A stretch of 64,000 nucleotides of DNA from Dehalococcoidia bacterium. GTDB lineage: Bacteria; Chloroflexota; Dehalococcoidia; Lucifugimonadales; UBA3495. A program made the translations under genes and the position numbers. Each line of letters begins with the position of its first letter. The stretch's first letter is position 1. Under the pieces are notes generated by a model, which worked only from the letters and a program-made list of their open reading frames with translations, searched no databases and was not told the origin of the DNA. Below, one piece after another: positions 1 to 64,000 of the stretch. The stretch covers positions 1,038,718 through 1,102,717 of the forward strand of contig CBDBPP010000005.1 of NCBI GenBank assembly GCA_965208825.1, in the 5' to 3' direction.

Positions 1-1264
1 GGGTGGCCTCCTCGTCGCCGTCACTCGCCGTCACGGTTACGGTGTAGCTTGCCTTGGTCTCCCGGTCCAGGGCGCCTTTGGTCTTGATCTGGCCCGTCCC
101 TTCGTCGATGTCAAAGGAGGCGCCGTCGCCGGTATCCAGTGAGTAAGAAACCACGTCGCCGTCATCCGGGTCGGTCGCTGTTACTGGGTCGCCGAAGTCC
201 ACGCCGGCCTCGGTGTTCTCGACCACATTCAGGTCCGTGGGCGCGCCCGTGTCGAAAACCGGCGGCTCGTTCACGTCGTTCACGGTGATGATGACGCCGA
301 TGCTGTCGTCCTCTGCCGAGTCGGAATTCCCCTCAATATCCTTCCCGTCGGTGACTGCCACGGCCACGTAATAGGTGTCCTTGGACTCGTGGTCCAGGGG
401 TCCGTCGGTCTCAATCTGACCGGTGGATGAGTCGATGTCAAAGTGCGACGCGTCGGTTCCGGTCAGCGAGTAAGTGAGAGTGTCGCCCTCGTCCGGGTCT
501 GAGGCTGTGACCGGGTCCCCGATGTTCTCGCCTGATTCAGTATTTTCATTGACGGAGTATTCGATAGTCTGGTTGCCAAATCGCGGTGCCTGGTTGACGA
601 AGACATCCTCTGTGGCACTCTCGTCAACGGCCAGGCACTTTCCGGTGTCATCACTGGTGTCGTCCGTGCCCTTATCGTCGTATATTGGCCCATTTGTCGT
701 ATCATTGCCCGCGATACGCACGGTATGTATCGTGTGGTCCACTATGTAGCCATATATGTTTTCGCCGGGCCGGTCTTCGAAACTGGTGTTGATCCCGACT
801 CGAATCTCACGGCCAGGCGTGATGCATTCATCGTCAGCGATGTTGTGGTTAGACAGTCGCACTTCAGTATTCGATCCGTAAAAAACAAACTTGATATTGC
901 GATCGGCTCCTACGTGGCCAGCTGCCGTATCGATGTGGTCATTATAAGTATCCCAAACATGTACTCCGCCCTCGATGCATACGAAATCTTTGCGGGAGGT
1001 TTCAGACGGCGGTCCCTTGTCGTTATAGCAATACTTTTCGTCGGCGGTCAGAGGCCTGCTCAGTTCAAGAGTAATCCTCAACGAGCCGCCCTCTTCGCCC
1101 ACGTCGGGTGTAATGCTCTTGATGCTGACCGTGGGCTTGCTGGAATGGTCCGCATGGGCTGTGCCCGGCGAGGAGAGGGACGAGGCGAACAGCACGCCAA
1201 GGAGAGTGATGAGCGCAGCGGTGAACACTGCCGCAGCGGAAATAGCAGGTGTCTGGCGGAACAT
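1..1264 (-). CDS. Secreted cadherin-repeat surface protein; the C-terminal part runs off the left window edge
   Basis: Absent from the ORF track because it has no stop inside the window. I checked every codon of the minus frame from 1264 down to 2 by hand and found no stop. ATG at 1264-1262 follows GGAGGGG. The N-terminus MFRQTPAISAAAVFTAALITLLGVLFASSLSSPGTAHA looks like a signal peptide. Downstream are repeated units of the form DPDxGDxxxYSLxGxDAxxFxIDxxTGQIxTxxxLDxExxxxYxVxVxAxDG and VNDVNEPPVF, typical of cadherin-like repeats. Confidence 0.75.
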   Translation of the reverse strand, partial: MFRQTPAISAAAVFTAALITLLGVLFASSLSSPGTAHADHSSKPTVSIKSITPDVGEEGGSLRITLELSRPLTADEKYCYNDKGPPSETSRKDFVCIEGGVHVWDTYNDHIDTAAGHVGADRNIKFVFYGSNTEVRLSNHNIADDECITPGREIRVGINTSFEDRPGENIYGYIVDHTIHTVRIAGNDTTNGPIYDDKGTDDTSDDTGKCLAVDESATEDVFVNQAPRFGNQTIEYSVNENTESGENIGDPVTASDPDEGDTLTYSLTGTDASHFDIDSSTGQIETDGPLDHESKDTYYVAVAVTDGKDIEGNSDSAEDDSIGVIITVNDVNEPPVFDTGAPTDLNVVENTEAGVDFGDPVTATDPDDGDVVSYSLDTGDGASFDIDEGTGQIKTKGALDRETKASYTVTVTASDGDEEAT

Positions 1265-1411
1265 GTCCCCTCCACACTCTCACGGCATCGGTACCGGCAG
1301 GCGCCGGTAAGTTGGCGCCCGCCTCCGCGGTCTGCAGGAGTCCACAGTGCGGGGCGGGAGCGAGCGAGTAGTACCCGCATACCGGTGGTTTTATTGGTTC
1401 ACGCGAAAAAC

Positions 1412-1427
1412 ATAACACCGGTGTTAT
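1412..1427. promoter_or_regulatory. Perfect 16-bp palindrome ATAACACCGGTGTTAT in a divergent intergenic region (candidate operator)
   Basis: Read directly from the sequence. It lies about 150 bp upstream of the minus-strand cadherin gene start and about 260 bp upstream of the epimerase start, in a locally AT-richer patch. No binding protein is identified. Confidence 0.3.
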
Positions 1428-1685
1428 TTCGATATGTTTACTCTTTATGTCCCAATTTTTGCAGTTCTCGGCCAAATCTGTGGACTCAAAGCTGATTTCC
1501 AGAGACTGAAGGCCCCGAAATTATTATGGTAACTGTTCGGAAAGCCTGGCCGTTGTACTCAATGTGGTACGCGGTTATGATGGTGACAGGGATCTCCGGC
1601 CACCCGCCGGAGGTCTTTCGTCGAAATTGATGCGGCATGGCCGAACGCGCCTATTGCTCCACTATTCGAATTCGGAGTGGGTCCA

Positions 1686-2642
1686 ATGGCATACCAACGA
1701 ACAGCGCTGGTCACCGGAGGCGCAGGCTTTATAGGCTCGCACCTGGTCGACCGGCTGGTCGATGAGAAATACCGGGTGGTAATCGTTGACGACCTCACCA
1801 GCGGGAAGCTGAAGAACCTGAACCACGATGCTTTTTTCCACCACGTCAGCATCACCCACCCGTCGTTGCTCGATGTCATGAACCGCGAGCAACCGAACAT
1901 CGTGTTTCACCTCGCGGCCCAGTCCAGCGTTTCCCGGTCAGTGAAAGACCCCATCATGGACAACGAGGTCAACGTGCTGGGTACCCTGCGCCTGCTGGAG
2001 GCGTGCCGCAGGGCCGGCGTCGAAAAGATCATCTACTCCTCCACCGGGGGTGCCTTGTACGGTGAACCGGAGATTGTGCCCTGTCCCGACGACGCCCCGG
2101 TCACCCCGGTCTCTCCCTATGGCATGTCGAAGTACATGGCGGAACAGTACCTGGATTTCTACGGCCGGCAATATCTCCTGAATTACACCACTCTACGCTA
2201 CGGCAACGTCTACGGTCCGAGACAGGACCCCCACGGTGAGGCCGGCGTGGTGGCCATATTCATCTCCGGCATGCTGCATGGACAGCGACCGCGCATTTTT
2301 GGGGACGGCAACCAGACCAGGGACTTCATCTCCGTAGAAGACGTGGTTGATGCGAACATGGCCGCCATCCATCGCGGCAATCGCAGGGCGCTGAACATCG
2401 GCACCGGCCAGCTGACCAGCGTCAATGAGCTGTATGGAATGCTGAGGGAAATAACCGGGTACCGGTGGGAAGCGGAACATGGCCCGGCCAGGGCCGGCGA
2501 CGTTTACCGCATCAGCCTCGACTGCTCCAGGGCTCAGCAGGAACTGGGGTGGGCCCCAAAGGTCGACTTGAGCGAGGGGCTGGTCCGCACCGTGGAGTAC
2601 CTGCGAGAGTCGGGGCAACTGGAGGGTATGCGGAGGGGATGA
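1686..2642 (+). CDS. NAD-dependent epimerase/dehydratase (extended SDR, UDP-glucose 4-epimerase-like)
   Basis: ATG at 1686 is preceded by GGAGTGGG. N-terminal Rossmann motif is VTGGAGFIGSHL and the catalytic YxxxK reads SPYGMSKYMAEQY. The track ORF 1677..2642 uses an upstream GTG. Confidence 0.8.
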   Translation: MAYQRTALVTGGAGFIGSHLVDRLVDEKYRVVIVDDLTSGKLKNLNHDAFFHHVSITHPSLLDVMNREQPNIVFHLAAQSSVSRSVKDPIMDNEVNVLGTLRLLEACRRAGVEKIIYSSTGGALYGEPEIVPCPDDAPVTPVSPYGMSKYMAEQYLDFYGRQYLLNYTTLRYGNVYGPRQDPHGEAGVVAIFISGMLHGQRPRIFGDGNQTRDFISVEDVVDANMAAIHRGNRRALNIGTGQLTSVNELYGMLREITGYRWEAEHGPARAGDVYRISLDCSRAQQELGWAPKVDLSEGLVRTVEYLRESGQLEGMRRG

Positions 2643-2726
2643 CCCGGACCGCCTGCCATTCAGGGAATCCATCAACCCCGGCGATCTTGTAAAATAGAAG
2701 GAACAACTTTAGGAAGGGGACCCCAG

Positions 2727-3656
2727 ATGACGACAACTCAGACGGACTACGACGTAATCATCCTCGGCGCAGGCGCTGCCGGTCTGTCCGCCGGTCTCTA
2801 TACCACCCGGGCGATGCTCAAGACCCTCATCGTCGAGCAGCTCGGCCCGGGCGGCCAGCTTCTCATTACCGACGAGATCGAGAACTACCCCGGCTTCCCC
2901 GAGGGTGTCAAGGGCCAGGAACTGGCCATGTGGATGGAACAGCAGACCTCCCGGTTCGGGGCCGAGATCGACTACGCCGAGGTCCAGGGTATCGAGAAGG
3001 CCGATGAACCGGTCAAGGTGGTCCACACTGACGACCGTACCCTCACCGCCAAGAGCCTGATCATCGCCACCGGCGGATCCCACAACAAGCTGGGCACGCC
3101 CGGCGAGGACGAGTTCGCAGGGCGCGGCGTTTCCTACTGCGCGGTATGCGACGGCAACTTCTTCCGGGGCCAGGACGTGGTGGTGGTCGGCGGTGGCGAC
3201 GCGGCCATGGACGAAGGGCACTACCTGACCGGGATCGTCAACTCGGTCACGTATATCCACCGGCGGGACGAGCTGCGCGCCACCAAGATCCTCCAGGACC
3301 GCGCCTTCAGCAATGACAAAGTCAAGTTCCTGTGGAGCCACGTGGTCGAGGAGTTCGTCGGCAACGAGGCCCTGGAAGCGGCGCGGGTCAAGAACCTCAA
3401 GACCGAGGAGGTCTACGATTACAATACCGCAGCCGCCTTCATCTACATCGGGTTCCATCCCAACACGGAGTACCTGAAGGGTCTGCTGGAGATGGACGCT
3501 CTGGGCCATGTCTACACCGACATCCACATGCGCACAGGCGTCCCCGGCATCTATGCCTGCGGTGACGCCCGAGCGGACTCCACCCGGCAGCTCGGCGCGG
3601 CGGTCGGCGACGGCATCACGGCGGCCCTGGCGGCCTATCACGACCTGCAGGAGTAG
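2727..3656 (+). CDS. trxB: Thioredoxin-disulfide reductase
   Basis: 309 aa. FAD motif is DVIILGAGAAGLSAG, the redox-active site is CAVCDG, and the NADPH motif is VVVGGGDAAMDEG. The SD AGGAAGGGGA lies upstream. Confidence 0.9.
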   Translation: MTTTQTDYDVIILGAGAAGLSAGLYTTRAMLKTLIVEQLGPGGQLLITDEIENYPGFPEGVKGQELAMWMEQQTSRFGAEIDYAEVQGIEKADEPVKVVHTDDRTLTAKSLIIATGGSHNKLGTPGEDEFAGRGVSYCAVCDGNFFRGQDVVVVGGGDAAMDEGHYLTGIVNSVTYIHRRDELRATKILQDRAFSNDKVKFLWSHVVEEFVGNEALEAARVKNLKTEEVYDYNTAAAFIYIGFHPNTEYLKGLLEMDALGHVYTDIHMRTGVPGIYACGDARADSTRQLGAAVGDGITAALAAYHDLQE

Positions 3657-3679
3657 GCCGCAATCCAGCCACTCCCTCC

Positions 3680-3708
3680 GACGGGGCCCGCCAGGCGCGG
3701 GCCCCGTC
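3680..3708. terminator. Bidirectional stem-loop between convergent trxB and the TauE-like gene
   Basis: GACGGGGCCCGC-caggc-GCGGGCCCCGTC forms a perfect 12-bp stem. There is no strong U-tract. Confidence 0.5.
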
Positions 3709-3721
3709 GCCTTCTGGCGTC

Positions 3722-4477
3722 CTAGGCCAACAGCTCCCGGGCCAGTAAAATCGACCCTCCCAGGACGACGACCGCGATCACCACGTACCGGAAGGCCCGT
3801 TCGTTGAGCCCGCGGACCAGCAGCCCCGCTACCAGGAATCCGACCAGCAGCACCGGTACCAGCATCCCGACCATGGTCAGAGTACCGACGCTATACAGTC
3901 CTGTGAAGGCGTAGAGAATCACTTGGGCTATGCCGGAGATCAGAAAGGTGGTTGCAAGAGTGGCCCGCACCGTCTGTGCCGGCCACCGCTGGGCGATGGC
4001 ATACACCCCCGCGATCAGACCGCCTATGGTGAAGGCGGTAACTGCAAGGGTCGTGATGAAACCGAAGCACAGCCCAGACCCGGGGAATGTTGCGTAGGGC
4101 AGACGGATCTCCCGCAGACTGAGCAGGCCGGTTACTATGATCACCGCACCGATGATGATGCGAATTGACCCGGGCTCCGTCAGGTTGAGCAACAGAACCC
4201 CCACGGGAGTGCCGGCCAGCCCCCCGATAATCAGTCCCTTGCTGCGCCGAAGGTCCAGGTGCCGCCATGAGGTGAGCAGTATCAGGCCGACCACGATCGT
4301 CGTGAGGGAGTTTATGATCACGATGGTCGTTTTCGCCTCGAGGAACAGCAGCATCGGCGGCGAGCCAACCAGCCCGAAACCGAATCCCACGGTCCCCAGC
4401 ACCACGCTGGCGGCGAAGGCGATAAGGAGGGCATAGACCAGTTCGCTAACGCCCGAGATCTCCGTACCCAGAAGCAT
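3722..4477 (-). CDS. TauE/SafE-family (sulfite/anion exporter-like) membrane protein
   Basis: 251 aa, almost entirely hydrophobic and Gly-rich helices with an internal repeat structure typical of the TauE/SafE family. Family assignment is by recognition, not search. Confidence 0.6.
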   Translation of the reverse strand: MLLGTEISGVSELVYALLIAFAASVVLGTVGFGFGLVGSPPMLLFLEAKTTIVIINSLTTIVVGLILLTSWRHLDLRRSKGLIIGGLAGTPVGVLLLNLTEPGSIRIIIGAVIIVTGLLSLREIRLPYATFPGSGLCFGFITTLAVTAFTIGGLIAGVYAIAQRWPAQTVRATLATTFLISGIAQVILYAFTGLYSVGTLTMVGMLVPVLLVGFLVAGLLVRGLNERAFRYVVIAVVVLGGSILLARELLA

Positions 4478-4540
4478 GATCAGGTCCCCGGGGCCAGGAC
4501 AGGCGTGAGGAGCCGGCGCCCTCGGGGTCCGATTGGCACG

Positions 4541-5563
4541 TTAGATACGGAAAGCGCCCGAAGCGGCGGCATGGCGCAGGGTCGCATCGACGCTGACGAC
4601 CGGTGGGCCGTCGCGACGGACTTCGATCTCCAGCGTATTGTCCGGGTTCACCGAAAATGCCCGCTCTCCATCCAGGGCCACGGTGGAATGGCGGCGCTCG
4701 ATGGCGACTCGCTGGCCGTCAGCGATGCGCTGCCAGGACTCGATGGAGACTACCGGGACTGATCCCGGAGCGATAGGAGCCCGGAGGTGCAACAGTCCGT
4801 CGGCCGGTTCGTGAGCGGTGCCGTCCTGCGAGAGCCCGCTGCCTGCGATACGGTAGTGCAGGCCGCCCTCGTCGGCCAGGGTGACTGCCTCCAGGCGGGC
4901 CCCAATGGAGGAGAGACCAATGGAGGCCGGCTCCGCGCGGGTGAGGAATACCTCGTAGATGGTGTTCATGTCCCAGATGGCCCGGGTGGCGACGAAACGC
5001 TCCTTGGACAGCGCCACGTCCACCAGGGCAATGTCGCGGTCCTCTCCGTCTATTATCACCGCGATCGTCTTGCTCCGCACGGCCGCCAGGTCCAGGGGAA
5101 CCGTGCCGGTGGCGACCAGGCCCGCGGCCATGCCTGCTGTCGTGCCCTCCACCATTACGGGAAAAACGTTGTTGGTGCCCGTGGATATTGCCACCAGCGG
5201 CAGGTCTCGGGAACCACTGGCCACGGCACGGTTGGTGCCGTCACCGCCCAGGGTGATGACGCAGCCGACGCCCTGGTCTGACATGGCCGCGGCGGCCCGG
5301 ACGGTGTCGCCCTCGTTGTAAAGAGCGGACATGCGCAGCAGTTCCACATCTAGGGAGAGGTTGGGGTCATCGGCGGCGCGTCGGACGAGATGAGAGCTGT
5401 CCGGCATGGCGAGAACGCGGTCCACGCCCACGGACTGCAGGCCCAGCATGGCCCGGCGGACAGTGTTCACCTTCTCCCAGTCGGGGACCACCCGGCCCTG
5501 GGCCACCAGTCGGCGGATATCCTTGCTCGCTGCCGGGTTGGCGATGATCCCTACTGCTGCCAA
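4541..5563 (-). CDS. ATP-NAD kinase / diacylglycerol-kinase-fold family protein (AcoX-like)
   Basis: 340 aa. The GGDGT motif appears as CVITLGGDGTNRAV, and the N-terminus AVGIIANPAASKD is typical of this family. Confidence 0.6.
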   Translation of the reverse strand: MAAVGIIANPAASKDIRRLVAQGRVVPDWEKVNTVRRAMLGLQSVGVDRVLAMPDSSHLVRRAADDPNLSLDVELLRMSALYNEGDTVRAAAAMSDQGVGCVITLGGDGTNRAVASGSRDLPLVAISTGTNNVFPVMVEGTTAGMAAGLVATGTVPLDLAAVRSKTIAVIIDGEDRDIALVDVALSKERFVATRAIWDMNTIYEVFLTRAEPASIGLSSIGARLEAVTLADEGGLHYRIAGSGLSQDGTAHEPADGLLHLRAPIAPGSVPVVSIESWQRIADGQRVAIERRHSTVALDGERAFSVNPDNTLEIEVRRDGPPVVSVDATLRHAAASGAFRI

Positions 5564-5717
5564 TAGCGCCCTCCTTGTGGTCCTGCGGAGATGGCGGCCG
5601 CAAGCGCCCGTTTGCCGCCCATTGTCAAGCAGGTCGCCCTCTTTTTCAACAAGGCGCCAACTAGCCCGTGGCCTGCCGCCGGGGCGGGAGGAGGCAGCTG
5701 CCGGTCCACCCGGCGCG

Positions 5718-6911
5718 TTACATGAAGTTGCGGGTGTGGAGGCTGGAAAGGGCCTCCGCCTGTTCCCCGGAGAATCCCACCCTGGCCAGGTTCCGGCGCC
5801 GGGCGGCGTCCATGTCCTGCATCAACTGCCTCACACGCCGGCTGCCCTGCCGCAGGTCGTTGTGCTCCCAGGAACCGGCGGCCATCAGCACCAGTGCGTC
5901 GTGCACCTCCTGGTTCAGCCCGGCGGTGTGGCGCAGGGCATCATGGCGCCGGTGCACCGACTGAGCTAGCCGGTCCAGCATACCGGGGTCGTGCCTGGCG
6001 GACTCCCGCAAATGTGCCACGCCGAAGGCCACGTGGCGGGCCTCGTCGTTGGCGGCCAGGCTAGTTACCCCGCGGGTGAGCGGGTCGGGCGCGTAACGCT
6101 CGAGGAAGCGGAGGAGCACCAGGAAGGTGCCCTCTCCCATCACCGACAGCAGGAAGGAGGCAATTGCGAAATCCGGCTCGTCCACCAGGGTCTTGAGGGA
6201 GGCCTGGCCTCCGATGGTGGACAGGCCCAGTCTTTCCCGTTTCAGCAGGCCGCGCCGGGTGAATACCTCGATGTGGCGGGCCTCGTCGGCGGCCTGGATG
6301 GCGAGTAACTGCATTACTTCCCGAAAATGTGGGTGGAGCTGTGCCACGAATCGGCTGGGCACCACCAGCGCAGCCGTCTCGTTTTCCACCAGGAAGGTCA
6401 TCAGCTGAACCACGGCGTCCTCGACCTCCGAGGGCAGCTCGAAAGGTTCCTCCCAGGGAAGGGCCGTATTCGGGTCCCACTGGGCGGAGACCGCACTGGC
6501 GTAGAGGCGAACAGCCTCGTCAGCCCACAGGGCGTGCTTGTCGGAGAGACGGAAGGCAAACTCCGGTGTGCCGAGCTCTACGGTAGCGCCCCGGGCGGCC
6601 AGCCCCCAGCGTTGGGGCGGCGATTCCAGCACCGCGCCGGGCTGCCGGGGATCGCCGCCCCCGGCCTGCTCCGCCCCGTCCCAGCGGCCCACGTCGGCAG
6701 TGCCCCGGGAAACGCGATAGTCTCCGGTGCCGTCGATTGGGGCGAACCGGTGCCCGGTGGACCGGCACCACACCTGCAGGTGTAGCCCCAGGTCGGCCGC
6801 TGAGCCGCGAATCTGGATTCCCTGGCCCGGGTTGAGGGAATTGAGGGCCCTTTTTACAAGGAGGTCGCCCCCCTCATCGAAAGGCAGAGAACCCAGGTCC
6901 AGGTTGATCAC
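5718..6911 (-). CDS. Fusion protein: N-terminal TusA/SirA-like domain without the usual Cys, plus a ferritin-like diiron (AurF-like) oxygenase domain
   Basis: Two ExxH motifs (QAADEARHIEVF, LAANDEARHVAFG) plus upstream Glu residues (VENETAAL, VMGEGTF) give the E..ExxH..E..ExxH diiron pattern. The N-terminus VINLDLGSLPFDEGGDLLVKRALNSLNPGQGIQIRGS resembles TusA but lacks the CP motif. I chose GTG 6911 because GTGA overlaps the upstream stop; the track uses ATG 7004, which overlaps the upstream gene by 97 nt. Confidence 0.6.
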   Translation of the reverse strand: MINLDLGSLPFDEGGDLLVKRALNSLNPGQGIQIRGSAADLGLHLQVWCRSTGHRFAPIDGTGDYRVSRGTADVGRWDGAEQAGGGDPRQPGAVLESPPQRWGLAARGATVELGTPEFAFRLSDKHALWADEAVRLYASAVSAQWDPNTALPWEEPFELPSEVEDAVVQLMTFLVENETAALVVPSRFVAQLHPHFREVMQLLAIQAADEARHIEVFTRRGLLKRERLGLSTIGGQASLKTLVDEPDFAIASFLLSVMGEGTFLVLLRFLERYAPDPLTRGVTSLAANDEARHVAFGVAHLRESARHDPGMLDRLAQSVHRRHDALRHTAGLNQEVHDALVLMAAGSWEHNDLRQGSRRVRQLMQDMDAARRRNLARVGFSGEQAEALSSLHTRNFM

Positions 6912-7759
6912 TGGCCCAGGCCCTGGAGGAATGGCTCGATGGTGCCGAACCGGTCCACGGCGCGCTCCAGCTGAAGATAGCCCTCTGTCCTCCCGGGCAG
7001 CCACTGGGTCAGGCCCTCCAGGTCGAGCAGGGGACGCACCTGCGGGTCCGAGTAAGACATGCCCAGCAGCAGCTCTCGGAACACCGCGATGGAGTCGGCG
7101 GGGGCGCCGTCGAGGATCGTGAAATTGCAGTGGTCATACGGCTCGGTGCGGGAGATTACACGGGCCGATCCGGGTGGCAGTGTCCCCTCCTGGGAGAACG
7201 CCAGGTAATTGCCGTCGATGATGCAGGCGGCGTCCACCTCCCTGCGTAGCAGGGCCTGGACGGCTTCCCGCTCCCCTCCTATGTGGTCGCCGTGCTTGCC
7301 GACCAGTAGGTCAAAGGCGACTGCGTTCATGGTGTCGTTATCCCGCAGCCCGGCCTCCGCCAGGTGATTTAGCGGAATGAGGTTCGCCTGCGGGGAGTCC
7401 TGGGCCCCCAGGCCGACGCGCTTGCCCGCCAGGTCCTCCAGCGTCGTTATGCCGGAATCCTCGCGAACGATGATCACGGAGGTCAGGTCGCGGTCGGTGT
7501 CCCGCATGCAGATGGCCTCGGCGTTTCGGCCCAGTTTTTTCGCTCCCGCTTTTGCCTGGAGCCAGGCCAGCGGGGAGTTCCACGCTACGTGGATGTGCCC
7601 GGCCAGGTGGGACTCCACCTGGCGCTCGTAGTTGGAGTAGAGGACATAATCGAAGTCCAGGCCCCGTTCTATGAAGTACTCCCGAAACCCTTCCCAGATG
7701 GTGACCACCTTGGCATCGTAGGCTACGGCGCCCATAAGTAACGTTCCGTTGTCGCTCAT
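6908..7759 (-). CDS. Cytoplasmic PhnD/SsuA-type periplasmic-binding-protein-fold protein with no signal peptide
   Basis: MSDNGTLLMGAVAYDAKV starts directly in a beta-strand. LEDLAGKRVGLGAQDSPQANLIPLNHLAEAGL resembles the PhnD-like motif. ATG 7759 overlaps the upstream TGA stop (ATGA). Confidence 0.55.
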   Translation of the reverse strand: MSDNGTLLMGAVAYDAKVVTIWEGFREYFIERGLDFDYVLYSNYERQVESHLAGHIHVAWNSPLAWLQAKAGAKKLGRNAEAICMRDTDRDLTSVIIVREDSGITTLEDLAGKRVGLGAQDSPQANLIPLNHLAEAGLRDNDTMNAVAFDLLVGKHGDHIGGEREAVQALLRREVDAACIIDGNYLAFSQEGTLPPGSARVISRTEPYDHCNFTILDGAPADSIAVFRELLLGMSYSDPQVRPLLDLEGLTQWLPGRTEGYLQLERAVDRFGTIEPFLQGLGQ

Positions 7760-8889
7760 GAAAACAGCTCCATGCCGCAAACGGCCTTGCCGATGAAATC
7801 GAGCAGCGTGTCAGTGGTGGGGGCCATGATTCCTGCGGCCCTGGCGTCGCGGAAGTAGCGTTCCACGCCCACTTCCTTGCGGAAGGCGGCGCCCCCGCAC
7901 ACGCGCATCCCCATGTCGAGCACCTGGGTGGAAAGCTCCCCGGCCGCGGTCTTGCACTCCAGCACGCGGAGTACCGCGTCCTCTCTGCCCTGTTCCAGCG
8001 CATCGACGGTGTCCAGCAGCAGAACGTGGGCCGAGTCGGTGAGTACTTTCATGCGGGCGATATAGGCCCGGGTGGTCGCGGAATCGGCCAGAGTCTGCCC
8101 GATTTGTTCGTAGCGGGTCTCCGCCGCGTGGGCTGCCGTGCGGGTCACCGCCGCCTGCATCAGGCCAATGGAGCAGGCCGCGCTGCAGACGGAAAACATT
8201 GGCAGCACGATTCCCAGCATCGCGTCAAACCCGCCGCCATCCTCGCCAAGCATGGCAGCGGGGCTTACCTCCACGTTGGTAGCTGCTACGGGGGATGAGT
8301 CGTTACCCCTGAGACCCAGGCCGTTGAAGGCGCCCTGGATCGCCAGTCCCTCGGAGCCGGCGGGCACCAGCCAGAGAGTTGACAGCCCATCGGCCTCCAC
8401 CGGACGGGAGGACCACACGTAGCCGGCAGCGTGGTTCGCCGAGGTTATCCAGCTCTTCTGGGCATTCAGGACAATGGAACCGTTCTCCCTGTCGGCGCTG
8501 CTGGTCGGCGCCCAGAACTGGCTGCGCGAGGTCGACTCGCTGAATGCCAGGGTGCTGAGATGGTCACCGGTCGCGGCCGCACGGCGTATGTCCCCGGTGG
8601 CGAATGTTTCCAGCACCGCCGTGCCCGAGAAGTGCATCGTGGTCACCATGGCGGTGGAGCCGCAGTCCCTGGCGATTCGCTCCACGATGGTGGCGGCGCC
8701 CCGGTGACCGAGGCCAAGGCCGCCCACTTCAGGGGAACTGACAGCGCCGAGCAGGCCCGAATCCCTCAGGGCGTCGATGGCGCCTCCGGGAAAGGATCCA
8801 TCCTGGTCGACCCCTGCCGCGTGAGGGGCAACGGAGGCCGAGCAGACCTGCTCGAGGACCTCGAGGTAGTTGTCCGAATTCGTGCTCAT
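7756..8889 (-). CDS. Acyl-CoA dehydrogenase-family flavoprotein
   Basis: 377 aa with ACAD-like N-terminal, middle and C-terminal architecture (FPGGAIDALRDSGLLG..., ...ERYFRDARAAGIMAPTTD). AGGAGG lies 5 nt upstream of the ATG. Confidence 0.75.
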   Translation of the reverse strand: MSTNSDNYLEVLEQVCSASVAPHAAGVDQDGSFPGGAIDALRDSGLLGAVSSPEVGGLGLGHRGAATIVERIARDCGSTAMVTTMHFSGTAVLETFATGDIRRAAATGDHLSTLAFSESTSRSQFWAPTSSADRENGSIVLNAQKSWITSANHAAGYVWSSRPVEADGLSTLWLVPAGSEGLAIQGAFNGLGLRGNDSSPVAATNVEVSPAAMLGEDGGGFDAMLGIVLPMFSVCSAACSIGLMQAAVTRTAAHAAETRYEQIGQTLADSATTRAYIARMKVLTDSAHVLLLDTVDALEQGREDAVLRVLECKTAAGELSTQVLDMGMRVCGGAAFRKEVGVERYFRDARAAGIMAPTTDTLLDFIGKAVCGMELFS

Positions 8890-9200
8890 TCATCCTCCTG
8901 TTTATTCGGCAGGCGCCGGTCACAGGAGGAGGCAGAGGGCGCTAATCTCCCGCAGTGGCCGACGCATACCCCAGCCCGGACCCGCCGGGCCGGGTGCTGA
9001 TTCAGCGACGGCTCATGGTTGCACTTCCAATAACGATTAGCACGGCCACATCTTATCACGGGAGCTTAAGGAGGCCAACACAATGTAACCGGCGCAAAAC
9101 GCCGGTGGGTGTACAACCCTTCGGGGCAGTCCGTGAGGCTGTCATGCCCTGCCGGGCAACCAACCCGCCAGCCCCGCAGATGAGAACATACAGACAGGCC

Positions 9201-9226
9201 AAGGGGCGGTCCACAGCCCGCCCCTT
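9201..9226. terminator. GC-rich stem-loop downstream of the NIPSNAP gene
   Basis: AAGGGGCGG-tccacagc-CCGCCCCTT forms a 9-bp stem. It belongs to the GGGGCGG/CCGCCCC hairpin family seen elsewhere in the window. Confidence 0.35.
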
Positions 9227-9277
9227 GTTTCCGGAACTAGATGGAAGGGACCCTAGCCCCGCCGTGATCCTGCCGGG

Positions 9278-9589
9278 CTAGGCGGCGGCCGGGACTTTCA
9301 TCACCGAGGTCATGGTTTCGACCTCGATGCGGGCGAGGTGGCTGCGGGCGTGATCCATGATTCCCTGCCACTCGGGGGAAGCGTAGAATGCCGCCTCCTT
9401 GGCGGTTACGTCTTCGGCGTCGTTGAAGGAGCGAATCCAGATGAACAGATCCTTGGCCTCGTTGACCCAAATCCCGTCGATGTTGATCCCGTACTGCTGT
9501 TGGTAGGGCACCAGCTTGTCGTTGAACAGGTCAACCCAATCGTCCATCATGCCCCGGTTCACCGTGTAAGTCCGCAGTTGGTAAATCAT
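9278..9589 (-). CDS. NIPSNAP-family protein
   Basis: 103 aa, starting MIYQLRTYTVNRGMMDDW with ...FIWIRSFND further in. It is a paralogue of 37479..37790 with the same length. Confidence 0.75.
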   Translation of the reverse strand: MIYQLRTYTVNRGMMDDWVDLFNDKLVPYQQQYGINIDGIWVNEAKDLFIWIRSFNDAEDVTAKEAAFYASPEWQGIMDHARSHLARIEVETMTSVMKVPAAA

Positions 9590-9657
9590 GTAGTCCTCCT
9601 AGAGTTGTGTTTTGCTGTCTAATCTTCGGGATTGGAGTCTGCCGACGCCATCCAGGG

Positions 9658-9888
9658 TCAGGCGGCCACGCAAGTGATGGTACGCTCGACCCCCCCGATG
9701 TTCTGCACCCGTGCCGCGACCAGGTCGACGAGGGCCACCATGTCATCCGCCTCGGCAAGGGCGATCAGATCATAGGCGCCGGTGATGATGTCAGCCTCGA
9801 GAACATCGTCCATGCTGCGAAGTTCGTTCAGGACGGTCCTTGCCTGGCCGACACTGGTCTCGATCAGTATGTATGCTCGTGCTGCCAT
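9658..9888 (-). CDS. Stand-alone Lrp/AsnC ligand-binding (RAM) domain protein
   Basis: 76 aa. MAARAYILIETSVGQARTVLNELRSMDDVLEADIITGAYDLIALAEADD matches the AsnC-type C-terminal domain pattern. There is no HTH. Confidence 0.6.
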   Translation of the reverse strand: MAARAYILIETSVGQARTVLNELRSMDDVLEADIITGAYDLIALAEADDMVALVDLVAARVQNIGGVERTITCVAA

Positions 9889-9944
9889 TGTTGATTCTGA
9901 CGGGCCGCGTAACGTGCGGACGAGAAGGAGGTGATGGAGGGACC

Positions 9945-10331
9945 CTACTCTGAAACGGCGGCAGTGCTGGTGATTTCCACCAGGTTATCCGGCGCCCCGA
10001 AATTGACGATGATGGTGGTTCGGGCCGGCTGGTCCGTGGGGAAGAACTCCGCGTATACCTCGTTGAAGCCAGGGAGATCGTCTCGATTACTGACGTAGCA
10101 GGTGTTGGTAAGCACCAAATCCATGGAGGAGCCCGCTGCCTCTAGGATGGCCGATATACGCTGGAGCGTGTACCGGGTCTGCTCCCGGATGTCCGCGCCC
10201 ACCGTGTTGTCCGTGGGGTGGCGTCCGGTGCAGCCCTGAACGAACACCAGGTCCCCGTAACGCACGGCTTGCGAAAGGGGAGCGTTGCCGGAGGTCACCT
10301 TGTCGGTGGAGATGATTTCTTTCCTGGGCAT
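9945..10331 (-). CDS. RidA/YjgF-family reactive-intermediate deaminase
   Basis: 128 aa with the pattern APLSQAVRYGDLVFVQGCTG...IREQTRYTLQRISAILEAAGSSMDLVLTNTCYV...ARTTI. Confidence 0.8.
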   Translation of the reverse strand: MPRKEIISTDKVTSGNAPLSQAVRYGDLVFVQGCTGRHPTDNTVGADIREQTRYTLQRISAILEAAGSSMDLVLTNTCYVSNRDDLPGFNEVYAEFFPTDQPARTTIIVNFGAPDNLVEITSTAAVSE

Positions 10332-10638
10332 AATCGTGAGACCTCCGGGAATCTGCGACTGTGGCCCGCGATGGGGACGCCGTTGATGCGTTCTGGCTGG
10401 CCGGGGGAGGCAAGGCGATGGGATGCCTTGAACGGCACTATTATATGGTCGCCTGTCTCTCTGTCAATTCAGCGACCAATCGGTGGGGCCGTCTCTGACC
10501 GTGCCTTCGAATGCGGGGTACGGTTAGCGGCCCTGCTGGGGGAATGCCGATGGGAGCCGGGGTGAAGTCCTGCGGGGAGGGCGGCGCAGGGAGACACCCA
10601 CGGCACCTTGCGGCTCTCAGGGCCCTCCATTCACGGGT

Positions 10639-13008
10639 TCAATTGGCGTCCATTATCTGGGGCTCGTTGATGGCGCCACTGTGCTGGGCTGCCCGTTGCC
10701 GGTGAATCGCCCGCCACACCCGCTCGGGCTTAAGGGGTATATCTAGGTCAAGCGTCCCGGACCGGGACAGAGCGTCGGCCACGGCGTTGAAAACGGCCGG
10801 CACGGCCGCGATGGTTGGCGTCTCCCCCATGCCCTTAACCCCAAGCGGGTTGAAGGGGCTGGGCGTACCCATAAGTTCCACCGTGAAATCCGGCAGGTGC
10901 TTTGCCAGGGGCATGGCGTAGTCCATGAAGCTGCCGGTGAGCAGCGGACCGCTGGCGTCCCAGACCGCCTCCTCCATCAGTGCCGCGCCGATACCTTGGG
11001 CCAGGCCTCCGTGGACCTGGCCGTGCACCACCATGGGATTCACGATGGCGCCGAAGTCGTTCACGGAGAAGAAGTCGACGAGCTCAACCGCTCCGTTGTC
11101 GGAGTCGACCCGGACCACCGCGACGTTGGCTGTGAATGGGAAGGTATAGCCGTCCGGTTCCCAGAATACATTCGCCTCGAGGCCCCGGTCGACGCCCTCC
11201 GGTACCGGCTGGGGGCCGAAGGAGTAGGCAGCAACATCCCGCCAGGTGACGTACCGGTCGGGGATGTCCTCGGCGAAGAAGCCCCCCGACCGCAGTTCGA
11301 CGAACTCCGGCTCGGTGCGCAGTAGCGCGGCGGCCAGCTGCGTCGCATTCTCCTTCACCCGTCGGCTGGCCGTCACCACGGCCGACCCACCGACAACTAT
11401 GGAGCGGCTGGCCCTGGTACCGGTGCCGGAGGCGATCAGGTGGGTATCTCCGTAGATTACGCTCACGTTCTCCAGCGGCACCGACAGCTCGTCGGCGGCG
11501 ATCTGGGCAAAGGTCGTCTCGTGGCCCTGACCGTGGGGTGACGTTCCGGTATAGACCGTCACCGACCCCGTCTGGTCCACCCGCACGATGGAAGTCTCAT
11601 AGCCGGGCCTCACGCTGAAGGTGCCCGGTGGGCCGAATCCCGAGGCGTCAACGGTGGTGGCGATCCCTATGCCAAGGAACTCACCTTTCTCTTGCTTTTC
11701 AGCCTGCCGTTGGCGTAGCCCTGCGTAGTCAGCCAGCTCCAGGACCCTTTCCAGCGCCAGATGGTAGTCGCCGCTGTCGTGCAGGCGGCCCGTGGGAGTA
11801 CGGTAGGGGAGGGCACTGGCGGGAATCAGGTTGCGCCGCCGCACCTCGGCGGGGTCCATGGCAAGGGCGTTGGCAATGCCGTCCATCACCCGTTCCGCGA
11901 CATACGCGGTCGCGTGCTGTCCGTAGCCGCGGTACGGACCGACGGTCATCTTGTTGGTGTAGACTCCGAACACCTCCCAGTGCAGGTGCTCCACGGTGTA
12001 GGCGCCCGCCGCCCCCGATGGCGTGAGGGACTCGGCCACACCGTGAGACCCTCCGAAGGAGTAGGCCCCCAGGTCGGTGTAATACTGTGTCCTCAGGGCC
12101 AGCAGCTTGCCGTCATTCCGATAGGCGGCCTCGACGTACTGCACCTCACCTCGCCCGTGGATGGTGGAGGTGAACTCCTCCTCCCGCAGTCCATCCCAGC
12201 GCACCGGCCGGTTCAGGCGCATCGACAGGGCGGCAGCGATGACGGTCTCGGCGTAGGTGTCTATCTTGGCGCCGAAGCCGCCGCCCACGTCCCGGGACAG
12301 CACCCGGATCCGGCTTTCGGCGATTCCCAGCACCCCGGCCACTGCCTTCCTTTCCAGGTGGGGCCCCTGGGTGGAGATCCAGAGGGTGATCTCGTCGACG
12401 CCCCGTTCGTAGCTGGCGGTCACGGCCCTGGGCTCCATGGCGTTGGGGACAAGGCGCGGCTCCGCGATGCGAAGGGACAGTATCCCGTCGGCCTGGGCAA
12501 AGGCCGCGTCCGGGTCGCCAGCCGTCCGGGTGCTGTAGACGCACAGGTTGGTTCCCATCTCCTCGTGGACCAGCGGCGCCCCGGCCTCCAGGGCCCGTTC
12601 CAGGTCTACGACTGCCGGCAACGGCTCGTATTCCACCTCGATTAGCTCCAGGGCGTCCCGGGCAATGTATGCGTTTTCCGCCACCACCACGGCGACCGGC
12701 TCGCCCTCGTACCTGGCAACTTCCGCCGCGATTGGCCAGCGGCTCACGGCCTTCATGTGCTCGAGAACGCCAGCCAGGGGGAGCTGGGCGGTGCAGTTCG
12801 CTCTGAATTCCGCTCCGGTTACCACCGCCACCACCCCGGGAAGTTCCTTGGCCGCAGTGGCGTCGACGTTCACGATCCGGGCGTGGGCGTGGGGGCTTCG
12901 GAGCACCATCATCACCGCGGCGTCGCGGGGCAGGATGTCGCCCGTGTAGCGGCCCTCACCCTGCATCAGCCGAAAGTCCTCCTTGCGGCGGATCGACGCG
13001 CCTACCAT
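10639..13008 (-). CDS. Xanthine dehydrogenase/CO dehydrogenase-family molybdopterin-binding large subunit
   Basis: MVGASIRRKEDFRLMQGEGRYTGDI is the canonical N-terminus of this family. The active-site-loop region reads VGPYRGYGQ, which is neither the AYxCSFR nor the AYRGAGR type. The track ORF runs to 13983, but its first 325 codons are antisense to the DM13 gene. An alternative ATG lies at 13041. Confidence 0.85.
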   Translation of the reverse strand: MVGASIRRKEDFRLMQGEGRYTGDILPRDAAVMMVLRSPHAHARIVNVDATAAKELPGVVAVVTGAEFRANCTAQLPLAGVLEHMKAVSRWPIAAEVARYEGEPVAVVVAENAYIARDALELIEVEYEPLPAVVDLERALEAGAPLVHEEMGTNLCVYSTRTAGDPDAAFAQADGILSLRIAEPRLVPNAMEPRAVTASYERGVDEITLWISTQGPHLERKAVAGVLGIAESRIRVLSRDVGGGFGAKIDTYAETVIAAALSMRLNRPVRWDGLREEEFTSTIHGRGEVQYVEAAYRNDGKLLALRTQYYTDLGAYSFGGSHGVAESLTPSGAAGAYTVEHLHWEVFGVYTNKMTVGPYRGYGQHATAYVAERVMDGIANALAMDPAEVRRRNLIPASALPYRTPTGRLHDSGDYHLALERVLELADYAGLRQRQAEKQEKGEFLGIGIATTVDASGFGPPGTFSVRPGYETSIVRVDQTGSVTVYTGTSPHGQGHETTFAQIAADELSVPLENVSVIYGDTHLIASGTGTRASRSIVVGGSAVVTASRRVKENATQLAAALLRTEPEFVELRSGGFFAEDIPDRYVTWRDVAAYSFGPQPVPEGVDRGLEANVFWEPDGYTFPFTANVAVVRVDSDNGAVELVDFFSVNDFGAIVNPMVVHGQVHGGLAQGIGAALMEEAVWDASGPLLTGSFMDYAMPLAKHLPDFTVELMGTPSPFNPLGVKGMGETPTIAAVPAVFNAVADALSRSGTLDLDIPLKPERVWRAIHRQRAAQHSGAINEPQIMDAN

Positions 13009-13203
13009 CTTTTCACTGCCGCCTGTTTCCGAGGACTCCATGCACGCCCTCCCGGGATACGCACCCTGGGTCAAGATTCGGAGACATAATAACTTATATT
13101 TCAATTGATGGCGATAAAGAGTTGGGAACTCTATAATGTGACTAAACCCGTCTAAGCATTTACCGAATCCGGCAAGGTGGAAGACGGGCAGGAGGTAGAT
13201 CGA

Positions 13204-14169
13204 ATGGCAACGTTTGGAGATCTCGAAAGAGCCCTGGCAGATCTCTACCCCTACAGATGGGCCATCGGGGCCGTGGTGCTGGTGCTGATTGCGGCCTTCT
13301 TTGGCCTTGCCTGGTGGCGAGGCTGGCACCTGTGGGCCTGGCGATACAAGAAGCCCCTGGGAATCGTCACCGTTCCGCTGCTGGTGGTCACCCTGTGGCT
13401 GGGCTGGTCGCTGGGTTCCCCGTTGTTCACGAACGTGACGGTTGACGAGGAGTTCCCCTTCGCGGTCAATGCTACCGTCCCCGAGGGTATGGAGCGGGAG
13501 GAGGTCGAGGAAGTACTCTCTGGCTTCTCCAAGGTGGACACTCCGGTGATGGAGACCATGCCGGCTCCCGCTGCCATCGAGGCCAGCGTCGCCGTCGCTT
13601 CCGGGGGGATGGTTTCCGACGGGACGGGCGGCAGTGACGCCCTCCTTGTGCTGACGCCCAAGCGGCAGGCCGTCATTGAGGAAGGCATGGCCATGGCGAT
13701 GAAGGCGACCGAGTCCGACAGTATGGAGGAGGCCGCCGCCATGACCGAGGAGGCCGTGGTCATGATGGAGGAGGTGATGGAGGAGTCGCAGATGATGGCG
13801 CAGCAGCAGCCGGCCAGCGAGGTGCAGGCGGTGGCTATGGGCAGCTTCAAGGACGCCGACGCCTTCCACCGGGGCAGCGGCACCGCAACCATCTACCGGA
13901 CTCCGGACGGCGCCGAGGTCCTGCGGCTGGAGGACCTGGACGTGACCAACGGCCCCGCGCTGCACGTGGTGCTTTCCACGCATCCCGACCCGGAGCGGTC
14001 AGAGCAGGTGAAGCAGGAGGGCTACGTCGACTTGGGCGATTTGAAGGGCAACCGGGGCAACCAGAACTATCCCATACCGGCCGGGGTGGACACCTCCATT
14101 CACAAGAGCGTGGTGATCTACTGCTACCCCTTCGCGGTGGTGTTCAGCGTAGCGACGCTGGAGGGATAA
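13204..14169 (+). CDS. Membrane-anchored DM13-domain protein with a Met/Glu-rich linker
   Basis: GGAGG lies 8 nt upstream of ATG 13204. There are two N-terminal TM helices and a linker MAMAMKATESDSMEEAAAMTEEAVVMMEEVMEESQMMAQQQ. The C-terminal GSFKDADAFHRGSGTATIYRTPDGAEVLRLEDLDVTNGPALHVVLS matches the DM13 pattern. Confidence 0.65.
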   Translation: MATFGDLERALADLYPYRWAIGAVVLVLIAAFFGLAWWRGWHLWAWRYKKPLGIVTVPLLVVTLWLGWSLGSPLFTNVTVDEEFPFAVNATVPEGMEREEVEEVLSGFSKVDTPVMETMPAPAAIEASVAVASGGMVSDGTGGSDALLVLTPKRQAVIEEGMAMAMKATESDSMEEAAAMTEEAVVMMEEVMEESQMMAQQQPASEVQAVAMGSFKDADAFHRGSGTATIYRTPDGAEVLRLEDLDVTNGPALHVVLSTHPDPERSEQVKQEGYVDLGDLKGNRGNQNYPIPAGVDTSIHKSVVIYCYPFAVVFSVATLEG

Positions 14170-14243
14170 CCGCTTGCTCCCCCCTGGATGTTGGCGGATA
14201 ATGCGGCAAATAGCCGGGCAGACGGAACAGGAGGCGCGCTGAC

Positions 14244-14771
14244 ATGTCGAAGGTAAACATGATTCACCACGTCAACATCCAGATCACAAACCGGGAGCGC
14301 ACCCGCGAGTGGTACGAGAAGGTGCTGGGGTGCGAGTTCCTGGACCGGGGCCCTGCCCTGAACCGGCGGATGTTGCAGCTCCGCATCGGCAACGGGGAGA
14401 TCCACACCACCGAGGTGGACGAAGTGGTGTTCATCCCCCGGGTACACTTCGCCGTCGAGGTGGAGGACTGGGATGCTGCGCTGGAGAACCTGGACCGGCT
14501 GGGAGTCTCCTACTCCCGGACGGGCAACGGGGCCTTCATGGGCACCGGCGGTGACGATGCGCGGCAGGGCCGCCGCGAGGACACCAACGAGCACTACACC
14601 TACATCTCCGACCCGGACGGCAACCTGATCGAGTTGGTCTACCATCCTCTGGGGCTCCGCAGCACCGAGGGCGATGCCGTGCCCCTGCATCGAGACACCG
14701 CCAATCCAAAGTGGACCCAGATCCCGGGGTTCGTGGAGGAGGCCTACCGGGAAGCGGAGGTTACGGTGTAG
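14244..14771 (+). CDS. VOC (glyoxalase/bleomycin-resistance/dioxygenase) family protein
   Basis: Contains IHHVNIQITNRERTREWYEKVLG, HFAVEV and YISDPDGNLIELV. Confidence 0.7.
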   Translation: MSKVNMIHHVNIQITNRERTREWYEKVLGCEFLDRGPALNRRMLQLRIGNGEIHTTEVDEVVFIPRVHFAVEVEDWDAALENLDRLGVSYSRTGNGAFMGTGGDDARQGRREDTNEHYTYISDPDGNLIELVYHPLGLRSTEGDAVPLHRDTANPKWTQIPGFVEEAYREAEVTV

Positions 14772-14787
14772 CGGCTATGTAATTTGG

Positions 14788-14814
14788 ACGGGGTAGGTTT
14801 ATGGCCTACCCCGT
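14788..14814 (+). terminator. Rho-independent-like terminator after the VOC gene
   Basis: ACGGGGTAGG-tttatgg-CCTACCCCGT followed by the T-rich GTCTTCTTGATTG. Confidence 0.6.
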
Positions 14815-14863
14815 GTCTTCTTGATTGCGGCTCCGGCTCAGTTCGACGAATGTAAGAAACCTT

Positions 14864-15277
14864 ATGGTAACGGAGGAAGATGCACAGGCGGTTTTGGCAG
14901 CGGAAAAAGTAATCCTGGAAGACTTAGAGTGGGTGAGTATGGGTGTTGCCCATCGCCTGGAAGCCGCCGTCGTTTTGGAAGAATCGGGGGAAGCCCTCAG
15001 TCTGCGGGGATACGTTGGTTCGCAAAACCGTAGTTTTGCGCTCCTGTACCGAGGAATACCTATTCGCAAATACACAGCCCATCCTTGGCATATAGACCCC
15101 GTCACCAGGGAAAGAGTGACCGCCCCCCACAAACATACTTGGGATGAAGTGTACAGAGATAGACGAGTGTATTTGCCCCATGATATACGAATAGGGGACC
15201 CGAATGACGAACTGACAGACTTCCTGGGCGAATGTAACATCAATCTGCGGGGTTCATATCGGCCGCAGCGATTCTAG
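14864..15277 (+). CDS. Hypothetical protein, first gene of a low-GC cassette
   Basis: Open frame with protein-like composition (…HPWHIDPVTRERVTAPHKHTWDEVYRDRRVYLPHDIRIGDPNDELTDFLGECNI…). I recognise no family. The start is uncertain: ATG 14864 or TTG 14825. Confidence 0.5.
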   Translation: MVTEEDAQAVLAAEKVILEDLEWVSMGVAHRLEAAVVLEESGEALSLRGYVGSQNRSFALLYRGIPIRKYTAHPWHIDPVTRERVTAPHKHTWDEVYRDRRVYLPHDIRIGDPNDELTDFLGECNINLRGSYRPQRF

Positions 15278-15300
15278 CAACCTCCCCGAGGAGGCGCCGA

Positions 15301-15738
15301 ATGGCAGTTTCAAAAATAGGTAAGGACCTGGTCGGTGAATATCTGAGAAGACTTTCGCAAAATGTCAGCGTGATAGCTCACGAAAACGGTTGCCAATTGG
15401 TCACGCCATTCATCAGGCCGGACGGTGAAGCCATAGGACTGGAATTCGCATCGCTTCCCAGCGGGGATTATTGTATCAGTGATATGGGAGACACCTTGGG
15501 CTATTTGTATGTCAACGGATTGACGAAGGATTTGTCCGCGCCTGAATATGTCCATTCGGTAGCTGGAAGCTATGGCGTGTTAATCCGAGACAATGCTATG
15601 ACCATCAGCAGTTGTCCAGAAGATGTGGGGGACGCCGTCCACAGCTTGATTCAGGCCGTCCAGGCCGTAGCTAATTTCGCGCAGGGAAGGGCATTGACCG
15701 TTCCTAATCCGTCTGATGTTGGCAAGGGCGTCTCGTAG
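15301..15738 (+). CDS. Hypothetical protein, possibly DUF1828-like, second gene of the low-GC cassette
   Basis: 145 aa. GGAGG lies upstream of the ATG. GCQLVTPFIRPDGEAIGLEFASLPSGDYCISDMGDTLGYL resembles DUF1828 from memory, and the family call is weak. A hand count of 15301-15360 gives 25/60 G+C, against 42/60 for 15781-15840. Confidence 0.55.
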   Translation: MAVSKIGKDLVGEYLRRLSQNVSVIAHENGCQLVTPFIRPDGEAIGLEFASLPSGDYCISDMGDTLGYLYVNGLTKDLSAPEYVHSVAGSYGVLIRDNAMTISSCPEDVGDAVHSLIQAVQAVANFAQGRALTVPNPSDVGKGVS

Positions 15739-15741
15739 AGT

Positions 15742-18075
15742 CTACCCCGCCTCCGCATCCTGCAGCGCCTGCCAGACCTTCTGCGGCGTCAGGGGCGTGT
15801 CGATGTGCTTGACCCCGGCGACCGACAGGGCGTCCATCACCGCGTTGGCGATGGCGACGGGCGCGGCCAGGGTGGGCAGCTCACCGATGCCCTTCACGCC
15901 CAGGGCGGTTATGTCCGAAGGCGTCTCGATGCTGCTGTCCAGTTCGAAGTCGGGCAGGTCGATGGACTTGGGCAGGACATAGTCCATCATGCTGCCGCTG
16001 AGCGGCTGCCCGGTTGAGTCGTAGACCATTCCCTCCCAGAGGGCCTGACCGATGCCTTGGGCGATGGCCCCGTGGACCTGCCCGTCGTAGAGCATGGGGT
16101 TTACGACCTTGCCGGAATCGTGGGCCCCGATGTACTGCAGGATCCGGATGGCGCCATTTTCGCGGGAGACCTCCACCACCGCCACATGAGAGCCGAAGGC
16201 ATACGGGCTCCTGTCGAGTACGTTGGTGCCGTTGAAGTCCAGTCCCGGCTCCTCGCCCGGAGGCAGCAGCTCCTCGTTGTGGGCCGCGGCGGCCACCTGG
16301 GCGAAGGGAACGCTGCGGGTCGGGTTGGCCCGGTCGACGGCCCGGCCCTCGGCCAGGTCGACGTTCTCCGGCGGGCAGTCCAGCAGGTGCCCGGCCACAA
16401 CCCTCATCTTCTCCCCGGCCTCATGGACCACGTTGTAGAGCACGGTGCCGCCGGCGATCATGCCGCGGCTGGCGGAGGTGCCGCCGCCGGCGGGCAGGAT
16501 GTCGGAGTCGCTGTGTCGCACCCGGACATCGCCCGGTGCTATGCCCAGCCGGTCGGCAACCACCTGGGCGAAGGTGGTCTCGGTCCCCTGGCCGTGGGGC
16601 GAGATGCCGGTGTGGACCTCGACGTCGCCGTCGGGACCGATGATGCATCGGGCGTGCTCCTCGAGGAAGGTGACCTTGGCGCCGGAACCCTTCACTACGG
16701 CGGCGAGGCCGACACCGATCAGCGGCCCACCGGCCTCCGCCTGCTGGCGGGAGCGCTGGCGCCATTCCTGGTAGCCGGCCATTTCCAGCGACCGGTCAAA
16801 GACCGCCTCATACTCGCCGGAGTCGTAGATGATGCCGGTGGGGGTCTCGTAGGGAAAGGCGTCGGGGGCGATGAAGTTGCGTCGCCTCACCTCGGCGGGA
16901 TCGAGGTCCAGCTCCTGGGCCACCATGTCCACGGCGCGCTCCATGCAGAAGGCCGCCTCGGGCCCACCAGCGCCCCGGTAGGCGCCGGTAACCGGCTTGT
17001 TGGTGGCCACACCCACGACCTCCACGGACATGGCCGGGGTGCGGTAGGGGCCGGTGAGGCGGTGGCTGGTCAGGATGGGCACCGTGGGCGTTGACATGAA
17101 GAAATAGGCGCCCAGGTCGGCGATGACTCTCACCCGGATGCCCAGCAGCGTTCCGTCGCTTTTGGCCGCCGCCTCCAGGTCGACGCTGTGGCCCCGGCCG
17201 TGGAAGCAGAGCATGTTTTCCTGGCGGCTTTCCACCCACTTTATGGGACGGCCCAGCTTGATGGCCAGGTACGGGATGGCCAGCTCCTCAGGGAAGAAGC
17301 AGCCCTTTTCGCCGAAGCCGCCGCCGACATCGGGGCAAGCCAGCCGCACCGATTCCAGCGGCCGGTCAAGCAGAGTGGCAATGTGCTCGCGCATCTCATG
17401 GGGGTGCTGGGTCGAGTCCCAGACCGTCAGCAGGCCGGCAGCATGCCCTGAGCTTGCCGAAGGATCGTATTCGGCGATGAGGCCGCGGGGCTCCATGGGG
17501 GCGGGCGCGAGGCGCTGCACGTCGAACCGCTGCCGGATCACGCAGTCGGCCTCAGCGAAGGCGGCGTCGAGATCGCCGCCGGCGTTGACGGTTCGGAGGA
17601 CGACGTTGGTGCCCAGGTGTTCGTGGATTACCGGAGCGTTGCCGCCAATGGCCTCGTATGGGTCGATCACCGCGGGGAGTATCTCGTAGTCGACGTTCAC
17701 CAGTTCCACCGCGTCCTCTGCGGTATAGATGTTATCTGCCAGGACGATGGCCACCGGCTGCCCGGCATAACAGGCCTTGTCGACGGCGAGAGCCGGATGC
17801 CGGGGCGGGTGTATCTCGTCGGCGTCGGCGCCCACCCGCGTGGGTAGCTGGGCGATGTCCGCCATGTCCCCGGCGGTGATGACCGCCACCACGCCGGGCA
17901 GCGAGGTGGCCGCTGAGGTGTCAATGCTGCGGATGAGGGCGTGCCCGTGGGGGCTGCGTATGATCAGGGCCTGAAGCATCCCGGGCCGGGTCATGTCGTC
18001 GACAAAGGAGGACTGCCCGGTCAGGAGACGGTGATCCTCGAATCGCTTGATGGACTGCCCCGTGTAAGTCGTCAT
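15742..18075 (-). CDS. Xanthine dehydrogenase/CoxL form-II-like molybdopterin-binding large subunit
   Basis: 777 aa. The N-terminus is YTGQSIKRFEDHRLLTGQSSFVDD and the loop is VTGAYRGAGGPEA (AYRGAG type). Confidence 0.85.
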   Translation of the reverse strand: MTTYTGQSIKRFEDHRLLTGQSSFVDDMTRPGMLQALIIRSPHGHALIRSIDTSAATSLPGVVAVITAGDMADIAQLPTRVGADADEIHPPRHPALAVDKACYAGQPVAIVLADNIYTAEDAVELVNVDYEILPAVIDPYEAIGGNAPVIHEHLGTNVVLRTVNAGGDLDAAFAEADCVIRQRFDVQRLAPAPMEPRGLIAEYDPSASSGHAAGLLTVWDSTQHPHEMREHIATLLDRPLESVRLACPDVGGGFGEKGCFFPEELAIPYLAIKLGRPIKWVESRQENMLCFHGRGHSVDLEAAAKSDGTLLGIRVRVIADLGAYFFMSTPTVPILTSHRLTGPYRTPAMSVEVVGVATNKPVTGAYRGAGGPEAAFCMERAVDMVAQELDLDPAEVRRRNFIAPDAFPYETPTGIIYDSGEYEAVFDRSLEMAGYQEWRQRSRQQAEAGGPLIGVGLAAVVKGSGAKVTFLEEHARCIIGPDGDVEVHTGISPHGQGTETTFAQVVADRLGIAPGDVRVRHSDSDILPAGGGTSASRGMIAGGTVLYNVVHEAGEKMRVVAGHLLDCPPENVDLAEGRAVDRANPTRSVPFAQVAAAAHNEELLPPGEEPGLDFNGTNVLDRSPYAFGSHVAVVEVSRENGAIRILQYIGAHDSGKVVNPMLYDGQVHGAIAQGIGQALWEGMVYDSTGQPLSGSMMDYVLPKSIDLPDFELDSSIETPSDITALGVKGIGELPTLAAPVAIANAVMDALSVAGVKHIDTPLTPQKVWQALQDAEAG

Positions 18076-18366
18076 ACCTGGCCTCCGTGATCAGCCCCCT
18101 AGGGCGCCTGGAAACAAGCGGAATGATACCACCTCCTTCCCACCGAAATAATCCGGTGAGGGCGAGGCGGGCCCCTTGCGTAGCCGCAAGTTAGGCCCTG
18201 CAAAGTGTCCCGTCTTACCCGCCAGCTCCGTCAAAGCCCAGGTAGGTCATACACCCCGCACCGGACGGTCGGCGGCAGTGCACGGGGCGCGCGGAATGGC
18301 TATCCAGCCCAGGCAGAGGTTTCGGGAGGGGGACACGCTGGCGCTGATACGGCGTAGAATGTGACG

Positions 18367-19950
18367 ATGGACACCGCCCTCACCGTGCTTCCGTGGATTC
18401 TGCCTCCGCTTTTGGGCGCGATCATCGGTTACGTGACCAACCGGATTGCGATCAAGATGCTGTTCCGGCCCCTGACGCCCAAGCGGTTCCTGGGGGTGCG
18501 CGTGCCGTTGACGCCCGGCGTGATCCCCCGCAACCGGTTCGACCTGGCACGCACCATCGCGAGGATGGTGTCGGAGCAACTCCTTTCTCCGCAGGCCCTG
18601 AAGGAGCAGCTGGACACGCCGGAGTTCCGGCAGAACCTCACCTCCTGGATCGGCCAGCGCCGCCGCGCCCTGATGGGGCGGCCCGTAGTGCCGCCGGGCA
18701 ACGGGGGCGGGGCAGAACGAGCGGCGGGGCAGGAGGACGGCGTCCCGCTGGAAGGACTGTTCCAGGATCTGCTGGCGGCGTTCCTCAGCTCGCCGCAGTG
18801 CGCCCGCATGGTCCGCTCGCTGGCGGACAGTGTAACCGACGGCGTGGGCGGAAAGCGGGTATCGGACATCACCAGCCCGGAGCAGCTGACGGACTTCGTG
18901 CACGGCACGGTGCTGCCGGCACTGCGCAACCAGGAGCTGGGCAACACCGCCTCCGAGTTCGTCAGCAACTGGATACGGGACCAGCTGAATCAGAACAAGC
19001 GGCTGAAGGAGTACCTGACCCCGGAGAACCTGGAGGCGGTGCAGGGCCTGATCCGCAACAACCTGCCGACGGCCACCTGGCTGATATTCAACTGGCTGCG
19101 GCAGCCGGACATGTCGCAGAAGCTGACTCAGATCGGCCAGGAATGGGTGGAGGATACGGTCAGGCAGCAGGGGTTGCTGACTCGGGCGATCCTGAGCCTG
19201 AGCGGTAAGAAGGAAGAGGCCATCCGGGACATGCCCAACATCATCGGCCGGCTCGTCGATGAGGCGGAGCGGTCGCTGACCACGCCGGAGATGCAGGACC
19301 TGATCGCCGATGCGGTGGGCATCACCCTGGACCGCATCTCGGGCCGGAGGATCAAGTGGCTGATCGGACGCAACGAGCAGACCATCTACTGGATGGCCGA
19401 CCGGGCCACGCGGGGAGCGGTCACGGCGCTGGCGGAGACGTCGCGGGCCAGCGTGCGGGAGGCGGCGAGCCGGTTCTACGAGAAGAACGCGGGCTCGACG
19501 CTGGGGGAGCTGGCGGAGCGTACCGTGGGCGTCAGGACGGAGGCGGTCTCGGAAATGACCTCCGGCCTGTTACTGAACTACCTGACCGCTCCCGAGACTC
19601 CCGGGCAGATCTGGCGGCTGGCCCGTCAAACGGGCGGGAACGGGGACGGCGGCGGCGAGGGGGTGACGTTGGGGGAGCTGCTGCCGGTGGCCGAGGAGAC
19701 GGGGGAGCGGCTGGACGGGTACATCGCCGAGCAGCTCATCGGCTTCTTGGGGGAGAACATGCCGGAGCTGAGCCGGGTCGTCGATGTCGAATCCCTGATC
19801 GAGAACCGCATCAACTCCTTTGAGGTTCGCGACGTGGAGCAGCTGGTGATGTCCATCTCAGGACGTCATCTCCGCTGGATCAACTGGTTCGGGGCCGGCC
19901 TGGGGGCCATCATCGGACTGATACAGCTGGCGGTGAACCCGCCGCTGTAG
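18367..19950 (+). CDS. DUF445-family membrane-associated protein
   Basis: N-terminus is LLGAIIGYVTNRIAIKMLFRPL and the C-terminus is RHLRWINWFGAGLGAIIGLIQ, a pattern typical of DUF445/YheB-like proteins. Confidence 0.55.
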   Translation: MDTALTVLPWILPPLLGAIIGYVTNRIAIKMLFRPLTPKRFLGVRVPLTPGVIPRNRFDLARTIARMVSEQLLSPQALKEQLDTPEFRQNLTSWIGQRRRALMGRPVVPPGNGGGAERAAGQEDGVPLEGLFQDLLAAFLSSPQCARMVRSLADSVTDGVGGKRVSDITSPEQLTDFVHGTVLPALRNQELGNTASEFVSNWIRDQLNQNKRLKEYLTPENLEAVQGLIRNNLPTATWLIFNWLRQPDMSQKLTQIGQEWVEDTVRQQGLLTRAILSLSGKKEEAIRDMPNIIGRLVDEAERSLTTPEMQDLIADAVGITLDRISGRRIKWLIGRNEQTIYWMADRATRGAVTALAETSRASVREAASRFYEKNAGSTLGELAERTVGVRTEAVSEMTSGLLLNYLTAPETPGQIWRLARQTGGNGDGGGEGVTLGELLPVAEETGERLDGYIAEQLIGFLGENMPELSRVVDVESLIENRINSFEVRDVEQLVMSISGRHLRWINWFGAGLGAIIGLIQLAVNPPL

Positions 19951-19953
19951 CAG

Positions 19954-21726
19954 TCAACGGCGGTCGGACGCCGGACTGGGGTCCGACCGGGCCAGCTCGG
20001 TCGACTGCAGCAGGGCATGGGCCACTAGGAATGCCTCGCCGAGGCGCTCGGGCTGGACGTATTCGAGGCGATCCTGGGGCGAGTGGATGCGGGAGAGGTC
20101 AGTGGCGTAGAGCATGAGTACGGGCACGCCCGCCTCGCGGAAGGGCTGGTGGTCGCTGGAGGCGCCGGGAGGCAGGGAGGACGGTCCGAACTCGATGCCG
20201 AGATTCCCGGCGGCGCGGGCGGCCAGGTTGATGAGCCGCTGGTCCCCTAGGGCGGCGAGCCACGGACCGGTGCCGACGACGTCGAAGTTCAGCATGGCCA
20301 CGGTCCGCGCAAGCTCCCCCGGTGTCAGCGACGCCACGTAGTGCCGGCTGCCGTAAAGTCCCAGTTCCTCCGCTCCGAACAGGACGAACCGGACGGTAAA
20401 GGGCAGGGACTGGCCGGCGAGGGCTTCGGACAGCGACAGCACCGCCGCGATACCGGAAGCGTTGTCGTTGGCGCCCAAGTCGGTGCGGAGGACGGTGTCG
20501 TAGTGAGCGCCAACGATGACCAGGTCGTCGCTGCTGCCCCTGAGTTCGGCGATCACGTTGCGGGACTCCAGGAGTTCCGCCTCTATCTTGACCTCCAAGA
20601 CCACCTCGCCGCCGCTGGCAACCACCTCCTGCAGTAGCCTGCCTTCCTCAGTGGTGACGATCAATGCAGGGATCGGCGAGTCAACCCCGTACAGGACACG
20701 GACGTTGGTGGGCTCTCCCTGCTTGCGGGAGAACAACACGGCGGCGGCACCGGCATTTGCCAGGGCGTCTACCTGGTCCTGCAGCCTTTGCATCACTTGT
20801 GAGACCCCCAGGTCGAGGTCGCCAAAAAGCACATGGACGACCTTTCCTTCAAGTCCGTCCGGGAGTATTTCGGTCGATTCGTTCAGGTCCAGGGCCACCA
20901 GGGTGCCGGATGCCGAAGTGTCGTTGGGCGACGTGGTGAGGGGGAGACCGGTGAGCCGCATGTGCCGGGGTGACTGGACTACAACGGCGGCATTCCGTCC
21001 CCCGCTGCGACTCCAGCGAGCGAAATCAAAATACCGGAATTCGAAGGGCTGGATTTCTGCAGCATAACCCATCTGTTCGAAACGGTCCCTGAGGAGGCCA
21101 GCGGCGCGGAGCTCCCTGACCGTGGCCGACTCCCTTCTGCCCAGTTCGTTGACCAAGGCCTCCACCAAGCGGTACATGCGCTGGGAGGCAGCCTGGAGGT
21201 CGTTGCCGGCACTTGCCGTTGCCGGCAGAGCCTGGGGGGAGGGCGAAGGCGGCGGACCGACGGTGGGCACCGGTTGGGCCGTTGCCGGCGGTACCGACGT
21301 GGGCCGGGCTGTCTGCGGCGGTGAAGGCGATGCCGGCTGAGGAGCAGAGGGCGGCGGCGTGATCGCCGGTACGGGAGATGGAGCGGTGGCTGGAGGCGGG
21401 GACGGCGGCTCTGTGGTGGTTCGGACGCCGGATGCAGGTTTCCTGGCAGCGGAGATATTAGCCGTCAACGTTTGTGATACCGCCGGACTGATGGTGGGGA
21501 CGGGTGAAGAGGTGTCCGGGCGCGATTCCCGTTCCCCTGCCGGGAACGGTGTATGGGCAGGGATGGCCATTGTGGCGGGCGGACTGGCTGGCGCCAACGA
21601 GGGTGCCTTGGCTTCCTGCCCCTGAGAGCAGGCGATGAACACGGGCGACAGCAGGATCGCCGCGAGTGCGGCCAAACAACGGCCGGCCCTTTGGATCGCA
21701 GAGTGCGCGGGTGTTGTGCTGGACAT
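19954..21726 (-). CDS. M28-family aminopeptidase lipoprotein with a long Pro/Ala/Ser/Thr-rich linker and a PA domain
   Basis: The start MSSTTPAHS...LLSPVFIACSQG gives a signal peptide and a lipobox Cys. VGAHYDTV, GANDNASG and FVLFGAEELGLYGSRHY are M28 metal-ligand motifs. The track ORF starts 90 nt further upstream. Confidence 0.7.
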   Translation of the reverse strand: MSSTTPAHSAIQRAGRCLAALAAILLSPVFIACSQGQEAKAPSLAPASPPATMAIPAHTPFPAGERESRPDTSSPVPTISPAVSQTLTANISAARKPASGVRTTTEPPSPPPATAPSPVPAITPPPSAPQPASPSPPQTARPTSVPPATAQPVPTVGPPPSPSPQALPATASAGNDLQAASQRMYRLVEALVNELGRRESATVRELRAAGLLRDRFEQMGYAAEIQPFEFRYFDFARWSRSGGRNAAVVVQSPRHMRLTGLPLTTSPNDTSASGTLVALDLNESTEILPDGLEGKVVHVLFGDLDLGVSQVMQRLQDQVDALANAGAAAVLFSRKQGEPTNVRVLYGVDSPIPALIVTTEEGRLLQEVVASGGEVVLEVKIEAELLESRNVIAELRGSSDDLVIVGAHYDTVLRTDLGANDNASGIAAVLSLSEALAGQSLPFTVRFVLFGAEELGLYGSRHYVASLTPGELARTVAMLNFDVVGTGPWLAALGDQRLINLAARAAGNLGIEFGPSSLPPGASSDHQPFREAGVPVLMLYATDLSRIHSPQDRLEYVQPERLGEAFLVAHALLQSTELARSDPSPASDRR

Positions 21727-21956
21727 GCTGATTACCTGAGTGGAGTGAGACCGGCAGAAACGTGTTCTGGCATCTCCCCGGGCATGACAATTGTAGTACG
21801 TCTCACCCCGGCTCAAGAGGATTCCCGTAGCTGGGCTATACCTTTATTTCATTGACAGAAAGGTGCCCAAAACATAGGATAAGCAAGAGGCCCCGGCACG
21901 TAAGGCCGTGCCGGCAGAGCCATGTTTCCCGACCCTCAGTTGCGGGAGGCTTCCAT

Positions 21957-23348
21957 ATGCCTGACAAAGAACAGATCGCATTGATGGGCCACCTGATGCG
22001 CCGCGCCGGTTTTGGCGCCTCTTATGATGAGCTGGCAGCTCGCGCCGAAAAGGGCTACGAGGCTACCGTGGAGGAACTGGTCCACCCTGAACAGCAGGAA
22101 CCAGTCGACGACGAACTGTTGTACCGCTTCCACCCCGGCTACGAGGGTGCCCTGGGCCCGCCGGTAAACCAGGCGGAGTGGGTCTACCGGATGATCAATA
22201 CCCAACGCCCCCTGGAAGAGAAGATGGCACTCTTCTGGCACCAGTTGTTCGCCACCGGCAACTCCAAGGTGGACAACCCGCCGGAGCTGACCCAGCAGAT
22301 CGCCATGTTCCGTGAGTATGGCCTGGGGAAGTTCCGCGACCTGCTGGTGCAGCTGGCCAAGAATCCGGCCATGATCTTCTGGCTGGACAATAACGGCAAT
22401 CACATGGGAGCGATCAACGAGAACTGGGGCCGGGAGCTGCTGGAACTGTTCTCCATGGGAGTGGGCAACTACTCCGAGGAGGATATCAAGGAAGCCTCGC
22501 GGGCCTTTACCGGATGGACCATCGGCCCGAAGATCCCGCGCAACCCGCTGGGCCGGTTCTACTGGAACTTCGAGTACCGCCCCGAGGACCACGACGACGG
22601 CGAGAAGACCTTCCTGGGGCACACGGGGAATTTCGACGGGCAGGACATCATCGATATCGTGGTGAAACAGCCGGCTACGGCCCGGTTCCTGTCCCGCCAC
22701 CTGTACAATTTCTTCGTGGCCGACGAGCCGCAGGTGCCCAGCTGGAACATCACCCCGCCTAACGACCCGGAGGCGATAGACGCCCTGGTCGACACCTACA
22801 ACCGCACCGACGGGGATGTCCGCGAGATGCTGCGGACGCTGTTCACCTCCGACTTCTTCAAGGCCGCCAGGTTCTCGCGGGTCAAGAGTCCGGCGGAGCT
22901 GGTGATTGGCGCGGCAAAGCTGGCAGGGAACTACCAAGGTCCTCGCCCCGGTTTCAACCAGCTCGCCTTCGAGTGCGCCTACCAGGGCCAGGAGCTGCTG
23001 AACCCGCCCAGCGTGGAGAGCTGGCACACCGGCGCCGAGTGGATCGACGGCGGCGCGCTGGTGCGGCGGGTGAACTTCGCCGCCGGTCTGCTGGGCGACA
23101 CCTCGCTGCCGGGCGTGCAGGCCATCATCGCCAACCTCCGTGAACGCGGGTCGATGACGCCGGGGCAGCTGGTGGAGGCCTGCTTGGAGCAGGCCGGGCC
23201 GGTCGAAGTCAGCGAGGGCACATACTCGGAGCTCATGGAACAGGCCCGGCAGGACGGCGATCTGGACTGGGACAGCGACGACGCCGGGAAACGTGTCGGG
23301 CTGATGCTGGCCCTTATCGCCGCGTCCCGGGACTTCCAGTTCGCATAG
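21957..23348 (+). CDS. DUF1800-domain protein
   Basis: GGGAGG lies 8 nt upstream of ATG 21957. MALFWHQLFATGNSKV...AMIFWLDNNGN...NENWGRELLELFSMGVGNYSEEDIKEASRAFTGW is the DUF1800 signature as I remember it. No signal peptide. Confidence 0.7.
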   Translation: MPDKEQIALMGHLMRRAGFGASYDELAARAEKGYEATVEELVHPEQQEPVDDELLYRFHPGYEGALGPPVNQAEWVYRMINTQRPLEEKMALFWHQLFATGNSKVDNPPELTQQIAMFREYGLGKFRDLLVQLAKNPAMIFWLDNNGNHMGAINENWGRELLELFSMGVGNYSEEDIKEASRAFTGWTIGPKIPRNPLGRFYWNFEYRPEDHDDGEKTFLGHTGNFDGQDIIDIVVKQPATARFLSRHLYNFFVADEPQVPSWNITPPNDPEAIDALVDTYNRTDGDVREMLRTLFTSDFFKAARFSRVKSPAELVIGAAKLAGNYQGPRPGFNQLAFECAYQGQELLNPPSVESWHTGAEWIDGGALVRRVNFAAGLLGDTSLPGVQAIIANLRERGSMTPGQLVEACLEQAGPVEVSEGTYSELMEQARQDGDLDWDSDDAGKRVGLMLALIAASRDFQFA

Positions 23349-23451
23349 ATCGAAAGACTCCCATCTCTCTCAAGAGAGAGGACCAGGGTGAGGGTGAAAA
23401 TTCCTGACCCTCGCTTCCCAATGCGCAAACAGCCAAGGGTGGAGGAGCGTA

Positions 23452-24588
23452 ATGGCTACGACCAAGAAGGACCCGGTGGTGGTTGTGCTGCAGATGACCG
23501 GCGCCAACGACTACCTGAACACCATCATCCCCTACACCAACGGGCACTACCGGGACGCCCGGCCCAAGGTCGGCATACCCGAGGACCAGGTCCTGCCCAT
23601 CGACGGCGAACTGGCCTTCAACCCGCAGATGGGGCCGATCAAGAAACTGTACGATGAGGGCAAAGTTGCCATCATCCACGGCATCGGCTACGAGAACTCT
23701 ATTCGCTCCCACTTCCGCTCGATGGATATCTGGCACACCTGCGAGCCGGACATCGTCGGCACCGAGGGCTGGGCTGGCCGCGTGATACGGGACCTGGACC
23801 CCAACGCCGATAATGTGCTGAAGGGCGTGAACTTTGGGCAGGGACTCCCCCGCGCGCTGTCGTTGCGCGGCGTGCCGGTGACCTCGGTTTCCAGCCTGGA
23901 GTCCTACGGCGTGCTGTCCAGCGTTCCCGGCGTGGCCGCCGAGGCTGAGCGTGAGCAGATCCTGGAGCGCTTCGCCCGGATGTATGCCCCCGCCGTGGGC
24001 ACTGGTGCGGTGATGGACTACCTGGGCCAGACCGGCCGCGACGCGCTGCAGGGCGCCGACATCATCCGGAGTGCGCCCGAGCGCTATTCGTCTAGCGTCG
24101 AGTATGCCGAGACGCCCATCGCCAAGTACCTGCGCGACATCGCCCAGGTGTACCTGGCTGACCTGGGAACGCAAATGTTCTACACCCAGCACGGCAGCTT
24201 CGACAGTCACTTCAACCAGCCTCCGATGCACACCAAGTTGTGGATCGACATGTCCAGCGCCATCGGCGACTTCTTCGACGACCTTAAGGAGCACGACGCT
24301 GGGGACAACCTGATCATGGTGCTGTTCACCGAGTTCGGTCGCCGGGTGAAGGACAACGGCACCGGCACCGACCACGGCGCCGGCGGCGTGGCCTTCGTCA
24401 TCGGCAACCAGGTCAAGGGCGGCATGTACAGCGAGTACCCGTCGCTGGCCCCCCAGGACCTGACGCAGGGGGACCTGGCACCCAACTACGACTTCCGGGG
24501 CTTCTACTCGACGATCATCGACCGCTGGCTGGGTCTGGACCCGGTGCCCATCGTGGGCGGCAAGTACGAGCAGATGGACTTCGTGTAG
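23452..24588 (+). CDS. DUF1501-domain (sulfatase-fold-like) protein
   Basis: Contains VVVLQMTGANDYLNTIIPY and FTEFGRRVKDNGTGTDHGAGG. There is no twin-arginine leader, although one is common in this family. Confidence 0.7.
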   Translation: MATTKKDPVVVVLQMTGANDYLNTIIPYTNGHYRDARPKVGIPEDQVLPIDGELAFNPQMGPIKKLYDEGKVAIIHGIGYENSIRSHFRSMDIWHTCEPDIVGTEGWAGRVIRDLDPNADNVLKGVNFGQGLPRALSLRGVPVTSVSSLESYGVLSSVPGVAAEAEREQILERFARMYAPAVGTGAVMDYLGQTGRDALQGADIIRSAPERYSSSVEYAETPIAKYLRDIAQVYLADLGTQMFYTQHGSFDSHFNQPPMHTKLWIDMSSAIGDFFDDLKEHDAGDNLIMVLFTEFGRRVKDNGTGTDHGAGGVAFVIGNQVKGGMYSEYPSLAPQDLTQGDLAPNYDFRGFYSTIIDRWLGLDPVPIVGGKYEQMDFV

Positions 24589-24602
24589 GCCGAACCGGGG
24601 GA

Positions 24603-24695
24603 TTAAACACAGAGAACACGGAGTATTCAGAGGCCACAGGGAAAACATTGGAGAAAGTCCGTGTTCTCTGTGGTCTCTGTGCGCTCTGTGTTTAA
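24603..24695. repeat. Large imperfect hairpin whose right arm carries a triplicated 9-mer (nnCTCTGTG x3)
   Basis: The left arm TTAAACACAGAGAACACGGA (24603-24622) is complementary to TCCGTGTTCTCTGTG...TTTAA (24658-24695). The right arm has two extra 9-nt copies, gtCTCTGTG and cgCTCTGTG. The loop holds CACAGAG-like half-sites. Confidence 0.5.
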
Positions 24696-24716
24696 TTGAA
24701 AATCAGGGGTGCGATT

Positions 24717-25730
24717 ATGCTGACGACAGTGGCCGCAGGCAGGGTGTTCGATTACAGCTACTGCCTGGGAATGTATGGTATGTCAGGCATGGGGTTCTGG
24801 ACGCCGCAGGACATGGCCCTGGCCCCGGGTTCCAACGGTGCCCCCGGAATCGTCTACGTCATCAGCCGGGGCGCCGAGGAATTGGGGCAGCGCATCAGCC
24901 GGGTCACGCTGGACCATGACTTCTTGGGACAGTTCGGGACATACGGACGGGGCGACGGGCAGTTCGTCTGGCCGCGTTCCATAGCCCTGGACGGCGACAG
25001 CAACGTGTTCGCCACCGACGACTTCCTGAACCGGGTCTCCATCTTCGACCCGGAGGGGACGTTTGTGTCTAGCTGGGGCGAAGCAGGCAGCGGCGAGGGA
25101 CAGCTGAACGGCGCGGCCGGCATCGCCTTCGACGCCAACGGAAGCGTGGTCGTGGTCGACAGCCTGAACCACCGCGTCCAGCGCTTCACTCGCGATGGCG
25201 AATACCTGGGCGGCTTCGGCAGCCACGGCAGCGGCGACGGGCAGTTCGACATGCCTTGGGGGCTCACCATCGACGCCGAGGGCGCAATCTACGTGGCGGA
25301 CTGGCGTAACCGGCGGGTGCAGAAGTTCGACAGCGACGGCAATCTGCTGCAGAAGTTCGAGGCCTCCGCCTCGGGCGTCGGCGCGCTGGAGGGCCCGTCG
25401 GGAGTGGCGGTGGACTCGGAGGGCGACGTCTACGTCACCGACTGGGGGTCGCACCTGCTGCAGGTATACGCCTCCGACGGTCGGTTCATCACGTCGCTGG
25501 TGGGCGACGCGCAACAGCCCTCGCCGTGGACGCAGACCTACATCGACGCCAACCCCGACATCATCAAGGCTCGGCGGCGGGTTGACCTGGAGCCGGAGTG
25601 GCGCTTCCGTCGTCCCGTGGCGGTGAAAGTAGACGACCAGGACCGCATCTACGTGCTGGAGGCGGCCCGCCACCGGATGCAGATCTACGAGAAGGTGCAG
25701 GACTACGAGGAGCACCCGCTGAATCTCTGA
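24717..25730 (+). CDS. NHL-repeat six-bladed beta-propeller protein
   Basis: Repeated units such as GDGQFxxPxGxAxDxxGxxxVxDxxNxRVQxF occur, for example NHRVQRFTRDGEYLGGFGSHGSGDGQFDMPWGLTIDAEGAIYVADWRNRRVQKF. Confidence 0.75.
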   Translation: MLTTVAAGRVFDYSYCLGMYGMSGMGFWTPQDMALAPGSNGAPGIVYVISRGAEELGQRISRVTLDHDFLGQFGTYGRGDGQFVWPRSIALDGDSNVFATDDFLNRVSIFDPEGTFVSSWGEAGSGEGQLNGAAGIAFDANGSVVVVDSLNHRVQRFTRDGEYLGGFGSHGSGDGQFDMPWGLTIDAEGAIYVADWRNRRVQKFDSDGNLLQKFEASASGVGALEGPSGVAVDSEGDVYVTDWGSHLLQVYASDGRFITSLVGDAQQPSPWTQTYIDANPDIIKARRRVDLEPEWRFRRPVAVKVDDQDRIYVLEAARHRMQIYEKVQDYEEHPLNL

Positions 25731-25750
25731 CCCGGTAGCCCTGAATCAGT

Positions 25751-25790
25751 AACAGCAGCGGCGGTGCTTTCGGGCGCCGCCGCTGCTGTT
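25751..25790. terminator. Bidirectional stem-loop between the convergent NHL and sulfite-oxidase-family genes
   Basis: AACAGCAGCGGCGG-12 nt-CCGCCGCTGCTGTT forms a perfect 14-bp stem. Confidence 0.55.
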
Positions 25791-25798
25791 TGCGGGTA

Positions 25799-27046
25799 CT
25801 ACACCACCCGTACCGGATGCGGTAGGGGCTGGTTGAAGAGGTAGCCCTTTTCGTTGAAAGGGACGGTGGAGGGCTGGGTGTTGCCCGCCGAATCGGTGGC
25901 CCGGGTCATGATCACGCCATCACCGGGCGCCGCCTCCCACGTGAACTCGAACCGGGCCCAGGAGTACTGCGTCTGCGGGCCCAGCCGGTCGACATCCGCC
26001 CAGGTGCCGCCCCGGTCAGCGCTCCATTCCACGCGGGCGATGGGGCCGTGGGGGGAGTGAGCATAGCCGTGGAGCCGGTTCCGGCCTGCCGTGAGCCGGG
26101 CCGGCCAGGGCAGCGCCAGTGCGCTCTTGATGGTCTGGGCGTTGGCCACCCGGCCCTCTGCCCTGCCCTCGGGCGGATAGTCGTCGCCGATGAGCACGTA
26201 GGACGTCGTGTTGTTGCGGGTCCAGAGCGGCTCGGAGGAAACCTCGATGCGGCCCAGCCACTTGATGCTGCTGCTGCCCACCCAGCCGGGAACCAGAGCC
26301 CGGACGGGGTAGCCGTGGTCGCGGGGCAGGTCCGCTCCGTTGAGTCCGTAGGCGAGCAGTGTGTCCGGATGCATGGCCTTGTCGGCAGGAATGACGCGGC
26401 GGAACCCGCCCTCCGGAGAACCGGTATCCAGGCCCACCAGCAGCACGCTGGCCGCGCTGTCCCTGATGCCGGCCATGGTCAGGACCTCGCGGAGGGGCGT
26501 GCCGATCCACTCGCCGTTGCTTACACCGCCGGTCCTCCACTGCGTGCCGGAGGCGGCGCGTCCCTGCACCAGGTCGAACATGGCGCGGTGGTTGCCGCCG
26601 CACTCCAGGTAGCACATCAGGACCCGGGCCGGAAGGCTGCGGATTTCGGCGTAGGACAGCTCCAGCGGAGTGTCGACGGCGTCGCCTTCGACAGTGAGGC
26701 GCCAGGAGGCGGCATCGAGGTCCATGCTGGCGGAATTGTTGCGAACGAAGAAAAGGTCGTTGGGTGTGACCAGGCCCTGCATCAGTTCCAGTCGGGCCTC
26801 CCAGCTCTTTTCGTCATGGACGATGAAGGGTGCCGGGTCCTTTAGGATGGAGCGGCCGGCGGGCCCCGTTCCCGCCGCTACGGGGGTGTCGGTGGGGACC
26901 GCCTCCGGGGTCTGCGGCACGCCGCAGGCGGCCAGAACGGCCCCCGCGCCCCCGACGGCCAGAAGCGCGAGGAAGTGGCGGCGGCTCATGCAAGACTTCG
27001 CCACCTGCCACAGCGCCGCCGTTTCTGTCTCCTGCTTGTCCTGCAT
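25799..27046 (-). CDS. Sulfite-oxidase-family molybdopterin oxidoreductase (SorA-like) with a Tat signal and lipobox
   Basis: GGAGAGGG lies upstream of ATG 27046. The leader is ...MSRRHFLALLAVGGAGAVLAACG. The Mo-ligand region is MCYLECGGNHRAMF, and a C-terminal dimerisation domain is present. The track ORF extension to 28210 is antisense to nudC. An alternative start lies at 26989. Confidence 0.8.
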   Translation of the reverse strand: MQDKQETETAALWQVAKSCMSRRHFLALLAVGGAGAVLAACGVPQTPEAVPTDTPVAAGTGPAGRSILKDPAPFIVHDEKSWEARLELMQGLVTPNDLFFVRNNSASMDLDAASWRLTVEGDAVDTPLELSYAEIRSLPARVLMCYLECGGNHRAMFDLVQGRAASGTQWRTGGVSNGEWIGTPLREVLTMAGIRDSAASVLLVGLDTGSPEGGFRRVIPADKAMHPDTLLAYGLNGADLPRDHGYPVRALVPGWVGSSSIKWLGRIEVSSEPLWTRNNTTSYVLIGDDYPPEGRAEGRVANAQTIKSALALPWPARLTAGRNRLHGYAHSPHGPIARVEWSADRGGTWADVDRLGPQTQYSWARFEFTWEAAPGDGVIMTRATDSAGNTQPSTVPFNEKGYLFNQPLPHPVRVV

Positions 27047-27199
27047 GCCAATCCCTCTCCCGGCTTTCCCGTTTTCCGGCACAGCCATTATAGGCCGGGG
27101 CTCGCCGGGCGAGTTCCGTCGGCTCCGGTAGCTGCCGGTGGGCTGATTCGCCTGCCCGTTGTTGTAGAATAGCGCGACGAAACCCGAAGGGATGGGAAC

Positions 27200-28138
27200 A
27201 TGAACGAACGACGTGATCGGATCACCCATGTTTTCGCTGGCAACCCGCTGGACCGCGGCGAGGTGGAGCGGCGGGACGAAGAGTGGATCACAGCCCGGGC
27301 GTCCGACCCGGCCAGCCGGATGCTGCCGATGTGGCAACTGAACGTGCCAGTGTCGGAGGACCACTCCCTGGTCTGGATGAGCCCGGAGGAGATGGGTCGG
27401 CTCAACGTGGATGCCGAGCGCATCTACCTGGGCATGCTGGAGGGCATTGCTCACTTCGTGGTGGACGTGTCGGCCGCCGACCGGGGGGATATCGAGGGGA
27501 ACGGGCTCACCTTCGAGGACGCCCGTAACACTGCGGAATACATGAGCAGCAAGGACTCGGGGATGGTGGCGCAGGCGCGTGCCCAGCTCAGTTGGCACAG
27601 CCGCCACGGCTTCTGCGCCGTCTGCGGGCAGCCGACCTATATCGCCCGGGGCGGCCAGGTGCGCCGTTGCCGTCCCAAAGAGGACGGGGGCTGCGGCACC
27701 GAGCACTATCCACGCACCGACCCCGTGGTGATCACCGTGGTGCACGACGGCGAGCGCTGCCTGCTGGGGCAGTCGCGGGGACGGCTGGTGGCCATGCGGC
27801 GCTACTCGGCCCTGGCCGGGTTCATGGACCAGGGGGAGTCGATCGAGGAGGCGGTGGCCCGCGAGGTGATGGAGGAGGCCGGCATCCAGGTCAGCGCCGT
27901 CCGCTACCACTCGTCGCAGCCGTGGCCCTTTCCGTCGTCGCTGATGATCGGCTGCCATGCCGACGCCGCCACTAATGAAATCCACTTCGACGCCGAGGAG
28001 ATGGCGGACGTTCAGTGGTTCTCTCGGGAGGAGGTGCGGCTGGCCTTGGAAGAGCGCAGCGAGATCCTGGCCGTCCCGGGTCCCACCGCCATCGCCCACC
28101 ACCTGATACGAGCCTGGGCCAACGGCGAGGTGGGCTAA
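27200..28138 (+). CDS. nudC: NAD(+) diphosphatase (NADH pyrophosphatase)
   Basis: The zinc ribbon reads CAVCGQ...CRPKEDGGCG, the Nudix box reads GFMDQGESIEEAVAREVMEEAGI, and the NudC-specific motif reads SQPWPFPSS. Confidence 0.85.
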   Translation: MNERRDRITHVFAGNPLDRGEVERRDEEWITARASDPASRMLPMWQLNVPVSEDHSLVWMSPEEMGRLNVDAERIYLGMLEGIAHFVVDVSAADRGDIEGNGLTFEDARNTAEYMSSKDSGMVAQARAQLSWHSRHGFCAVCGQPTYIARGGQVRRCRPKEDGGCGTEHYPRTDPVVITVVHDGERCLLGQSRGRLVAMRRYSALAGFMDQGESIEEAVAREVMEEAGIQVSAVRYHSSQPWPFPSSLMIGCHADAATNEIHFDAEEMADVQWFSREEVRLALEERSEILAVPGPTAIAHHLIRAWANGEVG

Positions 28139-28215
28139 CAGGAAACAGTGCAATCCCCGAGCATGGAGATGAGGCCCACCTGAACAAGAGCAGACTAAGC
28201 CGGGAGGCAAGCGAT

Positions 28216-28743
28216 ATGACCCAAGCAGCTACAAAAATCGATACGACGAGGACTGCCGTCATCATCATGGACTTCCAGCAGCGTATCGTGAACAACTATG
28301 CCTCGGAGCCGGAGGCGGTGGTGCGCAACGCGGCACGGGTACTGGATGGCGCGCGAAAGGCGGGCATTCCAGTGTTTCACGTGGTGCACCGCGGGGTCCC
28401 ACTCGCTGAGTATGCCCCCGACGTGGAGATACACGATGGCGTGGTGCCGGCGGAAGGGGAGCGGGTGATCACCAAGACCCGGCCCGGGCCCTTCTCCACC
28501 ACGTCGCTGGACGTGGACCTGCGCGAAGCGGGCCGGGACACGCTGGTCCTGATGGGCGTGGCCACCAGCGGCTGCGTTCTTTCCTGCGTGCGCTGGGCCT
28601 GTGACGTCAACTACAACCTGGTCGTGGTGTCCGACGCCTGCTCCGACCCGGACCCGGAGGTGCACCGGGTGCTGACCGAGAAGGTCTATCCCCGCCAGGC
28701 CACCGTAGTCAGCGCCGAGGAGTTCCTCGCGTCGATAGAGTAG
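28216..28743 (+). CDS. Isochorismatase-family cysteine hydrolase
   Basis: GGGAGG lies 8 nt upstream of ATG 28216. Contains TAVIIMDFQ and LVLMGVATSGCVLS, the latter holding the nucleophile Cys. Confidence 0.75.
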   Translation: MTQAATKIDTTRTAVIIMDFQQRIVNNYASEPEAVVRNAARVLDGARKAGIPVFHVVHRGVPLAEYAPDVEIHDGVVPAEGERVITKTRPGPFSTTSLDVDLREAGRDTLVLMGVATSGCVLSCVRWACDVNYNLVVVSDACSDPDPEVHRVLTEKVYPRQATVVSAEEFLASIE

Positions 28744-28794
28744 TCCGCAGCACAGGGAACAAAGCAGGGGAAGTTGCCCCCATCTGGAGGTCAA

Positions 28795-30327
28795 GTGAAG
28801 TATGACGTGATTGTTGTCGGCGGCGGGTCCGCCGGTTCCGTGGTGGCGGCGCGGCTGTCCGAGAATCCCAAGCTGTCCGTACTGCTGCTGGAGGCGGGGC
28901 CGGACTATCCCGACCCGGAGAACCTGCCCGACGACATCCGGCAGGGCCACACCCGCACTGCCGAGGCACCGGACTCGAAACACAACTGGGCGCTGAGCGG
29001 CATCCTGTCAGAGGAACAGGGTCCGACCCACGTGGCCCAGGGCAAGGTTATCGGTGGCGGAGGCTCCATCAACGGGCAGGTTTTCCTGCGGGGGCTGCCG
29101 GAGGACTTCGACATCTGGGTGGAGAGTGGCGCCCACGAGTGGTCGTACCTGGACGTGCTGCCCTACTACCGCATGATGGAGACGGACCTCGATATCCAGG
29201 ACGACTTTCACGGCTCCGACGGGCCGTTGCCTATCACCCGCCGGGAGAACGGAGGCAACTGGCCGGAGATCCAGTCGGTCTTCCACCGGGCCTGCCTGGA
29301 GTCGGGCCACGGAGTGGCCTCGGACATGAACGGCCCGGAGCACCTGGGCGTGGCCACCGTGCCGATGAACAACATGAACGGCGTGCGGATGAGCACGGCC
29401 CTGACGCACCTGAGCCCGGCGCGCCACCGCCTGAACCTCACCGTCCGCGGCGACGTGTTCGTGCGGCGCATCGTGTTCGAGGGAGACAGGGCTGTCGGAG
29501 TTGAGGCGGAGAGCGGCGGCGAGACGTTCCTCGTCGAGGCCGACAGAATCGTGCTGTCCGCTGGGGCGTTGAAGTCGCCGCACATCCTGATGCTGTCCGG
29601 GGTAGGGCCTCGTGAGCAGCTGGAGGAGTTCGACATTCCGGTGGTGCACGAGTCGCCAGGAGTGGGCCAGAACCTGTGGAACCACGCCATCACCACGATA
29701 TCTTTCCGGGTTAAGGAGGGGGTGACCCTGGCGGCCGACAACCAGGGCACCCGCATCGCATTGCGCTACACCGCCGAGGGGTCCTCCCACGTCAGCGACA
29801 TGATGCTGACCACCAGCTCGATATTCAACGCGCTGACCGGCGAGGTGATGGACGACGGCACGGCCCGGGTGTCGTGCGTGCTGGAGCTGCCCGAGGGCTC
29901 GGGGTGGTTGCGGCTGGCCTCGGCAGACCCGTCGGTGCAGCCAAGCTTCAACTACCGCTACTTCCAGCATCCCGAGGACACCCGGCGACTGCGGGACGGC
30001 GTGCGCATGGCGGCAGCGCTGCTGGAGACCGAGGCATACCGGCAAGTCTGCGAGGGCCGGATCGCGCCCACGGACGAGGTGCTGAACGACGACGACAGCC
30101 TGGACCTGTGGATGAAGCGCACCGTCAGCTCGGCTCGCCACGTCTCGGGCACCTGCAGGATAGGGACGCAGGACGACGCCATGGCCGTGGTGGACCAGCA
30201 CTGCAAGGTGCGGGGCGTCGGGGGAGTGTGGGTGGCCGACTCCTCGGTGATGCCCAGGGTGCCGAGGGCCAATACCAACGCCTCCGCCATCATGATCGGA
30301 GAGCGCGTGGCTGAATGGCTGTCATGA
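28795..30327 (+). CDS. GMC-family FAD oxidoreductase (choline-dehydrogenase-like)
   Basis: KYDVIVVGGGSAGSVVAARLSE is the N-terminal FAD motif. GTG 28795 lies 4 nt after GGAGG. A GMC C-terminal domain is present (HVSGTCRIG...VADSSVMP). Confidence 0.8.
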   Translation: MKYDVIVVGGGSAGSVVAARLSENPKLSVLLLEAGPDYPDPENLPDDIRQGHTRTAEAPDSKHNWALSGILSEEQGPTHVAQGKVIGGGGSINGQVFLRGLPEDFDIWVESGAHEWSYLDVLPYYRMMETDLDIQDDFHGSDGPLPITRRENGGNWPEIQSVFHRACLESGHGVASDMNGPEHLGVATVPMNNMNGVRMSTALTHLSPARHRLNLTVRGDVFVRRIVFEGDRAVGVEAESGGETFLVEADRIVLSAGALKSPHILMLSGVGPREQLEEFDIPVVHESPGVGQNLWNHAITTISFRVKEGVTLAADNQGTRIALRYTAEGSSHVSDMMLTTSSIFNALTGEVMDDGTARVSCVLELPEGSGWLRLASADPSVQPSFNYRYFQHPEDTRRLRDGVRMAAALLETEAYRQVCEGRIAPTDEVLNDDDSLDLWMKRTVSSARHVSGTCRIGTQDDAMAVVDQHCKVRGVGGVWVADSSVMPRVPRANTNASAIMIGERVAEWLS

Positions 30328-30350
30328 GCCTGCCCTGAGCTTGCCGTAGA

Positions 30351-31244
30351 GTGGTAGTCGCGGTCGTACTGTCCTTCGTTTCCGCCCTTGGCTTCGCCTC
30401 GGGCAGCGTCCTGATGCGCGTGGGAACGCAGCACGTTGCGCCCCCGGTGGCCACCTTCTACACGGTGCTGGTTGGCGCCATCCTGGTCACCAGCATCGCC
30501 TTCGCCGTCAACTTCGGCGAAATCAAGACGCTGCCCCTGGAGGCTTACGGCTGGATCACCCTGATGGGCATCCTGGCCTACTGCGGGGCCAGGGTGCTGC
30601 ACAACACGGCCATCAGGATGGTGGGCGCGGCGCGCACCGTGCCCATGATCTCGCTGCAGCCGCTGATGGCCTTCGCCATCGGCTTCCTCATCCTCCAGGA
30701 ACGGCCCAACCTGCTGGTCATCATCGGGACTCCCATCATCGCCGGTGGGCTGATGATGGTGATGCTGCCGCGGCGGCGGGAGCCCGGAGCCATCGAGATC
30801 CGCAAGCTGGGATACCTGCTGGCCTTCGGCGGATCGCTGGCTTTCGTCACGCGGGACGCGATCAGCCGGCACGTGCTGGGCAGCCTGGCCCTCGTGCCGC
30901 CCTTCGTGGCCTCGGGGTTCGCCCTGGTCTTCGGCGGAGCGATCCTGTTCGCCCTGATACACCGGGGAGTGATCGACAGCATCCGGCACCAGCCCATGCG
31001 CTACGTGGGCATCTGCTGCCTGGCCGGCCTGCTGCAGGGCATCGCCGTGGCCTCGCTGTTTCACGCCCTGAGCCGGGCGGACGTGACCATCGTTACGCCG
31101 ATCTATGCCAGCCAGCCGATCATCGCGCTGGCCCTGGCGGCGATGTTCCTGCGCCAGATGGAGTCGCTGAACTGGGTGCTGGTGCTGGGCACGGTGTTGA
31201 GCGTTGGGGGCGTAATCATGGTAGTCTTGGGGGCGACAACCTAG
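30351..31244 (+). CDS. DMT-superfamily (EamA-like) transporter
   Basis: 297 aa with about ten hydrophobic helices in two EamA-like halves. The start is uncertain (GTG). Confidence 0.6.
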   Translation: MVVAVVLSFVSALGFASGSVLMRVGTQHVAPPVATFYTVLVGAILVTSIAFAVNFGEIKTLPLEAYGWITLMGILAYCGARVLHNTAIRMVGAARTVPMISLQPLMAFAIGFLILQERPNLLVIIGTPIIAGGLMMVMLPRRREPGAIEIRKLGYLLAFGGSLAFVTRDAISRHVLGSLALVPPFVASGFALVFGGAILFALIHRGVIDSIRHQPMRYVGICCLAGLLQGIAVASLFHALSRADVTIVTPIYASQPIIALALAAMFLRQMESLNWVLVLGTVLSVGGVIMVVLGATT

Positions 31245-31335
31245 AGGAAACGCCCTCACCCAAACCCTCCCCTATGGAGAGGGAATTTGCTCCGCGTTTG
31301 ACCGAGAAATTCAGAAAACCTTCAGGAGAAATAAC

Positions 31336-32187
31336 ATGTCCGTTGGAGTTATCGTGCCGCTGCCGGCCTACACCCTGGACCCGGCCTTCGTCGCCAGGAA
31401 GACCGAGGAACTGGGCTTCGAGTCCCTCTGGTACCACGAACACCCCATCCTGCCGGTCCACAGCGCCAGCCCCTTCCCGGCAACCGGCGGGGAGATCCCG
31501 TGGACCTACGCCCACTTCTCCGAGCCCTACATCTCCCTGGCCATGGCCGCGGCCGTGACCAGCAAGATCAAGCTGTGCACCGGCATCACGCTGGTCCCCG
31601 AGCGCAACCCCCTGATCCTGGCCAAGGAGATCTCGGTGCTGGACCGGCACAGCAACGGCCGCTTCGTCTTTGGCATCGGCGCGGGCTGGAACCGCGAGGA
31701 GACCGAGATGATGGGCGGCGACTTCGATCACCGCTGGACCCAGACCCGGGAGGCCGTGGCAGCCTTGAAGGAGCTGTGGACCAAGGACGAGGCGGAGTTC
31801 CACGGCCACTACTACGACTTCCCGCCGGTGTACATGTACCCGAAGCCGGTGCAGCAGCCGCACCCGCCAATCCTGCTGGGCGGCATGGCCCGCAACGTAC
31901 TGCAGCGCGTGGCCCGCTGGGGTGACGGCTGGCTGCCCAACCGGGTGGAGCCGCACCAGATCGAGGAGGGGCGCAAGGTGCTGGACGTACTGGCCGACGA
32001 GCGAGGCCGCGACCCGGAGTCGCTGACCATCTCAGTCTTTGGCCGGGCACCGGAGACGACGCGGCAGGAAGTGGACGACTTCCTGAACGCCGGTGCGCTG
32101 CGGGTATGCGTCTGGCCGAACCACTGCGACACCGAGCGGGAGATGGGCGACCAGCTGGAAAAGATGGCGGAGACGCTGGTGCGTTAG
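31336..32187 (+). CDS. LLM-class (luciferase-like) F420/flavin-dependent oxidoreductase
   Basis: Contains ELGFESLWYHEHP and GRFVFGIGAGWNREETEMMGGDFDHRWTQTREAVAALKELWTKDEAEFHGHYYDFPPV. Close paralogue of 40830..41672. Confidence 0.8.
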   Translation: MSVGVIVPLPAYTLDPAFVARKTEELGFESLWYHEHPILPVHSASPFPATGGEIPWTYAHFSEPYISLAMAAAVTSKIKLCTGITLVPERNPLILAKEISVLDRHSNGRFVFGIGAGWNREETEMMGGDFDHRWTQTREAVAALKELWTKDEAEFHGHYYDFPPVYMYPKPVQQPHPPILLGGMARNVLQRVARWGDGWLPNRVEPHQIEEGRKVLDVLADERGRDPESLTISVFGRAPETTRQEVDDFLNAGALRVCVWPNHCDTEREMGDQLEKMAETLVR

Positions 32188-32220
32188 GAACACCCTCCAG
32201 GACAGTTTATTCGTTCGGTG

Positions 32221-32336
32221 TAGGGGCGGGTTTCAAACCCGCCCTTACGGTTCACCGGGTCGAGTTGGCGGGGTTGAAGCCCGCCCCTACGGTTCACCGG
32301 GTCGAGTTGGCGGGTTTGAAACCCGCCCCAGCGGTT
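32221..32336. repeat. 42-nt tandem repeat (two full copies plus one partial), each unit carrying a GGGCGGG-loop-CCCGCCC hairpin
   Basis: The units are 32225-32266, 32267-32308 and 32309-32336. The array lies between convergent genes. Its translation gives the artefactual GFQTRPY/GVEARPY/GFETRP peptide of track ORF 32093..32566. Confidence 0.8.
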
Positions 32337-32379
32337 TTCCAGGACGAAGGAGTCAACCGGAGCCGGGTGAGGTAAGGGC

Positions 32380-33126
32380 CTACTCCGGCTGCAGCACCCC
32401 GCAGAAGAGGTGCTCCCCGCAGCCGTCCCCGTCGCCGGGGAGGGGAATGCGGTCGGTGCGGAAGCCGGCCTCCTCCATAAGCGACATCCAGGTGGCGATG
32501 GGGAACAGGCCGGTGACGTGTACGTCCCGTTCCACCCGGATGGCGCCCCGCTCGTTGATGGTGTAGGTGAAGTGGGACTCCACCTGGCTGTCCGTGGGGT
32601 CCGGGTCGTAGACGGTCTCTTCGGTGTTCACCTGCACGCCGTCCCTCTCCGTGGACCAGCTCAGCTTCATGCCGGGACGGAAGGTATCGCGGACGAGGTC
32701 GGGGCCCACCAGCAGCAGGCCGCCGGGCCGCAGATGGGCGCGGGCGGTGGCGAAGGCGGCGCGGAGGTCGTCCTCCGTCAGCATGTAGCAGACGGCGTCG
32801 TGAATCAGCACGGCGTCGAATCTACGCCCAGGCAGCCGGAAGCTGCGCATGTCGCCCAGGTGGTGCTCAACGGTGGGGTTGAGGCACTGGGACAGCTCTA
32901 GCATCCGGGGCGAAATATCGACGGCAACGGCGTCGAACTCCGCGGTCAGGTGCGACAGGTTATGGCCTCCGCCGACGCCCAGCTCCAGCAGGGTGTGACG
33001 CCCGGCCCCCAGGTAGCGGCGCAGAGCGTTGCGCCAGTCCTCTGCCTCGACGGCGTAGTCCTCAGGCGGGCTGATCGTGGGCCACAGGTAGGCCAGCTCG
33101 TTGTAGAGCAGGGTGTCCCGGACCAT
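32380..33126 (-). CDS. Class I SAM-dependent methyltransferase
   Basis: Motif I is LLELGVGGGHNLSHL, and post-motif sequences are FDAVLIHDAVCYM and LRPGGLLLV. Confidence 0.75.
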   Translation of the reverse strand: MVRDTLLYNELAYLWPTISPPEDYAVEAEDWRNALRRYLGAGRHTLLELGVGGGHNLSHLTAEFDAVAVDISPRMLELSQCLNPTVEHHLGDMRSFRLPGRRFDAVLIHDAVCYMLTEDDLRAAFATARAHLRPGGLLLVGPDLVRDTFRPGMKLSWSTERDGVQVNTEETVYDPDPTDSQVESHFTYTINERGAIRVERDVHVTGLFPIATWMSLMEEAGFRTDRIPLPGDGDGCGEHLFCGVLQPE

Positions 33127-33131
33127 CGCGG

Positions 33132-33608
33132 CTACCCTCCGTCCACCTCGATGACGCAGTCGCAGACGACGGCGATGTTGCCGGGGAGGGCGGCCATGCC
33201 CGGCGCGGAACGGGCGTGGAGGCCGCGTTCGCCGTATAGGTCAACGAACAGGTCGGATATGCCGTCGAGCACCAGGGCCTGCTCGGTGAAGGAGGGGTCG
33301 CTGTTGACCATGCCCACCACCTTGAGGATGCGGGTGACCCGGTCCAGGTCGCCCAGCTCGGCCTTCATGCGGGCGAGCAGGTTCAGCGCGACCCAGCGCG
33401 CCGCCTCCTGTCCCTGCTCAATGGTCAGGTCCGCGCCCAGCTTGCCGACGATGCGGCGGCCGTCGGAAAGCCGGGAGCCGACGCCGGCCAGCCACATGAT
33501 GTTGCCGCTGCGGGTGATGGGCAGGTAGTTGCCCAGGGGAGGCGGGGCCTCGGGGAGTTCATACCCCAGCGCCGCCAGCTTTGTTTCCACTTCGGACATA
33601 GTTGTCAC
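33132..33608 (-). CDS. RidA/YjgF-superfamily protein (longer subfamily)
   Basis: 158 aa containing LGYELPEAPPPLGNYLPITRSGNIMWLAGVGS and ARSAPGMAALPGNIAVVCDCVIEV. Confidence 0.65.
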   Translation of the reverse strand: MTTMSEVETKLAALGYELPEAPPPLGNYLPITRSGNIMWLAGVGSRLSDGRRIVGKLGADLTIEQGQEAARWVALNLLARMKAELGDLDRVTRILKVVGMVNSDPSFTEQALVLDGISDLFVDLYGERGLHARSAPGMAALPGNIAVVCDCVIEVDGG

Positions 33609-33624
33609 CCTCCGGTGGGCCCGA

Positions 33625-34125
33625 CTACCCCTGGTACTCGCGGATACATTCCGCTAGGAGATCAAAGGCGCGCTGGGCGAAGACCCACATGTTGGCCTCG
33701 CGATCGGGGTCCCCGGTCTCCACGGTGATCACCTTCTCCACCGGACCGGCCACGGCGATGCAGGCATGGCCGTAGTTGTCGCCGTACCGGTTGCCTGTGG
33801 GGCCGCTGGCGCCGGTCTCGGCCAGTCCCCAGTCGGTGCCGAGGGCGCGCATGGTGGTGCGGGCGTTGAGCTGGGCGTAGGGCTCGGAGCTGGCCCGTTT
33901 CCCCTCCATGGCAATGTCGGGGACCAGCAGCAGGCCCCTCTGGGCGACGCGGGTGTAGATGACGCTACCGCCGACATAGTAGTCGGAGGCGCCCGGGATG
34001 GCCACCAGGGCCGCCGAGATCAGCCCGCCGCAGGAGGACTCCGCAACGCTGACGCTCTGCCCGGTCTCCCGCAACAGGGTGGCCACCGGGGCTGCGATTT
34101 CGCTCAACTGGGACATCTTCGTCAC
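33625..34125 (-). CDS. CinA C-terminal-domain protein (PncC-like nicotinamide-nucleotide amidohydrolase)
   Basis: Contains VSVAESSCGGLISAALVAIPGASDYYVGGSVIYT. Confidence 0.75.
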   Translation of the reverse strand: MTKMSQLSEIAAPVATLLRETGQSVSVAESSCGGLISAALVAIPGASDYYVGGSVIYTRVAQRGLLLVPDIAMEGKRASSEPYAQLNARTTMRALGTDWGLAETGASGPTGNRYGDNYGHACIAVAGPVEKVITVETGDPDREANMWVFAQRAFDLLAECIREYQG

Positions 34126-34288
34126 CTCTCAACCGTCATTGGTGCTCAGCGGCCATTATCCCCCAAAACGTCCCTGCAAGGAACTCCGTGCTGGCCGGAG
34201 GATATTGGCATCCCCAAAGTTGACATGCGCGAGATGCGGACGGGACAATTCGCCAACGCGGACTTTCAGGCAGCAGAACGGAGTGTGC

Positions 34289-35128
34289 ATGAACGCGGAC
34301 GAAGCACGGCGGGAGGAGATCGCCCGGGCCGGGAGGCGGATCGAATACTTTCTGGGCACCCTGAGCGTTGAGGACCTGACCCGGCAGAGCGCCTGCGAGG
34401 GCTGGACGGTGGGCGACGTGGTGGGACACCTGATCGAGCGGGGCGCCCCTCTCCCCGACCAGATCCAGCGCGGCCTTGCCGGAGACCTGTCGCCGACGCC
34501 GGGATTCACCGACGACCCTCCCATCAGCGAGGACCAGTTCCGCCTGGACCTGGACCGTCGGGCCGTGGAGCTGCGGCTGGAGCTGGGCGACGGGCTGCTG
34601 GCGGAGTTCGCGAGGGTCAACGGCGAGTTCGACCGGGTGCTGTCGCTGGTGCAGCCTGAGGACTGGGACAAGCTATGCTACCACCGGCTGCGGCCCGAGA
34701 CGGTGCGTTCCAAGGCCGACATTCGCATCGCCGAGCTGGCGATGCACGAGTGGGACATGCGCTGGGCCTTCGACCCCGAGGCAAAGCTGGCCGAGGACAG
34801 CCTGCCGGGACTGGTGTACGCGTCGGGCCGGGCCGTGCGGCGGGCCTTCCGTGCGGACTCATCGCGGCAACGGGCCGTTCGCTACCGGTTCACCCTCGGC
34901 GTCCCGAATCCCTCGGCAGTGGACGTCGTCCTGGCGCCCGAGGGAGCGAGCTTCGAGATCGAGGGTCCAGGGGAACCGGACCTGATCTTAGTCTGCGGTC
35001 CCGCCACCTACGCCATGGTGATCTTCGGCCGCTGGAGACTGCGGGACGTCATCGCCGACGGAAGGTTGATCGCGGAGCGGGTCGAGGACCTTATCGACGC
35101 CTTCGCGGATGCTTTCGTGGGCGGATGA
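34289..35128 (+). CDS. DinB-fold / mycothiol-dependent maleylpyruvate-isomerase-N-terminal-domain family protein
   Basis: GGAG lies 6 nt upstream of ATG 34289. Contains SACEGWTVGDVVGHLIERG. The track ORF begins at 33998, antisense to the CinA-like gene. Confidence 0.55.
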   Translation: MNADEARREEIARAGRRIEYFLGTLSVEDLTRQSACEGWTVGDVVGHLIERGAPLPDQIQRGLAGDLSPTPGFTDDPPISEDQFRLDLDRRAVELRLELGDGLLAEFARVNGEFDRVLSLVQPEDWDKLCYHRLRPETVRSKADIRIAELAMHEWDMRWAFDPEAKLAEDSLPGLVYASGRAVRRAFRADSSRQRAVRYRFTLGVPNPSAVDVVLAPEGASFEIEGPGEPDLILVCGPATYAMVIFGRWRLRDVIADGRLIAERVEDLIDAFADAFVGG

Positions 35129-35295
35129 ACAATCCGGCCCCTCTCCTCCCATGGCAACGGCAGGGACTCCGTCCTGCGCAAGGGCCGGTCGGACTGAGAC
35201 CGCGGATGGCAACTGGTCCTATGTTCCCACCATCCGGCACGGTCTGTCGCCATGGCTTCAATGGTAGCAGGATCTGGTGGCACTGATGTCGAAGG

Positions 35296-35340
35296 TCCGT
35301 CCGTTGGTGGTTCGACAAGCTCACCAGGAACGGGCTGCAT
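35296..35340. repeat. Copy of a small dispersed repeat that translates as WFDKLTRNG on the plus strand and PFLVSLSNHQ on the minus strand
   Basis: The sequence is ccgttggTGGTTCGACAAGCTCACCAGGAACGGGc. I recognise this FDKLxxNG / FVxSLSNH-type element from spurious ORFs in many genomes. That is memory-based, not a search result. Confidence 0.4.
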
Positions 35341-35883
35341 TGGTTCTCGTCGAAATCCAGGAGGTCTTGGGTGTGTCGCTCATGCACGATTTAATGACAC
35401 CTGCTTGTTGCCAGGCCTTGTGACCTCCTAGTAACATTTGTTGGTGTGGTTACCGCTTTTCATATTCAGTCTGCCATGTTTCTGGGAGCCGGCCTCCCAG
35501 GCGAACGGTCTGGAATTGCCCTTGAAACTCAAAGAGGGACGAAATGGGAAGGTTTGGGACGCTTTTTGAAATTTCGCTCCTCTGCTCGACGCTCCAGATA
35601 CAAAATGCCCCTGAAATCCGGCGAAAATGGTACAGAATGGGAAAAAATGGGAACCCGTGGGAAAAATTCCGTCTCATCTTTCCCGCTTCGCCCTTTTTGG
35701 GTCCCTGAGCAGGCCTCGGTGTTCGCGTCTTCGTAGTTCCGCGAATTTCGCCTCCTCCCCCGCGACGCCCCTGACCGGCTGCCCTTCCACGATTGACACC
35801 GGTGTGTGTAGGGGTGGAATATAGACCGCGATCAGGTATCACCCTGAGCGCATTAACGATACTGATAGCATAGGAGTCCCGCA

Positions 35884-36975
35884 TTGAAGGCCGCAGTTCT
35901 GTACGAAACGAAGACGCCCCTGGTTATCGAGGACGTTGAGCTGGACGACCCCAAAGAGGGGGAAGTCCTGGTGAAGATCGGCGCGGCGGGCATCTGCCGC
36001 AGCGACCGCCACTTCATGCACGGTGACGCTCCCATCGCGCTGCCGGTGGTGCTGGGCCACGAGGGCGCCGGCACCGTGGAGGCCGTGGGGCCTGGTGTAA
36101 CCTCGGTACGGCCCGGTCAGCAGGTGGTCCTGTCCTTCGTGACTGCCTGCGGGCGCTGCAACTCCTGCCTTTCGGGAAACTCCCAGGTGTGCGACAACCA
36201 CATGTCCACCGGTCCCAACATGCTCGACGGCACCCAGAGGCTGCACAAGGGCGACACCCGAATTCATCACATGGGCAAGGTGGCCTGCTTCGCAGAGTAT
36301 GCCGTGCTGCCCGAGATGGGCTGCGTTCCCATTGACATGCCCACCCCCATGCCGCAGGCGGCGCTCATCGGCTGCTGCGTGCCCACCGGCGTCGGTGCGG
36401 TGATCAACAGCGCGAAGGTGACGCCCGGCAGCACCGTGGCGGTGGTCGGCTGCGGTGGCGTCGGCATCAACGTGATCATGGGGGCAGCCCTCGCCAACGC
36501 CACCCGGATCATCGCGGTGGACTTGCGCGAGAGTCAGCTGGAGTTCGCCATGAAGTTTGGGGCCACCCACACGGTCAACGCCTCCGACGGCGACCCGGTG
36601 GAGCGGGTCAGGCAGATCACCGGCGGCAAGGGAGTTGACTTCGCCTTCGAGGTCGTGGGGGCGACCCAGACCATCAAGAACGCCTACGACATGACCGGGA
36701 AGTCCGGTATCTGCACACTGGTGGGCATCGCGCCCTTCGGCGCCGATGCGCCGCTGAACGCGGTGGACATGGTGCGCAACGAAAAGACGGTGCGGGGCAC
36801 CTACTACGGCTCCACCCATGCCCGGGTCGACATGCCCAAGTTCAACGACCTGTACCACGCTGGCAAGCTGAACCTGGACGAGCTGGTGGTTCGGCACTAC
36901 ACCCTGGACCAGGTCAACGAGGCCTACGACGACATGGACAAGGGCGAGATCGGCCGCGGCGTGATCGTTTTTTAG
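35884..36975 (+). CDS. Zinc-dependent alcohol dehydrogenase-family oxidoreductase
   Basis: The TTG start lies 7 nt after GGAG. The catalytic zinc region is GICRSDRH...GHEGAGTVEAVG, the structural zinc site is CGRCNSCLSGNSQVC, and the Rossmann motif is VVGCGGVG. Confidence 0.85.
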   Translation: MKAAVLYETKTPLVIEDVELDDPKEGEVLVKIGAAGICRSDRHFMHGDAPIALPVVLGHEGAGTVEAVGPGVTSVRPGQQVVLSFVTACGRCNSCLSGNSQVCDNHMSTGPNMLDGTQRLHKGDTRIHHMGKVACFAEYAVLPEMGCVPIDMPTPMPQAALIGCCVPTGVGAVINSAKVTPGSTVAVVGCGGVGINVIMGAALANATRIIAVDLRESQLEFAMKFGATHTVNASDGDPVERVRQITGGKGVDFAFEVVGATQTIKNAYDMTGKSGICTLVGIAPFGADAPLNAVDMVRNEKTVRGTYYGSTHARVDMPKFNDLYHAGKLNLDELVVRHYTLDQVNEAYDDMDKGEIGRGVIVF

Positions 36976-36988
36976 GACAGTTGGTGGC

Positions 36989-37420
36989 ATGAGCCAGATC
37001 ACTGTCAAGCTGGTGGAGACCGAGGAGGAGATGGAGGCGGCGGTCGGAATCCGCTTCCGTGTCTTCGTGGACGAGCAGTCCGTCGCTCCAGAGATCGAGC
37101 TGGACGGGTACGACGCCGTCGCCACCCACGCCATCGCTATCGAGCAGGGTCGAGCCATCGCCACGGGCCGGGCGATGGTGGAAGGGAACTCGGCTCGCAT
37201 CGGTCGGATGGCCGTCGACCGGCCGTACCGGCGCGGCGGAGTGGGCGGGCTGCTCCTGCGGTTCCTGGAGGACGAGGCCAGGGAGCGGGGAGCGACGGAG
37301 TTCGTGCTGCACGCCCAGGACTACGTGAAGGCTTTTTACGCCAGGCACGGGTACGAGGAGCGCGGCGAGACATTCATGGAGGCGGGCATCCTCCACGTCG
37401 AGATGAGGAAGGGGGCGTAA
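36989..37420 (+). CDS. GNAT-family N-acetyltransferase
   Basis: 143 aa. Contains RIGRMAVDRPYRRGGVGGLLLRFLEDEARERG (motif A). Confidence 0.8.
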   Translation: MSQITVKLVETEEEMEAAVGIRFRVFVDEQSVAPEIELDGYDAVATHAIAIEQGRAIATGRAMVEGNSARIGRMAVDRPYRRGGVGGLLLRFLEDEARERGATEFVLHAQDYVKAFYARHGYEERGETFMEAGILHVEMRKGA

Positions 37421-37427
37421 ACGACAA

Positions 37428-37453
37428 GAGAGCCGGGCATCTTGCCGGCTCTC
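37428..37453. terminator. Stem-loop between the convergent GNAT and NIPSNAP genes
   Basis: GAGAGCCGG-gcatcttg-CCGGCTCTC forms a 9-bp stem. Confidence 0.5.
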
Positions 37454-37478
37454 CCGCTTTGCCAACGGATGGGTGCCT

Positions 37479-37790
37479 CTAGGCGACGCCGGCGGGCTGC
37501 AGGACCCTCTCGATGACCTTGACCTCGATCTTCGCGATGTGGCTGGTGGGCTTGTCGCCTAGGGCCTGGCGCTCGTCGGAGGCGAAGTAGGCCGCTTCTT
37601 TCTCCGGGATCTCGTCGACGCTGTTGAAATTCCGAATCCAGATGAACTCGTTGCGGTCGGCGTTGACGAACGTCGCCGAGATGGGCATCCCTATCTTGTC
37701 GTGGATCGGGCGGATCTCCTCATCGAATACCTTGAGCCAGGAGTCCATCATGCCCCGGTTGATGGTGTACGTGCGAAGCTGAGCAACCAT
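37479..37790 (-). CDS. NIPSNAP-family protein (paralogue of 9278..9589)
   Basis: GGAGAG lies 5 nt upstream of ATG 37790. The sequence begins MVAQLRTYTINRGMMDSW with ...FIWIRNFNS further in. It is 103 aa, the same length as its paralogue, with roughly 40% identity by hand alignment. Confidence 0.75.
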   Translation of the reverse strand: MVAQLRTYTINRGMMDSWLKVFDEEIRPIHDKIGMPISATFVNADRNEFIWIRNFNSVDEIPEKEAAYFASDERQALGDKPTSHIAKIEVKVIERVLQPAGVA

Positions 37791-37822
37791 AGTCTCTCCT
37801 TCCTGTTCGTATCTGGAGTGCG

Positions 37823-38923
37823 TTACGCCACGGCGTAATGGCGAAGGGCATCCTGGTCGAAGGCTAGGCCCAGGCCGGGTTTGTCCGGAACGTGGAGGCT
37901 GCCATCGACGAAGGCCGGCGTCTCCTCCCACAGTCGCAGCGACCAGGGCATGTACTCAACGGTCAGGCCGTTGGGGATGGAGGCCATTAGCTGGATGTGT
38001 ATCTCCGGCACCAGGTGGCTGACCACCGGCAGGTTGAAGGCCTCGGCCATGGCGGCGACCTTGCGCCAGGGAGTGATGCCGCCGACGCGCAGCAGGTCGA
38101 TCATCACGATGTCCACCGACCGGTTCTCGATGAGCTGCCGGAAGGGATTGACGCCGTAGAGGTACTCGCCGGAGCAGATGGGGGTGTAAAGGGCGTCGGC
38201 CACCTTGGCCATGCCCTGGTAGTCATCGGCGGCGACCACGTCCTCCAGCCAGTACAGGTGGTAGTCCTCGACACGGTGCCCCACGTCAATGGCGCGGTTC
38301 ACGCTCCAGAGCTGGTTGATATCGCACATCAGGTCGATGTCGTCGCCCACGGCATCGCGCAGGGTGCGGATGCGGTCCACCTCGCGGTTGGCCGAGGCTT
38401 CGGCGCCCATCTGCGTCTTCATCTGGCGGAAGCCTTTCTCGACGAGCATCGGGCCGATCTCGGCCAGGCGTTCTACGTTCACCGGCCGCATCAGGGCGCC
38501 GCTGGCGTAGGTGGGGACGCTGCTGCGGTAACCGCCCAGCAGGGAGGCGACGGTCTGCCCGAGAGCCTTGCCCTTGATGTCCCAGAGGGCCATGTCCACG
38601 GCGGCCATGGCCATGGTCAGGATGCCGCCGGGGCCGGCGCCGGAGGTGGCCTCACCTAGCCGGGCGACGATGCCCTCGATCTCCATTGGGTCCTCGCCAA
38701 CGGTCAGTTCTGCCAGGGCGTCGACGGTGCCTCGCAGGGCGCTGGCCACGGGGCTGGCGGTCAGCGCCGGAATGAACGTCAGGCCGACGCCGTCCACTCC
38801 CTCATCGGTGGTCATCTCCAGGGTGACGAAGGCCCGTTGCCGTCCGGTATCCGGGAGGCTGTTGGCCAGGGGATCGTCGGCTGGAGTGTGCAGGATGCGG
38901 GTCCGGGAGCCGGAGATTTTCAT
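37823..38923 (-). CDS. Mandelate racemase/muconate-lactonizing-enzyme (enolase superfamily) protein
   Basis: 366 aa with an N-terminal capping domain and a barrel carrying acidic metal-ligand positions (DINQLW, WLEDVV). The substrate is unknown. Confidence 0.7.
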   Translation of the reverse strand: MKISGSRTRILHTPADDPLANSLPDTGRQRAFVTLEMTTDEGVDGVGLTFIPALTASPVASALRGTVDALAELTVGEDPMEIEGIVARLGEATSGAGPGGILTMAMAAVDMALWDIKGKALGQTVASLLGGYRSSVPTYASGALMRPVNVERLAEIGPMLVEKGFRQMKTQMGAEASANREVDRIRTLRDAVGDDIDLMCDINQLWSVNRAIDVGHRVEDYHLYWLEDVVAADDYQGMAKVADALYTPICSGEYLYGVNPFRQLIENRSVDIVMIDLLRVGGITPWRKVAAMAEAFNLPVVSHLVPEIHIQLMASIPNGLTVEYMPWSLRLWEETPAFVDGSLHVPDKPGLGLAFDQDALRHYAVA

Positions 38924-39275
38924 GGCGTAGAGTCCCCAATGGTTGTCTGGAAAGCCGCGCCCATTCTAACACAGGGGATGTGCCGCCACGGTCTCGCGCA
39001 GTGCATCCGGCGGGCATCCGAAGGTGGTGCCGGCTACAGCGCCGCCCCGCAGCCGCCGCAGAACACGGGGCCGGAGGACACGCCACGCTGCCAATGAAGA
39101 TGGGGATCAGCACCACCAAGAAAGGTTAAGCCACCGGTATTCGGACCGGCAGGCCCGGTCTCTATCATTGACATGGTTGCGTGAGGCGGACAGGACCGCC
39201 TGAAAAGGACAGATGCCTGGAGGTACCGGTCACCGGCCTGCGATCGGTTGCGCCCGCCGCGCCGCTGACCCCGCC

Positions 39276-39839
39276 TCAGACAGCCTTGCCGCAGACGGTG
39301 CAGAACCGGGCCGCCGGCTGCAGGTTCATCCCGCACTGGGTGCAATATCGTGGCTGGTTCGGGTCGGGGGGCGAGACTGGGGGAGGCGTCGCCGGGGTCG
39401 CAGTCGGGCCTGCCGGTCCGGATACGCTGGTGGGAGGCGGAGGAGGCGCGTGGGGCAGTCCCTGCTGCGGGCCAGAGGCTCCGCCAGCGCTCCGCTGGGA
39501 CGGCTGTGGGACTGGGCCATACCGATTGTTATACGGGTTGCCGGCTGGCGCGCACATGATGTACAGAATAATGGTACCCAGCGGGCCGAGCAGGTACAGC
39601 AATCCCCACCAGCCGGTCCGTCCGGTGTCGTGCAGTCGCCGGCAGGTCAGGGCCAGCATCGGTATTATGGATGCTAGCCACAGTATCAGCCAGAGAACGG
39701 CGCCGATGCCCGGAAGGGCGAACAGGACCAGGCTGAGCCAGAGAAACAGCACGAACCACCAGAACTCCGGACGGGTAGCCCTGCCACTGAAATTGGCGTA
39801 GTTTCGATATGCCGACTGGACCGACTGGACTGGGCCCAA
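39276..39839 (-). CDS. DUF805 membrane domain, Pro-rich linker and C-terminal zinc ribbon
   Basis: TTG 39839 lies 5 nt after GAGGAGG. The DUF805 part reads YANFSGRATRPEFWWF...RRLHDTGRTGWW, and the C-terminus reads YCTQCGMNLQPAARFCTVCG. Confidence 0.65.
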   Translation of the reverse strand: MGPVQSVQSAYRNYANFSGRATRPEFWWFVLFLWLSLVLFALPGIGAVLWLILWLASIIPMLALTCRRLHDTGRTGWWGLLYLLGPLGTIILYIMCAPAGNPYNNRYGPVPQPSQRSAGGASGPQQGLPHAPPPPPTSVSGPAGPTATPATPPPVSPPDPNQPRYCTQCGMNLQPAARFCTVCGKAV

Positions 39840-39916
39840 GAATACCTCCTCAGGTCTCCCGCACGTCTTGTAGCGGGAGATCGCGATGTTTGCCGGGGGG
39901 ACGTTCCGATGGCGGA

Positions 39917-40555
39917 TCAGGCCGCCGTCCCGCACACAGAACAGAACCGGGCGTCGGGCTGTAGCTGCATGCCGCAATTGGTGCAGTACGTTCGGCTTTC
40001 CTCATTGTCTCTGTTCGTTGCTTCGGGGAGTAGGTACTGGTCCTCGGGCCCAGGAGCGGAGATGCCAGAGCCACCTGGCTGATGGGATGAGTAGGGGTGC
40101 CCGCTCTGGGGATAGCCGTAGCCGCCGGGGCCGGGACTCTGCTGTAGGGGATTGGCACCGTACTGGTTGGGACCGGGATCGCTGGGCTGCACCAGGAACA
40201 CCAGTAAGACAACGAATCCTACGATCGACCCCAGTGCCACCAGGGCAATGCCAAGGGCTCCGAGGCCCGCAAAGGTCAGGACGGCCCCGGCTACGGCGCC
40301 TCCCACGGCCAGTCCTATGGGCAGCAGCACCCACCAGCCGGTCCGGTTGGTGTCGTGCAGTCGCCGCACTGTGACCGCGAGAGAGGGCAGCAACAGGGCC
40401 AGGGCAACTATGACGTTCAGCACCGGAATCCACGTCGTGATCAGCCGCACGATCAGGGTGAAGAGGAAGAACCACCAGTACTCCGAGCGGGACGCCCTGC
40501 CGCTGAAAACTATGTATTTCTGGAAGCAGACCGCGATCGATTGCGTGAACGTCAT
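39917..40555 (-). CDS. DUF805 membrane domain, Gly/Pro-rich linker and C-terminal zinc ribbon (tandem paralogue)
   Basis: ATG 40555 lies 7 nt after GGAGGA. The sequence begins MTFTQSIAVCFQKYIVFSGRASRSEYWWF and contains RRLHDTNRTGWW; the C-terminus reads YCTNCGMQLQPDARFCSVCG. Confidence 0.7.
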   Translation of the reverse strand: MTFTQSIAVCFQKYIVFSGRASRSEYWWFFLFTLIVRLITTWIPVLNVIVALALLLPSLAVTVRRLHDTNRTGWWVLLPIGLAVGGAVAGAVLTFAGLGALGIALVALGSIVGFVVLLVFLVQPSDPGPNQYGANPLQQSPGPGGYGYPQSGHPYSSHQPGGSGISAPGPEDQYLLPEATNRDNEESRTYCTNCGMQLQPDARFCSVCGTAA

Positions 40556-40829
40556 TTGCGCTTCCTCCGGGAGAGGGCTGCAATCCTGTTGGCGATCACC
40601 CCGCCGACTTTGCGCAGGCACATATGATACTATCACGGCGTTCGTCGTAGGGCGGAGAAGCACGAGGAGAAGGGCCTCCTCAAGGTTGGTTCGTCATTAC
40701 CGGGCGAACGAGAATGCGGCCTCTATGCAAATGAGGCTTTATGGACTCCCGTTTTCGCGGGAGTAGCGGATTGTCCGGTACTAGGAGGGACCGAGACTAC
40801 ATTGAAAAGGTCCCGCAAGGAGAGGAAGG

Positions 40830-41672
40830 ATGAAGATTGGTGTAAGCACCGTGATCAACAGCAACTCCATGGGCCCGGCGGAGCTGGCCCGCAAGGCGGA
40901 GGATGTGGGATTCGATTCCTTCTGGCTGCCGGAGCATCCCGTAATCCCGGTGCACTCAAACTCGAGGTACGGAGGCACACCCGACGGTTCCATCCCGCCC
41001 TTCATGGCGGATCTGGGGGACCCGTTTATCGGGCTGGCGATGGCCTCGGCCAATACCAACCGTATCAAATTGGGGACCGCCGTATGCCTGGTGCCCGAAC
41101 ACAACCCACTGGTGCAGGCGAAGCAGATAGCCGCCCTTGACCACCAGTCCGCAGGACGGTTCATTTTCGGAATCGGTGCCGGGTGGCTGCAAGAGGAAAC
41201 CGAGATCATGGGCGGCGACTTCGAGCATCGCTGGACCCAGACCCGGGAGGCCATCGAGGTGATGAAGGCGCTCTGGACGCAGGACGAGGCCGAGTATCAC
41301 GGCCGATACTACGACTTTCCTCCGGTCAAGATGTACCCCAAGCCTGCCCGGAAGCCGCATCCCCCGGTGTTCCTGGGTGGCGCGGCCCGCAATGTCTTCC
41401 GGCGGGTGGTCGCCTACGGGGACGGGTGGATGCCGGTGCGCGCTACCCCCGGGGACGTTCAGGCAGCACGGGCCACACTGGATGAACTGGCGGTGTCGGC
41501 CGGACGGGACCCGAAGAGTATTGAAATCTGTGTCTCCGGAGCGGCGGACCTGGACGAGATCGGGCGCATGGAGGATGCCGGGGCAACGATGGCCACCGTG
41601 CGGTTGCCCTCCAGTGCCCCGGGCGAGGCGTTCCCCGCCATGGAGAAACTGGCGGAGGATGTCCTTCGTTAG
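40830..41672 (+). CDS. LLM-class F420/flavin-dependent oxidoreductase (paralogue of 31336..32187)
   Basis: Contains DVGFDSFWLPEHP and GRFIFGIGAGWLQEETEIMGGDFEHRWTQTREAIEVMKALWTQDEAEYHGRYYDFPPV. Confidence 0.8.
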   Translation: MKIGVSTVINSNSMGPAELARKAEDVGFDSFWLPEHPVIPVHSNSRYGGTPDGSIPPFMADLGDPFIGLAMASANTNRIKLGTAVCLVPEHNPLVQAKQIAALDHQSAGRFIFGIGAGWLQEETEIMGGDFEHRWTQTREAIEVMKALWTQDEAEYHGRYYDFPPVKMYPKPARKPHPPVFLGGAARNVFRRVVAYGDGWMPVRATPGDVQAARATLDELAVSAGRDPKSIEICVSGAADLDEIGRMEDAGATMATVRLPSSAPGEAFPAMEKLAEDVLR

Positions 41673-41716
41673 CCTTTCCGAGGCACGCCGAAGCCACTGC
41701 CGCCGGACCGAAATAA

Positions 41717-41746
41717 AGAGACCGGGATGTCATTCCCGGTCTCTTC
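41717..41746. terminator. Bidirectional rho-independent-like terminator
   Basis: AAGAGACCGGGA-tgtca-TTCCCGGTCTCTT. On the minus strand it is followed by TATTT. Confidence 0.6.
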
Positions 41747-41781
41747 TGCTTCCTCTATCAGCCGTACCGATGAAAGGCCCC

Positions 41782-42540
41782 TCAGTATGGACTGCGCGGC
41801 CTTTCGGGCGGCTCCTCCTCATTCTGGGTGGTCTCCACTTCCACACTGGCGTCGTACATGGAACGTCCTTCGCCGGAAAAGTCGGGCTCCGGGGTTTCCG
41901 TATAGCTGCCGGAGCTGCGGGAGGCTTCCTCAACGTGCCCGGTATAAGTCTCTGCGACCGCCGGAATGCTTTCTTCGGCTTGGCTAGACGGGTCCGGGGA
42001 CTCGGAAAGATCAGCCAGGTCCTGTCCGCTGCTGTAGGTCTCCACGTCGGCCTGCAGCTCCTGTGGCCCGTCGTCAAATGATGGATCCATTTCCTGGTCG
42101 CTGCCCCTGGAGAGAATGGCCCCGTCGACGTAAGCGGCCCCGCTTTGCTCGCCGTGGTAGCGGGCCAGCGCGTCCTCCAGGTGGCCCCTGAATGTTCCCG
42201 GGTCCCGCATCATCAGCATCATCCGGCTACCCGACACCATTCGGATTCGCAGACGCTCGCCCAGGGGCAGGGCCAGGAGTTCGACGTGCGAGATCTCCGC
42301 GAAGGAAATGACCCGGGTTCGGGGAAATCCATAAACGATCACCATGGAGTCGCGGTAGAGCAGGAACTGCCTGGGCGTGGTGAGCCAGCTGTAGGCGGCC
42401 ATGCCCAGGCCGAGAATGATCAGGAGCACGGCCTGCATGAAAATGCCCAGCACTGCCACGACCACCGAGAAGATGAGGGTGAGGTTCCACTTGGTGGCGT
42501 GCTGGTCCCAATAGATGGGTGTGTCCTGCTGCTGAGCCAT
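41782..42540 (-). CDS. Hypothetical membrane protein: two TM helices, a possible PH-like domain and an acidic disordered tail
   Basis: 252 aa with hydrophobic segments LIFSVVVAVLGIFMQAVLLIILGLGMAAY. The C-terminal third is rich in D/E/S. No family recognised. Confidence 0.5.
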   Translation of the reverse strand: MAQQQDTPIYWDQHATKWNLTLIFSVVVAVLGIFMQAVLLIILGLGMAAYSWLTTPRQFLLYRDSMVIVYGFPRTRVISFAEISHVELLALPLGERLRIRMVSGSRMMLMMRDPGTFRGHLEDALARYHGEQSGAAYVDGAILSRGSDQEMDPSFDDGPQELQADVETYSSGQDLADLSESPDPSSQAEESIPAVAETYTGHVEEASRSSGSYTETPEPDFSGEGRSMYDASVEVETTQNEEEPPERPRSPY

Positions 42541-42786
42541 GACGGTATTCTAGCACACGATGCACGGGCGCGTCCGCTATCGATGGCAGGCTGCGCCATC
42601 ACCGCACCTTCGGGCGGGCCGGGCTGCGGATCTCCAGGAATTCCGCCCAGGGAATGACCTTTCCGCCCCGTAGGGGATACGGCCGTCATCCCGCTTTGAC
42701 ATTACCGGGGGACGCTGATATGTTTCAACGCGGTACGCACAAATCCGGCCCGGCCCCGCGACGCTGCCTGTGCAGACGGCGACGGG

Positions 42787-43341
42787 TTGGCCCTGCTACA
42801 GGACAGGATCGTGACACAACCCAGCCAGCGTTCCGAAAACTGGGCCCACCTCATAGTCCAGGCCCTCAAGGACTGGGACACCTCGCTCATTGCGTATGTG
42901 CCTGACTCGTCGATTCACCGGGTGACCCGGATCATCGACCAGGACCCTTTCTTCCACCTGGTCTCGGCAACCCGGGAGGAGGAGGCCGTGGGCATCGCTG
43001 TCGGCTCCTACGCCGCCGGACGCAACGCGGCCGTGTTCATGCAGACCAGCGGCTTCGGCAATAGCATCAACGCCCTGGCCAGCCTCTGCATCCCGGCTCG
43101 CACGCCCATCCCGTTCTTCATAAACATGCGGGGCGGGACCGGGGAATTCAACATCTCCCAGGTCCCCATGGGAAGGACCACAGTCCCCATCCTCGACCTT
43201 TTCGGCGTGGTCAACTACACCATTGACGACGACTACCGGATGGACAACCTTCTCGACGGCGCCTTGAAGCTGTGCCACGCCAACCGGCAGCCCGTCGCCA
43301 TCTGCCTCACCCAGAGGCTGCACGGAGGAAAAATTGCGTAG
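42787..43341 (+). CDS. ThDP-dependent decarboxylase alpha subunit (sulfopyruvate decarboxylase ComD-like; the phosphonopyruvate type is not excluded)
   Basis: This is the N-terminal pyrimidine-binding-type domain: LIAYVPDSSIHRV...SATREEEAVGIAVGSYAAGRNAAVFMQTSGFGNSINAL. The start is uncertain (TTG 42787). Confidence 0.55.
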   Translation: MALLQDRIVTQPSQRSENWAHLIVQALKDWDTSLIAYVPDSSIHRVTRIIDQDPFFHLVSATREEEAVGIAVGSYAAGRNAAVFMQTSGFGNSINALASLCIPARTPIPFFINMRGGTGEFNISQVPMGRTTVPILDLFGVVNYTIDDDYRMDNLLDGALKLCHANRQPVAICLTQRLHGGKIA

Positions 43342-43912
43342 GTTCGACGCCACTGCCCTGACCCTGAGGCTGGCCGGCGACCGGGCCATCGTCGGCAACC
43401 TCGGTCCTACCTCCGACGAGCTATGGCACGCCGGCCACCGGGACCGCAATTTCTACACCTATGGCAACATGGGTCTGGTCTCGTCGCTGGCTCTGGGTAT
43501 GGCCCTGGCCACAGACGAGCAGATCATCTCCCTGGACGGCGATGGTTCGCTGCTGATGAACATGGGTGCCTTGGCCTCCATCGGCCGGGAGCAGCCCAAG
43601 AACCTGATAGTTGTCGTTTACGACAATGAGGCCTGGGGCCAGACCGGAAACCAGACGAGCCACACTGGCACCGGCACCGACTTGGAGCAGGTGGCAATAT
43701 CCTGCGGTATTGCAAGCACCACGACCGTGAGCGATCTGGAGGAATACGAGGGAGTTCTGTCCAGTGCCCTGAGCAGCGACGGACCGCACTTTATCGTGGC
43801 CAAGGTTGAAGAGGTGGGCTATCTCCCCGTTGCCCCGGTGGAGCCCGAATTCACGCTCTACCGGTTCCGCAACACCTTCGTGGAGGGCCAGAAGCCCCAG
43901 CCGCCGCACTGA
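43334..43912 (+). CDS. ThDP-dependent decarboxylase beta subunit (ComE-like)
   Basis: TTG lies 4 nt after GGAGGA and overlaps the upstream stop by 8 nt. The diphosphate-binding motif is LDGDGSLLMNMGALASI...VVVYDNEAWGQTG. Confidence 0.55.
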   Translation: MRRFDATALTLRLAGDRAIVGNLGPTSDELWHAGHRDRNFYTYGNMGLVSSLALGMALATDEQIISLDGDGSLLMNMGALASIGREQPKNLIVVVYDNEAWGQTGNQTSHTGTGTDLEQVAISCGIASTTTVSDLEEYEGVLSSALSSDGPHFIVAKVEEVGYLPVAPVEPEFTLYRFRNTFVEGQKPQPPH

Positions 43913-43954
43913 CTGGTCCGTGCGGGTTGGGTAATATGCGCAGCGTGACGACTA

Positions 43955-43977
43955 GGGGCGGGTATAATACCCGCCCC
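43955..43977. terminator. GGGGCGGGT-ataat-ACCCGCCCC stem-loop between convergent genes
   Basis: Perfect 9-bp GC stem from the same sequence family as the 32.2-kb array. Confidence 0.45.
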
Positions 43978-44003
43978 ACTTTCTGCCCGAATCCGAACGC
44001 GGC

Positions 44004-44768
44004 CTAGTTCTTTACATGCCGGTCGAACCAGCCCAGGGTGCGGGCCAGTGCGTCCGCTGCCGCGTCCTCCCGGTAGTCGGGGCGCTCGTCGCAGTTGAAA
44101 CCGTGACCGGCTCCTGGGTACATCTTGAAGTCATAGGTGACGCCCGCCGCCTTCAGGGCCTCTTCTATCTGGGCCACGTCCTCCGGCGTCGGGTTGGCGT
44201 CGTCTTCGCCAAAATTGCCCATGACGGGAATCTTGATGTTGGATGTGCGTTCGATGGGAGCGGGGCCGTCGCCGAACGGCACGAGTATACGGCCGCCGTA
44301 GTAGACCGAAGCTGCGCTTAGCCCCGGGCAACTGGTGGCCGCCAGGTAGGTTATGCGACCCCCGACACAGTAGCCGACGATGCCGATCTTGTTGCCCCGG
44401 GTCCGCTGGTACCGGTTCTGCAGGTAGTTGATGGTCTCATTGACGTCCTGAACGATTTCGTCGTCGTTCAGTGCCCCCATATACTGCATCACCTGCGGCA
44501 TCTGGTCGTACCCCAGCTTCGCGTTGGGGTGCTGGCGGTGATAGAGGGACGGTGCGACCGCCACATAGCCGTGTCGGGCATACTCGTCGCATATCTGCTC
44601 GATGTGACGGGTAACGCCGAAGGCCTCCATGATCACAATGACCGCCGGAAAGCTGCTGCCCTCGGACGGCGCGGGGTGACTCACGTAGGTCGCCATGTCC
44701 ATCCCTTGTGACACCATTACATCTTCGCTTTCGTCTGCGAACCTTATATTTTCCCAGAATGATGGCAT
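44004..44768 (-). CDS. Dienelactone hydrolase-family protein
   Basis: Contains FPAVIVIMEAFGV, the nucleophile motif GIVGYCVGG, and GAGHGF. Confidence 0.75.
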   Translation of the reverse strand: MPSFWENIRFADESEDVMVSQGMDMATYVSHPAPSEGSSFPAVIVIMEAFGVTRHIEQICDEYARHGYVAVAPSLYHRQHPNAKLGYDQMPQVMQYMGALNDDEIVQDVNETINYLQNRYQRTRGNKIGIVGYCVGGRITYLAATSCPGLSAASVYYGGRILVPFGDGPAPIERTSNIKIPVMGNFGEDDANPTPEDVAQIEEALKAAGVTYDFKMYPGAGHGFNCDERPDYREDAAADALARTLGWFDRHVKN

Positions 44769-44984
44769 GGAACTCCTCCTGATGCATAGTTGGGCGGTGC
44801 CGCGCCCCTGCGCGTGAGTCGCTTGCCGTTTGTGTCCACTGATGGCGGGGGGCCGCGGACCTCGGCCGGGGGTGCGACGCGCGCCGGAGGCGACGGCGAA
44901 CTGTTATGGGATTCTATCAGATTCGCAAAGGCGGGAATAGCGGAGAGACTCACCCTGGAACCGCTCCTGTTTCGTTGGCCGGTC

Positions 44985-45650
44985 CTAAGCACCAGCAGCG
45001 GCTTCAATGGTCGTTTCGGATCGGCCCAGGGAATAGCCAGTGTGACGGAGTCGGCCGCGATGAGCGTAACCGGTCCAATCCAGCCCCCTATCGCCGGTTT
45101 CGGCCAGCGGATCCTGCTTGTCTGGGACCCGGCCATAGGGACGTTTACGCCGCCGGGGTGGTCTTGCCCGTCCACCCTGATTCTTTCCTGCTGGTTTTAG
45201 TTTTCCCTGCTCCTGATGAGTCTCGATGATGCCGCAGAAGTTCAAGCCGTTCCCGGACACGCAGGAAATCGTCTTAAGGCTGGGCGTCTGGTACCACGGT
45301 GGGAGATAGGGGTCCTGGTAGTGCTGGAGCCAGGGCTTGATTCGCGGGTAGTTGCCGTACCTTATCTCGAATCGGCTGTCATAATTGTATGCGGCCCGCT
45401 GCTCGCTTCATTTCACCAGCCCTACTTCCCATTCACGCCGTCCCGGCCACGAGTGGGCCGCGGGCATCGGCAGGTTGCTGATTTCATCCATCCTTCTGTC
45501 GGGCCAGCCGTCGGTGGCTAGCGCAGCGCCCGCCTCCTTGTTCCAGCTTCCACCCCCCCGGAAATGTCCCTCTCGGCCGGAGCCAGCCAACCACACAACC
45601 TGTTTCAATCGAACACATCTGTAATCGCGCCATGCTATCTGGTCTGAAAC
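44985..45650 (-). pseudogene. Possible decayed gene: one minus-strand frame open for 222 codons (45650 down to 44985) apart from a single in-frame TGA (45408-45410)
   Basis: Track ORFs 45408..45608 and 44985..45260 share a frame, and I translated the 147 nt between them without finding a stop. The middle part (...AAYNYDSRFEIRYGNYPRIKPWLQHYQDPYLPPWYQTPSLKTISCVSGNGLNFCGIIETHQE) looks protein-like, but the 3' tail is Arg-rich and looks non-coding. No family recognised. Confidence 0.25.
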
Positions 45651-45987
45651 TCAATTAGCGTATAGACAGGACATCGTAATGTGTTTACATATATTATTTA
45701 GTGTGAGATATGTATAATATGATGATGATAATAGATAACTGGAGAAACAGTAAATAGTGCTCTACATCGTTTATCTCTACGATATCGGGTCGTTGATCAA
45801 CACACCGACCGGGTTAACTCTGGACCGGCCGTCCTGCGGCCATCTCCGGCGAATTGCTGTAACGAGGGCCGCATAGCGTCTGCGCGGTACATCCGCCGGA
45901 ACAAGCTTTCAGGAGGATTGAGTTGCCCTCGAGGTCTGGTTTCCTCAGTTGCAGGGCATCAATTATCACGGCAGGAGGCGTGCATTC

Positions 45988-46152
45988 ATGGCTTTACAGA
46001 AGAGTGACGGACGGAGGAAAAATGCCATTCGGATGCGACGGCTGAGAGAGCTAAGAAGGATAAAAAGAGAGGAGGCCAGGGCCCGGGAAACAAGGGAACA
46101 GGCATCCATTCTCCTGAGGTCAATGTCCAAGCAGGAAATCGTGCCCAGCTAG
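45988..46152 (+). CDS. Small, highly basic hypothetical protein (54 aa)
   Basis: AGGAGG lies 9 nt upstream of ATG 45988. The sequence is MALQKSDGRRKNAIRMRRLRELRRIKREEARARETREQASILLRSMSKQEIVPS, predicted helical and charged. Confidence 0.4.
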   Translation: MALQKSDGRRKNAIRMRRLRELRRIKREEARARETREQASILLRSMSKQEIVPS

Positions 46153-46356
46153 CTCCGGGATGACAGGTTCAGCCCAATGCTCCCGTCTACGCCTCCACTA
46201 TTGCCCTGGCAGACGCTGGTCCGGCCGAACAGGTCCATCCGTTCTTGGCGGGTCGGCAAGATGATCCCCTCGGCGCGGTCCAGGTCTCGGACTTGCGATC
46301 GGTTCCGAAATCGTGCGGCGGGAGGCACGGCTCGCGGGACGCTCCGTTACGAATCC

Positions 46357-48594
46357 TCAGTCTGATATGCCGGCGGGGGTGGGTTCCTCTTCCCGCACCG
46401 CTCCCTCGATCCCTAAGCGGGGCACCCATTCGAGGAACCGCGGATAGTACCAGTTCCACTCGCCCAGCAGCTTCATCGATGCCGGTACCAACACAGACCG
46501 GACGATGGTGGCGTCAATGAAGATGGCGAAGGCGAGTCCGAACCCCATTTGCTGCGCGGAAACGAACTGACCTGTGGAAAAGCCGCAGAACACGGCCACC
46601 ATGATCAGAACCGCGCCGGTGATCAGTCCCGCCGTCGAACGCAGCCCGTAGGCGACTGCCTCGGTGTTGTCTCGAGTCGAGCTAAACCGCTCGCGCACCC
46701 GGCTCAGCAGAAATACGTGGTAGTCCATGGAGAGGCCGAAGAGAATGCAGAAGAGGAACAGCGGCAGCCATGCCTCCACGATGTCCGATTGCTGGAATCC
46801 CAACGGCTCGCCCCATCCGTGAACGAACATCAGCACGATCATGCCGTATGAGGCGCCCACCGAGAGCAGGTTCAGGATGATCGCCTTGAGTGGAACAATG
46901 ATCGAGCTGAAAACCACAGTCAACAGGATGAAACTCATCCCCAGCACGAACACGAACACCCAGGGCGTGACACTTTCCACCATGTCGAAGAAATCCTTGC
47001 TGAAAGCGCTCTCGCCCGTAACGTAAACCCTTGCATCCACCCCTGCAAGTGCCTGGGGGACGTGGACATCCCGCAACCGGCCTATGCGGTCCACCGACTC
47101 GTCGGTGTAGGCGTCTCCCGAGGACTGGACTGTGACCAGTCCCAAGGTACCGGCCTCGTTGGTTTCGTAGGTCGGCCCGACGAAGTCCGGTGCCTCCTCC
47201 AGGGATGCGGTGAGCCGTTCCACAGCAGCCGCCACCGCCGGGTCATTGGTGTCGCCTTCGACTACGATATTGGTCGGGGTGACCGCCCCGGTGCCGCCCG
47301 AGAAGTCCCGTTCCAGGATGTCGTAAGCCTGCCTGCTCTGGAGGTCCGGGGGCAACGAGCTGAACCCGTTGAATCCGACGTCCAGGCTGAGGGCCGGCAC
47401 CGCCGCGGCGATCAGCAACCCTCCGGCGAGCACAAGGCTGGCAATCGGGTAGCGCATGACCGTTCGAGTGGTCCATCCCCAGAACCCGCCCGTGCTGTTC
47501 TCGGCCTCTGTTTCTGTCCGTTGAAGCCGGCGCCCCACTATTGGTATGCGCAGCGAGTTCACTCGGGGGCCGAGGAGGGATAGCACCGCGGGCAGGAGTG
47601 TCAGCGCCGCCATGACGGCGATGATGACTACGACTATGGGCCCCAGTCCCACGGAACGGAAGATGTTGAGCGGGACCAGAAGCATCCCCAGCAGCGCCAG
47701 CACCACGGTCATACCGCTGAAGAACACAGTCCGGTTTGCCGTGTCGCCAATAATCTCGATGGCGCTCAACTTGTCCTTTCCCTGGGCCAGCTCCTCGCGG
47801 AACCGGGAAACCACGATGAGGGAGTAGTCGATCCCCACGGCGAGCCCGATCATGGTCAGCGTCAGCAGGATCGTCTCCACCTGGGGTTCAGCCAAGCCAA
47901 TGGCCGCAACCGACCCCAGGGCAAGGACAATGCCTATTATGGCCAGTCCGATGGGAAGCAGCGCTGCGATTATGCTGCCGAAGAGCACTAGCAGGATGAC
48001 CAGCGCCGCGGGCACGCCGAAACTCTCCCCGCGCTGTATTTCCTGGGCCGCCAGTTCCGCCGTCTCATGGGTGAAGCTCGATTCCCCGAGAATGAAGTGC
48101 TCGAAACCGCCCTCCCCGCTGGTTGCGATGACATGCTCGTAGATTGGCCCTATTTCCTGGGAGGTGTCGTCCATGCTGCCCGCCAACTGGAACTGGATCA
48201 GCGTGGAGCGGCGGTCCCCGGACACGAGGAGCTCGCTACCGGTGTTGTGGTAGGTGAGCACGTTCTCGATGGTGGGAGGGCCCAGCTCGGCGACGGATCC
48301 GGCGAGAGACTCAACCCGCTCGGCGAAGGCGGGATCATACACCGTTTGTTCACCTGAACGGACTATAATGACTTCGTTGCGTAGCGTGGGCCCGGTGAGC
48401 CGTTCCACCAGCAGGTCCTTGCCCACCTGCGAATCCAGGGGGGTCGTGTATCGCGGTTCCTGAGTGATCGCATCGCCAAACCAGACGAACTGCGCCAGCA
48501 CGGCTATGACCACGAGGGCGACCCATAGGGCAATGGTTTTCCAGGGGCGGCGTGCGCTTGCGACAGCCAGCGACCTTGTCATGATATTCAGCAA
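46357..48594 (-). CDS. MMPL-family (RND-superfamily) transporter
   Basis: 745 aa with two blocks of about six TM helices separated by soluble domains. Contains SRFREELAQGKDKLSAIE...FFSGMTVVLALLGMLLVP. The start is TTG 48594 or ATG 48582. Confidence 0.8.
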   Translation of the reverse strand: MLNIMTRSLAVASARRPWKTIALWVALVVIAVLAQFVWFGDAITQEPRYTTPLDSQVGKDLLVERLTGPTLRNEVIIVRSGEQTVYDPAFAERVESLAGSVAELGPPTIENVLTYHNTGSELLVSGDRRSTLIQFQLAGSMDDTSQEIGPIYEHVIATSGEGGFEHFILGESSFTHETAELAAQEIQRGESFGVPAALVILLVLFGSIIAALLPIGLAIIGIVLALGSVAAIGLAEPQVETILLTLTMIGLAVGIDYSLIVVSRFREELAQGKDKLSAIEIIGDTANRTVFFSGMTVVLALLGMLLVPLNIFRSVGLGPIVVVIIAVMAALTLLPAVLSLLGPRVNSLRIPIVGRRLQRTETEAENSTGGFWGWTTRTVMRYPIASLVLAGGLLIAAAVPALSLDVGFNGFSSLPPDLQSRQAYDILERDFSGGTGAVTPTNIVVEGDTNDPAVAAAVERLTASLEEAPDFVGPTYETNEAGTLGLVTVQSSGDAYTDESVDRIGRLRDVHVPQALAGVDARVYVTGESAFSKDFFDMVESVTPWVFVFVLGMSFILLTVVFSSIIVPLKAIILNLLSVGASYGMIVLMFVHGWGEPLGFQQSDIVEAWLPLFLFCILFGLSMDYHVFLLSRVRERFSSTRDNTEAVAYGLRSTAGLITGAVLIMVAVFCGFSTGQFVSAQQMGFGLAFAIFIDATIVRSVLVPASMKLLGEWNWYYPRFLEWVPRLGIEGAVREEEPTPAGISD

Positions 48595-48817
48595 TATTGA
48601 AAATCGATATCAGTTCATACTAATTCATACGTTAAGTACATGCTAACCGACAAAGGGCCGACAACCGGAAACCGGATTTTACCGCGGCCAGGTGCGGCGA
48701 GTGGAGCGAAATTCCAGGTTTTGTGGGATGATCTACCTTGTTAAACTGGGAGAATCCCTCCAGTACCGAGGCCATTTAGATCACAGTTTCCCAAAATTTT
48801 TCCTGCGGAGACCAGGT

Positions 48818-49831
48818 ATGAAGTTCGGCATCTATAGCTCCATAGCCGACCCGCCTCGAGGCGAGAGACTCGACCTGCGGATTGATGAGGTCGTCGCGGA
48901 AGCCAAGCTGGCGGAGCGGGTGGGATTCGACTCCTGCTTCTTCGGTGAGCATCACCAGGACAAAGACGGTTTCCTCCCCTCTCCGTTGATTGTCGCGACG
49001 GCGGTGGCTGCCCAGACAACCACCCTGAACGTGGGCACGTCGGTAATCCTGCTGCCCTTGCACAACCCCGTGCAGGTGGCGGAGGACGTTATAACCCTGG
49101 ACCTGGTTTCCCGGGGAAGGGTGATCCTGGGCGTCGGCCTGGGCTATCAGGACGCGGACTTCCGGGCCTTCGAGGTGCCTATCCGCCAGCGCGTGGGCCG
49201 GTTCGAGGAGGGCGTGGAGATCATTCGCCACTGCTGGAGCGGGGAACCCTTCTCCTTCCACGGCGAATACCATCGACTGGAAAATCTGCACATCACTCCG
49301 CTCCCCTACCAGGACCCTGCTCCTCCCCTGTGGATCGGGGCCAGCACCATGCCGGGAGCACGGCGGGCCGGGCGTCTTGCCGATGGCTTCGTTGCCACCC
49401 CCAGTATCGACCTGGCCACAGCCGTCGAGCTGGCGGACGCTTACAGGGAGACCGCCTTGCGGGAAGGCCGGGAGAACAGGGTGATACTGATGCGGGACGC
49501 CTGGGTGGCGGAGACTCGCGCAGAGGCCGAGAGGGTGTACGGCCCTGAGGTGATTGCCGCCTACAAGTACTACTGGCGCAACGGCTTGCCTGACTTCCGC
49601 AGCGTCAGGGCGGAAGATGAGATAACCCTCGACAACGTCGGTCCGGACCGCTTGATACTCGGGGACCCTGAGGAATGCGTCGAGGAATACCGGCGCTGGA
49701 GCGAGGCCGTGGGCGCCGATTACTTCCTGCTGCGGCTACGGCACGCCCACTCGGGCGGCCCTCCCCACGAGAGGATTATGGAGGCCATTCGGCTGTTCGG
49801 GGAAGAAGTAATTCCTGCCTGCGCCGGTTGA
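48818..49831 (+). CDS. LLM-class flavin-dependent oxidoreductase
   Basis: The sequence begins MKFGIY and contains ERVGFDSCFFGEHH and GRVILGVGLGYQDADF. GGAG lies 10 nt upstream. Confidence 0.75.
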   Translation: MKFGIYSSIADPPRGERLDLRIDEVVAEAKLAERVGFDSCFFGEHHQDKDGFLPSPLIVATAVAAQTTTLNVGTSVILLPLHNPVQVAEDVITLDLVSRGRVILGVGLGYQDADFRAFEVPIRQRVGRFEEGVEIIRHCWSGEPFSFHGEYHRLENLHITPLPYQDPAPPLWIGASTMPGARRAGRLADGFVATPSIDLATAVELADAYRETALREGRENRVILMRDAWVAETRAEAERVYGPEVIAAYKYYWRNGLPDFRSVRAEDEITLDNVGPDRLILGDPEECVEEYRRWSEAVGADYFLLRLRHAHSGGPPHERIMEAIRLFGEEVIPACAG

Positions 49832-50332
49832 CCTCGGGCAGGGCCCGCGCTTATTTGGACCAACGGAGCGGCACCGAAGGGGCAATCCCTGGGGTTAATC
49901 CTCATGCCCCCAGGATCGTCCGTAATCATCCCGGATCGGTCCGGGTCGAATACTGCAATACCTTCTGGCGCCAGTCAAACGTGGCTCGGACACCTGGCGG
50001 TTGGTAACATTTGCGCCGGAGAGTGAGTCCGTGGCGAACCGATTAGCCCGGTATATTCCTCCACGTCGGGTTCCCGTTGCTCCCCCTGGAGGCATCTTGG
50101 TTTCTTTACAGGCCGGCAAGCGTTATCGTCCCAATTTGGCTGGTTCAACCATGCCACCGTCCGTCATTTCTGTAGATGCGGGGTAACACGTTAACAGATT
50201 GGCAGGAACAGGGGTGCCGGTCAGCAGGCGAAGGGGCGAAACACCGGGAGGGTTCTCGCCGTTTCACGCCACTGACACTGAATGTTCCCTTTCCCGCTAG
50301 CACTGGATTCGGAGGGCAGGTCAAAACAGCCA

Positions 50333-51244
50333 TCAGAGGATACCGTGCTCCGCCAGAAACCGGGTAAGGCCGTCCACGCATTGGCCCGGCTGTTCCAGCG
50401 GCAGAAAATGAGTCGCATCGGGCAGGAAGTCATAGTCCACTTCCACAATGTCACTCAGGTCCAGCGTGGGAAGGTAAGAATAGGGCAGCGTGGGGTCCGC
50501 CCCAATGACTTTTACGGGACAGTGGAGACTGGGAAAGTCCACAAGCACTGCGAAAGTGCTGGCGTAGTCCACAATCTGCGCCTCATACTCCCGGGGGCAT
50601 CGCAGCACAAATCCCGGCCCCTCATCGCTGGCGCGCAGTGTTGTTTCGGCCACCAGTTCCATGACCCCTGGCAACGCTCTTTTGAACATTGGCGAAAACT
50701 CCAGCACGCCTGACAGCTGGGACAGCGATTTGAATGTGGGTGTCCGGTTCCTGGCCGCAGCGGCAGCCTTGTTTGCCGCCATTTCGAATTCCTGTAAACC
50801 GCGCCCCGGCTTGCAAAGGGGAGGATCGAAAAGAACCAGGGCCGAGTACGGAGCACCCCGGGTGGACGAAAGCAGGGACACCAGGCCCGATATGGAATGA
50901 AAGACGCCCACGGTGGGTTTATCCCCGAGGGCGCGAAAGACCGACTCGATAATTAGATCGTGGTCCCGAACAAAGGATGGCATGTTGTGGTTATCGAGAG
51001 AGGACACGGAATTCCAGCCGTGGTTGCGCAGGTCATACAGAACCAGGTCAAAGTCGCTGGTCAGGAGAGACCAGAAAGGAAGGTACAGATCGATGGCCAG
51101 GCCGTTTCCATGGCTCAGCAGCAATCTCGGACCATCGGGATTTCCGTGCCGCCTCAGTATGATCCGGGTCTCGTGGTCCACGGGTATCTCGTGAACTGAC
51201 AAGGGCTCCGGCAGGGTCCAACTGGCGTCCGGTTGCATTGGCAT
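50333..51244 (-). CDS. Alpha/beta-hydrolase-fold protein (candidate chain-releasing or lipid-modifying enzyme of the PKS locus)
   Basis: 303 aa. Contains LLLSHGNGL (oxyanion region) and the nucleophile-elbow-like VGVFHSISGL. Confidence 0.65.
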   Translation of the reverse strand: MPMQPDASWTLPEPLSVHEIPVDHETRIILRRHGNPDGPRLLLSHGNGLAIDLYLPFWSLLTSDFDLVLYDLRNHGWNSVSSLDNHNMPSFVRDHDLIIESVFRALGDKPTVGVFHSISGLVSLLSSTRGAPYSALVLFDPPLCKPGRGLQEFEMAANKAAAAARNRTPTFKSLSQLSGVLEFSPMFKRALPGVMELVAETTLRASDEGPGFVLRCPREYEAQIVDYASTFAVLVDFPSLHCPVKVIGADPTLPYSYLPTLDLSDIVEVDYDFLPDATHFLPLEQPGQCVDGLTRFLAEHGIL

Positions 51245-51264
51245 GCAGCTAGTCCTTTGGCCGC

Positions 51265-51311
51265 AGATTTCCGCAGGTCGGAGAAACTTTATGCCGAACT
51301 TGCGGAAATCT
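51265..51311. promoter_or_regulatory. 11-bp inverted repeat AGATTTCCGCA-25 nt-TGCGGAAATCT just upstream of the hydrolase start
   Basis: Read directly from the sequence. A third partial copy, CCCGCAGTTTCC, follows at about 51319-51330. It could be an operator or a 5'-UTR hairpin. Confidence 0.3.
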
Positions 51312-51970
51312 CCACAGGCCCGCAGTTTCCCCGGCTATGGCGCTGACAGTATACGACTGAACCCACGGAGGTTTGACCGCTTTCCAGTCCGGGCCCGCTA
51401 CCAGTCGAATCGGCTTGGCTCACAGGGTCGTCTCCGGTGTTGCTGGCGCAAGTCCCATGGCCCCGGCGAAACCTGAACCCCCGTACATTCAATGGCAGTG
51501 GCCGGTCACCCCTGCAGCTTCTGCAGCGTGCCGAAGGCTCTCTGATGCGGCTGCTCCCCCCACGGTCTGTCATGGGAGTTCTCCGTACCTCCGTATTCCT
51601 GCGAGGGCCTAGGCCCAATGGACGGCGAGCAACAGAGAATCGTGACCGGGTTCTCTGCAAAAGGCGTGACGGGTGCACTCGTCTCCGCAAGCGACGCGGA
51701 TCACGTCGCCCGGCTCGTCACGGGCAGTGCGCTGGCGCCCTGGGTCAGTGCTGTCCGATGGGGAACGCGTTGCCGCACTGCAGACGCCTGCCCTACAGGT
51801 GATGACTCTGGGTCCGAGCCGAACGATTTCAATTTCAGCCTCCACCAACGCCTGTGTAACGAGGGGGCTGAGGGATGTTCCAGTTACAGTCCGAAACCGT
51901 GGTCATCGGTAGTCTCGCCGGCCCGACGTGGACCGGTCCGCCGTGAAATAAAGGCCCAAAGGTTAAGCGC

Positions 51971-52699
51971 TCATCGCACAATCTTTGTATACGCCAGCGC
52001 CGCTGCGAAATCCTCGGTGCTCAGGTCGACGAGAGTCCACGCCGGGGATTGTTTGCCAGGGAACCGGAAATCCGCCGCCTTTTCGCCCGAGATCATGCTT
52101 TCCGGGCCCTGGAACCCTGAGAAATCGGTATACAGGCCAGTGCCCGACCCTTTTGCCAGTGCCTCTTTCATCGTCCAGATGCGATAGAACAGATGCAGCC
52201 TTCTTTTCCCGGTCAAACCCAGCAGTTTCACTTTCTCGTCGGGCCCCATCACAGTGGCGATCAGGCCCTCCAGGTGGCGGCGCGCCAAACGCTCCTCGAC
52301 ATCCACTCCCACCTCGCTGTCCCTGGAGAGAGCGATCAGGCCGTGATTTACGCTGTGGCTCACGTTGAACCTCAGCGACGCAGGTGCGTCGTCCTTCAGC
52401 ACATAGGGTTTGCCATAGGGGGTTGTATCGAATGAAAGATGATGGTTGGGAGAGTCCAGCTGGGATGAGAGGATCGCCCGCAGGGCTGCTCTGCACAGGG
52501 TATACCGGCGGCCCGCACCGGGAAACAGGAACTTGTCGAGTCGCGACAGCTCATCCTTGTTGAGCCATCCGGCCGCTTCCGATTCGTGGGCAGGGTGGCG
52601 GCGCAGGTCTACATGTACAACCGCCACATCGCCTATAACAGAGATTGGGGACCACCACGGCCCTTCCTCCACGGCGGGAGCCCTCGACGGGAACATCAC
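51971..52699 (-). CDS. Sfp-type 4'-phosphopantetheinyl transferase
   Basis: Contains TPYGKPYV, FNVSHSVNHGLIAL, VGVDVE and WTMKEALAKGSGTGL. Confidence 0.85.
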   Translation of the reverse strand: MMFPSRAPAVEEGPWWSPISVIGDVAVVHVDLRRHPAHESEAAGWLNKDELSRLDKFLFPGAGRRYTLCRAALRAILSSQLDSPNHHLSFDTTPYGKPYVLKDDAPASLRFNVSHSVNHGLIALSRDSEVGVDVEERLARRHLEGLIATVMGPDEKVKLLGLTGKRRLHLFYRIWTMKEALAKGSGTGLYTDFSGFQGPESMISGEKAADFRFPGKQSPAWTLVDLSTEDFAAALAYTKIVR

Positions 52700-52753
52700 C
52701 GGAGGTGGGGGGCTTGCCGGTGGCTCAGTTCCGCTGCTGATGGTCGGACCGGT

Positions 52754-52999
52754 TCAGGAGGTCCTGGCCTCGATAAAGGACACCAGGTCTCCCATGGAGT
52801 TGATGCTTGCGCAGTCCTCGGTAGTCAACGTGAAGCTGAAGTCTTGCGCCACGACCTTGGCGAATTCGACGAACTCAACCGAGGAGAGCCCGGAGTCTCG
52901 CAAACTTGAGTCCAGAGCCAGGGGGCTCCCCTTTGAGCGCCCTTCGATTTCCAGGTTATCGTCCACCAGTTGCCGGATCCTTTCTTCCGTTGAAGGCAT
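52754..52999 (-). CDS. Discrete acyl carrier protein
   Basis: GGGAGGA lies 6 nt upstream of ATG 52999. The phosphopantetheine-site region reads LRDSGLSSVEFVEFAKVV. 81 aa. Confidence 0.75.
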   Translation of the reverse strand: MPSTEERIRQLVDDNLEIEGRSKGSPLALDSSLRDSGLSSVEFVEFAKVVAQDFSFTLTTEDCASINSMGDLVSFIEARTS

Positions 53000-53323
53000 T
53001 GCCTTTCCTCCCAATGGTTTTATCCGTTGTCGCTTGCCTGAAATGGCTGTTTAACCAAAGCCCGTGCAAAGTGACACCGAATGATATCACGATAATATCA
53101 CAAAATGTCTGCTGCAAGAGTTCACGAAACCGTGAGATACGTCTGGGCTATAGGAACGGACGGAACTGCATGATGCACCGGATCATATTGGGGACGCTTA
53201 AGGAGGATAGTGAGTTCCTCGCCTTATCGGGCTTTCCCCATGCATAAAGCGGAGCGGATAGACCAGGACTGGAAATTCCCTGTGGCCCTGGCCCATCGCC
53301 GATCACAAATCGGGCTGGCTGCC

Positions 53324-56211
53324 TCACCGTTTCTGCACCCAGAAGCTCCGGCGCTGGAAGGGGTATGCGGGGATAGAGATTTTCCGCCGCTGTTCCCCGG
53401 CGAACAATCCCTGGAATGACAGGGGCACACCGGAGGAGTAGGCCCTAGCGAGACTCCGCACGAACTGCTCCTGCTCCCTCGTTGCTTCTTCTTGCAGTAG
53501 CGGTAAGTCCTCCACCGTACCGGAACGCACTAGGCCCGGAGAAACTGCGCCGTGAGCCGGGCCAATCTCCACGACGAATTCGGCTTCCAGTTCCCGGAGA
53601 ATCTCTGACAGGTCCGAGGATGCCGCCCCCTGACTCATCGCCTGGTACCAGAAGGCTTTGTCCAGCTTGTCGGAGGCACGAATTACCCGGCCTGCTCCGT
53701 TGCTGAACCAGGCTATGGAAGGCACTGTGGCCTCGATGGGGTCCAGAGAGGTTTCGCCGCGTTTTATCGACAACAGCAGTCGCAGCCCATCCTCGAGGGA
53801 TACCACTCCCGAGGCGAAGGCTGCCGCCACCTCGCCTGCACCTTGTCCGTAGACCACTGACGGCTGAACTCCGGCGCCCTTTAGCAGGACCGTGAGACCC
53901 GCGCCGAGGGCGTAAGCAGCGGCCTCCTCCTGTTCGCCGTTCGGCGGCCCGTCTCCGAACAACGCACCGAGCAGTGGGGCGCCCAGTTCCTCCTTGGCCA
54001 CCTCGTCGCATCGGTCCAGCACCGCGCGGAAGACCGGTTCGGTCTCGTAGAGCTCTCGGCCCAGCCCGCCTGTTTGACCTGGCCCACCCCAGTAGACGAA
54101 GGCCGTTCGGACGGAGGCGGTCGGCGGGGACTGGTCGTCCGCGCCCTCCATTGGAACCAGGGATGCCAGGCCCTGCTTCAACTCCACTGCGTCGCGGAAG
54201 GGGAGGGCTCTTCGGTGGTCGAAGTGACTCCTGCCCGTACCAGCCGACCACGCCATGTTCGACAGGGTGGTCCACGCCTCCTCGTTGTTTCGATCAAACA
54301 GTTCCGCCCGTTCCTCCAGCCAGGACAGGTAACGCTGCGCCAAGTCGCTCATTGCCCCCAATGTCTTCCCCGACATCGGCAGGAGCCGGACCCGCCGCTC
54401 CCCCGGTCCGGTCTGTTGTTCCGCCAACACACCGGTTTCGGCCGACACGAGCCGTGGTGCTCCCGCGGGCTCAGGATTTGGGTCCTCGCCGGTGGCAGGC
54501 GCTCCGTAACCCTCCAGGACGACGTGAGCGTTGGTGCCCGAGAGACCGAAGGAGTTGACGGCGGCCAGTGGCCGTCGGTCCCGGCCGTTCGGCCAGGCCA
54601 TGGCTTCCGTCGAAATGCGCAGCGGCATCCGGTCCCAGTCGAAATCGGGATTGGGGTCGCTGAAGTTCAGGTGGGCCGGAATCATCCTCCGATTCAAGGC
54701 AAGGACGGCCTTGATGATGCTTGCCATGCCCGAGGCCCATTCCAGGTGGCCGATATTGGCCTTGGCGGAGCCGACCACCAACGGTTGGTCCGAGGTGCGG
54801 CCCCTGCCATAGACCGAGGCGATGGCGCGCAGCTCGATGGCGTCACCCAGCAGCGTGCCCGTTCCGTGGGCCTCCAGGAAGTCCACCTCCGAGGGGGCAA
54901 CACCCGCTCGGTCCAGGGCATCCTGCATGACGCGCTCCTGGGCCGGGCCGTTGGGAGTCTGGATGGCGGCGCTGACGCCGTTCTGGTTGAGCGCCGTTCC
55001 GCGGACCAGGCCCCAGATTCGGTCCCCGTCCTCTTCCGCCTCTCCGGCCCGCCGCAGCACCAGGACCCCGCACCCTTCGCCGCGCACGAAGCCGTCGGCT
55101 GCGGCGTCGAAGGCGCTGCACCGGCCCGACTCGGAGAGCATTCCGTGTTCCCTATGGAATTGGACTATCGGCTGCGAGAGCAGGGCGTTGACCCCCGCTG
55201 CCAGGGCCAGGTCCACCTCGCCCCTTTCCAACGCCGCCACCGCCTGGTGCACGGCGGCCAGGGACGAGGCGCAGGCCATGTCGATGGGCATGGCCGGGCC
55301 CTCCAGACCGAGGGCGAAGGCGACCCTGCCTGCCGTGACGCTGCTGGTGGTTCCGAAGAAGCTGTCGTTGCCGCCGCTGGCGGCGATCACTTCCCGGTAC
55401 TCGCTGCCGCCGATGCCTAGGTAGAGGCCGGTGCGGCTGCCCCGCAGCCTGCCGGGGTCGATGCCCGCGTCCTCCAGCGCGTGCCAGGTGGTCTCCAGCA
55501 GCATCCGTTGCTGCGGATCCATGGTGCGGGCCAATATGGGCTGTATCCCGAAGAAGCGGGCGTCGAACCGGTCGATGCCGTCGACGAACCCTCCCAGCCG
55601 GTATGCCGGGTCCTCGGCCATGGGGTCGCCGGTCAGGCCGGCCCAGGATCCCGGGTCACGGCGGCCGTCGGTGATCGTTTGCCGCCCCGACTCCAGGATG
55701 TCCCAGTAGGCCGACAGGTCCGGTGCGCCTGGGAATCGACAGGCCATGCCCACGATGGCGATGCTGTCGCCGAGGTTCCCGCTTTCCAGGCGCGGAGGTG
55801 GCGCCGGCATCTCCTCTCGCGCAGCCCCATTTGCGCCCCCGGCCCCCTCGAGTCCCTCGACGATATGGGCGGCCAGGCTGGCCACGTTTGGGTAGTCGAA
55901 TATCGCCGAGTTGGACAGCGCGAACTGTCCCGCCAGGGAGCGATTAAGCCGGTTGCGCAACTCGACGGACATCAGCGAGTCCATGCCCAGGTCGAAGAAA
56001 CCTACCTGCTGCGCCGGGGCCGATGGCAGGCGCAGCACGGCCTGCAACTCCCGCTGCAGGAAGGCGGTGGCAATGTTCGCCTGTTCCAGGGCGGGAGAAT
56101 CCCGGAGCTGGGACACCAGGTCTATTTCCGCCGTTGGCCCGGCATCGTCGCCTTCCAGTTCCCTGGTTTCCTCCATCAGTTCATCCAGGAACGGGGAGGG
56201 CTCAAAGAGGT
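53324..56211 (-). CDS. Type I PKS, distal fragment: ACP-KS-AT0 (AT remnant)
   Basis: ACP motif is GFFDLGMDSLMSVEL (Ser codon 55976-55978). The KS motifs are DMACASS (Cys codon 55271-55273), EAHGTGT and KANIGHLEWASG. The AT-like region has GQGAGE in place of GHSxGE (53831-53848), and the protein ends ...IPAYPFQRRSFWVQKR. The track start TTG 56224 and its first residues derive from the IS end. Confidence 0.85.
53360..54109 (-). other. Degenerate, shortened AT-like domain (AT0)
   Basis: VVYGQGAGEVAAAFASG aligns with AVVGHSLGEIAAAHAAG of the upstream AT, so His is replaced by Gln and the nucleophile Ser by Gly. About 160 residues separate the motif from YPFQ, against about 265 in the intact AT of the same protein. 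Confidence 0.65.
54509..55768 (-). other. PKS ketosynthase domain (Cys-His-His triad intact)
   Basis: Contains IAIVGMACRFPGA, DMACASS, EAHGTGT and GHLEWASG. Confidence 0.8.
55850..56092 (-). other. PKS in-cis ACP domain
   Basis: Contains LGMDSLMSVELRNRL. Confidence 0.75.
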
Positions 56212-56248
56212 TGTCCCGCGTCAACTACTTTTGCCGATTGAGCGTCAA

Positions 56249-57025
56249 TTAGTTTTGCCGGTTCACCTCCTCTGCGTGGCCCCGTTGCTGTGCCGCATCG
56301 GTGCGGTAGCTGGGGACGTCAAACTCCAGGATGACGGAGTGGTGCACCACCCGGTCGATGGCCGCCGCGGTGGCCATGGGGTTGGCGAAGATGCGTTCCC
56401 ACTCGGAGAAGACCAGGTTGGACGTTATGCCCAGGGACCGGCGCTCGTAGCGCTCGGCGATGAGGGTGAAGAGGACCTCGGACTCCTCGGTCCCCTGGGG
56501 CAGGTAGCCCAGGTCGTCCAGCAGCAGGAAGTCGAAGTTGTCCAGCTTGCGCAGCCGGCGGGGCAGGTCCAGGTCGCGCTTGGCGGCGAGGAGGTCCTGC
56601 ACCAGGCGGTAGGCTGGGACGAAGAGGACGGAGTAGCCGGCTTCCACCAAACGGTGGCCCAGGGCGCACAGGGCGTGGGTCTTGCCGGTGCCGGGCAGCC
56701 CGAAAGCCAGCACGTTGACGCCGCGCTCCACGAAGCTCCCCTGGGCCAGATGATCCATTTGCTGCCGGAGCGCCAGGGGCATCCGGTGGTGATCGAAGGT
56801 CTCCCAGGTCTTGCCCGAGGTCAGCCGGGACTCCTTGCGCAGCCGGTGGGTGCGCCGTTGACGGCGATCCTCGGCCTCCTGCTCCAGCACCTCCAGGAGG
56901 ATGGGCAGGGCGTCGCCGTGGCCGGCGGCGGTGAAACGCTCCACCGACTGAGCTTCCATGGTGGGCAACTTGAATTCGTGGCACAGCTGGCCGATGCGCT
57001 CTTGCACGACGCTGGCGTTCATCAT
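56249..57025 (-). CDS. istB: IS21-family helper ATPase IstB
   Basis: 258 aa from ATG 57025. The Walker A motif is GLPGTGKTH and Walker B is FLLLDDLGY. The track ORF extension to 57625 overlaps istA out of frame. Confidence 0.85.
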   Translation of the reverse strand: MMNASVVQERIGQLCHEFKLPTMEAQSVERFTAAGHGDALPILLEVLEQEAEDRRQRRTHRLRKESRLTSGKTWETFDHHRMPLALRQQMDHLAQGSFVERGVNVLAFGLPGTGKTHALCALGHRLVEAGYSVLFVPAYRLVQDLLAAKRDLDLPRRLRKLDNFDFLLLDDLGYLPQGTEESEVLFTLIAERYERRSLGITSNLVFSEWERIFANPMATAAAIDRVVHHSVILEFDVPSYRTDAAQQRGHAEEVNRQN

Positions 57026-58524
57026 CCGCACACCTCCGTCCCGGCCAGGCTGACGGTGAGCAGACCGTCGTAGACCTTCAGGTCCGGCTTCCCGGACAGG
57101 ACCAGCGCTGGGGCCTCGATCGGCTTGGGCTCGACCAGCTCCCGCACCTCGGCGTAGTTGAAGGACCGGCCGGACTCCAGGAGCAGGGACAGCGCGCTGT
57201 CCACATTGGCCTCCATGGTGGTGGCCGCCAGGTGCAGTATCCGCACGTACTCCACATCGGCCCGTTCGCCCCGCCATTCCCGGAGGGCGTCGTAGGCCAG
57301 GCGGAAGCGCAGGGTGGGAAACAGCTGCTCCCGGTAGCGGTAGCGGGCGAAGGCCCCGGGCTTGCGCACCAGGGAATGGATGACGTGGCGGTAATTGACG
57401 TTGACTTCCCCATCGCCGTGCACCCGCGCCATGCGTTCCACGAGGTGGCCCTTGTAGTACACTTCCACCCAGTCGGCGTACAGACGGACCTGCACCTCCT
57501 GGCCGATCAGGCGGGAGGGCACGCTGTAGCTCCGTCCCGCTACCTGGATGGTGCTCCACCGGCGCACCTTGGACTGGTAGTTGGCGTATTCCGGCATGGG
57601 GGCTGGCGGCAGGGGCCGTAGGCAAGCCATTTCCTGCTCCAGCTTCCCCCTGACCAGGCGATTGCGTTTCTCCACCATCTCCCGGACGAAACCGGCGTAG
57701 TCGTCGGCGGTGTGGAAATCGCGGCTGCCCCGCAGGATGAGGGCCTGGTCTATGGCCTCCTTGAGGCGATAGTGGGCGTGCTCGGCGACGCCGTTTTCAT
57801 GGCTCTGGCCGCGATTGATGCGCGTGGACCGGAGTCCGTAGTGGTCCAGCAGGGCGGCGTAATTGTCGTTCAGCGCCCGGGCGCGGCTGCGGCGTATTTC
57901 ATGGGTGAGGGCGGCGGCATTGTCCGAGCGCACCACCTCCGGGACGCCGCCCAGGGTCCAGAGGGCATTCTGCAATCCCTGCTTGAGGGCCAGGAAGGTC
58001 TCGCCGCCGGCCACCTCGGCGTAGTGCCACCCCGAGTGGCTGAGGATCAGATGGAACAGCAGGTGGGGGTAGGGCTGGCCGGCGACGGTCACTCCCAGGG
58101 CCTTGCCGTGAGTGAAGTCCATCTGGGCTTCCCGTCCCGGCGGATGCTCTTGGGGGAAGTACACCTCCTGATCGGGACCGTGCAACGCCCGCCAGTCCTG
58201 CAATCGCCGTTGCAGGGTGCGCAGCTGGGAGGCGTCGAACCGGCCGGGATGGCGCTCCTCCAGCCATTCGATAATCGTCGTCGCCTTCAGCTTCCCCGTC
58301 GGATCGCCCCGCAGCAGGGGCTCAATCTCCTCCTCCCACACCCCGTCGAAGGGGTCGGGCCTGGTTCGCCACCAGCGCTCTTGCTTCGTCTCTGACGGCA
58401 AGGACCCGCGCTGCCACTTGCGCGCTGAGCGCACGCTCATCCCAGCCACCGCGGCCGCCGTCTCCTGGGTCTTTCCTTTCATAAGCCTCTGCCTCAATAG
58501 CCTGACTTGTCGGTCTTTGATCAT
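57022..58524 (-). CDS. istA: IS21-family transposase IstA
   Basis: 500 aa with an N-terminal HTH (KGKTQETAAAVAGMSVRSARKW) and a DDE region (...EAQMDFTHG...VVRSDNAAAL...). Confidence 0.85.
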   Translation of the reverse strand: MIKDRQVRLLRQRLMKGKTQETAAAVAGMSVRSARKWQRGSLPSETKQERWWRTRPDPFDGVWEEEIEPLLRGDPTGKLKATTIIEWLEERHPGRFDASQLRTLQRRLQDWRALHGPDQEVYFPQEHPPGREAQMDFTHGKALGVTVAGQPYPHLLFHLILSHSGWHYAEVAGGETFLALKQGLQNALWTLGGVPEVVRSDNAAALTHEIRRSRARALNDNYAALLDHYGLRSTRINRGQSHENGVAEHAHYRLKEAIDQALILRGSRDFHTADDYAGFVREMVEKRNRLVRGKLEQEMACLRPLPPAPMPEYANYQSKVRRWSTIQVAGRSYSVPSRLIGQEVQVRLYADWVEVYYKGHLVERMARVHGDGEVNVNYRHVIHSLVRKPGAFARYRYREQLFPTLRFRLAYDALREWRGERADVEYVRILHLAATTMEANVDSALSLLLESGRSFNYAEVRELVEPKPIEAPALVLSGKPDLKVYDGLLTVSLAGTEVCG

Positions 58525-58608
58525 TCCGGCACCTCCGTGCCGGAGGGTTTACCTCATCTCTGACCGGCAAAAATAATCGACGCTACCGGCATTCCTTATT
58601 GTCGTTAA

Positions 58609-60468
58609 TCAGAGGTTTTCTCCAAAGACCGGCCAGTCGACAGCCGCCACCATGGAGGCGGTCACATCCTGGGCCACCAGTTGGTCCAGGGCCCTGATGC
58701 CCTGCTGCGGGGAGATCCAGCCGGTACCGGACGCCGCCAGTTGCCGCTCGATCCGTTCCCGCTGTTCCTCCGCCTCTCCCAGGCCGGACCAGGCGCCCCA
58801 GGCTATGGACTGCCCCGGAAGTCCCCGGGAGCGCCGGTAGCCGGCCAGCTGGTCCAGGAAGGCGTTGGCCGCGGCGTGGTTGCCCTGCCCTGAATTCCCC
58901 AGTACCCCGGTCACGCTGGAAAACAGGACGAACATGTCCAGATCCATGTCCTGCGTGGCCCGGTGCAGGTGCCAGGCGCCCAGGATCTTGGGCCATAGCA
59001 CCTGCTCGAACCGGTCCCAGCTCTGGTTGCCCAGGGCCCCGTCGGAGAGCACGCCGACGCTGTGTATGACCCCCGCCAGGGGCGGCAGGTCCCTTTCCAA
59101 GTGTTCCAGCATGGAGTCCAGGGCCTCCCCACTGGTGACGTCGGCCAGCTCCACGTGGACCCTGGCGCCATTCTGCCGCAGCGCCTCGATGGCCTTCTCG
59201 GTCTTCGGGTCCGGGGGCCGGCGACCGTTGAGGACGATGGCGCCCGCGCCCCTCTCGGCCAGCCAGCCGGCGACGGCGGTGCCGATACCGCCCAGGCCGC
59301 CCGTGACGAGGTAAGTTCGGTCGGCGCGCAGTTGGCCCGTTGCCAGGGGTGGCATCACCATGACGTTCTTGCCGATGTGCCGGGCCGAACGCATGAAGTC
59401 CATGGCCGCGACGATTTCCGTCATCGGCCACCTGTTGTGGACCAGGGGCTGGAGATCCCCAAAGGTGAACCTGTTCGTCACCCTCCTCAAGGACGCGCCC
59501 GGCACCCCCGGGGAATGGATTTTCAGGGCATCCACCTCCAGGACCCGGTAGGCGACGTCGGGGCGGTATGCGGCCATGTCCTGCACGCTCCAGATGTCAC
59601 GACGGCTCATTTCCACGAACCGGCCGTTGGGGGCCAGGCACGACAGGCTGGCCTCGATGTACCCCGGCCCGGTCAGGCTGTTGAGGACAACGCTGACGCC
59701 CTCCCCGCCAGTGGCTTCCATGATCTGTTTGCCGAAGTCCGTGGTCCGGCTGTCGAGGACGTCGCGGATACCCAGGGACCGCAGGTAGTCCTGCTTGGGA
59801 GCGCTGGCGGTGGCGAATACCTCCGCGCCCACCGACTGCGCCAGCTGGATCGCGGCCAGGCCGACCCCGCCGGAGGCGGTGTGGACCAGCACCCGGTCGC
59901 CGGGGGCCAACCCGGTGAAGTCGAAGGATAGCTCGGCGGTGACGAAGGACGTGGGTATGGTGGCCAGTTCCGGCGTCGCCAGGCCCTCGGGGGCGTGGGC
60001 CACCATCTCGGCGCGGGTTACCAGCTCCGGGCGGAATGAGCCGATCGCCAGGCCGATCACCCGGTCGCCGGGCGCGAATTCCTCCACGTCAGGCGCGACC
60101 TCCAGGATGCGGCCGCAGAACTCCTTGCCCAGCATGGGGTCCAGGTCTTCGACCCCCATGCCCAGCAGCACGTCAGAAAAGTTCAGCCCGGTGGCCTCCA
60201 CGGCTGCGCGTACCTCTCCCTCTTTCAGTTCCCTGGACATGAGTGCCTCGGCGTGGAGACCTGAGAGATCACCGCCGGAGTCGGGCACCATTGTCCATGA
60301 GGTGTCCTCGGGCAAGGACTGCCTTTCCTGCCCGGATCTGCTGCGGAGGAGACGGGCCGCCAGTCTTTTTCCGTCCCGGTAGGCGATATGGGTTTCCCGG
60401 TCCGGACGCACCAGCTCGCCGGTCAGCCCTGTCACGGGAATGTCGAAGGAGGGGTCAAGATCGATCAT
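58609..60468 (-). CDS. Type I PKS, middle fragment: rest of psiKR, ER and KR; the stop codon is supplied by the IS end
   Basis: The ER NADPH motif is LVHTASGGVGLAAIQLAQ and the KR motif is TYLVTGGLGGIGTAVAGWL. The KR catalytic region reads SSVTGVLGNSGQGNHAAANAFLD, with His where Tyr is expected. The fragment ends VDWPVFGENL followed by a stop that lies within the IS terminus. Confidence 0.85.
   Translation of the reverse strand: MIDLDPSFDIPVTGLTGELVRPDRETHIAYRDGKRLAARLLRSRSGQERQSLPEDTSWTMVPDSGGDLSGLHAEALMSRELKEGEVRAAVEATGLNFSDVLLGMGVEDLDPMLGKEFCGRILEVAPDVEEFAPGDRVIGLAIGSFRPELVTRAEMVAHAPEGLATPELATIPTSFVTAELSFDFTGLAPGDRVLVHTASGGVGLAAIQLAQSVGAEVFATASAPKQDYLRSLGIRDVLDSRTTDFGKQIMEATGGEGVSVVLNSLTGPGYIEASLSCLAPNGRFVEMSRRDIWSVQDMAAYRPDVAYRVLEVDALKIHSPGVPGASLRRVTNRFTFGDLQPLVHNRWPMTEIVAAMDFMRSARHIGKNVMVMPPLATGQLRADRTYLVTGGLGGIGTAVAGWLAERGAGAIVLNGRRPPDPKTEKAIEALRQNGARVHVELADVTSGEALDSMLEHLERDLPPLAGVIHSVGVLSDGALGNQSWDRFEQVLWPKILGAWHLHRATQDMDLDMFVLFSSVTGVLGNSGQGNHAAANAFLDQLAGYRRSRGLPGQSIAWGAWSGLGEAEEQRERIERQLAASGTGWISPQQGIRALDQLVAQDVTASMVAAVDWPVFGENL
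58774..59322 (-). other. PKS ketoreductase catalytic subdomain (Tyr to His at the catalytic position)
   Basis: Contains TGGLGGIG and HSVGVLSDGAL (LxD, B-type-like). The sequence GNHAAAN has CAC at 58876-58878. Confidence 0.7.
59353..60297 (-). other. PKS enoylreductase domain
   Basis: MDR-type domain with GLNFSDVLLGMG and HTASGGVGLAAIQLA. Confidence 0.7.
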
Positions 60469-63400
60469 CCGGGGGGTGCAGGTTTCCTGCCTCCCGGGCC
60501 ACCGCCTTGCCGAAGCCCCAGAGCGAGGCGCCCGCCAGCTCCGCCACGCTGTCGCGCATGTAGTCGCGTTCCAGGGCCTGGGCGCCCCGGGTCACGAACC
60601 AGGTGCCCAGGTTGGGCAAGGTTCCCGCGTCGAGGATGCCCTGCACCATGGCCAGGGCCGAGGCCCCCGCCTTCCTCGTATCCTGGGCCAGTTCGCTGGT
60701 TGAGGCTTCCCTTCCATGGCCGTCAAGGGAGACCAGGTGCACCAGTCCGCTGAAAGGCGCATCCTTGGGCAGTTTCTCGATGAGCGAGCGCCAGTCCTCC
60801 CTGTTTTCCGGGTCCAGCGAGACCCGCATGATTCCATCCGGGGAGACGGATCCGGCGCCGTTGACCTGCGCCCCGGCCAGCGCCACGGTCTGGTTCTGCG
60901 CCGCCAGCTCGGCGGCGAGCTCCTCTGCCACGGCGCCTTCGTCCGACGCCAGTACCCAGACCCCTCGCGGCTGGACTATCTCGCCGGGCCCCCGGGCCAT
61001 GATGACTCCGGAGCCGAGGGGAGGCTCGTCGCTCCCCCGATCTCCGCCCAACACCCTGGCATCCTCCATCCCGACGTCGGTGAGCGCACGGACCCAGGTG
61101 TCCGGGGAGGCCAGGGCGTGCTCGGTCCTGTAGGCATCGGAAAACCGCCACCAGCCGTCCAGCTGCCCAAAGGTCAGGTCCTGCCACCCTCGGGCCCGGA
61201 GACCCTCCAGGGCCATCAACTGCCCCGAGGGGGCCAGCAGGTCGCGGCAATGGGAGAGAGTCTCGCCCAGGTCCCTGGTGGCGTGCAGCACGTTTACCGC
61301 GATGACCAGGTCGTAGGAGTGCAGTTCGAAACCCTGGGTGGCCGGATCCCTTTCCACGTCCAATGTGCGGTATTCCATGGGCGCGCCGTATTCCTCGAAG
61401 CGCTCCTCTGCCGAGGCGAAGAAACCGGCGGAGATGTCGGTGAAGACGTATTCGAAATTATCCGCCGGGAGCTGCGGAAGTACGACGGCGGTCCCCGAGC
61501 CGGTACCGCCCCCCACTTCCAGCACCCGCAGGGAACGATCCCCGGGCCACTGCGCCACGGCGGAGGTCACCGCATCGGCCAGGAGCCGGTTGGATGCTCT
61601 AGATGCCGGGGCGGTGAAGTAGAAATCCGCAGCATTCGGACCGTCGCTCCGGAACAGGATGGACAGGGGGTCCGTATTGCCCTGCAGCACCTCGGACAGG
61701 GCAGCTCCGCTCCGGCGCAGCAGACCCACCTCGTTTGCACCGTGGGGATGGCGCTCGGTGATCAGGTCCGCGAAGCTCTCCGGATCGGCCAGGGCCTCGT
61801 CCGGGAGGGGATCGCCAGCCCCGATGGTCACCCGGAAACTGTCCGTCCCGGTCGGGACCAGTACACCGGCATCACAGAGCAGTTTCAGCATCCGGCCCAT
61901 CAGCCGGGAATGAGCTGGCATTACTTCGAAACGTGCCAACAGGTCGTCGGCCCTGACGGCTTCACCGGCGGTTCTGTGCCAACCCAGCCGTTCGAGGGCG
62001 TGGAGCACGTAAGAACGGGAGAGTCTCTCCAGATCATCCAGCATGGTGGCGCGGTCCCCGATGCCGACTCCCTCCTCTCCCAGGTAACCGGCGAAGGTAT
62101 CGACCGTCCCGGCGGTTTCCGATGGAGAGATCAGCTCCCCGGCGGAAAGCAAGGCGGTGGAAAGAGGGGCATCCCGCCAGACGGTCTCGTACAGCAGACC
62201 CTGGAGGGCTTCCGAGGCGGAAAGCAGGGAGGCCCTGGTGGCCCGCTTCACGGTGAATCCGGACAGCCCCCCGACGGGTTTTCCCTCCTCGTTGTACAAC
62301 CACATGTCCCCGGTCAGGGTCTCCGGCGACGAAGCCACCCCGTCAGCTTGGGCAGTAGCCCCGCCCGAAATTCGCAGTCGAGCATGGCACACCACCCGGT
62401 CCTGCAACGGGCCGTCCAGCCAGAAACGTTCCCAGCCGAAGGGCAAGTAGGTCTCGTCGCCCCCAACACCGGAAATCATGCGGGTGGCTGAAAGCACCTG
62501 GAAGCAGCCGTCAAGGAGCAGGGGATGGATCTCCATACCCGCGCCGTCGCTCGGTCCCTGCAGCGCGATTTCCCCGACAGCTTCTGAGCTCTCGCACCAC
62601 AGCCCGGTCACGGTGCGCAGGCTGGGGCCGAATGCCAGGCCCGAGGCCGCTTTGTCCCGGTAATAGGCGGCCAGGTCCTGCTCCCGCAGCCTGCGCTTGA
62701 GCTGGGCGAAATCCACCCACTCCCCGCTTGGGTGGCGGTCAGGACCCTGTTCGATGTCACCCTCGGCGTGCAGCGTCCAGCCCTCCCCGGCGGAATCACG
62801 GCTGTAGACCTCGAAGTGGCGGGACTGCCCTGTTCTCGCCCCGTCGGTAACTATCTGTAGGCGTTTGCCAGCCGACTCCCCATCGCTGTCCTCGGGGAAC
62901 ACCAGCGGACTGTGCAGTTGAAGGTCGCTGACCACGGAGGTGGACGCTCCCTCGGTGAAGGGAACGGAGGCCGCCATGGCCCCGTATACCGCGCCGGGCA
63001 TGACCACCCGGCCGTACACCCGGTGATCGTCCAACCAGGCGGGATCGGTCGGGAGCATTTCCGTCTCGAACATGACCTCGCCCCGGGGCGACTCGTGCCT
63101 GGTTCCCAGCAGGGCGTGGGCGTCGCTCGACTGCGCTCGCCTGGCCGAGGGGACCCAGTGGCGGCGGCGCTGGAAGGGGTAGGTCGGCAGCGGAATCCTC
63201 CGACGCCTTTCGCCAGCGAACAACCCCGGAAAATGCAGGGGCAGCCCGGCCTCGTACGCTCGTGCGACGGCCCGAGCGAAGGCCTCGGCCCGCTCCGGCT
63301 CCGACCCGTCGGCAGCAGGCCGAAGCAGGCTGGGCATCACGAGGGGCGCCCCGGGCCTGCCCGGACCCTCCGGCCAGTTGAGAGATACCAGGGGACCCAG

Positions 63401-64000
63401 GATGGCGTGCGGCCCGAGCTCGATCACGGCGTCCACTCCCAGGTCCGCCAGGCTTTCCACGCAACCGAGGAAGGCTACGGGCTGCCGGGCCTGCCCGCGC
63501 CAGTAGGCGCCGTCCATCGCCGTTTCTGGTCCGACGGGCTTTCCGGTTATATTGCTGATGAGCGGGGTCGAGGGAGCGGCCACCTCCACACCGTCGAATA
63601 CGGCTTCCAGGCCGTCCAGGGCCGGCTCAACGAGGGGGCTGTGGTAGGCCGGGCTTGGCCTCAGCCGAAGCACGTTCATGCCCTCCGATTCCAGGAGGCT
63701 GCAGAATTCGTCAACCTCCCCGGCGGGGCCGCTGATCACCTGCTGGGTGCCGTTGTCCACCCCGATGCAGAGGTCCGAGGAACCCTGGGACTCATGCCAG
63801 CGGTTGACCGCCACCTCTACACGGGATGCGGGGGCGAACACGGCGGCCATGGCTCCGGCCCTGGGGATTGCTCCCATCAGTCTTCCTCTGGTGGAGGCGA
63901 ATCTGAGTCCGGTCTCGAGGGAGAACACGCCGGCGGCATGGGCCGCGGCAATCTCCCCCAGGCTGTGGCCCACCACCGCGTCGGGGCGGAGGCCCAGGCT
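60455..64000 (-). CDS. Type I PKS, proximal fragment: AT-DH-cMT-psiKR; the N-terminus is beyond the right window edge
   Basis: The frame stays open to 64000 (…SLGLRPDAVVGHSLGEIAAAHAAG, the AT GHSLGE motif). The post-AT linker is YPFQRRRHW, the DH motif is LDDHRVYGRVVMPGAVY, and the methyltransferase motif is LRVLEVGGGTGSGT. The psiKR part ends ...SLWGFGKAVAREAGNLHPP and then shifts frame. Confidence 0.85.
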   Translation of the reverse strand, partial: SLGLRPDAVVGHSLGEIAAAHAAGVFSLETGLRFASTRGRLMGAIPRAGAMAAVFAPASRVEVAVNRWHESQGSSDLCIGVDNGTQQVISGPAGEVDEFCSLLESEGMNVLRLRPSPAYHSPLVEPALDGLEAVFDGVEVAAPSTPLISNITGKPVGPETAMDGAYWRGQARQPVAFLGCVESLADLGVDAVIELGPHAILGPLVSLNWPEGPGRPGAPLVMPSLLRPAADGSEPERAEAFARAVARAYEAGLPLHFPGLFAGERRRRIPLPTYPFQRRRHWVPSARRAQSSDAHALLGTRHESPRGEVMFETEMLPTDPAWLDDHRVYGRVVMPGAVYGAMAASVPFTEGASTSVVSDLQLHSPLVFPEDSDGESAGKRLQIVTDGARTGQSRHFEVYSRDSAGEGWTLHAEGDIEQGPDRHPSGEWVDFAQLKRRLREQDLAAYYRDKAASGLAFGPSLRTVTGLWCESSEAVGEIALQGPSDGAGMEIHPLLLDGCFQVLSATRMISGVGGDETYLPFGWERFWLDGPLQDRVVCHARLRISGGATAQADGVASSPETLTGDMWLYNEEGKPVGGLSGFTVKRATRASLLSASEALQGLLYETVWRDAPLSTALLSAGELISPSETAGTVDTFAGYLGEEGVGIGDRATMLDDLERLSRSYVLHALERLGWHRTAGEAVRADDLLARFEVMPAHSRLMGRMLKLLCDAGVLVPTGTDSFRVTIGAGDPLPDEALADPESFADLITERHPHGANEVGLLRRSGAALSEVLQGNTDPLSILFRSDGPNAADFYFTAPASRASNRLLADAVTSAVAQWPGDRSLRVLEVGGGTGSGTAVVLPQLPADNFEYVFTDISAGFFASAEERFEEYGAPMEYRTLDVERDPATQGFELHSYDLVIAVNVLHATRDLGETLSHCRDLLAPSGQLMALEGLRARGWQDLTFGQLDGWWRFSDAYRTEHALASPDTWVRALTDVGMEDARVLGGDRGSDEPPLGSGVIMARGPGEIVQPRGVWVLASDEGAVAEELAAELAAQNQTVALAGAQVNGAGSVSPDGIMRVSLDPENREDWRSLIEKLPKDAPFSGLVHLVSLDGHGREASTSELAQDTRKAGASALAMVQGILDAGTLPNLGTWFVTRGAQALERDYMRDSVAELAGASLWGFGKAVAREAGNLHPPDDRS
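61097..61759 (-). other. PKS C-methyltransferase domain
   Basis: SAM motif I, LEVGGGTGSG, lies at about 61499-61528. Also present are DLVIAVNVLHAT and LLAPSGQLMALE. Confidence 0.7.
62222..63121 (-). other. PKS dehydratase domain
   Basis: HxxxGxxxxP lies at 62996-63025 (HRVYGRVVMP). A later motif reads LLLDGCFQ. Confidence 0.7.
63170..64000 (-). other. PKS acyltransferase domain (partial, active-site GHSLGE present)
   Basis: Domain limits were estimated from residue counting in ORF 60455..63976. The specificity-region motif reads PAYHS. Confidence 0.7.

Follow-up and report, generated by a model that had tools for sequence, protein, structure and literature searches.

Layout of the locus

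Three consecutive genes occupy the minus strand in one part of the window, the whole 64-kb stretch of DNA analysed here. They encode an ACAD-fold flavoprotein (gene 1), a PhnD-fold protein of the type II PBP class, below also called the SBP-fold protein (gene 2), and a fusion of a TusA-like domain to a ferritin-like diiron domain (gene 3; Table 1). An earlier interpretation of this DNA (the sequence-only reading) had the three genes joined by four-nucleotide overlaps, and both of these, ATGA and GTGA, are exact in the sequence. AGGAGG is found at 8894-8899, ahead of the ATG of gene 1, and GGAG lies 8 nt upstream of the ATG of gene 2. The open frame of gene 3 extends to 7004, but in the homologue alignment all homologues begin at the 6911 position. 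Public gene calls contain exactly the same 397, 283 and 377 aa products.

Table 1. Features of the three-gene locus, with positions counted from the first letter of the window.
Feature	Position	Strand	Details
Gene 1, ACAD-fold flavoprotein	7756-8889	minus	377 aa, ATG start
Gene 2, PhnD-fold (type II PBP) protein	6908-7759	minus	283 aa, ATG 7759-7757
Gene 3, TusA-like + ferritin-like diiron fusion	5718-6911	minus	397 aa, GTG 6911-6909
Gene 3, TusA-like domain	6696-6911	minus	residues 1 to ~72
Gene 3, linker and N-terminal extension of diiron domain	6432-6695	minus	residues ~73-160
Gene 3, ferritin-like helical core	5718-6431	minus	residues ~161-397
ATGA stop/start overlap, gene 1/gene 2	7756-7759	minus	sequence
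GTGA stop/start overlap, gene 2/gene 3	6908-6911	minus	sequence

Conservation of the trio

Four-nucleotide overlaps are frequent in operons and mean little alone. Unlike the overlaps, the conservation of the trio is far beyond chance. The order ACAD, PBP, fusion is kept in 109 of 126 usable loci, defined as those with complete pair genes. Occurrence of the trio elsewhere had been set beforehand as a test of the sequence-only reading, and the unit is found in at least seven phyla, with Dehalococcoidia, Acidobacteriota, Myxococcota, Planctomycetota, Verrucomicrobiota and others represented. The identities of the three proteins co-vary (r = 0.74-0.84). A collection with one genome per species yielded about 400 matches; among the best 80 of these, an SBP gene is directly upstream of the fusion gene except where the contig ends, and an ACAD gene is upstream of the SBP gene in about 70. 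When metagenome loci were instead found with the SBP profile, the fusion gene came next in 58 of 80, with a contig edge in 12 of the remainder. Gene 3 itself has more than 5,400 homologue clusters, nearly all of about 397 aa.

The spacing of the genes differs between the two junctions (starts estimated in both cases). Between genes 1 and 2 the median gap among relatives is +11 nt, with 28 of 113 overlapping, and between genes 2 and 3 it is -10 nt, with 89 of 107 overlapping, 33 of these by 4 nt. The SBP/fusion junction is thus the tightest in the operon. The flanks, on the other hand, are essentially random, as every Pfam family is limited to at most 4 of the 111 flanking genes, and the trio is a self-contained module. 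Weak hints of sulfur in the flanks are rhodanese (4/111) and SelA (2/111).

The ACAD-fold protein

The gene 1 product passes the Pfam cut-offs for the N, M and C domains of ACADs (PF02771, PF02770 and PF00441 at 47.9, 44.2 and 67.8 bits, against 22.9, 33.3 and 22.4). Its top match among family models is NF049984 (Rv1679/FadE16) at 359.4 bits, with the next model at 118.7. As this is below the cut-off of 600 and yet the best match, gene 1 is placed in a sister clade of the Rv1679 family. The nearest solved relatives are short-chain ACADs, and true ACADs are matched with far higher scores than monooxygenases of the DszC or HsaA type.

Both known positions of the catalytic Glu are altered. At the position of MCAD E376, IMAPT stands in place of IYEGT, and the family has Ala in 115 and Gly in 11 sequences (n = 126). 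The position of IVD E254 and LCAD E261 is Phe232 in gene 1 and Phe in 126 of 126 family members. With both positions lost throughout, a classical dehydrogenase was rejected, and the suggestion in the sequence-only reading that an ACAD-fold protein need not be a dehydrogenase is borne out. FAD-binding motifs, as judged from alignment, are kept: W147-I-T149, R274 and G332-G333 show conservation of 97% or more and line up with the SCAD equivalents.

The SBP-fold protein

Gene 2 had been described as a PBP-fold protein lacking an export signal, and both parts of this description hold. The product scores 115.9 bits against PF12974 (cut-off 27), its top PDB profile match is the PhnD-like 7s6g (1e-20), and no signal peptide is present, the PBP fold beginning at about residue 8 in 17 of 17 aligned homologues. 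The best NCBIfam match by far is NF049985 (Rv1680 SBP-like) at 243.4 bits. This is below the cut-off of 400, which places gene 2 in a sister clade of the Rv1680 family, and 47 invariant columns are common to the gene 2 product and Rv1680-type members.

The PF12974 fold and the aromatic cleft positions Y44 and W60 are shared with the periplasmic oxyanion binders PhnD, PtxB and AioX. However, gene 2 differs from these in being apparently cytoplasmic, in having no ABC transporter genes in the trio flanks, in carrying D121-S-P-Q where PhnD has its S-T-S anion motif, and in an additional invariant polar cluster (R86, D87, D89, D121, H156, D158, E163, H210 and C211). The His, Asp, Glu and Cys residues of this cluster suggest catalysis or metal binding. 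A PhnD transporter component was rejected on the score against TIGR03431 (49 bits, cut-off 261) and on the missing signal, ABC genes and S-T-S motif; from these same sequence features, the SBP-fold protein is predicted not to be part of a transporter. THI5 and MqnA are cytosolic PBP-fold enzymes and offer an analogy, with a clan-level match only in the case of NMT1/THI5 and no sequence relationship in that of MqnA.

The fusion protein

The first domain of gene 3 had been read as TusA-like without the canonical Cys, and profile comparison agrees. The fusion family profile matches E. coli TusA (hhalign, Prob 91%, E 1e-6), TusA proteins that are encoded separately in related operons and keep their Cys score 76-94 bits against the HMM of the fusion N-domain, and one family member (P0143) reaches 30.5 bits, above the threshold of Pfam TusA (PF01206). 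At the level of profiles, homology to TusA is therefore well supported, although the window sequence itself is below that threshold (17.4 bits, cut-off 28.6). Phe11 is invariant where TusA has its persulfide Cys, the CPxP motif is missing, and the loop is free of Cys throughout both alignments of fusion sequences (n = 15 and 34). With Phe for Cys and CPxP lost, the known mode of sulfur relay would be closed to this domain, which is more likely to be a docking module.

The linker contains an invariant W102-G-L-A-A-R107 motif, which is also kept in distant homologues that have no TusA domain, and is modelled at pLDDT >83. The AlphaFold model of the whole fusion is helical (pLDDT 94, pTM 0.86). 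Its C-terminal domain carries E176/E178, D209-E210-x-x-H213, E260 and D289-E290-x-x-H293, which are invariant or at least 90% conserved in 34 sequences with identity down to 28%, and the six metal-ligand positions of the diiron core (E176/E178, E210, H213, E260, E290 and H293) are all conserved. The ferritin-like diiron motif of the sequence-only reading is thus confirmed as a sequence pattern, and with two E...ExxH sets on a modelled four-helix bundle this is predicted to be a ferritin-like diiron-carboxylate domain.

The more specific assignment to the AurF type is not supported. Foldseek (probability 1.00) returned ADO (TM 0.72-0.81 on target), R2lox, VlmB and RNR R2, and the nearest folds, ADO, R2lox and VlmB, are at 17-23% identity (E ~1e-4). 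In a profile search of PDB sequences the matches were Geobacillus R2lox (4e-8, spanning two helices only) and a VlmB homologue (2e-6). AurF (PF11583) was rejected at 17.8 bits against 29.6, with relatives at 16-26 bits, and R2lox (NF006200) at 20.3 bits against 194. As with the TusA score, these are below threshold, and no characterised family was reached among the curated family models, in agreement with the expectation that the fusion would match none. ADO, R2lox, VlmB and AurF have in common with the fusion the four-helix core with E...ExxH...E...ExxH ligands. However, the fusion adds a conserved N-terminal extension of about 90 residues that is unique to its family (WGLAARG motif) and the TusA-like domain, and its partners differ, being ACAD-fold and SBP-fold proteins. 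Genes for an NADH:ferredoxin-type reductase or a small effector were not found in or around the trio at any locus examined, and a bacterial multicomponent diiron monooxygenase was rejected for want of these linked genes.

Relation to Rv1678-Rv1681

NCBIfam models exist for the products of Rv1678-Rv1681 of M. tuberculosis: NF049986 (membrane), NF049984 (FadE16-type ACAD), NF049985 (SBP-like) and NF049973 ('MoeX', radical-SAM). Literature searches returned nothing functional for any member of the four families. Rv1679 and Rv1680 are homologous to genes 1 and 2, are adjacent and in the same order, and share with the window proteins the loss of the ACAD catalytic Glu and the invariant SBP residues. 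On Actinomycetota plasmids, an Rv1678-family membrane gene is followed by the ACAD/SBP pair and an Rv1681-family radical-SAM gene (535 bits). The window locus itself was rejected as an Rv1678-Rv1681 four-gene system, because radical-SAM and membrane genes are missing, with the diiron fusion in third position; tblastn found no relative of Rv1681 or Rv1678 in the 64-kb window, and no DoxX membrane protein is encoded there.

In four metagenome loci the SBP gene is followed immediately by a radical-SAM gene of the Rv1681-like kind, in place of the fusion. Their ACAD and SBP proteins are 56-59% identical to those of the window, equal to the fusion-type loci of other phyla, and in an NJ tree of ACAD plus SBP they nest among fusion-type loci, on short internal branches that carry no support values. 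The fusion and the radical-SAM gene occur together in no locus examined. The constant core of the wider system is thus shown to be the ACAD-fold and SBP-fold pair, with an interchangeable third component.

Like the fusion, Rv1681 begins with a Cys-less TusA-like module, although the catalytic domain that follows is radical-SAM in Rv1681 and ferritin-like diiron in the window protein. Over its N-terminal ~65 residues, Rv1681 matches the fusion N-domain with Prob 94% and E 1e-7 when the comparison is restricted to this domain, and with Prob 60% and E 8.5e-5 in full profiles. The radical-SAM protein of locus L164 aligns only with positions 61-325 of the Rv1681 model, and its operon encodes two free TusA proteins, which keep the Cys and score 50 and 38 bits against Pfam, together with DsrE, an MtaA-like protein, ACAD, SBP and radical-SAM; the two TusA genes are shared by locus L136. 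The subfamily therefore takes three forms: Cys-less and fused to the diiron domain, loop-deleted and fused to the Mycobacteriales radical-SAM protein, and free with Cys, the last adjoining DsrE and an MtaA-like thiol methyltransferase. With respect to the TusA/DsrE relay, the fusion N-domain is homologous, specifically being near the Cys-bearing TusA encoded with DsrE in the radical-SAM-type operons.

New here are the relationship of genes 1 and 2, at profile scores under threshold, to the Rv1679 and Rv1680 families, which are curated but uncharacterised, the exchange of the third gene between diiron fusion and radical-SAM, and the recurrence of one TusA subfamily in the three forms. The trio looks like an oxygen-using counterpart of Rv1678-Rv1681. 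O2-dependent and radical-SAM enzymes for one reaction are known as the pairs AcsF/BchE and HemF/HemN, and the likeness lies in finding the diiron or the radical-SAM alternative, never both, in gene sets whose other members are homologous. A plain division between aerobes and anaerobes does not account for the split, as aerobic mycobacteria carry the radical-SAM form.

Proposed function

The reading that we tentatively favour, at somewhat less than an even chance, is that of one cytoplasmic enzyme system acting on a sulfur-related small metabolite, with a constant ACAD/SBP core, a swappable O2/diiron or radical-SAM enzyme and a TusA-derived adaptor. The diiron centre would use O2 for a hydrogen abstraction or oxidation step that is performed elsewhere by the radical-SAM enzyme, although the two enzymes could also differ in the reaction that they catalyse and have only the scaffold in common. 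The dead TusA domain would dock the oxygenase onto its partners, the likeliest being the SBP-fold protein because its gene almost always overlaps the fusion gene. The SBP-fold protein, with its cleft lined by invariant Asp, His, Glu, Arg and Cys, may hold a small polar substrate, presumably not a phosph(on)ate, or may act on it catalytically. The flavoprotein has no catalytic base, and so would carry out a redox step other than alpha,beta-dehydrogenation or supply electrons to the diiron site; to our knowledge, ACAD flavins have no established role in reducing diiron centres. A small thiol or organosulfur metabolite is the probable substrate, since related systems keep two TusA proteins, DsrE, MtaA-like, DoxX, AhpD-like and thiol-disulfide proteins, a sulfur-gene context drawn from few radical-SAM-type loci. 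By analogy, the radical-SAM/TusA/DsrE context points to sulfur-related rather than nitrogen chemistry.

It is unlikely, but conceivable, that the ACAD-like and diiron proteins instead modify an acyl-thioester, acting on fatty-acyl-CoA or a carrier-bound acyl group whose head group is bound by the SBP-fold protein; the acyl chain would be hydroxylated, desaturated or deformylated. Long-chain fatty ligands are present in crystals of the enzymes that Foldseek matches best (ADO, R2lox and a Kitasatospora 'protein 60' with ADO activity). Among distant TusA-less relatives of the diiron domain, those of Streptomyces have adenylating enzymes, ACPs, a PaaI thioesterase and an ACAD as neighbours, others are in a B. 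gladioli PKS cluster or adjoin a CoA-binding protein, and the short-chain ACAD affinity of gene 1 fits as well. However, all 126 sequences of this ACAD family are without any catalytic base, genes for a CoA ligase, a thioesterase or a carrier protein were not found linked to the trio, the SBP cleft has polar or charged side chains at its invariant positions, and related systems have sulfur-relay rather than lipid genes. N-oxygenation, put forward in the sequence-only reading, or N-N bond chemistry, in which a VlmH/DnmZ-like N-hydroxylase and an AurF/VlmB-like N-oxygenase would act on an SBP-held amine and yield a nitro, nitroso, hydroxylamine or azoxy compound, seems improbable. ACAD-fold enzymes without the catalytic Glu do include flavin N-hydroxylases, the gene 3 product and several relatives give weak Pfam matches to AurF, fold and profile searches place the VlmB azoxy synthase and a homologue among their best hits, with more residues covered than by any other (TMq 0.49), and the invariant Asp121, in place of the anion-motif Ser, could bind ammonium. 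Against this, every AurF score is under the curated threshold, gene 1 prefers true ACADs to DszC-/HsaA-type monooxygenases, no linked flavin reductase was found, and relatives with radical-SAM and TusA/DsrE have no obvious place in such a scheme.

The SBP-fold protein might itself be the substrate, with a cross-link or protein-derived cofactor at the invariant H210-C211 or H156/D158 cluster installed by the diiron or radical-SAM enzyme and the flavoprotein helping, a logic like that of QhpD/QhpG in the maturation of quinohemoprotein amine dehydrogenase. This is very unlikely, its support being purely circumstantial: the nearest outside models of the Rv1681 family are the peptide- and protein-modifying radical-SAM maturases StsB, ScmE, WgkB and AlbA, R2lox, a close fold relative of the fusion, makes a cross-link within itself, the SBP/fusion junction is the tightest of the operon, and the module needs no other linked gene. 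However, Rv1681-type enzymes have no SPASM domain, and the SBP cleft retains the aromatic ligand positions of PhnD-type binders. Compared with these schemes and with the sulfur-related enzyme system favoured here, it is barely credible that the genes are unrelated, as the automatic annotations ('acyl-CoA dehydrogenase', 'PhnD/SsuA/transferrin family substrate-binding protein' and 'TusA-related sulfurtransferase') would have it, with a beta-oxidation ACAD, the binding protein of a phosphonate or sulfonate transporter, and a TusA sulfur carrier that was joined to a ferritin by accident. The TusA Cys and ACAD catalytic Glu are missing, the SBP has an altered anion motif and neither signal nor ABC partners, and the three genes persist across phyla as a unit with co-varying identities.

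Conservation and arrangement of the three genes

The ACAD-fold, SBP-fold and fusion genes make up a conserved, self-contained three-protein unit. In a scan of one genome per species (185,579 species-representative genomes), about 400 matches to the fusion protein were found. The best 80 of these come from Dehalococcoidia (74-80% identical), Acidobacteriota, Myxococcota, Planctomycetota, Verrucomicrobiota, Rokubacteriota, Vulcanimicrobiota and others. Among these 80, the SBP-fold gene is directly upstream of the fusion gene wherever the contig permits, and the ACAD-fold gene is upstream of the SBP-fold gene in about 70. The trio, first noticed in the window alone, is thus conserved in the neighborhoods of its homologues. 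Across phyla the module is 55-80% identical, and the identities of the three proteins to those of the window co-vary (r = 0.74-0.84). With starts estimated, the median gap is +11 nt between the ACAD and SBP genes and -10 nt between the SBP and fusion genes, the latter pair overlapping in 89 of 107 cases. No conserved partner gene was found in a census of 111 flanking genes, where counts per Pfam family were 4 at most (FtsH 4, rhodanese 4, SelA 2). The sequence-only reading knew of no described pathway with this trio, and literature searches on the domain-name combinations likewise found no functional study and no paper describing it.

The two 4-nt overlaps reported for the window are present in the sequence (see table), and genes 1 and 2 each have a Shine-Dalgarno-like sequence ahead of the start (AGGAGG and GGAG). 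Such overlaps alone are commonplace in operons, and the significance of the trio therefore rests on its conservation. The fusion reading frame is formally open up to 7004, but all homologues start at the GTG at 6911; the three products (397, 283 and 377 aa) are found unchanged in public gene calls. No RNA element, including riboswitches, was found with Rfam in 5300-10700 at E up to 1, nor any RNA at gathering scores in 11 related loci.

Features of the trio and of other parts of the window
Feature	Position	Strand	Remarks
Gene 3, TusA-like/diiron fusion	5718-6911	minus	397 aa, GTG start
Overlap of genes 2 and 3	6908-6911	minus	GTGA
Gene 2, SBP-fold	6908-7759	minus	283 aa, ATG start, GGAG at 7768-7771
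Overlap of genes 1 and 2	7756-7759	minus	ATGA
Gene 1, ACAD-fold	7756-8889	minus	377 aa, ATG start, AGGAGG at 8894-8899
NIPSNAP	9278-9589	minus	
AsnC/Lrp ligand-binding (RAM) domain-only protein	9658-9888	minus	76 aa
RidA	9945-10331	minus	
Two xanthine-dehydrogenase-family molybdenum hydroxylase large subunits and a sulfite-oxidase-type Mo domain protein	10639-13983, 15742-18075, 25799-28210		
Type I PKS ORF	53324-56224		ACP-KS, partial AT
Transposase	57022-58524		rve integrase core, Mu-transposase C-terminal domain
Type I PKS ORF	60455-63976		partial AT, DH, methyltransferase
PKS/transposase region	53324-63976		

Directly upstream of the trio are RidA, AsnC-RAM and NIPSNAP genes, an arrangement repeated in three Dehalococcoidia contigs (L001-L003) and absent from other phyla. 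Synteny of the NAD-kinase-like and TauE genes downstream is likewise limited to close Dehalococcoidia relatives. A functional tie of the trio to the neighboring Mo-hydroxylase, RidA and NIPSNAP genes was discarded, their synteny being confined to Dehalococcoidia. In an acidobacterial group (L086:481-11209, also L020, L022 and L037), five genes are inserted between the ACAD gene and the SBP/fusion pair. Two of the five encode unknown proteins of 439 and 289 aa, and the other three encode DUF6152, a peptidyl-prolyl isomerase and a TonB-dependent-receptor-like outer-membrane protein (CarboxypepD_reg/Plug/beta-barrel). Their presence hints at external substrate uptake.

The ACAD-fold and SBP-fold proteins

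Each part of the trio falls in a known superfamily, and two parts are related to curated families of unknown function. Gene 1 passes all three Pfam ACAD domains, and its best curated match by a wide margin is NF049984, 'Rv1679 family acyl-CoA dehydrogenase' (359 bits, under the 600-bit cut-off; next family 119). By comparison with solved short- and medium-chain ACADs, the catalytic-Glu motif IYEGT has become IMAPT, and the IVD/LCAD-type Glu position is Phe. The two positions are Ala or Gly, and Phe, in 126 of 126 family members, and the FAD-binding motifs are conserved at the sequence level. Replacement of the catalytic Glu together with retention of the FAD motifs suggests that gene 1 encodes a flavoprotein that is not a conventional alpha,beta-dehydrogenase. 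A role as a beta-oxidation ACAD was rejected, as the catalytic base is missing.

The best curated match of gene 2 is NF049985, 'Rv1680 family SBP-like protein' (243 bits, cut-off 400). Its description as a PhnD-like fold without an export signal is confirmed, with PF12974 (PhnD-type) scoring 115.9 bits and the fold starting at about residue 8 in all aligned homologues, which leaves no signal peptide. The S-T-S phosph(on)ate-binding motif of PhnD/PtxB is D121-S-P-Q in gene 2, and the polar residues R86, D87, D89, D121, H156, D158, E163, H210 and C211 are invariant even in actinobacterial homologues at 37-42% identity. The protein therefore differs from transporter binding proteins in its missing signal peptide, its altered anion motif and its own invariant polar cluster, which seems to resemble an active or metal site more than a transport receptor. 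A role in phosphonate transport was dismissed on the first two of these grounds and because ABC genes are absent from the flanks.

The TusA-like/diiron fusion

Clustered at 90% identity, the fusion family forms over 5,400 clusters, the great majority with a length of about 397 aa, and no curated model for it exists among those searched. The only Pfam matches of gene 3 are AurF (17.8 bits) and TusA (17.4 bits), both sub-threshold. A PDB search with the fusion as a single sequence gave no match; profile searches against PDB sequences found R2lox (4e-8), a VlmB homologue (2e-6) and TusA (2e-3). A structure model from a 15-sequence alignment was discarded (pLDDT 59.8), while a 34-sequence alignment gave pLDDT 94 and pTM 0.86. 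In the latter model, residues 1 to about 72 form a TusA-like alpha/beta domain, which is followed by a conserved WGLAARG-containing extension and a helical ferritin-like core. The nearest folds in a structure search are aldehyde-deformylating oxygenase, R2lox, the azoxy synthase VlmB and its Kitasatospora homologue, and RNR R2 (17-23% identity, E about 1e-4). Conservation of the six ligand positions (E176/E178, E210, H213, E260, E290 and H293) extends to members of only 28% identity among the 34 sequences. Thus, with conserved ligands and a confident model, the earlier assignment of a diiron domain holds, but its placement in the AurF type finds no specific support, given the sub-threshold score.

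The proposed TusA-like domain without the canonical Cys is borne out by hhalign comparison with E. coli TusA (Prob 91%), and an invariant Phe11 occupies the position of the persulfide Cys. Sulfur relay by this domain within the trio was rejected, as the Cys is absent.

Four related proteins that appear to be SBP fusions or over-long fusions (P0127, P0136, P0154 and P0178) are frameshifted read-throughs, not real fusions. P0182 (382 aa) is a full-length family member with degenerate DEARH motifs that has lost several metal ligands and may be a paralogue without catalytic activity. In the locus L156 (5819-6858), the TusA-like domain has its own frame of about 100 aa, and the ferritin-like segment after it, which is divergent (35% identity), is read in a different frame; this is either a split form of the fusion or a sequencing frameshift. 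A plasmid search with the fusion returned distant TusA-less relatives only (25-31% identity). Two of these diiron relatives lie inside secondary-metabolite clusters: one on a plasmid of Streptomyces sp. NBC_00536 (L174:510-11801), amid adenylating enzymes, two carrier proteins, a PaaI thioesterase, an ACAD and anthranilate synthase, and one on a B. gladioli plasmid (L173), amid PKS genes and aminotransferases.

Relationship to Rv1678-Rv1681 and exchange of the third enzyme

A plasmid search with the SBP protein found three Actinomycetota loci. The gene order in Mycolicibacterium vanbaalenii is Rv1678-family membrane protein, ACAD, SBP-like and Rv1681-family radical-SAM (535 bits); that in Rhodococcus opacus is DoxX/Rv1678, ACAD and SBP, after which the record ends. 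The Miltoncostaea oceani SBP protein is 60% identical to gene 2. Its megaplasmid locus (NZ_CP064357.1, L090:1-10844) carries DoxX, an AhpD-like CMD protein, an Rv1681-like radical-SAM protein, GT2, DUF2064-NUDIX, ACAD, SBP, DUF2515 and a radical-SAM/SPASM protein, with selD close by, and is a further architecture of the system. The DUF2515 protein following its ACAD/SBP pair is unrelated to the fusion. NCBIfam already holds four linked models for this system of unknown function (NF049973, NF049984, NF049985 and NF049986), and no functional study of Rv1678/79/80/81, fadE16 or moeX was found in the literature.

The third enzyme is interchangeable between diiron and radical-SAM forms. Scanning metagenomes with the SBP profile gave 80 loci, in which the SBP gene is followed immediately by the fusion in 58, by the contig edge in 12 and by an Rv1681-like radical-SAM gene in four (L102, L113, L136 and L164); none of the 80 has both fusion and radical-SAM genes. 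The ACAD and SBP proteins of the four are 56-59% identical to those of the window, the level of fusion-type loci of other phyla. In a neighbor-joining tree of ACAD plus SBP, these four nest among fusion-type loci, as do Miltoncostaea-type loci, with the Mycobacteriales pair as outgroup; internal branches are short and without support values. A constant module with an exchanged third enzyme is thus the probable architecture. A plain split between aerobes and anaerobes was set aside, since the mycobacteria with the radical-SAM form are aerobic.

An HMM of the fusion N-domain also finds two free-standing small genes (76-94 bits) heading the operons of L164 and L136. In the eight-gene operon of metagenome contig WNFJ01339617.1 (L164:1736-6697), the order is TusA (Pfam 50 bits), TusA (38 bits), DsrE (54 bits), MtaA/CmuA-like URO-D-family thiol methyltransferase, ACAD (384 bits on NF049984), SBP-like (232 bits on NF049985), radical-SAM and amino-acid permease. 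L136 has the same two TusA genes. Both L164 TusA proteins carry a G-C-G cysteine, and the operon is a sulfur-relay-equipped variant of the system, of which no prior description was found in the literature searched. Its radical-SAM protein covers only positions 61-325 of the Rv1681 model, and the missing first 60 positions are a TusA-like domain. The N-terminal 65 or so residues of a 22-protein Rv1681-family profile align to the fusion N-domain (full profiles Prob 60%, E 8.5e-5; domain-restricted Prob 94%, E 1e-7), and the free TusA proteins align to the Rv1681 N-terminus (Prob 94.7%, E 6e-8). The motif W-C-(R/A)-x-x-G-(H/N) is common to these modules.

As the TusA module is found free and in both fusions, there are three architectures of one system. 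In the first, two free Cys-bearing TusA proteins and DsrE accompany a radical-SAM enzyme. In Mycobacteriales, the radical-SAM enzyme carries a fused TusA-like domain that lacks the Cys. In the window, the TusA-like domain has Phe in place of Cys and is joined to the diiron domain. From these alignments, the catalytic domain appears to have been exchanged on a common TusA-derived adaptor.

Possible function

The trio is classed as a multi-component di-metal oxygenase system and as a variant of the Rv1678-81-type system. Judged from sequence, the diiron ligands are intact, and the SBP-fold protein is predicted to be cytosolic with a reactive-looking cleft. We suggest that the three proteins work as a complex, in which the dead TusA domain would serve to dock the oxygenase, with the SBP-fold protein as the likeliest docking partner. 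The diiron/O2 centre would carry out the radical-type oxidation done by 5'-deoxyadenosyl radical chemistry in Rv1681-type systems, and the flavoprotein would perform a separate redox step or supply electrons. The substrate may be a small, polar, probably sulfur-containing metabolite. Sulfur is suggested by L164-type operons, with their TusA/DsrE relay and thiol methyltransferase, and by DoxX, AhpD-like, DsbF/CcdA, glutaredoxin and selD genes around actinobacterial loci. The explanation as a whole is tentative, its chances falling a little short of even, and the sulfur-metabolite theme is less likely still.

Lipid or acyl-thioester chemistry is suggested by fold neighbors of the diiron domain that bind fatty ligands and by the thioester contexts of its distant TusA-less relatives, but the ACAD is base-less and a CoA- or ACP-handling gene is absent. 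The N-oxygenation put forward in the sequence-only reading would fit the resemblance to VlmB and AurF, none of which amounts to threshold-level support, and no flavin reductase is linked to the trio. The SBP-fold protein may itself be the substrate, undergoing maturation by its partners. All tests contradict the idea that genes for a transporter, beta-oxidation and a sulfur carrier came together by chance.

A bolder version of the complex proposed here, which we consider very improbable, would make the SBP-fold protein not a binding protein but the catalytic or carrier core. The substrate would sit on or beside Cys211 in the His/Asp/Glu cluster, where the base-less flavoprotein and the swappable radical enzyme, with its TusA-derived docking, would act on it to give a new sulfur-related cofactor or metabolite. 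If so, mycobacteria as well as soil and marine bacteria from many phyla would make this product.

The module is abundant and conserved across phyla, and members of its families are without known function. It is made tractable by the tie to the Rv1678-Rv1681 locus of Mycobacterium tuberculosis, the radical-SAM/diiron exchange on a TusA-derived adaptor, and the Cys-bearing TusA/DsrE relay with thiol methyltransferase in related operons, which offer testable starting points for both systems. Should the swap prove functional, it would add a new case in which one reaction is carried out by either an O2-dependent or a radical-SAM enzyme, with a sulfur-carrier domain recycled as a docking module.

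Other genes in the window

Molybdoenzymes are unusually dense near the trio, a linkage not conserved in other phyla. The sulfite-oxidase-type protein has an N-terminal extension of about 490 aa, and the first Mo-hydroxylase ORF is probably over-extended at its 5' end, with the real start near residue 345. Farther along, type I PKS ORFs flank a transposase gene. With only partial acyltransferase matches on both sides, an insertion sequence may have broken up the PKS locus.

Follow-up and report, generated by a model that had tools for sequence, protein, structure and literature searches.

A probable Sup-type polyketide synthase cassette recently interrupted by an IS21-family element in a Dehalococcoidia bacterium

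Near the end of a 64,000-nt stretch of DNA from a Dehalococcoidia bacterium (the whole of what was analysed, hereafter the window), a polyketide synthase (PKS) gene lies in pieces. The question raised by this locus is whether it is a new pathway in slow decay or an ordinary member of a known family that was recently broken. Pfam searches of the window bore out the gene content and order of an earlier reading made from the letters alone (the sequence-only reading). On the minus strand, the megasynthase is followed by an acyl carrier protein (ACP), a phosphopantetheinyl transferase (PPTase), a spacer and an α/β-hydrolase, and genes for an LLM (luciferase-like) oxidoreductase and an MMPL transporter lie beyond the hydrolase. 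Three minus-strand pieces make up the megasynthase, namely AT-DH-cMT (60455-64000, running past the window end), ER-KR (58609-60468) and ACP-KS-AT0 (53324-56224).

Read from the window end on the minus strand, this supA-like synthase starts with the C-terminal part of its first acyltransferase, AT1, and the post-AT linker (63152-64000; Pfam Acyl_transf_1), with the active site GHSLGE. The first-module ketosynthase lies past the window, as had been said earlier; judged from the homologue P0001, KS1 and the start of AT1, about 690 aa, are missing. There follow, also on the minus strand, a DH domain (62228-63118; Pfam PKS_DH_N and PS-DH) with intact HxxxGxxxxP and DxxxQ motifs, a cMT domain (61064-61588; Pfam Methyltransf_12/23/25 and column statistics) with the SAM motif LEVGGGTGSG, an ER domain (59362-60222; Pfam ADH_N, ADH_zinc_N and ADH_zinc_N_2 and column statistics) with the NADPH motif HTASGGVGLAA, and a KR domain (58786-59316; Pfam KR and alignment with the AmphB KR). 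The integrated carrier ACP1 (55862-56059; Pfam PP-binding; motif GMDSL) and a second ketosynthase, KS2 (54662-55765; Pfam ketoacyl-synt and Ketoacyl-synt_C), lead to the end of the PKS, which is formed by an inactive acyltransferase-like domain, AT0, with its post-AT linker (53327-54100; partial Pfam Acyl_transf_1 match).

A search with the synthase gave 7,185 matches, and the best 120 of the 7,185 are nearly all 3,350-3,550 aa long, with 100% query coverage and 53-74% identity. The family so defined consists of ~3,450-aa proteins of the order KS-AT-DH-cMT-ER-KR-ACP-KS-AT0, with >100 full-length relatives at 53-74% identity. Domain order is identical in P0001 and in 103 aligned members, and the alignment of these 103 relatives underlies all family column statistics given here. 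The sequence-only description of a lipid- or FAS-like, cMT-bearing PKS, single-module and fully reducing, that has an ACP, a PPTase and a hydrolase of its own is supported by these data. Its impression that the appended KS-AT0 and the discrete ACP fit poorly is not, since this architecture is invariant in >100 relatives. The active-site Ser of AT1 and that of ACP1 are each kept in 103/103 relatives, and the DH motif columns are family-invariant. In KS2, the Cys-His-His triad is intact (DMACASS, EAHGTGT, NIGHLE), and its residues are conserved in 103, 96 and 103 of the 103 relatives, respectively. AT0 reads GQGAGE, with its nucleophilic Ser replaced; 90 of the 103 relatives have Gly at this position and two have Ser, which is absent in the other 101.

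The position of the catalytic Tyr, as placed by the AmphB KR alignment, is occupied in the KR by His (codon CAC, 58876-58878). This residue had been taken for a lesion. The His is real but family-wide and under strict conservation (115/116 homologues; 103/103 in the family alignment), so that two lesions are left instead of the three originally counted. The KR Lys, Ser and Asn are likewise each present in 103/103 relatives, and the KR NADPH motif is intact here. A KR without the catalytic Tyr could be inactive, which would undercut a fully reduced product.

Three smaller minus-strand genes follow the synthase. These encode a discrete ACP (ACP2; 52754-53014; Pfam PP-binding), an Sfp/HetI-type 4'-phosphopantetheinyl transferase (51971-52699; Pfam ACPS and AASDHPPT_N; HetI-like NCBIfam match, under the cut-off) and a 303-aa α/β-hydrolase (50333-51244; Pfam Abhydrolase_6), which are supB-, supC- and supD-like by position, respectively. 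A homologue of ACP2 adjoins the PKS in related loci, the PPTase is a conserved neighbour, and in 31 of 44 family loci a hydrolase homologue (51-71% identity) lies next to the PKS, accompanied by ACP and PPTase. Of the two closest loci, L082 (81% nucleotide identity) has the order PKS, ACP, PPTase, hydrolase, and L001 (74% identical) has PKS, an 81-aa ACP, PPTase and hydrolase, behind which a 554-aa SulP permease gene lies in convergent orientation. What the window holds is a copy of a conserved cassette of four genes, for the PKS, a free-standing ACP, an Sfp/HetI-type PPTase and an α/β-hydrolase. The hydrolase, with >120 cluster representatives at 62-73% identity and conserved Ser117, Asp249, His278 and HGNG motif, is presumed to be the chain-release or transfer enzyme.

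Between PPTase and hydrolase lies a 726-bp non-coding spacer (51245-51970), in which no convincing ORF, no Rfam match and no similarity to related loci was found. The spacer is only 67-81 bp long in the closest loci, so ~670 bp are extra here; a 14-nt inverted repeat (51265-51311) lies just upstream of the hydrolase start. The LLM gene (48692-49831, plus strand; Pfam, NCBIfam) and the MMPL/RND-type transporter gene (46357-48594, minus strand; Pfam MMPL; only generic NCBIfam matches, far under the cut-offs) are outside the cluster. Both had been counted as part of the locus. MMPL occurs in 0/44 related loci and LLM adjoins the cassette in none of them, and both are therefore chance neighbours; the gene order shared with L001 and L082 ends at the stop codon of the hydrolase, and the window holds three LLM paralogues.

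The insertion noticed in the sequence-only reading is confirmed as a 2,400-bp IS21-family element (56212-58611, minus strand; Pfam rve, Mu-transpos_C_2 and IstB_IS21; terminal repeats) in the PKS linker between KR and ACP1. Its genes istA (57022-58524) and istB (56249-57025), both on the minus strand, are intact; in NCBIfam, both exceed the curated cut-offs (IS21 transposase 203.6 bits, cut-off 160; IstB helper 227.1, cut-off 200). The element has TG...CA ends with repeated terminal motifs and is flanked by a perfect 5-bp target duplication, ACCTC (58612-58616 and 56207-56211, minus strand), and the uninterrupted site is present in L082 and L001. No unusual trait was seen in it. It shares with the IS21 family an IstA with HTH, rve and Mu-type C-terminal domains, an AAA+ IstB helper, termini of the form TG...CA with several terminal repeats, and a target duplication of 5 bp. 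The element belongs to a very abundant lineage; in the collection, its nearest IstA is 92% identical. The second lesion is a +1 frameshift, also borne out as a feature of the sequence: three-frame translation places a C6 homopolymer (60471-60476, minus strand) where the frame needs C5, within the structural ψKR part of the protein, after cMT and before ER. Removal of one C restores the reading to ...EAGNLHPRMIDLDPS, where a homologue has EAGYLQPRMIDLDPG; the homologous sites of the C-run are CATCCCAGG in L082 and CAACCCAGG in L001. Once the IS is taken out together with one copy of the duplication and one C, the gene yields 2,756 stop-free aa.

This repaired protein has 0 deviations at 427 family-invariant columns, which argues for recent inactivation and not for progressive decay. 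Lineage-specific substitutions are not in excess either (121 here, 103 in the sister). The earlier view of a decaying pathway was right in that the gene is disrupted, and overstated the case as to decay. A lack of substitutional decay, intact partner genes (ACP, PPTase and a hydrolase with its catalytic residues) and an IS with undamaged genes and a perfect target duplication form a pattern that fits a recent knock-out.

How much of the damage is real bears on this picture, as the extra C may be a sequencing or assembly error. If it is a long-read homopolymer error, the IS alone is real, and the gene has taken a single insertion that is very recent and may be polymorphic; we would give this reading somewhat less than an even chance. 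The indel falls within a C6 run, the protein is otherwise perfect once repaired, and copies in close relatives with similar assemblies are broken too: L082 (contig labelled '3x') has the same gene in at least five ORFs, and the cluster-mates of P0001 are 1,606-, 721- and 988-aa pieces on one contig. Among 40 family loci, about 6 have a split gene. However, the other window genes match Pfam at full length with no obvious frameshift, so the assembly does not look error-rich. Frameshifts were also found in 15.4% of PCR-derived supA fragments (PMC4245539), and real ones may therefore be common in the gene family; moreover, a second lesion would cost nothing after the IS had killed the gene. It is very improbable that the three pieces of the interrupted synthase (KS-AT-DH-cMT, ER-KR and ACP-KS-AT0), made as separate polypeptides, reassemble into a working enzyme. 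Every domain is intact, an ORF reopens inside the IS end at a TTG (56224) in the original frame, and an ATG (60468) lies downstream of the frameshift, but neither restart has an evident ribosome-binding site upstream, docking domains are absent, the frameshift cuts the ψKR structural subdomain and natural splits at these points were seen in no member of the family.

As to its identity, the cassette is very probably a Sup (sponge symbiont ubiquitous PKS) cluster, a likeness that the sequence-only reading had pointed out and that we base on the architecture, the spread over taxa, a single neighbouring gene and the published domain order. Like this locus, the Sup cluster (supA-supE) combines a mono-modular, FAS-like type I PKS bearing a C-methyltransferase with small accessory genes; SupA, we assume, ends in KS-AT0, and the cluster was reportedly the subject of work by Fieseler et al. 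in 2007 and Hochmuth et al. in 2010. The relatives of the window PKS come from Dehalococcoidia, Caldilineaceae, Spirochaetia, Thermoanaerobaculia, alpha- and gammaproteobacterial, Latescibacterota and Ca. Palauibacter MAGs, Acidobacteriota included. This agrees with the spread of the SUP gene-cluster families, which are reported from sponge MAGs of Chloroflexota, Spirochaetota, Proteobacteria and Acidobacteriota (PMC9426513); a very high diversity is common to both. The record titles of the related MAGs do not mention a sponge origin. Further shared features are the DPQQ and HGTGT primer motifs, present in the KS of the window PKS, the frequency of broken copies, and the permease of L001, the closest locus, which stands at a position matching 'SupE', a permease of ~557 aa in the cluster of clone pAPKS18 (PMC3908369). 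The window copy differs from Sup in its IS21 interruption, its +1 indel, its long spacer before the hydrolase and its lack of a permease. No SulP (SupE-like) permease is present in the 64,000-nt window; one was found only in L001 and L025 and as a remnant in L082, and it is not conserved across the family.

It is unlikely, in our estimation, that the family is a distinct, so far unnamed one that shares the Sup architecture, which would make the Sup label wrong. None of the matches bears the name Sup, the SupE-like permease seldom adjoins, and the likeness to SupA is drawn from descriptions and its assumed KS-AT0 end, not from sequence. However, the phyla over which this very large and diverse family is spread are those already published for the SUP families, its closest locus bears a permease of SupE size, and only two such ubiquitous mono-modular families have been described. 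The second, Swf (sponge symbiont widespread FAS; PMC3908369), differs in that SwfA (KS-AT-DH-ER-KR-ACP) has neither MT nor DPQQ, and its partners, a reductase/sulfotransferase and a radical-SAM enzyme, are not in the window cassette. The sequence-only proposal of an actinobacterial mycocerosic-acid-type pathway with MMPL export and LLM tailoring, lost gradually through three lesions, has scarcely any probability left and is largely refuted already. In its favour, mycobacterial MAS is the solved structure closest in sequence (9d2y, E = 4e-252) and likewise makes methyl-branched chains from a fatty-acyl primer with one fully reducing KS-AT-DH-ER-KR-ACP module; the hydrolase gene has those for MMPL and LLM as direct neighbours, and two real lesions are present. 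Yet MAS takes its branches from methylmalonyl-CoA and lacks a cMT, whereas the window PKS has one, and its AT1 carries xAYH/xAFH, not the YASH of methylmalonyl-specific ATs. MAS also lacks the C-terminal KS-AT0 and a dedicated free ACP, PPTase and hydrolase, and in its KR the usual Tyr is present. The link to MMPL that marks the mycobacterial pathways is not conserved with the window cassette, whose relatives, mainly Dehalococcoidia and other non-actinobacterial symbiont MAGs, do not fit the actinobacterial MAS/MMPL analogy; the family-wide KR His and the missing substitutional decay speak against gradual loss.

Taken as a whole, an IS21-disrupted Sup cassette, with a mid-chain methyl-branched lipid as the expected product, is in our judgement the probable explanation of the locus. 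For a cassette that is intact, the following course is the most likely. The PPTase would activate ACP1 and the free ACP, and KS1, with no loading module, would be primed by a fatty-acyl thioester from primary metabolism. AT1 would put malonate on ACP1, and after condensation the cMT would add an α-methyl group from SAM; the KR (a His-type variant), DH and ER would then complete the reduction to a 2-methyl-acyl chain. KS2 would pass this chain on through a further condensation, for which the free ACP carries malonyl; because AT0 lacks the serine, the loading of this ACP would have to come in trans from AT1 or FabD. The fatty-acid machinery could then complete the branched chain, with the hydrolase releasing or transferring it. 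The part order of Pks13, the mycolic acid condensase (ACP-KS-AT-ACP-TE), is mirrored by ACP1-KS2-AT0, the free ACP and the α/β-hydrolase, and the best Pks13 alignment (9f48) covers ACP1-KS2; by analogy, this suggests condensation followed by hydrolase-mediated transfer. The similarity to Pks13 is generic and at the KS level, not orthology, and in the window the AT is inactive, the second ACP and hydrolase are separate proteins and a FadD-type activating enzyme is lacking. The parts given here to the KS2/ACP2 hand-off and to the hydrolase are those that we infer.

The expected product, a mid-chain methyl-branched fatty acid or lipid, agrees with the standing hypothesis for Sup, which has been described as a mono-modular PKS of unusually small size that is a candidate for making mid-chain-branched fatty acids (PMC4245539). 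Horizontal transfer has apparently carried the cassette into uncultured symbiont lineages across many phyla, and the present locus is an ordinary member of this known family, recently broken by an IS, and not a slowly decaying new pathway.

The PKS locus near the end of the window belongs to a known, abundant and functionally uncharacterised family, of which it is a copy recently disrupted by an IS. Scanning the long ORFs from position 46,357 to 64,000 against Pfam bore out the gene list and order proposed in the sequence-only reading. On the minus strand, the PKS lies in three fragments, carrying the C-terminal part of an AT (GHSLGE), a DH, a cMT and a structural ψKR region (60455-64000), ER-KR (58609-60468) and ACP-KS-AT (53324-56224), with the istA (57022-58524, minus strand) and istB (56249-57025, minus strand) genes of an IS21 element between the last two. 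These are followed on the same strand by a free ACP of 86 aa (52754-53014), a PPTase of the Sfp/HetI type (51971-52699), a 726-bp spacer with no assignable feature (51245-51970) and an α/β-hydrolase of 303 aa (50333-51244), beyond which are an LLM oxidoreductase on the plus strand (48692-49831) and an MMPL transporter (46357-48594). Read together, the PKS fragments form one complete module, (KS)-AT-DH-cMT-ER-KR-ACP, and then KS-AT0, in which AT0 (or AT2) is an AT without the nucleophilic Ser.

The order PKS, ACP, PPTase and 303-aa hydrolase is the same in L082, a close locus with 81% nucleotide identity. L001, the locus of the homologue P0001 (74% identical), contains the PKS followed by an 81-aa ACP, the PPTase, a 282-aa hydrolase and a convergent 554-aa SulP/STAS permease. 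A tblastn search with the small proteins of the window showed that 31 of 44 family loci have the hydrolase adjacent to the PKS, at 51-71% identity, some of the remaining 13 stopping too early for adjacency to be judged, and found the ACP and PPTase beside the hydrolase in family loci, either co-directional or convergent. The hydrolase is the best conserved accessory gene, with more than 120 cluster representatives at 62-73% identity, and its homologues are invariant at HGNG, Ser117, Asp249 and His278. The earlier reading had also tied the MMPL and LLM genes to the locus and had proposed conservation of the flanking genes in relatives as a check. Unlike the hydrolase, these two genes failed it: no MMPL homologue was found by tblastn in any of the 44 related loci, an LLM gene was never adjacent to the PKS cassette there, and the synteny of the window DNA with L001 and L082 ends at the hydrolase stop codon, which together rule out both as cluster members. 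Two further LLM genes are present in the window. The functional unit and conserved core therefore consists of four genes, for the PKS, the ACP, the PPTase and the hydrolase, and the MMPL and LLM genes are chance neighbours. The three LLM paralogues (31225-32187, 40806-41672 and 48692-49831) lie within 18 kb, and two of them cover only profile positions ~27-227 of 314.

A mycocerosic-acid-type synthase had also been suggested. Mycocerosic acid synthase (MAS) is the closest solved structure overall to the window PKS, but MAS-type enzymes have a methylmalonyl-specific AT (YASH-type) and no cMT, whereas the window PKS has a cMT and its AT1 motif is PAYHS (xA[Y/F]HS in the family). MAS is also without KS-AT0 and has a normal KR Tyr, in contrast to the KS-AT0 and KR His of the family, and the MAS-type link to an MmpL exporter and an acyl-transfer/activation gene is set against an MMPL count of 0/44. 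The MAS analogy is thus not supported. The succession ACP1-KS2-AT0, free ACP and α/β-hydrolase resembles a disassembled Pks13, and the best Pks13 alignment falls on ACP1-KS2. This likeness is an analogy only; Pks13 has an active AT that loads a second ACP and a fused ACP-TE, whereas here AT2 is dead (GQGAGE) and the ACP and hydrolase are separate genes.

After removal of the IS, one ACCTC copy and one C, the repaired protein has 7,185 relatives. Nearly all of the best 120 have lengths of 3,350-3,550 aa and align over the entire query at 53-74% identity. The complete domain order is KS-AT-DH-cMT-ER-KR-ACP-KS-AT0; there is no loading module, and the first KS starts ~30 residues into the protein. 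A scan of species-representative genomes yielded 43 further full-length family loci. The related loci are in MAGs, mostly of Dehalococcoidia and also of Caldilineaceae, Spirochaetia, Thermoanaerobaculia, Latescibacterota, Rhodothermales, Ca. Palauibacter, Ca. Multivorans, Acidimicrobiales and alpha- and gammaproteobacteria. Several of the isolate codes look like those of sponge studies.

Sup (sponge symbiont ubiquitous) PKSs are unusually small, mono-modular and very diverse, dominate sponge metagenomes and are candidates for the synthesis of mid-chain-branched fatty acids (PMC4245539, PMC3908369). The supA gene was recovered with degenerate primers aimed at the KS motifs DPQQ and HGTGT (PMC4245539); KS2 of the window contains MDPQQRM and EAHGTGT, and KS1 of P0001 contains LDPQQRM and EAHGTGT. 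SUP gene-cluster families in sponge MAGs occur in Chloroflexota, Spirochaetota, Proteobacteria and Acidobacteriota, independent of taxonomy (PMC9426513). The phyla of the relatives found here are those reported for these families, the record titles giving no host origin. Further, the permease next to L001 (554 aa) matches the size of SupE, a permease of ~557 aa from the Aplysina aerophoba symbiont clone pAPKS18 (PMC3908369). The only other ubiquitous mono-modular family, Swf (sponge symbiont widespread FAS), has no MT, is without DPQQ and has different partner genes (PMC4245539, PMC3908369). Given the mono-modular type, the taxon spread, the SupE-sized permease and the mismatch with Swf, the locus is therefore filed as a Sup-type cluster, which it very probably is, the assignment being made by the published descriptions of Sup. 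The kind of enzyme and the Sup-like nature given in the earlier reading stand. No protein named SupA-D was present among the homologues found, and the literature search returned neither a proven Sup product nor a published Sup domain map. SupA presumably ends in KS-AT0, and supB-D presumably encode the ACP, PPTase and hydrolase.

The SulP/STAS permease itself is sporadic. It is located in L001 at 22737-24401, convergent to the hydrolase, survives in L082 as a 114-aa remnant (22518-22859), and is encoded ~7 kb downstream in a third related locus (L025, 20293-21927); neither the window nor any of the other loci has it, which rules out a SupE-like permease as a conserved member of the cassette. 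One Dehalococcoidia locus (L008, 12937-21611) contains extra PKS-like sequence between its supA-like gene and the ACP-PPTase-hydrolase trio.

Several features that had appeared anomalous in the window are common to the family. The KR motif is GQGNHAAAN, in which the His (58876-58878) takes the position of the catalytic Tyr in an alignment with the AmphB KR. The same His is found in 115 of the 116 homologues whose motif can be recognised and in all 103 aligned full-length family members, which are also invariant for the AT1 Ser, the DH His, the cMT and ER motifs and, within the KR, the NADPH motif, Lys, Ser and Asn. The change from Tyr to His, counted earlier as a lesion, is thus no lesion, and the His is a trait of the whole family that is under strict selection. 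Similarly, the KS2 Cys is conserved in 103/103 members and its two His in 96/103 and 103/103, while the nucleophile position of AT2 (GQGAGE in the window) is Gly in 90 of the 103 and Ser in only two. KS-AT0 and the free ACP, regarded earlier as non-standard, are therefore conserved family traits. Two members, P0071 and P0115, keep GHSLGE in the second AT, and in P0071 the second KS-AT region resembles a recent copy of the first.

A KR-domain search covering the 150 best 50%-identity representatives, a ranking led by giant multi-KR PKSs, gave 320 Tyr-type and 20 His-type motifs after motif and HMM post-processing. Thirteen of the 20 His-type KRs follow a cMT at a distance of at most 900 residues, and another three have a truncated N-terminus. 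Only one of the 320 Tyr-type KRs is so placed, in a sample biased towards relatives of the query. Tentatively, the family KR could be a working His-type enzyme, with HxxxN replacing the near-universal YxxxN, that may have co-evolved with cMT modules. Because of the sampling bias, the link between cMT and His-type KRs may instead be a clade effect of common descent rather than of function. A shallow literature check turned up only a general review and no description of a His-type KR.

The IS claimed within the PKS was confirmed as a 2,400-bp IS21 element (56212-58611) that starts with TG, ends with CA and carries at both ends repeated 20-nt motifs typical of IS21 elements. A perfect 5-bp direct repeat, ACCTC, is present on both sides; target duplications of the IS21 family are 4-8 bp. 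IstA scored 203.6 bits with NCBIfam NF033546 (cut-off 160) and the IstB helper 227.1 bits with NF038214 (cut-off 200), both cut-offs being NCBI curated equivalog thresholds. The element thus combines IstA and IstB, TG...CA ends, sub-terminal motifs and a short target duplication, as expected of the IS21 family. Both L001 and L082 align with the window up to the two IS boundaries and are uninterrupted there, L082 reading GAAAATCTCTTTGAGCC against GAAAACCTC-[IS]-ACCTCTTTGAGCC in the window, and so preserve the empty site. This IS21 lineage is very abundant, with several 90%-identity clusters of 859-1,605 member sequences (P0407-P0526) from the same metagenome sources, and the nearest IstA relative is 92% identical.

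The claimed frameshift is likewise a true feature of the sequence. It falls at a run of six C at 60471-60476, where the reading frame before the run ends ...EAGNLHPP and that after it starts RMIDLDPS; the homologue P0001 has EAGYLQPRMIDLDPG at this site, and the matching DNA of L082 and L001 is without such a run. Once one C, the IS and one of the two ACCTC copies are taken out, the frame stays open for 2,756 codons up to the natural stop. The additional C may be either a true frameshift or an assembly error. Homopolymer indels are typical long-read errors, and the visible fragmentation of close relatives from similar assemblies speaks for the latter; against it, no obvious frameshifts were found in the rest of the window. 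The PKS is also split in ~6 of 40 family loci (L006, L012, L026, L028, L034 and L035), a share (~15%) similar to the 15.4% of supA amplicons reported as frameshifted (PMC4245539), and these split loci could be real pseudogenes or assembly errors. Broken PKS copies, in at least two ORFs, also occur in L082 and in the P0001 cluster-mates P0122, P0124 and P0130.

Long-term decay, which the earlier reading had drawn from three lesions, is ruled out by the substitution tests. The repaired protein has no deviation at 427 near-invariant columns (those in which at most one of 103 relatives deviates), and other members have up to seven. Relative to the outgroup P0001, 121 substitutions are unique to the window lineage and 103 to its sister P0106. 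The ACP, PPTase and hydrolase are intact, as are the genes of the IS. Together, the absence of deviations, the substitution counts, the intact accessory and IS genes and the perfect duplication bear the signature of a recent knock-out. Thus, the disruption stands, through the IS and perhaps the C6 frameshift, and the gradual decay and the KR lesion do not.

The PPTase-hydrolase spacer (51245-51970) exceeds its counterparts in the closest loci, of 67 bp in L001 and 81 bp in L082, by ~670 bp. It contains no ORF, Rfam family, tRNA or repeat found elsewhere in the window, and shows no similarity to the related loci or to any other sequence compared. A 14-nt inverted repeat (51265-51278 / 51298-51311) is located directly upstream of the hydrolase start. 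Elsewhere in the window, a ~1.45-kb stretch (44903-46357), flanked by the MMPL gene and a gene for a dienelactone hydrolase, has a lower G+C of 0.59 and no ORF whose codon bias resembles that of coding sequence. The N- and C-terminal domains of a TPP enzyme are encoded on overlapping plus-strand ORFs in different frames (42700-43341 and 43268-43912), which may be a decarboxylase that naturally has two subunits or else a further frameshift. Two large-subunit genes of molybdenum hydroxylases (xanthine dehydrogenase/CO-dehydrogenase-type) are also present (10639-13998 and 15742-18090), the former with a ~340-aa N-terminal extension without a Pfam match. At 2-1279 on the minus strand, a cadherin-repeat ORF runs past the window start; cadherin domains are of a eukaryote-like type often noted in sponge symbionts. 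This protein, the two molybdenum hydroxylases, the LLM paralogues and the taxonomy of the best relatives lend slight support to a Dehalococcoidia-like Chloroflexota as the probable host genome.

The domain set, domain order and catalytic residues of the cassette are read directly, and by type I PKS logic an intact copy would work as follows. The PPTase would activate both carrier proteins, KS1 would take a fatty-acyl primer, malonate would come from AT1 (xA[Y/F]H) and the branch from the cMT, and the cMT, KR, DH and ER would yield a 2-methyl-acyl-ACP1. More speculatively, KS2, because it is condensation-competent, might extend the 2-methyl-acyl chain onto malonyl-ACP2 (the free ACP), which would have to be loaded in trans because AT0 is dead. 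The free ACP might pass the branched chain to the fatty-acid machinery, and the hydrolase might release or transfer the product.

Alone, the window locus has little significance, being one more, broken copy of a very abundant symbiont cluster. The Sup product has been sought since 2007, and this locus is no more testable than many intact orthologues. The analysis corrects a tempting misreading: a pathway is not shown to be novel or decaying by its KS-AT0, its KR His or the adjacent MMPL and LLM genes. Copies are inactivated by IS21 insertion and perhaps by homopolymer slippage, and roughly 15% of them appear broken in amplicon surveys and MAGs. Experiments on the Sup product must account for the four-gene core, the invariant KS2 Cys-His-His, the dead AT2 and the His-type KR. 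The cMT-linked, presumably active His-type KR is worth a biochemical test; if its His is catalytic, it would represent a subtype of KR that is undescribed and adapted to α-methyl-β-keto substrates.

Follow-up and report, generated by a model that had tools for sequence, protein, structure and literature searches.

Sponge symbionts reportedly carry 'Sup' mono-modular PKS/FAS clusters, described by Fieseler and colleagues in 2007, for which methyl-branched fatty acids were the proposed product. In the Sup type a small type I PKS contains a C-methyltransferase together with a complete reducing loop, and accessory ACP, PPTase and hydrolase genes accompany it. Its reference order is KS-AT-DH-MT-ER-KR-ACP, in a single reducing module. 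Such clusters are frequent in sponge-associated bacteria (PMC3908369, PMC4245539), and frameshifts in supA sequences are common, affecting 15.4% of amplicons (PMC4245539). The IS21 family of insertion sequences has IS21 as its prototype and IS5376 of Geobacillus stearothermophilus as its structurally characterised member. In IS5376 the DDE residues are D124, D187 and E233 with a spacing of 63/46 (PMC10122671). Its repeats are 23 bp apart, and its target duplications are 5 bp long, with no strong preference for particular target sequences (PMC10122671).

The window (the whole 64,000-nt stretch of DNA analysed here) contains a large type I polyketide/fatty-acid-like synthase and an IS21-family element. 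We are very confident that the arrangement results from insertion of the element, a single autonomous IS, into the KR-ACP linker of the synthase. The features of the element, in window positions, are as follows.

56212..58611, minus strand: complete IS21-family insertion sequence, 5'-TG...CA-3' (2400 bp; 100% identity to L001, 5872-8271)
58612..58616, unstranded: target duplication copy on the istA side, GAGGT on the plus and ACCTC on the minus strand (from the sequence; the L004 empty site has the target once)
56207..56211, unstranded: target duplication copy on the istB side, GAGGT on the plus and ACCTC on the minus strand (from the sequence)
58564..58611, minus strand: left (istA-proximal) terminal inverted repeat (from the sequence, motif scan and family comparison)
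58586-58605, minus strand: outer left repeat L1, variant ACGACAATAAGGAATGCCGG
58564-58583, minus strand: inner left repeat L2, GCGTCGATTATTTTTGCCGG
56212..56261, minus strand: right (istB-proximal) terminal inverted repeat (from the sequence, motif scan and family comparison), with outer right repeat R1 at 56218-56236 and inner right repeat R2 at 56242-56261
57022..58524, minus strand: istA, predicted DDE transposase, 500 aa (NCBIfam NF033546; Pfam Mu-transpos_C_2; weak rve)
56249..57025, minus strand: istB, AAA+ helper ATPase, 258 aa (NF038214; PF01695; match to 8q3w)

Direct reading of the sequence recovered exactly the 2400-bp unit that had been predicted at 56212..58611, beginning with TG and ending with CA. 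Its ends are TGATTAAC... and ...GCGGGACA, and GAGGT direct repeats were found at both expected positions, 56207-56211 and 58612-58616. The termini are also fixed independently by the L001 copy, which aligned over exactly 1-2400, and by related copies. Because all of these end at the same bases, the boundaries do not depend on the choice made in the original prediction.

Both predicted genes, encoding IstA-like and IstB-like proteins, were found together with their ATGA overlap, the istB ATG overlapping the istA TGA at 57025-57022. Each protein exceeded its NCBIfam cut-off: IstA scored 203.6 bits against NF033546 (IS21 family transposase, cut-off 160, profile positions 2-294 of 294) and IstB scored 227.1 bits against NF038214 (IS21 helper ATPase, cut-off 200). 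IstB also matched Pfam PF01695 (169.6 bits) and the structure of IS5376 IstB (8q3w, E=1.9e-37) in an alignment that takes in the Walker A (GLPGTGKTH) and Walker B (LLLDDLGY) segments. An alternative in-frame start of istA, M15 at 58482, gives the 486-aa form that is the call in most databases. Across 20 homologs of IstA, residues D136, E248 and K255 (+7 from E248) show no variation and D201 reaches at least 90% conservation, the spacing of D136/D201/E248 being 65/47. The Pfam rve match of IstA is below the cut-off (27.5 vs 32.6), and a phmmer search of IstA against PDB sequences, solved IS5376 IstA included, gave no match even at E<=10. An AlphaFold2 model from a shallow alignment (mean pLDDT 50.5, DDE region <50) was too poor for fold comparison. 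It is from motif, spacing and conservation that we infer the DDE assignment. The proposed IS21-family identity is borne out by the curated models, the TG..CA termini, the two repeats per end and the 5-bp duplication, all of which are present.

The motif GCGTCAAYTANTTTTGCCG had three matches with no more than three mismatches (56218, 56242 and 58565, the last on the minus strand), compared with a chance expectation of 0.05, and its enrichment was confined to the two ends of the element. Two subterminal copies had been predicted at each end. This layout held and three copies match, but the fourth (58586-58605) differs from the motif at about six positions; it is in the correct register and is a variant form kept across the relatives of the element. 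The starts of L1 and L2 are 22 nt apart (58605 vs 58583) and those of R1 and R2 are 24 nt apart (56218 vs 56242), and the four-repeat layout is common to related copies. The istB stop codon lies inside R2, and an outward-facing TTGACG is found 7 nt from the right tip of the element.

The element, its two genes and the synthase are all on the minus strand, which corrects the earlier description; the IS is thus co-oriented with the synthase. The fragments of the synthase and its neighbouring genes are as follows.

60477..64000, minus strand: PKS fragment (AT)-DH-cMT plus structural KR region (Acyl_transf_1, partial; PKS_DH_N; PS-DH; Methyltransf_12), its frame open up to the window edge and continuing past 64000
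60471..60476, minus strand: G6 run, read as C6 on the coding strand and containing one surplus base, a +1 frameshift (P0225 tblastn; L004 alignment)
58612..60470, minus strand: PKS fragment ER-KR, ending ...VDWPVFGENL (Pfam ADH_N, ADH_zinc_N, KR)
53324..56211, minus strand: PKS fragment ACP-KS-AT° (Pfam PP-binding, ketoacyl-synt, partial Acyl_transf_1)
52757-53050, minus strand: free-standing ACP (Pfam)
51974-52753, minus strand: PPTase (Pfam)
50333-51244, minus strand: alpha/beta hydrolase (Pfam)

The resulting architecture is ...AT-DH-cMT-ER-KR-ACP-KS-AT°, the evidence for the N-terminal KS-AT coming from the syntenic locus L004/P0225 alone. If L004 is a guide, the ORFs would be parts of one synthase of ~3,400 aa, and the ACP, PPTase and hydrolase genes (50333..53050) follow the PKS in the same order in that locus. 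Catalytic and family motifs are intact on both flanks of the insertion. AT° is an AT-like domain without the active-site serine, and its natural C-terminus is ...YPFQRRSFWVQKR. This C-terminus falls within ~20 aa of the same point in 101 of 120 homologs, and the serine-less G[QH]GxGE motif is likewise family-wide among synthase homologs. Truncation or decay of this short domain was therefore rejected.

Deleting 56212-58616 in silico joined ...VDWPVFGENL to FEPSPFLDELMEE... in frame across the KR-ACP linker, as predicted, and gave a single ORF of 1579 aa. The empty (IS-free) junction would carry GAAAACCTCTTTGAGCC and GGAGAAAACCTCTTTGAGCCC. The IS origin of the residues at the break was also confirmed: the stop codon of the upstream ORF, TGA (58609-58611), is the first three bases of the IS, and the TTG start and T-R-D codons of the downstream ORF (56224-56213) are IS-derived. 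A junction that was not colinear in homologous PKS genes had been named as evidence against the prediction; instead, the restored junction is continuous in 119 of 120 homologous synthases, and none of the 120 is naturally split there. The insertion position is a variable interdomain linker. Moreover, the syntenic locus L004 (~78-81% nucleotide identity) is uninterrupted at the site, aligns without gaps to the excised junction and carries the GAGGT/ACCTC target once. The search for IS-free alleles thus succeeded for a syntenic relative but not within the species: protein homologs included no same-species IS-free allele (best full-length 62% identical, best partial 82%), and a degenerate 'empty-site' pattern had no matches in JGI metagenome contigs.

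Further copies of the element were searched for, as the original prediction had proposed, and 71 distinct related copies were examined. L001, on an unrelated contig, is a 2400-bp copy with 100% identity and a different duplication (GCCGG), while L005 is 98.8% identical and flanked by CCCTG. The exact IstA (486-aa form) and IstB proteins occur on five contigs; an exact-protein look-up of the 500-aa IstA, the 619-aa ER-KR ORF and the 303-aa hydrolase returned no identical record. Related copies that align along all 2400 bp at 85-99% nucleotide identity are found in Dehalococcoidia, SAR202 and Chloroflexota MAGs (for example OY760687.1, OZ253486.1, CAXXKY01 and RHO3_bin_2), and all genome relatives of the element that were found come from Chloroflexota/Dehalococcoidia MAGs. 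A 5-bp duplication flanks 49 of the 71 distinct copies from these genomes and a 6-bp duplication a further four, with the same termini. The family has expanded in these Chloroflexota: genomes carry dozens of relatives each, and one of 3.9 Mb has at least 28 loci. PKS genes were considered as a preferred target and rejected, given that a synthase homolog adjoins none of 79 other loci (4-kb flanks); the hit on a PKS is a one-off and not a favoured target. The ORFs of the element are intact and its Walker and putative DDE motifs conserved. The insertion is recent in evolutionary terms and the element probably still competent for transposition, as had been suggested; identical copies elsewhere, each flanked by its own duplication, are indirect evidence of current mobility.

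The claim that the element cleanly bisects the synthase, with the frame restored on excision, stood for the KR-ACP junction but not for the gene as a whole, in which a second lesion, a +1 frameshift, lies 1.86 kb upstream. In a tblastn search P0225 matched frame -1 over its residues 658-1833 and frame -2 over 1833-2428, and the nucleotide alignment with L004 shows a single-base gap within the G-run at 60471-60476. The frameshift falls within a conserved ...EAGxLxPRMIDLDP... segment upstream of ER, after the methyltransferase/structural-KR region. Because of it, excision alone does not rebuild the whole megasynthase, and the ATG at 60468 is not a genuine gene start. With the IS and one G removed a 2756-aa open frame results, whereas, if only the IS is removed, the frame that enters from the window edge still stops at residue 1181. 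A true gene boundary at the MT|ER break was rejected, since homolog N-termini are near-continuous and ...LQPRMIDLDP... is read through in longer homologs. Elsewhere in the window, TPP_enzyme_N/TPP_enzyme_C ORFs (42787-43912) were considered as a sign that the assembly is prone to frameshifts; this was rejected, the pair having the look of a natural decarboxylase of two subunits.

The G6 frameshift may be a second mutation that inactivates the gene, or else an error of the assembly. If it is a mutation, the gene may have been dead before the IS arrived, making the IS a later passenger in a pseudogene and perhaps not the cause of its inactivation. This sequence of events is a serious possibility, although we consider it unlikely. 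The extra base stands out against the ortholog and all long homologs, and the stop that persists after removal of the IS fits such a history. However, the 8.3 kb of coding sequence contains no further stops or indels and all checked family motifs are intact, so any decay of the synthase must be very young. Moreover, long-read assemblies err most often in just this way, by one surplus base in a homopolymer of 6 nt. With one sequence to go on, any order of the two events is an inference, as are the population frequency of the insertion and the base-level correctness of the assembly.

Under the favoured explanation, a single autonomous 2400-bp IS with istA, istB and two putative IstA-binding repeats per end transposed into the KR-ACP linker, and staggered 5-bp cuts at integration duplicated the ACCTC target. 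The first bases of the IS, TGA, end the upstream half exactly at ...GENL and deprive the ACP-KS-AT° half of its own translation start, so that the synthase would be inactivated and its function presumably lost. It is highly doubtful that the split is instead tolerated, the cut falling in a flexible interdomain linker and both halves being made and cooperating, with the downstream half started at the IS-borne TTG (56224) or reached by istAB read-through. The variable linker, the clean termination of the upstream half by the IS TGA, the shared orientation with no terminator-like site found on the minus strand inside the IS, and a TTG in the IS end that is in frame with the ACP would all accommodate such an arrangement. 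However, no Shine-Dalgarno-like sequence was found upstream of TTG 56224, the carrier domain would lie apart from its own module and lack docking elements, homologs are not split at this point, and the additional frameshift points to a dead gene. We would give equally little credence to the expanded IS family serving as a population-level on/off switch or gene-splitting agent for a lipid-type PKS, presumed to be widespread in sponge symbionts, with the halves perhaps expressed via istAB read-through. An assembly artefact, in which a repeated IS was misplaced or collapsed into the PKS and the real gene is intact, is the least credible explanation: the IS is indeed multi-copy (exact proteins on five contigs, dozens of relatives per genome) and such elements lie at contig ends in short-read assemblies (L005, L017, L019), but here the flanks are two halves of one colinear gene, bordered by 5-bp direct repeats that match perfectly, the target being present once in the ortholog, and a chimeric join via a repeat would not yield both.

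For annotation, ORFs 58609..60468 and 53324..56224 are fragments and do not merit calls as PKS genes in their own right. With the gene broken by both the IS and the frameshift, the cluster in this genome is best scored as probably non-functional. More broadly, the IS21 family gains a previously unnamed, apparently active element that is abundant in Chloroflexota/Dehalococcoidia MAGs, with a bearing on how plastic the genomes of these uncultured bacteria are and how their assemblies fragment. Existing knowledge of the IS21 mechanism and of PKS biology is unchanged, the case being a real but ordinary gene disruption.

The order at this locus, (KS)-AT-DH-cMT-ER-KR-ACP-KS-AT° followed by ACP, PPTase and hydrolase genes, resembles the Sup reference architecture. 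By domain order and accessory genes, membership of the Sup type is a lead. The host is probably a sponge-associated bacterium of the Chloroflexota (Dehalococcoidia). The element itself shares with IS5376 and the IS21 family the order istA then istB, the overlapping stop and start codons and the TG...CA termini. Two direct repeats ~23 bp apart in each terminal inverted repeat, together with a 5-bp target duplication, are further points of likeness to IS5376 (PMC10122671). It differs from IS5376 in the length of IstA (500 aa vs 400 aa), which has no phmmer-detectable similarity to its counterpart, and in L1, whose sequence departs from the other three repeats in a conserved way. The same two-gene organisation is seen in IS21-like elements annotated on RefSeq plasmids (ISAZo16 of Aromatoleum aromaticum EbN1 and Burkholderia/Paraburkholderia istA), to which the IstA alignments are full-length (97-100% of the query). 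However, IstA identity to these is only ~43-45% at the amino acid level (best in PLSDB 45%), and nucleotide identity is ~65-69% (best in PLSDB ~67-69%) along no more than a third of the element. Under ISfinder rules a new IS name is given below 95% amino acid or 90% nucleotide identity. Compared with the plasmid elements in PLSDB, the element is thus probably a new, unnamed member of the known IS21 family, for which a new IS name would be due.

The insertion sequence (IS) that interrupts the synthase gene is sharply delimited. A script check of window positions 56100-58720 found GAGGT at both 56207-56211 and 58612-58616, and the 56212..58611 unit between them measures exactly 2400 bp, starts with TG and ends with CA, as the original prediction described. 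All relevant genes lie on the minus strand (synthase domains and downstream genes by Pfam):

Window edge to 60458, minus strand: (AT)-DH-cMT (cMT, C-methyltransferase), one open frame
58609..60468, minus strand: ER-KR
57022..58524, minus strand: 500-aa protein (IstA), encoded in the 2400-bp unit
56249..57025, minus strand: 258-aa protein (IstB), encoded in the 2400-bp unit
53324..56224, minus strand: ACP-KS and a short AT-like domain
Downstream of the synthase, minus strand: free-standing ACP, PPTase, alpha/beta hydrolase

When 56212-58616 was deleted in silico, the ORFs flanking the IS fused into a 1579-aa protein, whose full length is covered in a single local alignment by each of over 100 database homologs (52-62% identity). 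For 119 of 120 homologs the best alignment extends at least 50 residues to each side of the junction, which lies within a conserved segment (...VDWPVFxENxxExPPFLxxLL...). A syntenic contig, L004 (ENA ERZ25069412), has the same downstream genes as the window and an IS-free synthase locus. Window positions 64000..58611 (minus strand) align to L004 11972..17373, and 56215..53337 to L004 17364..20266. The restored junction aligns without gaps (GAAAACCTCTTTGAGCC against GAAAATCTCTTTGAGCC), which makes L004 an empty site belonging to a related genome. The junction is thus colinear with 119 of 120 homologs and with L004. Misassembly as the origin of the interruption is a poor alternative, as it would not duplicate a target present only once in the L004 ortholog.

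The data show that the IS entered the KR-ACP linker by integration of the canonical IS21 type, with cuts staggered by 5 bp. Element and synthase share one orientation; the first three bases of the IS (TGA) end the upstream product exactly at ...GENL, and the TTG and first residues of the downstream ORF are IS-derived. Both the borrowed stop of 58609..60468 and the borrowed start of 53324..56224 had been predicted and can be read directly in the sequence. We infer that the synthase is inactivated. No Shine-Dalgarno-like sequence precedes the IS-derived TTG, so independent expression of ACP-KS-AT° (AT°, an AT-like domain lacking the active-site serine) is unlikely. A consensus scan found no terminator-like sites on the minus strand within the IS, so read-through transcription may reach the ACP, PPTase and hydrolase genes that follow. 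An IS inside a biosynthetic gene is commonplace; the finding here holds up, has clear limits and helps annotation, though it is unsurprising.

Excision had been expected to restore the frame. This holds at the junction, where the 1579-aa fusion results, but a frameshift remains upstream: with only the IS removed, translation from the window edge halts at residue 1181. The L004 synthase protein, P0225, aligns to the window in frame -1 over residues 658-1833 and in frame -2 over residues 1833-2428, and the nucleotide alignment places one surplus base relative to L004 in a coding-strand C6 run (G-run 60471-60476). This +1 frameshift falls between the cMT/structural-KR region and ER, inside a conserved segment (...AREAGxLxPRMIDLDP...), so the apparent ATG start at 60468 is the segment's internal Met and does not begin a gene. 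If one G and one copy of the duplication are taken out along with the IS, a single frame stays open for 2756 aa, beginning at the window edge and reaching the natural stop. A natural split before ER was rejected: the N-termini of homologs are scattered almost continuously, hence the many database entries starting at ER are fragments. The surplus G may be a genuine second lesion or an assembly error in a homopolymer; no further frameshifted gene turned up on limited inspection of the window. On L004 itself, a 3x-coverage contig, frameshifts divide the syntenic PKS (17377-20297) into several short ORFs. Many of the synthase's database 'homologs' are consequently fragments, and the gene boundaries that such assemblies show call for caution.

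The AT-like domain (~53835-53852, minus strand; restored residues 1406-1411) reads GQGAGE instead of GHSxGE, lacking the active-site serine, and is shortened. The same serine-less motif is found family-wide in homologs covering that site, so what follows the second KS is a naturally non-catalytic remnant of an AT. The other motifs checked are intact (KS Cys/His/His, ACP DSL, KR NADPH site) and the C-terminus is common to 101 of 120 homologs. Taken together, these data indicate no decay beyond the IS and the frameshift. The KR motif (~58886-58918, minus strand; restored residues 527-537) is GQGNHAAANAF. Canonical type I PKS/FAS ketoreductases carry the catalytic Tyr at this position (YAAAN); here His occupies it in essentially all 120 homologs. 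By description, the synthase resembles the 'Sup' PKS clusters of sponge symbionts (PMC3908369, PMC4245539), and Sup-type membership is offered as a lead. Clusters of this type are also reported in Fieseler 2007. On the strand that carries the PKS-ACP-PPTase-hydrolase set, and ~1.7 kb beyond its downstream end, an MMPL-family transporter gene (46357-48594, minus strand) plausibly encodes an exporter for the lipid product. Elsewhere in the window, two small overlapping ORFs (42787-43912, plus strand) carry TPP_enzyme_N and TPP_enzyme_C separately, resembling a two-subunit sulfopyruvate or phosphonopyruvate decarboxylase; together with a TauE/SafE sulfite exporter gene (3722-4477, minus strand) they hint at organosulfonate metabolism.

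A second copy of the IS, 100% identical over exactly positions 1-2400, was found on L001 (ENA ERZ25069580, 42.8 kb), a contig that carries the database-recorded 486-aa form of IstA (from M15). It is flanked by GCCGG, a 5-bp repeat unlike that of the window, and its context also differs, adjoining Replic_Relax, resolvase and restriction-endonuclease-like genes. L001 8259-12156 encodes Replic_Relax, restriction-endonuclease-like, RHH and resolvase proteins, and the contig may be a plasmid or integrative element on which the IS could move from host to host. Five contigs encode exactly these IstA and IstB proteins. The suggestion that the insertion is recent and possibly mobile gains from this: an identical copy elsewhere, exact proteins on five contigs, intact ORFs and intact ends are sequence evidence for recent activity.

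A scan of species-representative genomes gave 273 stretches encoding IstA relatives, the best 80 of which all come from MAGs of Chloroflexota, Dehalococcoidia or SAR202, or from a single MAG whose label reads just 'bacterium'. The lineage (85-88% nucleotide identity) has expanded heavily in several Dehalococcoidia MAGs:

L024-L055: loci in OY760687.1 (at least 28, on one 3.9-Mb chromosome)
L056 and L071-L083: loci in OZ253486.1 (at least 13)
L006-L014: loci in CAXXKY01 (9)

The copy in MAG RHO3_bin_2 is 98.8% identical, with duplication CCCTG. Among 71 distinct full-length related copies, 49 have perfect 5-bp duplications, four have 6-bp duplications and 18 have none. C at target position 2 (33/50 5-bp duplications, the window's own included) suggests a weak target bias. 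Reciprocal pairs among the duplication-less copies are the expected outcome of recombination between copies: L031 5549-7962 and L037 3915-6328, both in OY760687.1, have flanks GCTAT/AGGCA and AGGCA/GCTAT, the signature of inversion or another rearrangement via IS-IS recombination. In L028 just ~640 bp separate two full copies (3915-6328, 6967-9380), a pair that could make up a composite transposon. In L031 a truncated copy (3915-5546) directly abuts the full one, suggesting nested or tandem insertion.

Four terminal motif copies had been predicted. With up to three mismatches allowed, GCGTCAAYTANTTTTGCCG matches three times in the entire 64-kb window (0.05 expected from shuffles), always at the IS ends (56218, 56242 and, on the minus strand, 58565); the fourth copy (58586-58604) keeps the register but differs at ~6 positions. 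Decay of this outer-left repeat was ruled out: across the family each end keeps its two repeats in the same arrangement, this variant included, and the termini TGATTAAC... and ...GCGGGACA are likewise conserved. The G+C content of the IS (~66-68%) is that of the host gene. At the right end (56212-56224, minus strand) an outward-facing TTGACG (-35-like) lies 7 nt from the tip, with no matching -10 in the PKS flank. A junction promoter from abutted ends is described for IS21, and TTGACG could form one with the left-end GACAAT if two IS ends abutted.

The predicted IstA-like and IstB-like genes, overlapping by ATGA, score above cut-off against IS21 models: the 500-aa protein against NCBIfam NF033546 'IS21 family transposase' (203.6 bits, cut-off 160) and the 258-aa protein against NF038214 'IS21-like element helper ATPase IstB' (227.1 bits, cut-off 200). 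Pfam gives Mu-transpos_C_2 and a weak rve match for IstA, and IstB_IS21 for IstB. The istA frame has a pair of starts separated by 14 codons (58482-58524, minus strand): M1, preceded by a GGAGG site, and M15, which is invariant and is the start in most database gene calls. The arrangement recalls the transposase/cointegrase pair of IS21. The nearest annotated plasmid IstA proteins are ~45% identical, all annotated as IS21 family, and the best plasmid nucleotide matches, an ISAZo16-family element among them, reach ~65-69% over at most one third of the element. The element, as yet without a name, belongs to a known family that has expanded in this lineage.

IstA has no sequence-detectable match among PDB chains. 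IstB matches the solved IstB of IS5376, a structurally characterised IS21-family element (8q3w, E=1.9e-37), with Walker A and B segments preserved. Across 20 aligned IstA homologs, D136, E248 and K255 never vary, and D201 shows conservation of 90% or more. The D136/D201/E248 spacing is 65/47, against 63/46 for D124, D187 and E233 of IS5376 (PMC10122671); from this conservation and spacing, the catalytic triad is very probably intact. IS21/IS5376 elements have L1/L2 and R1/R2 repeats ~23 bp apart, terminal CA, and 5-bp duplications without strong target specificity (PMC10122671). The ends, repeat layout and 5-bp duplication of the window's IS agree with that description.
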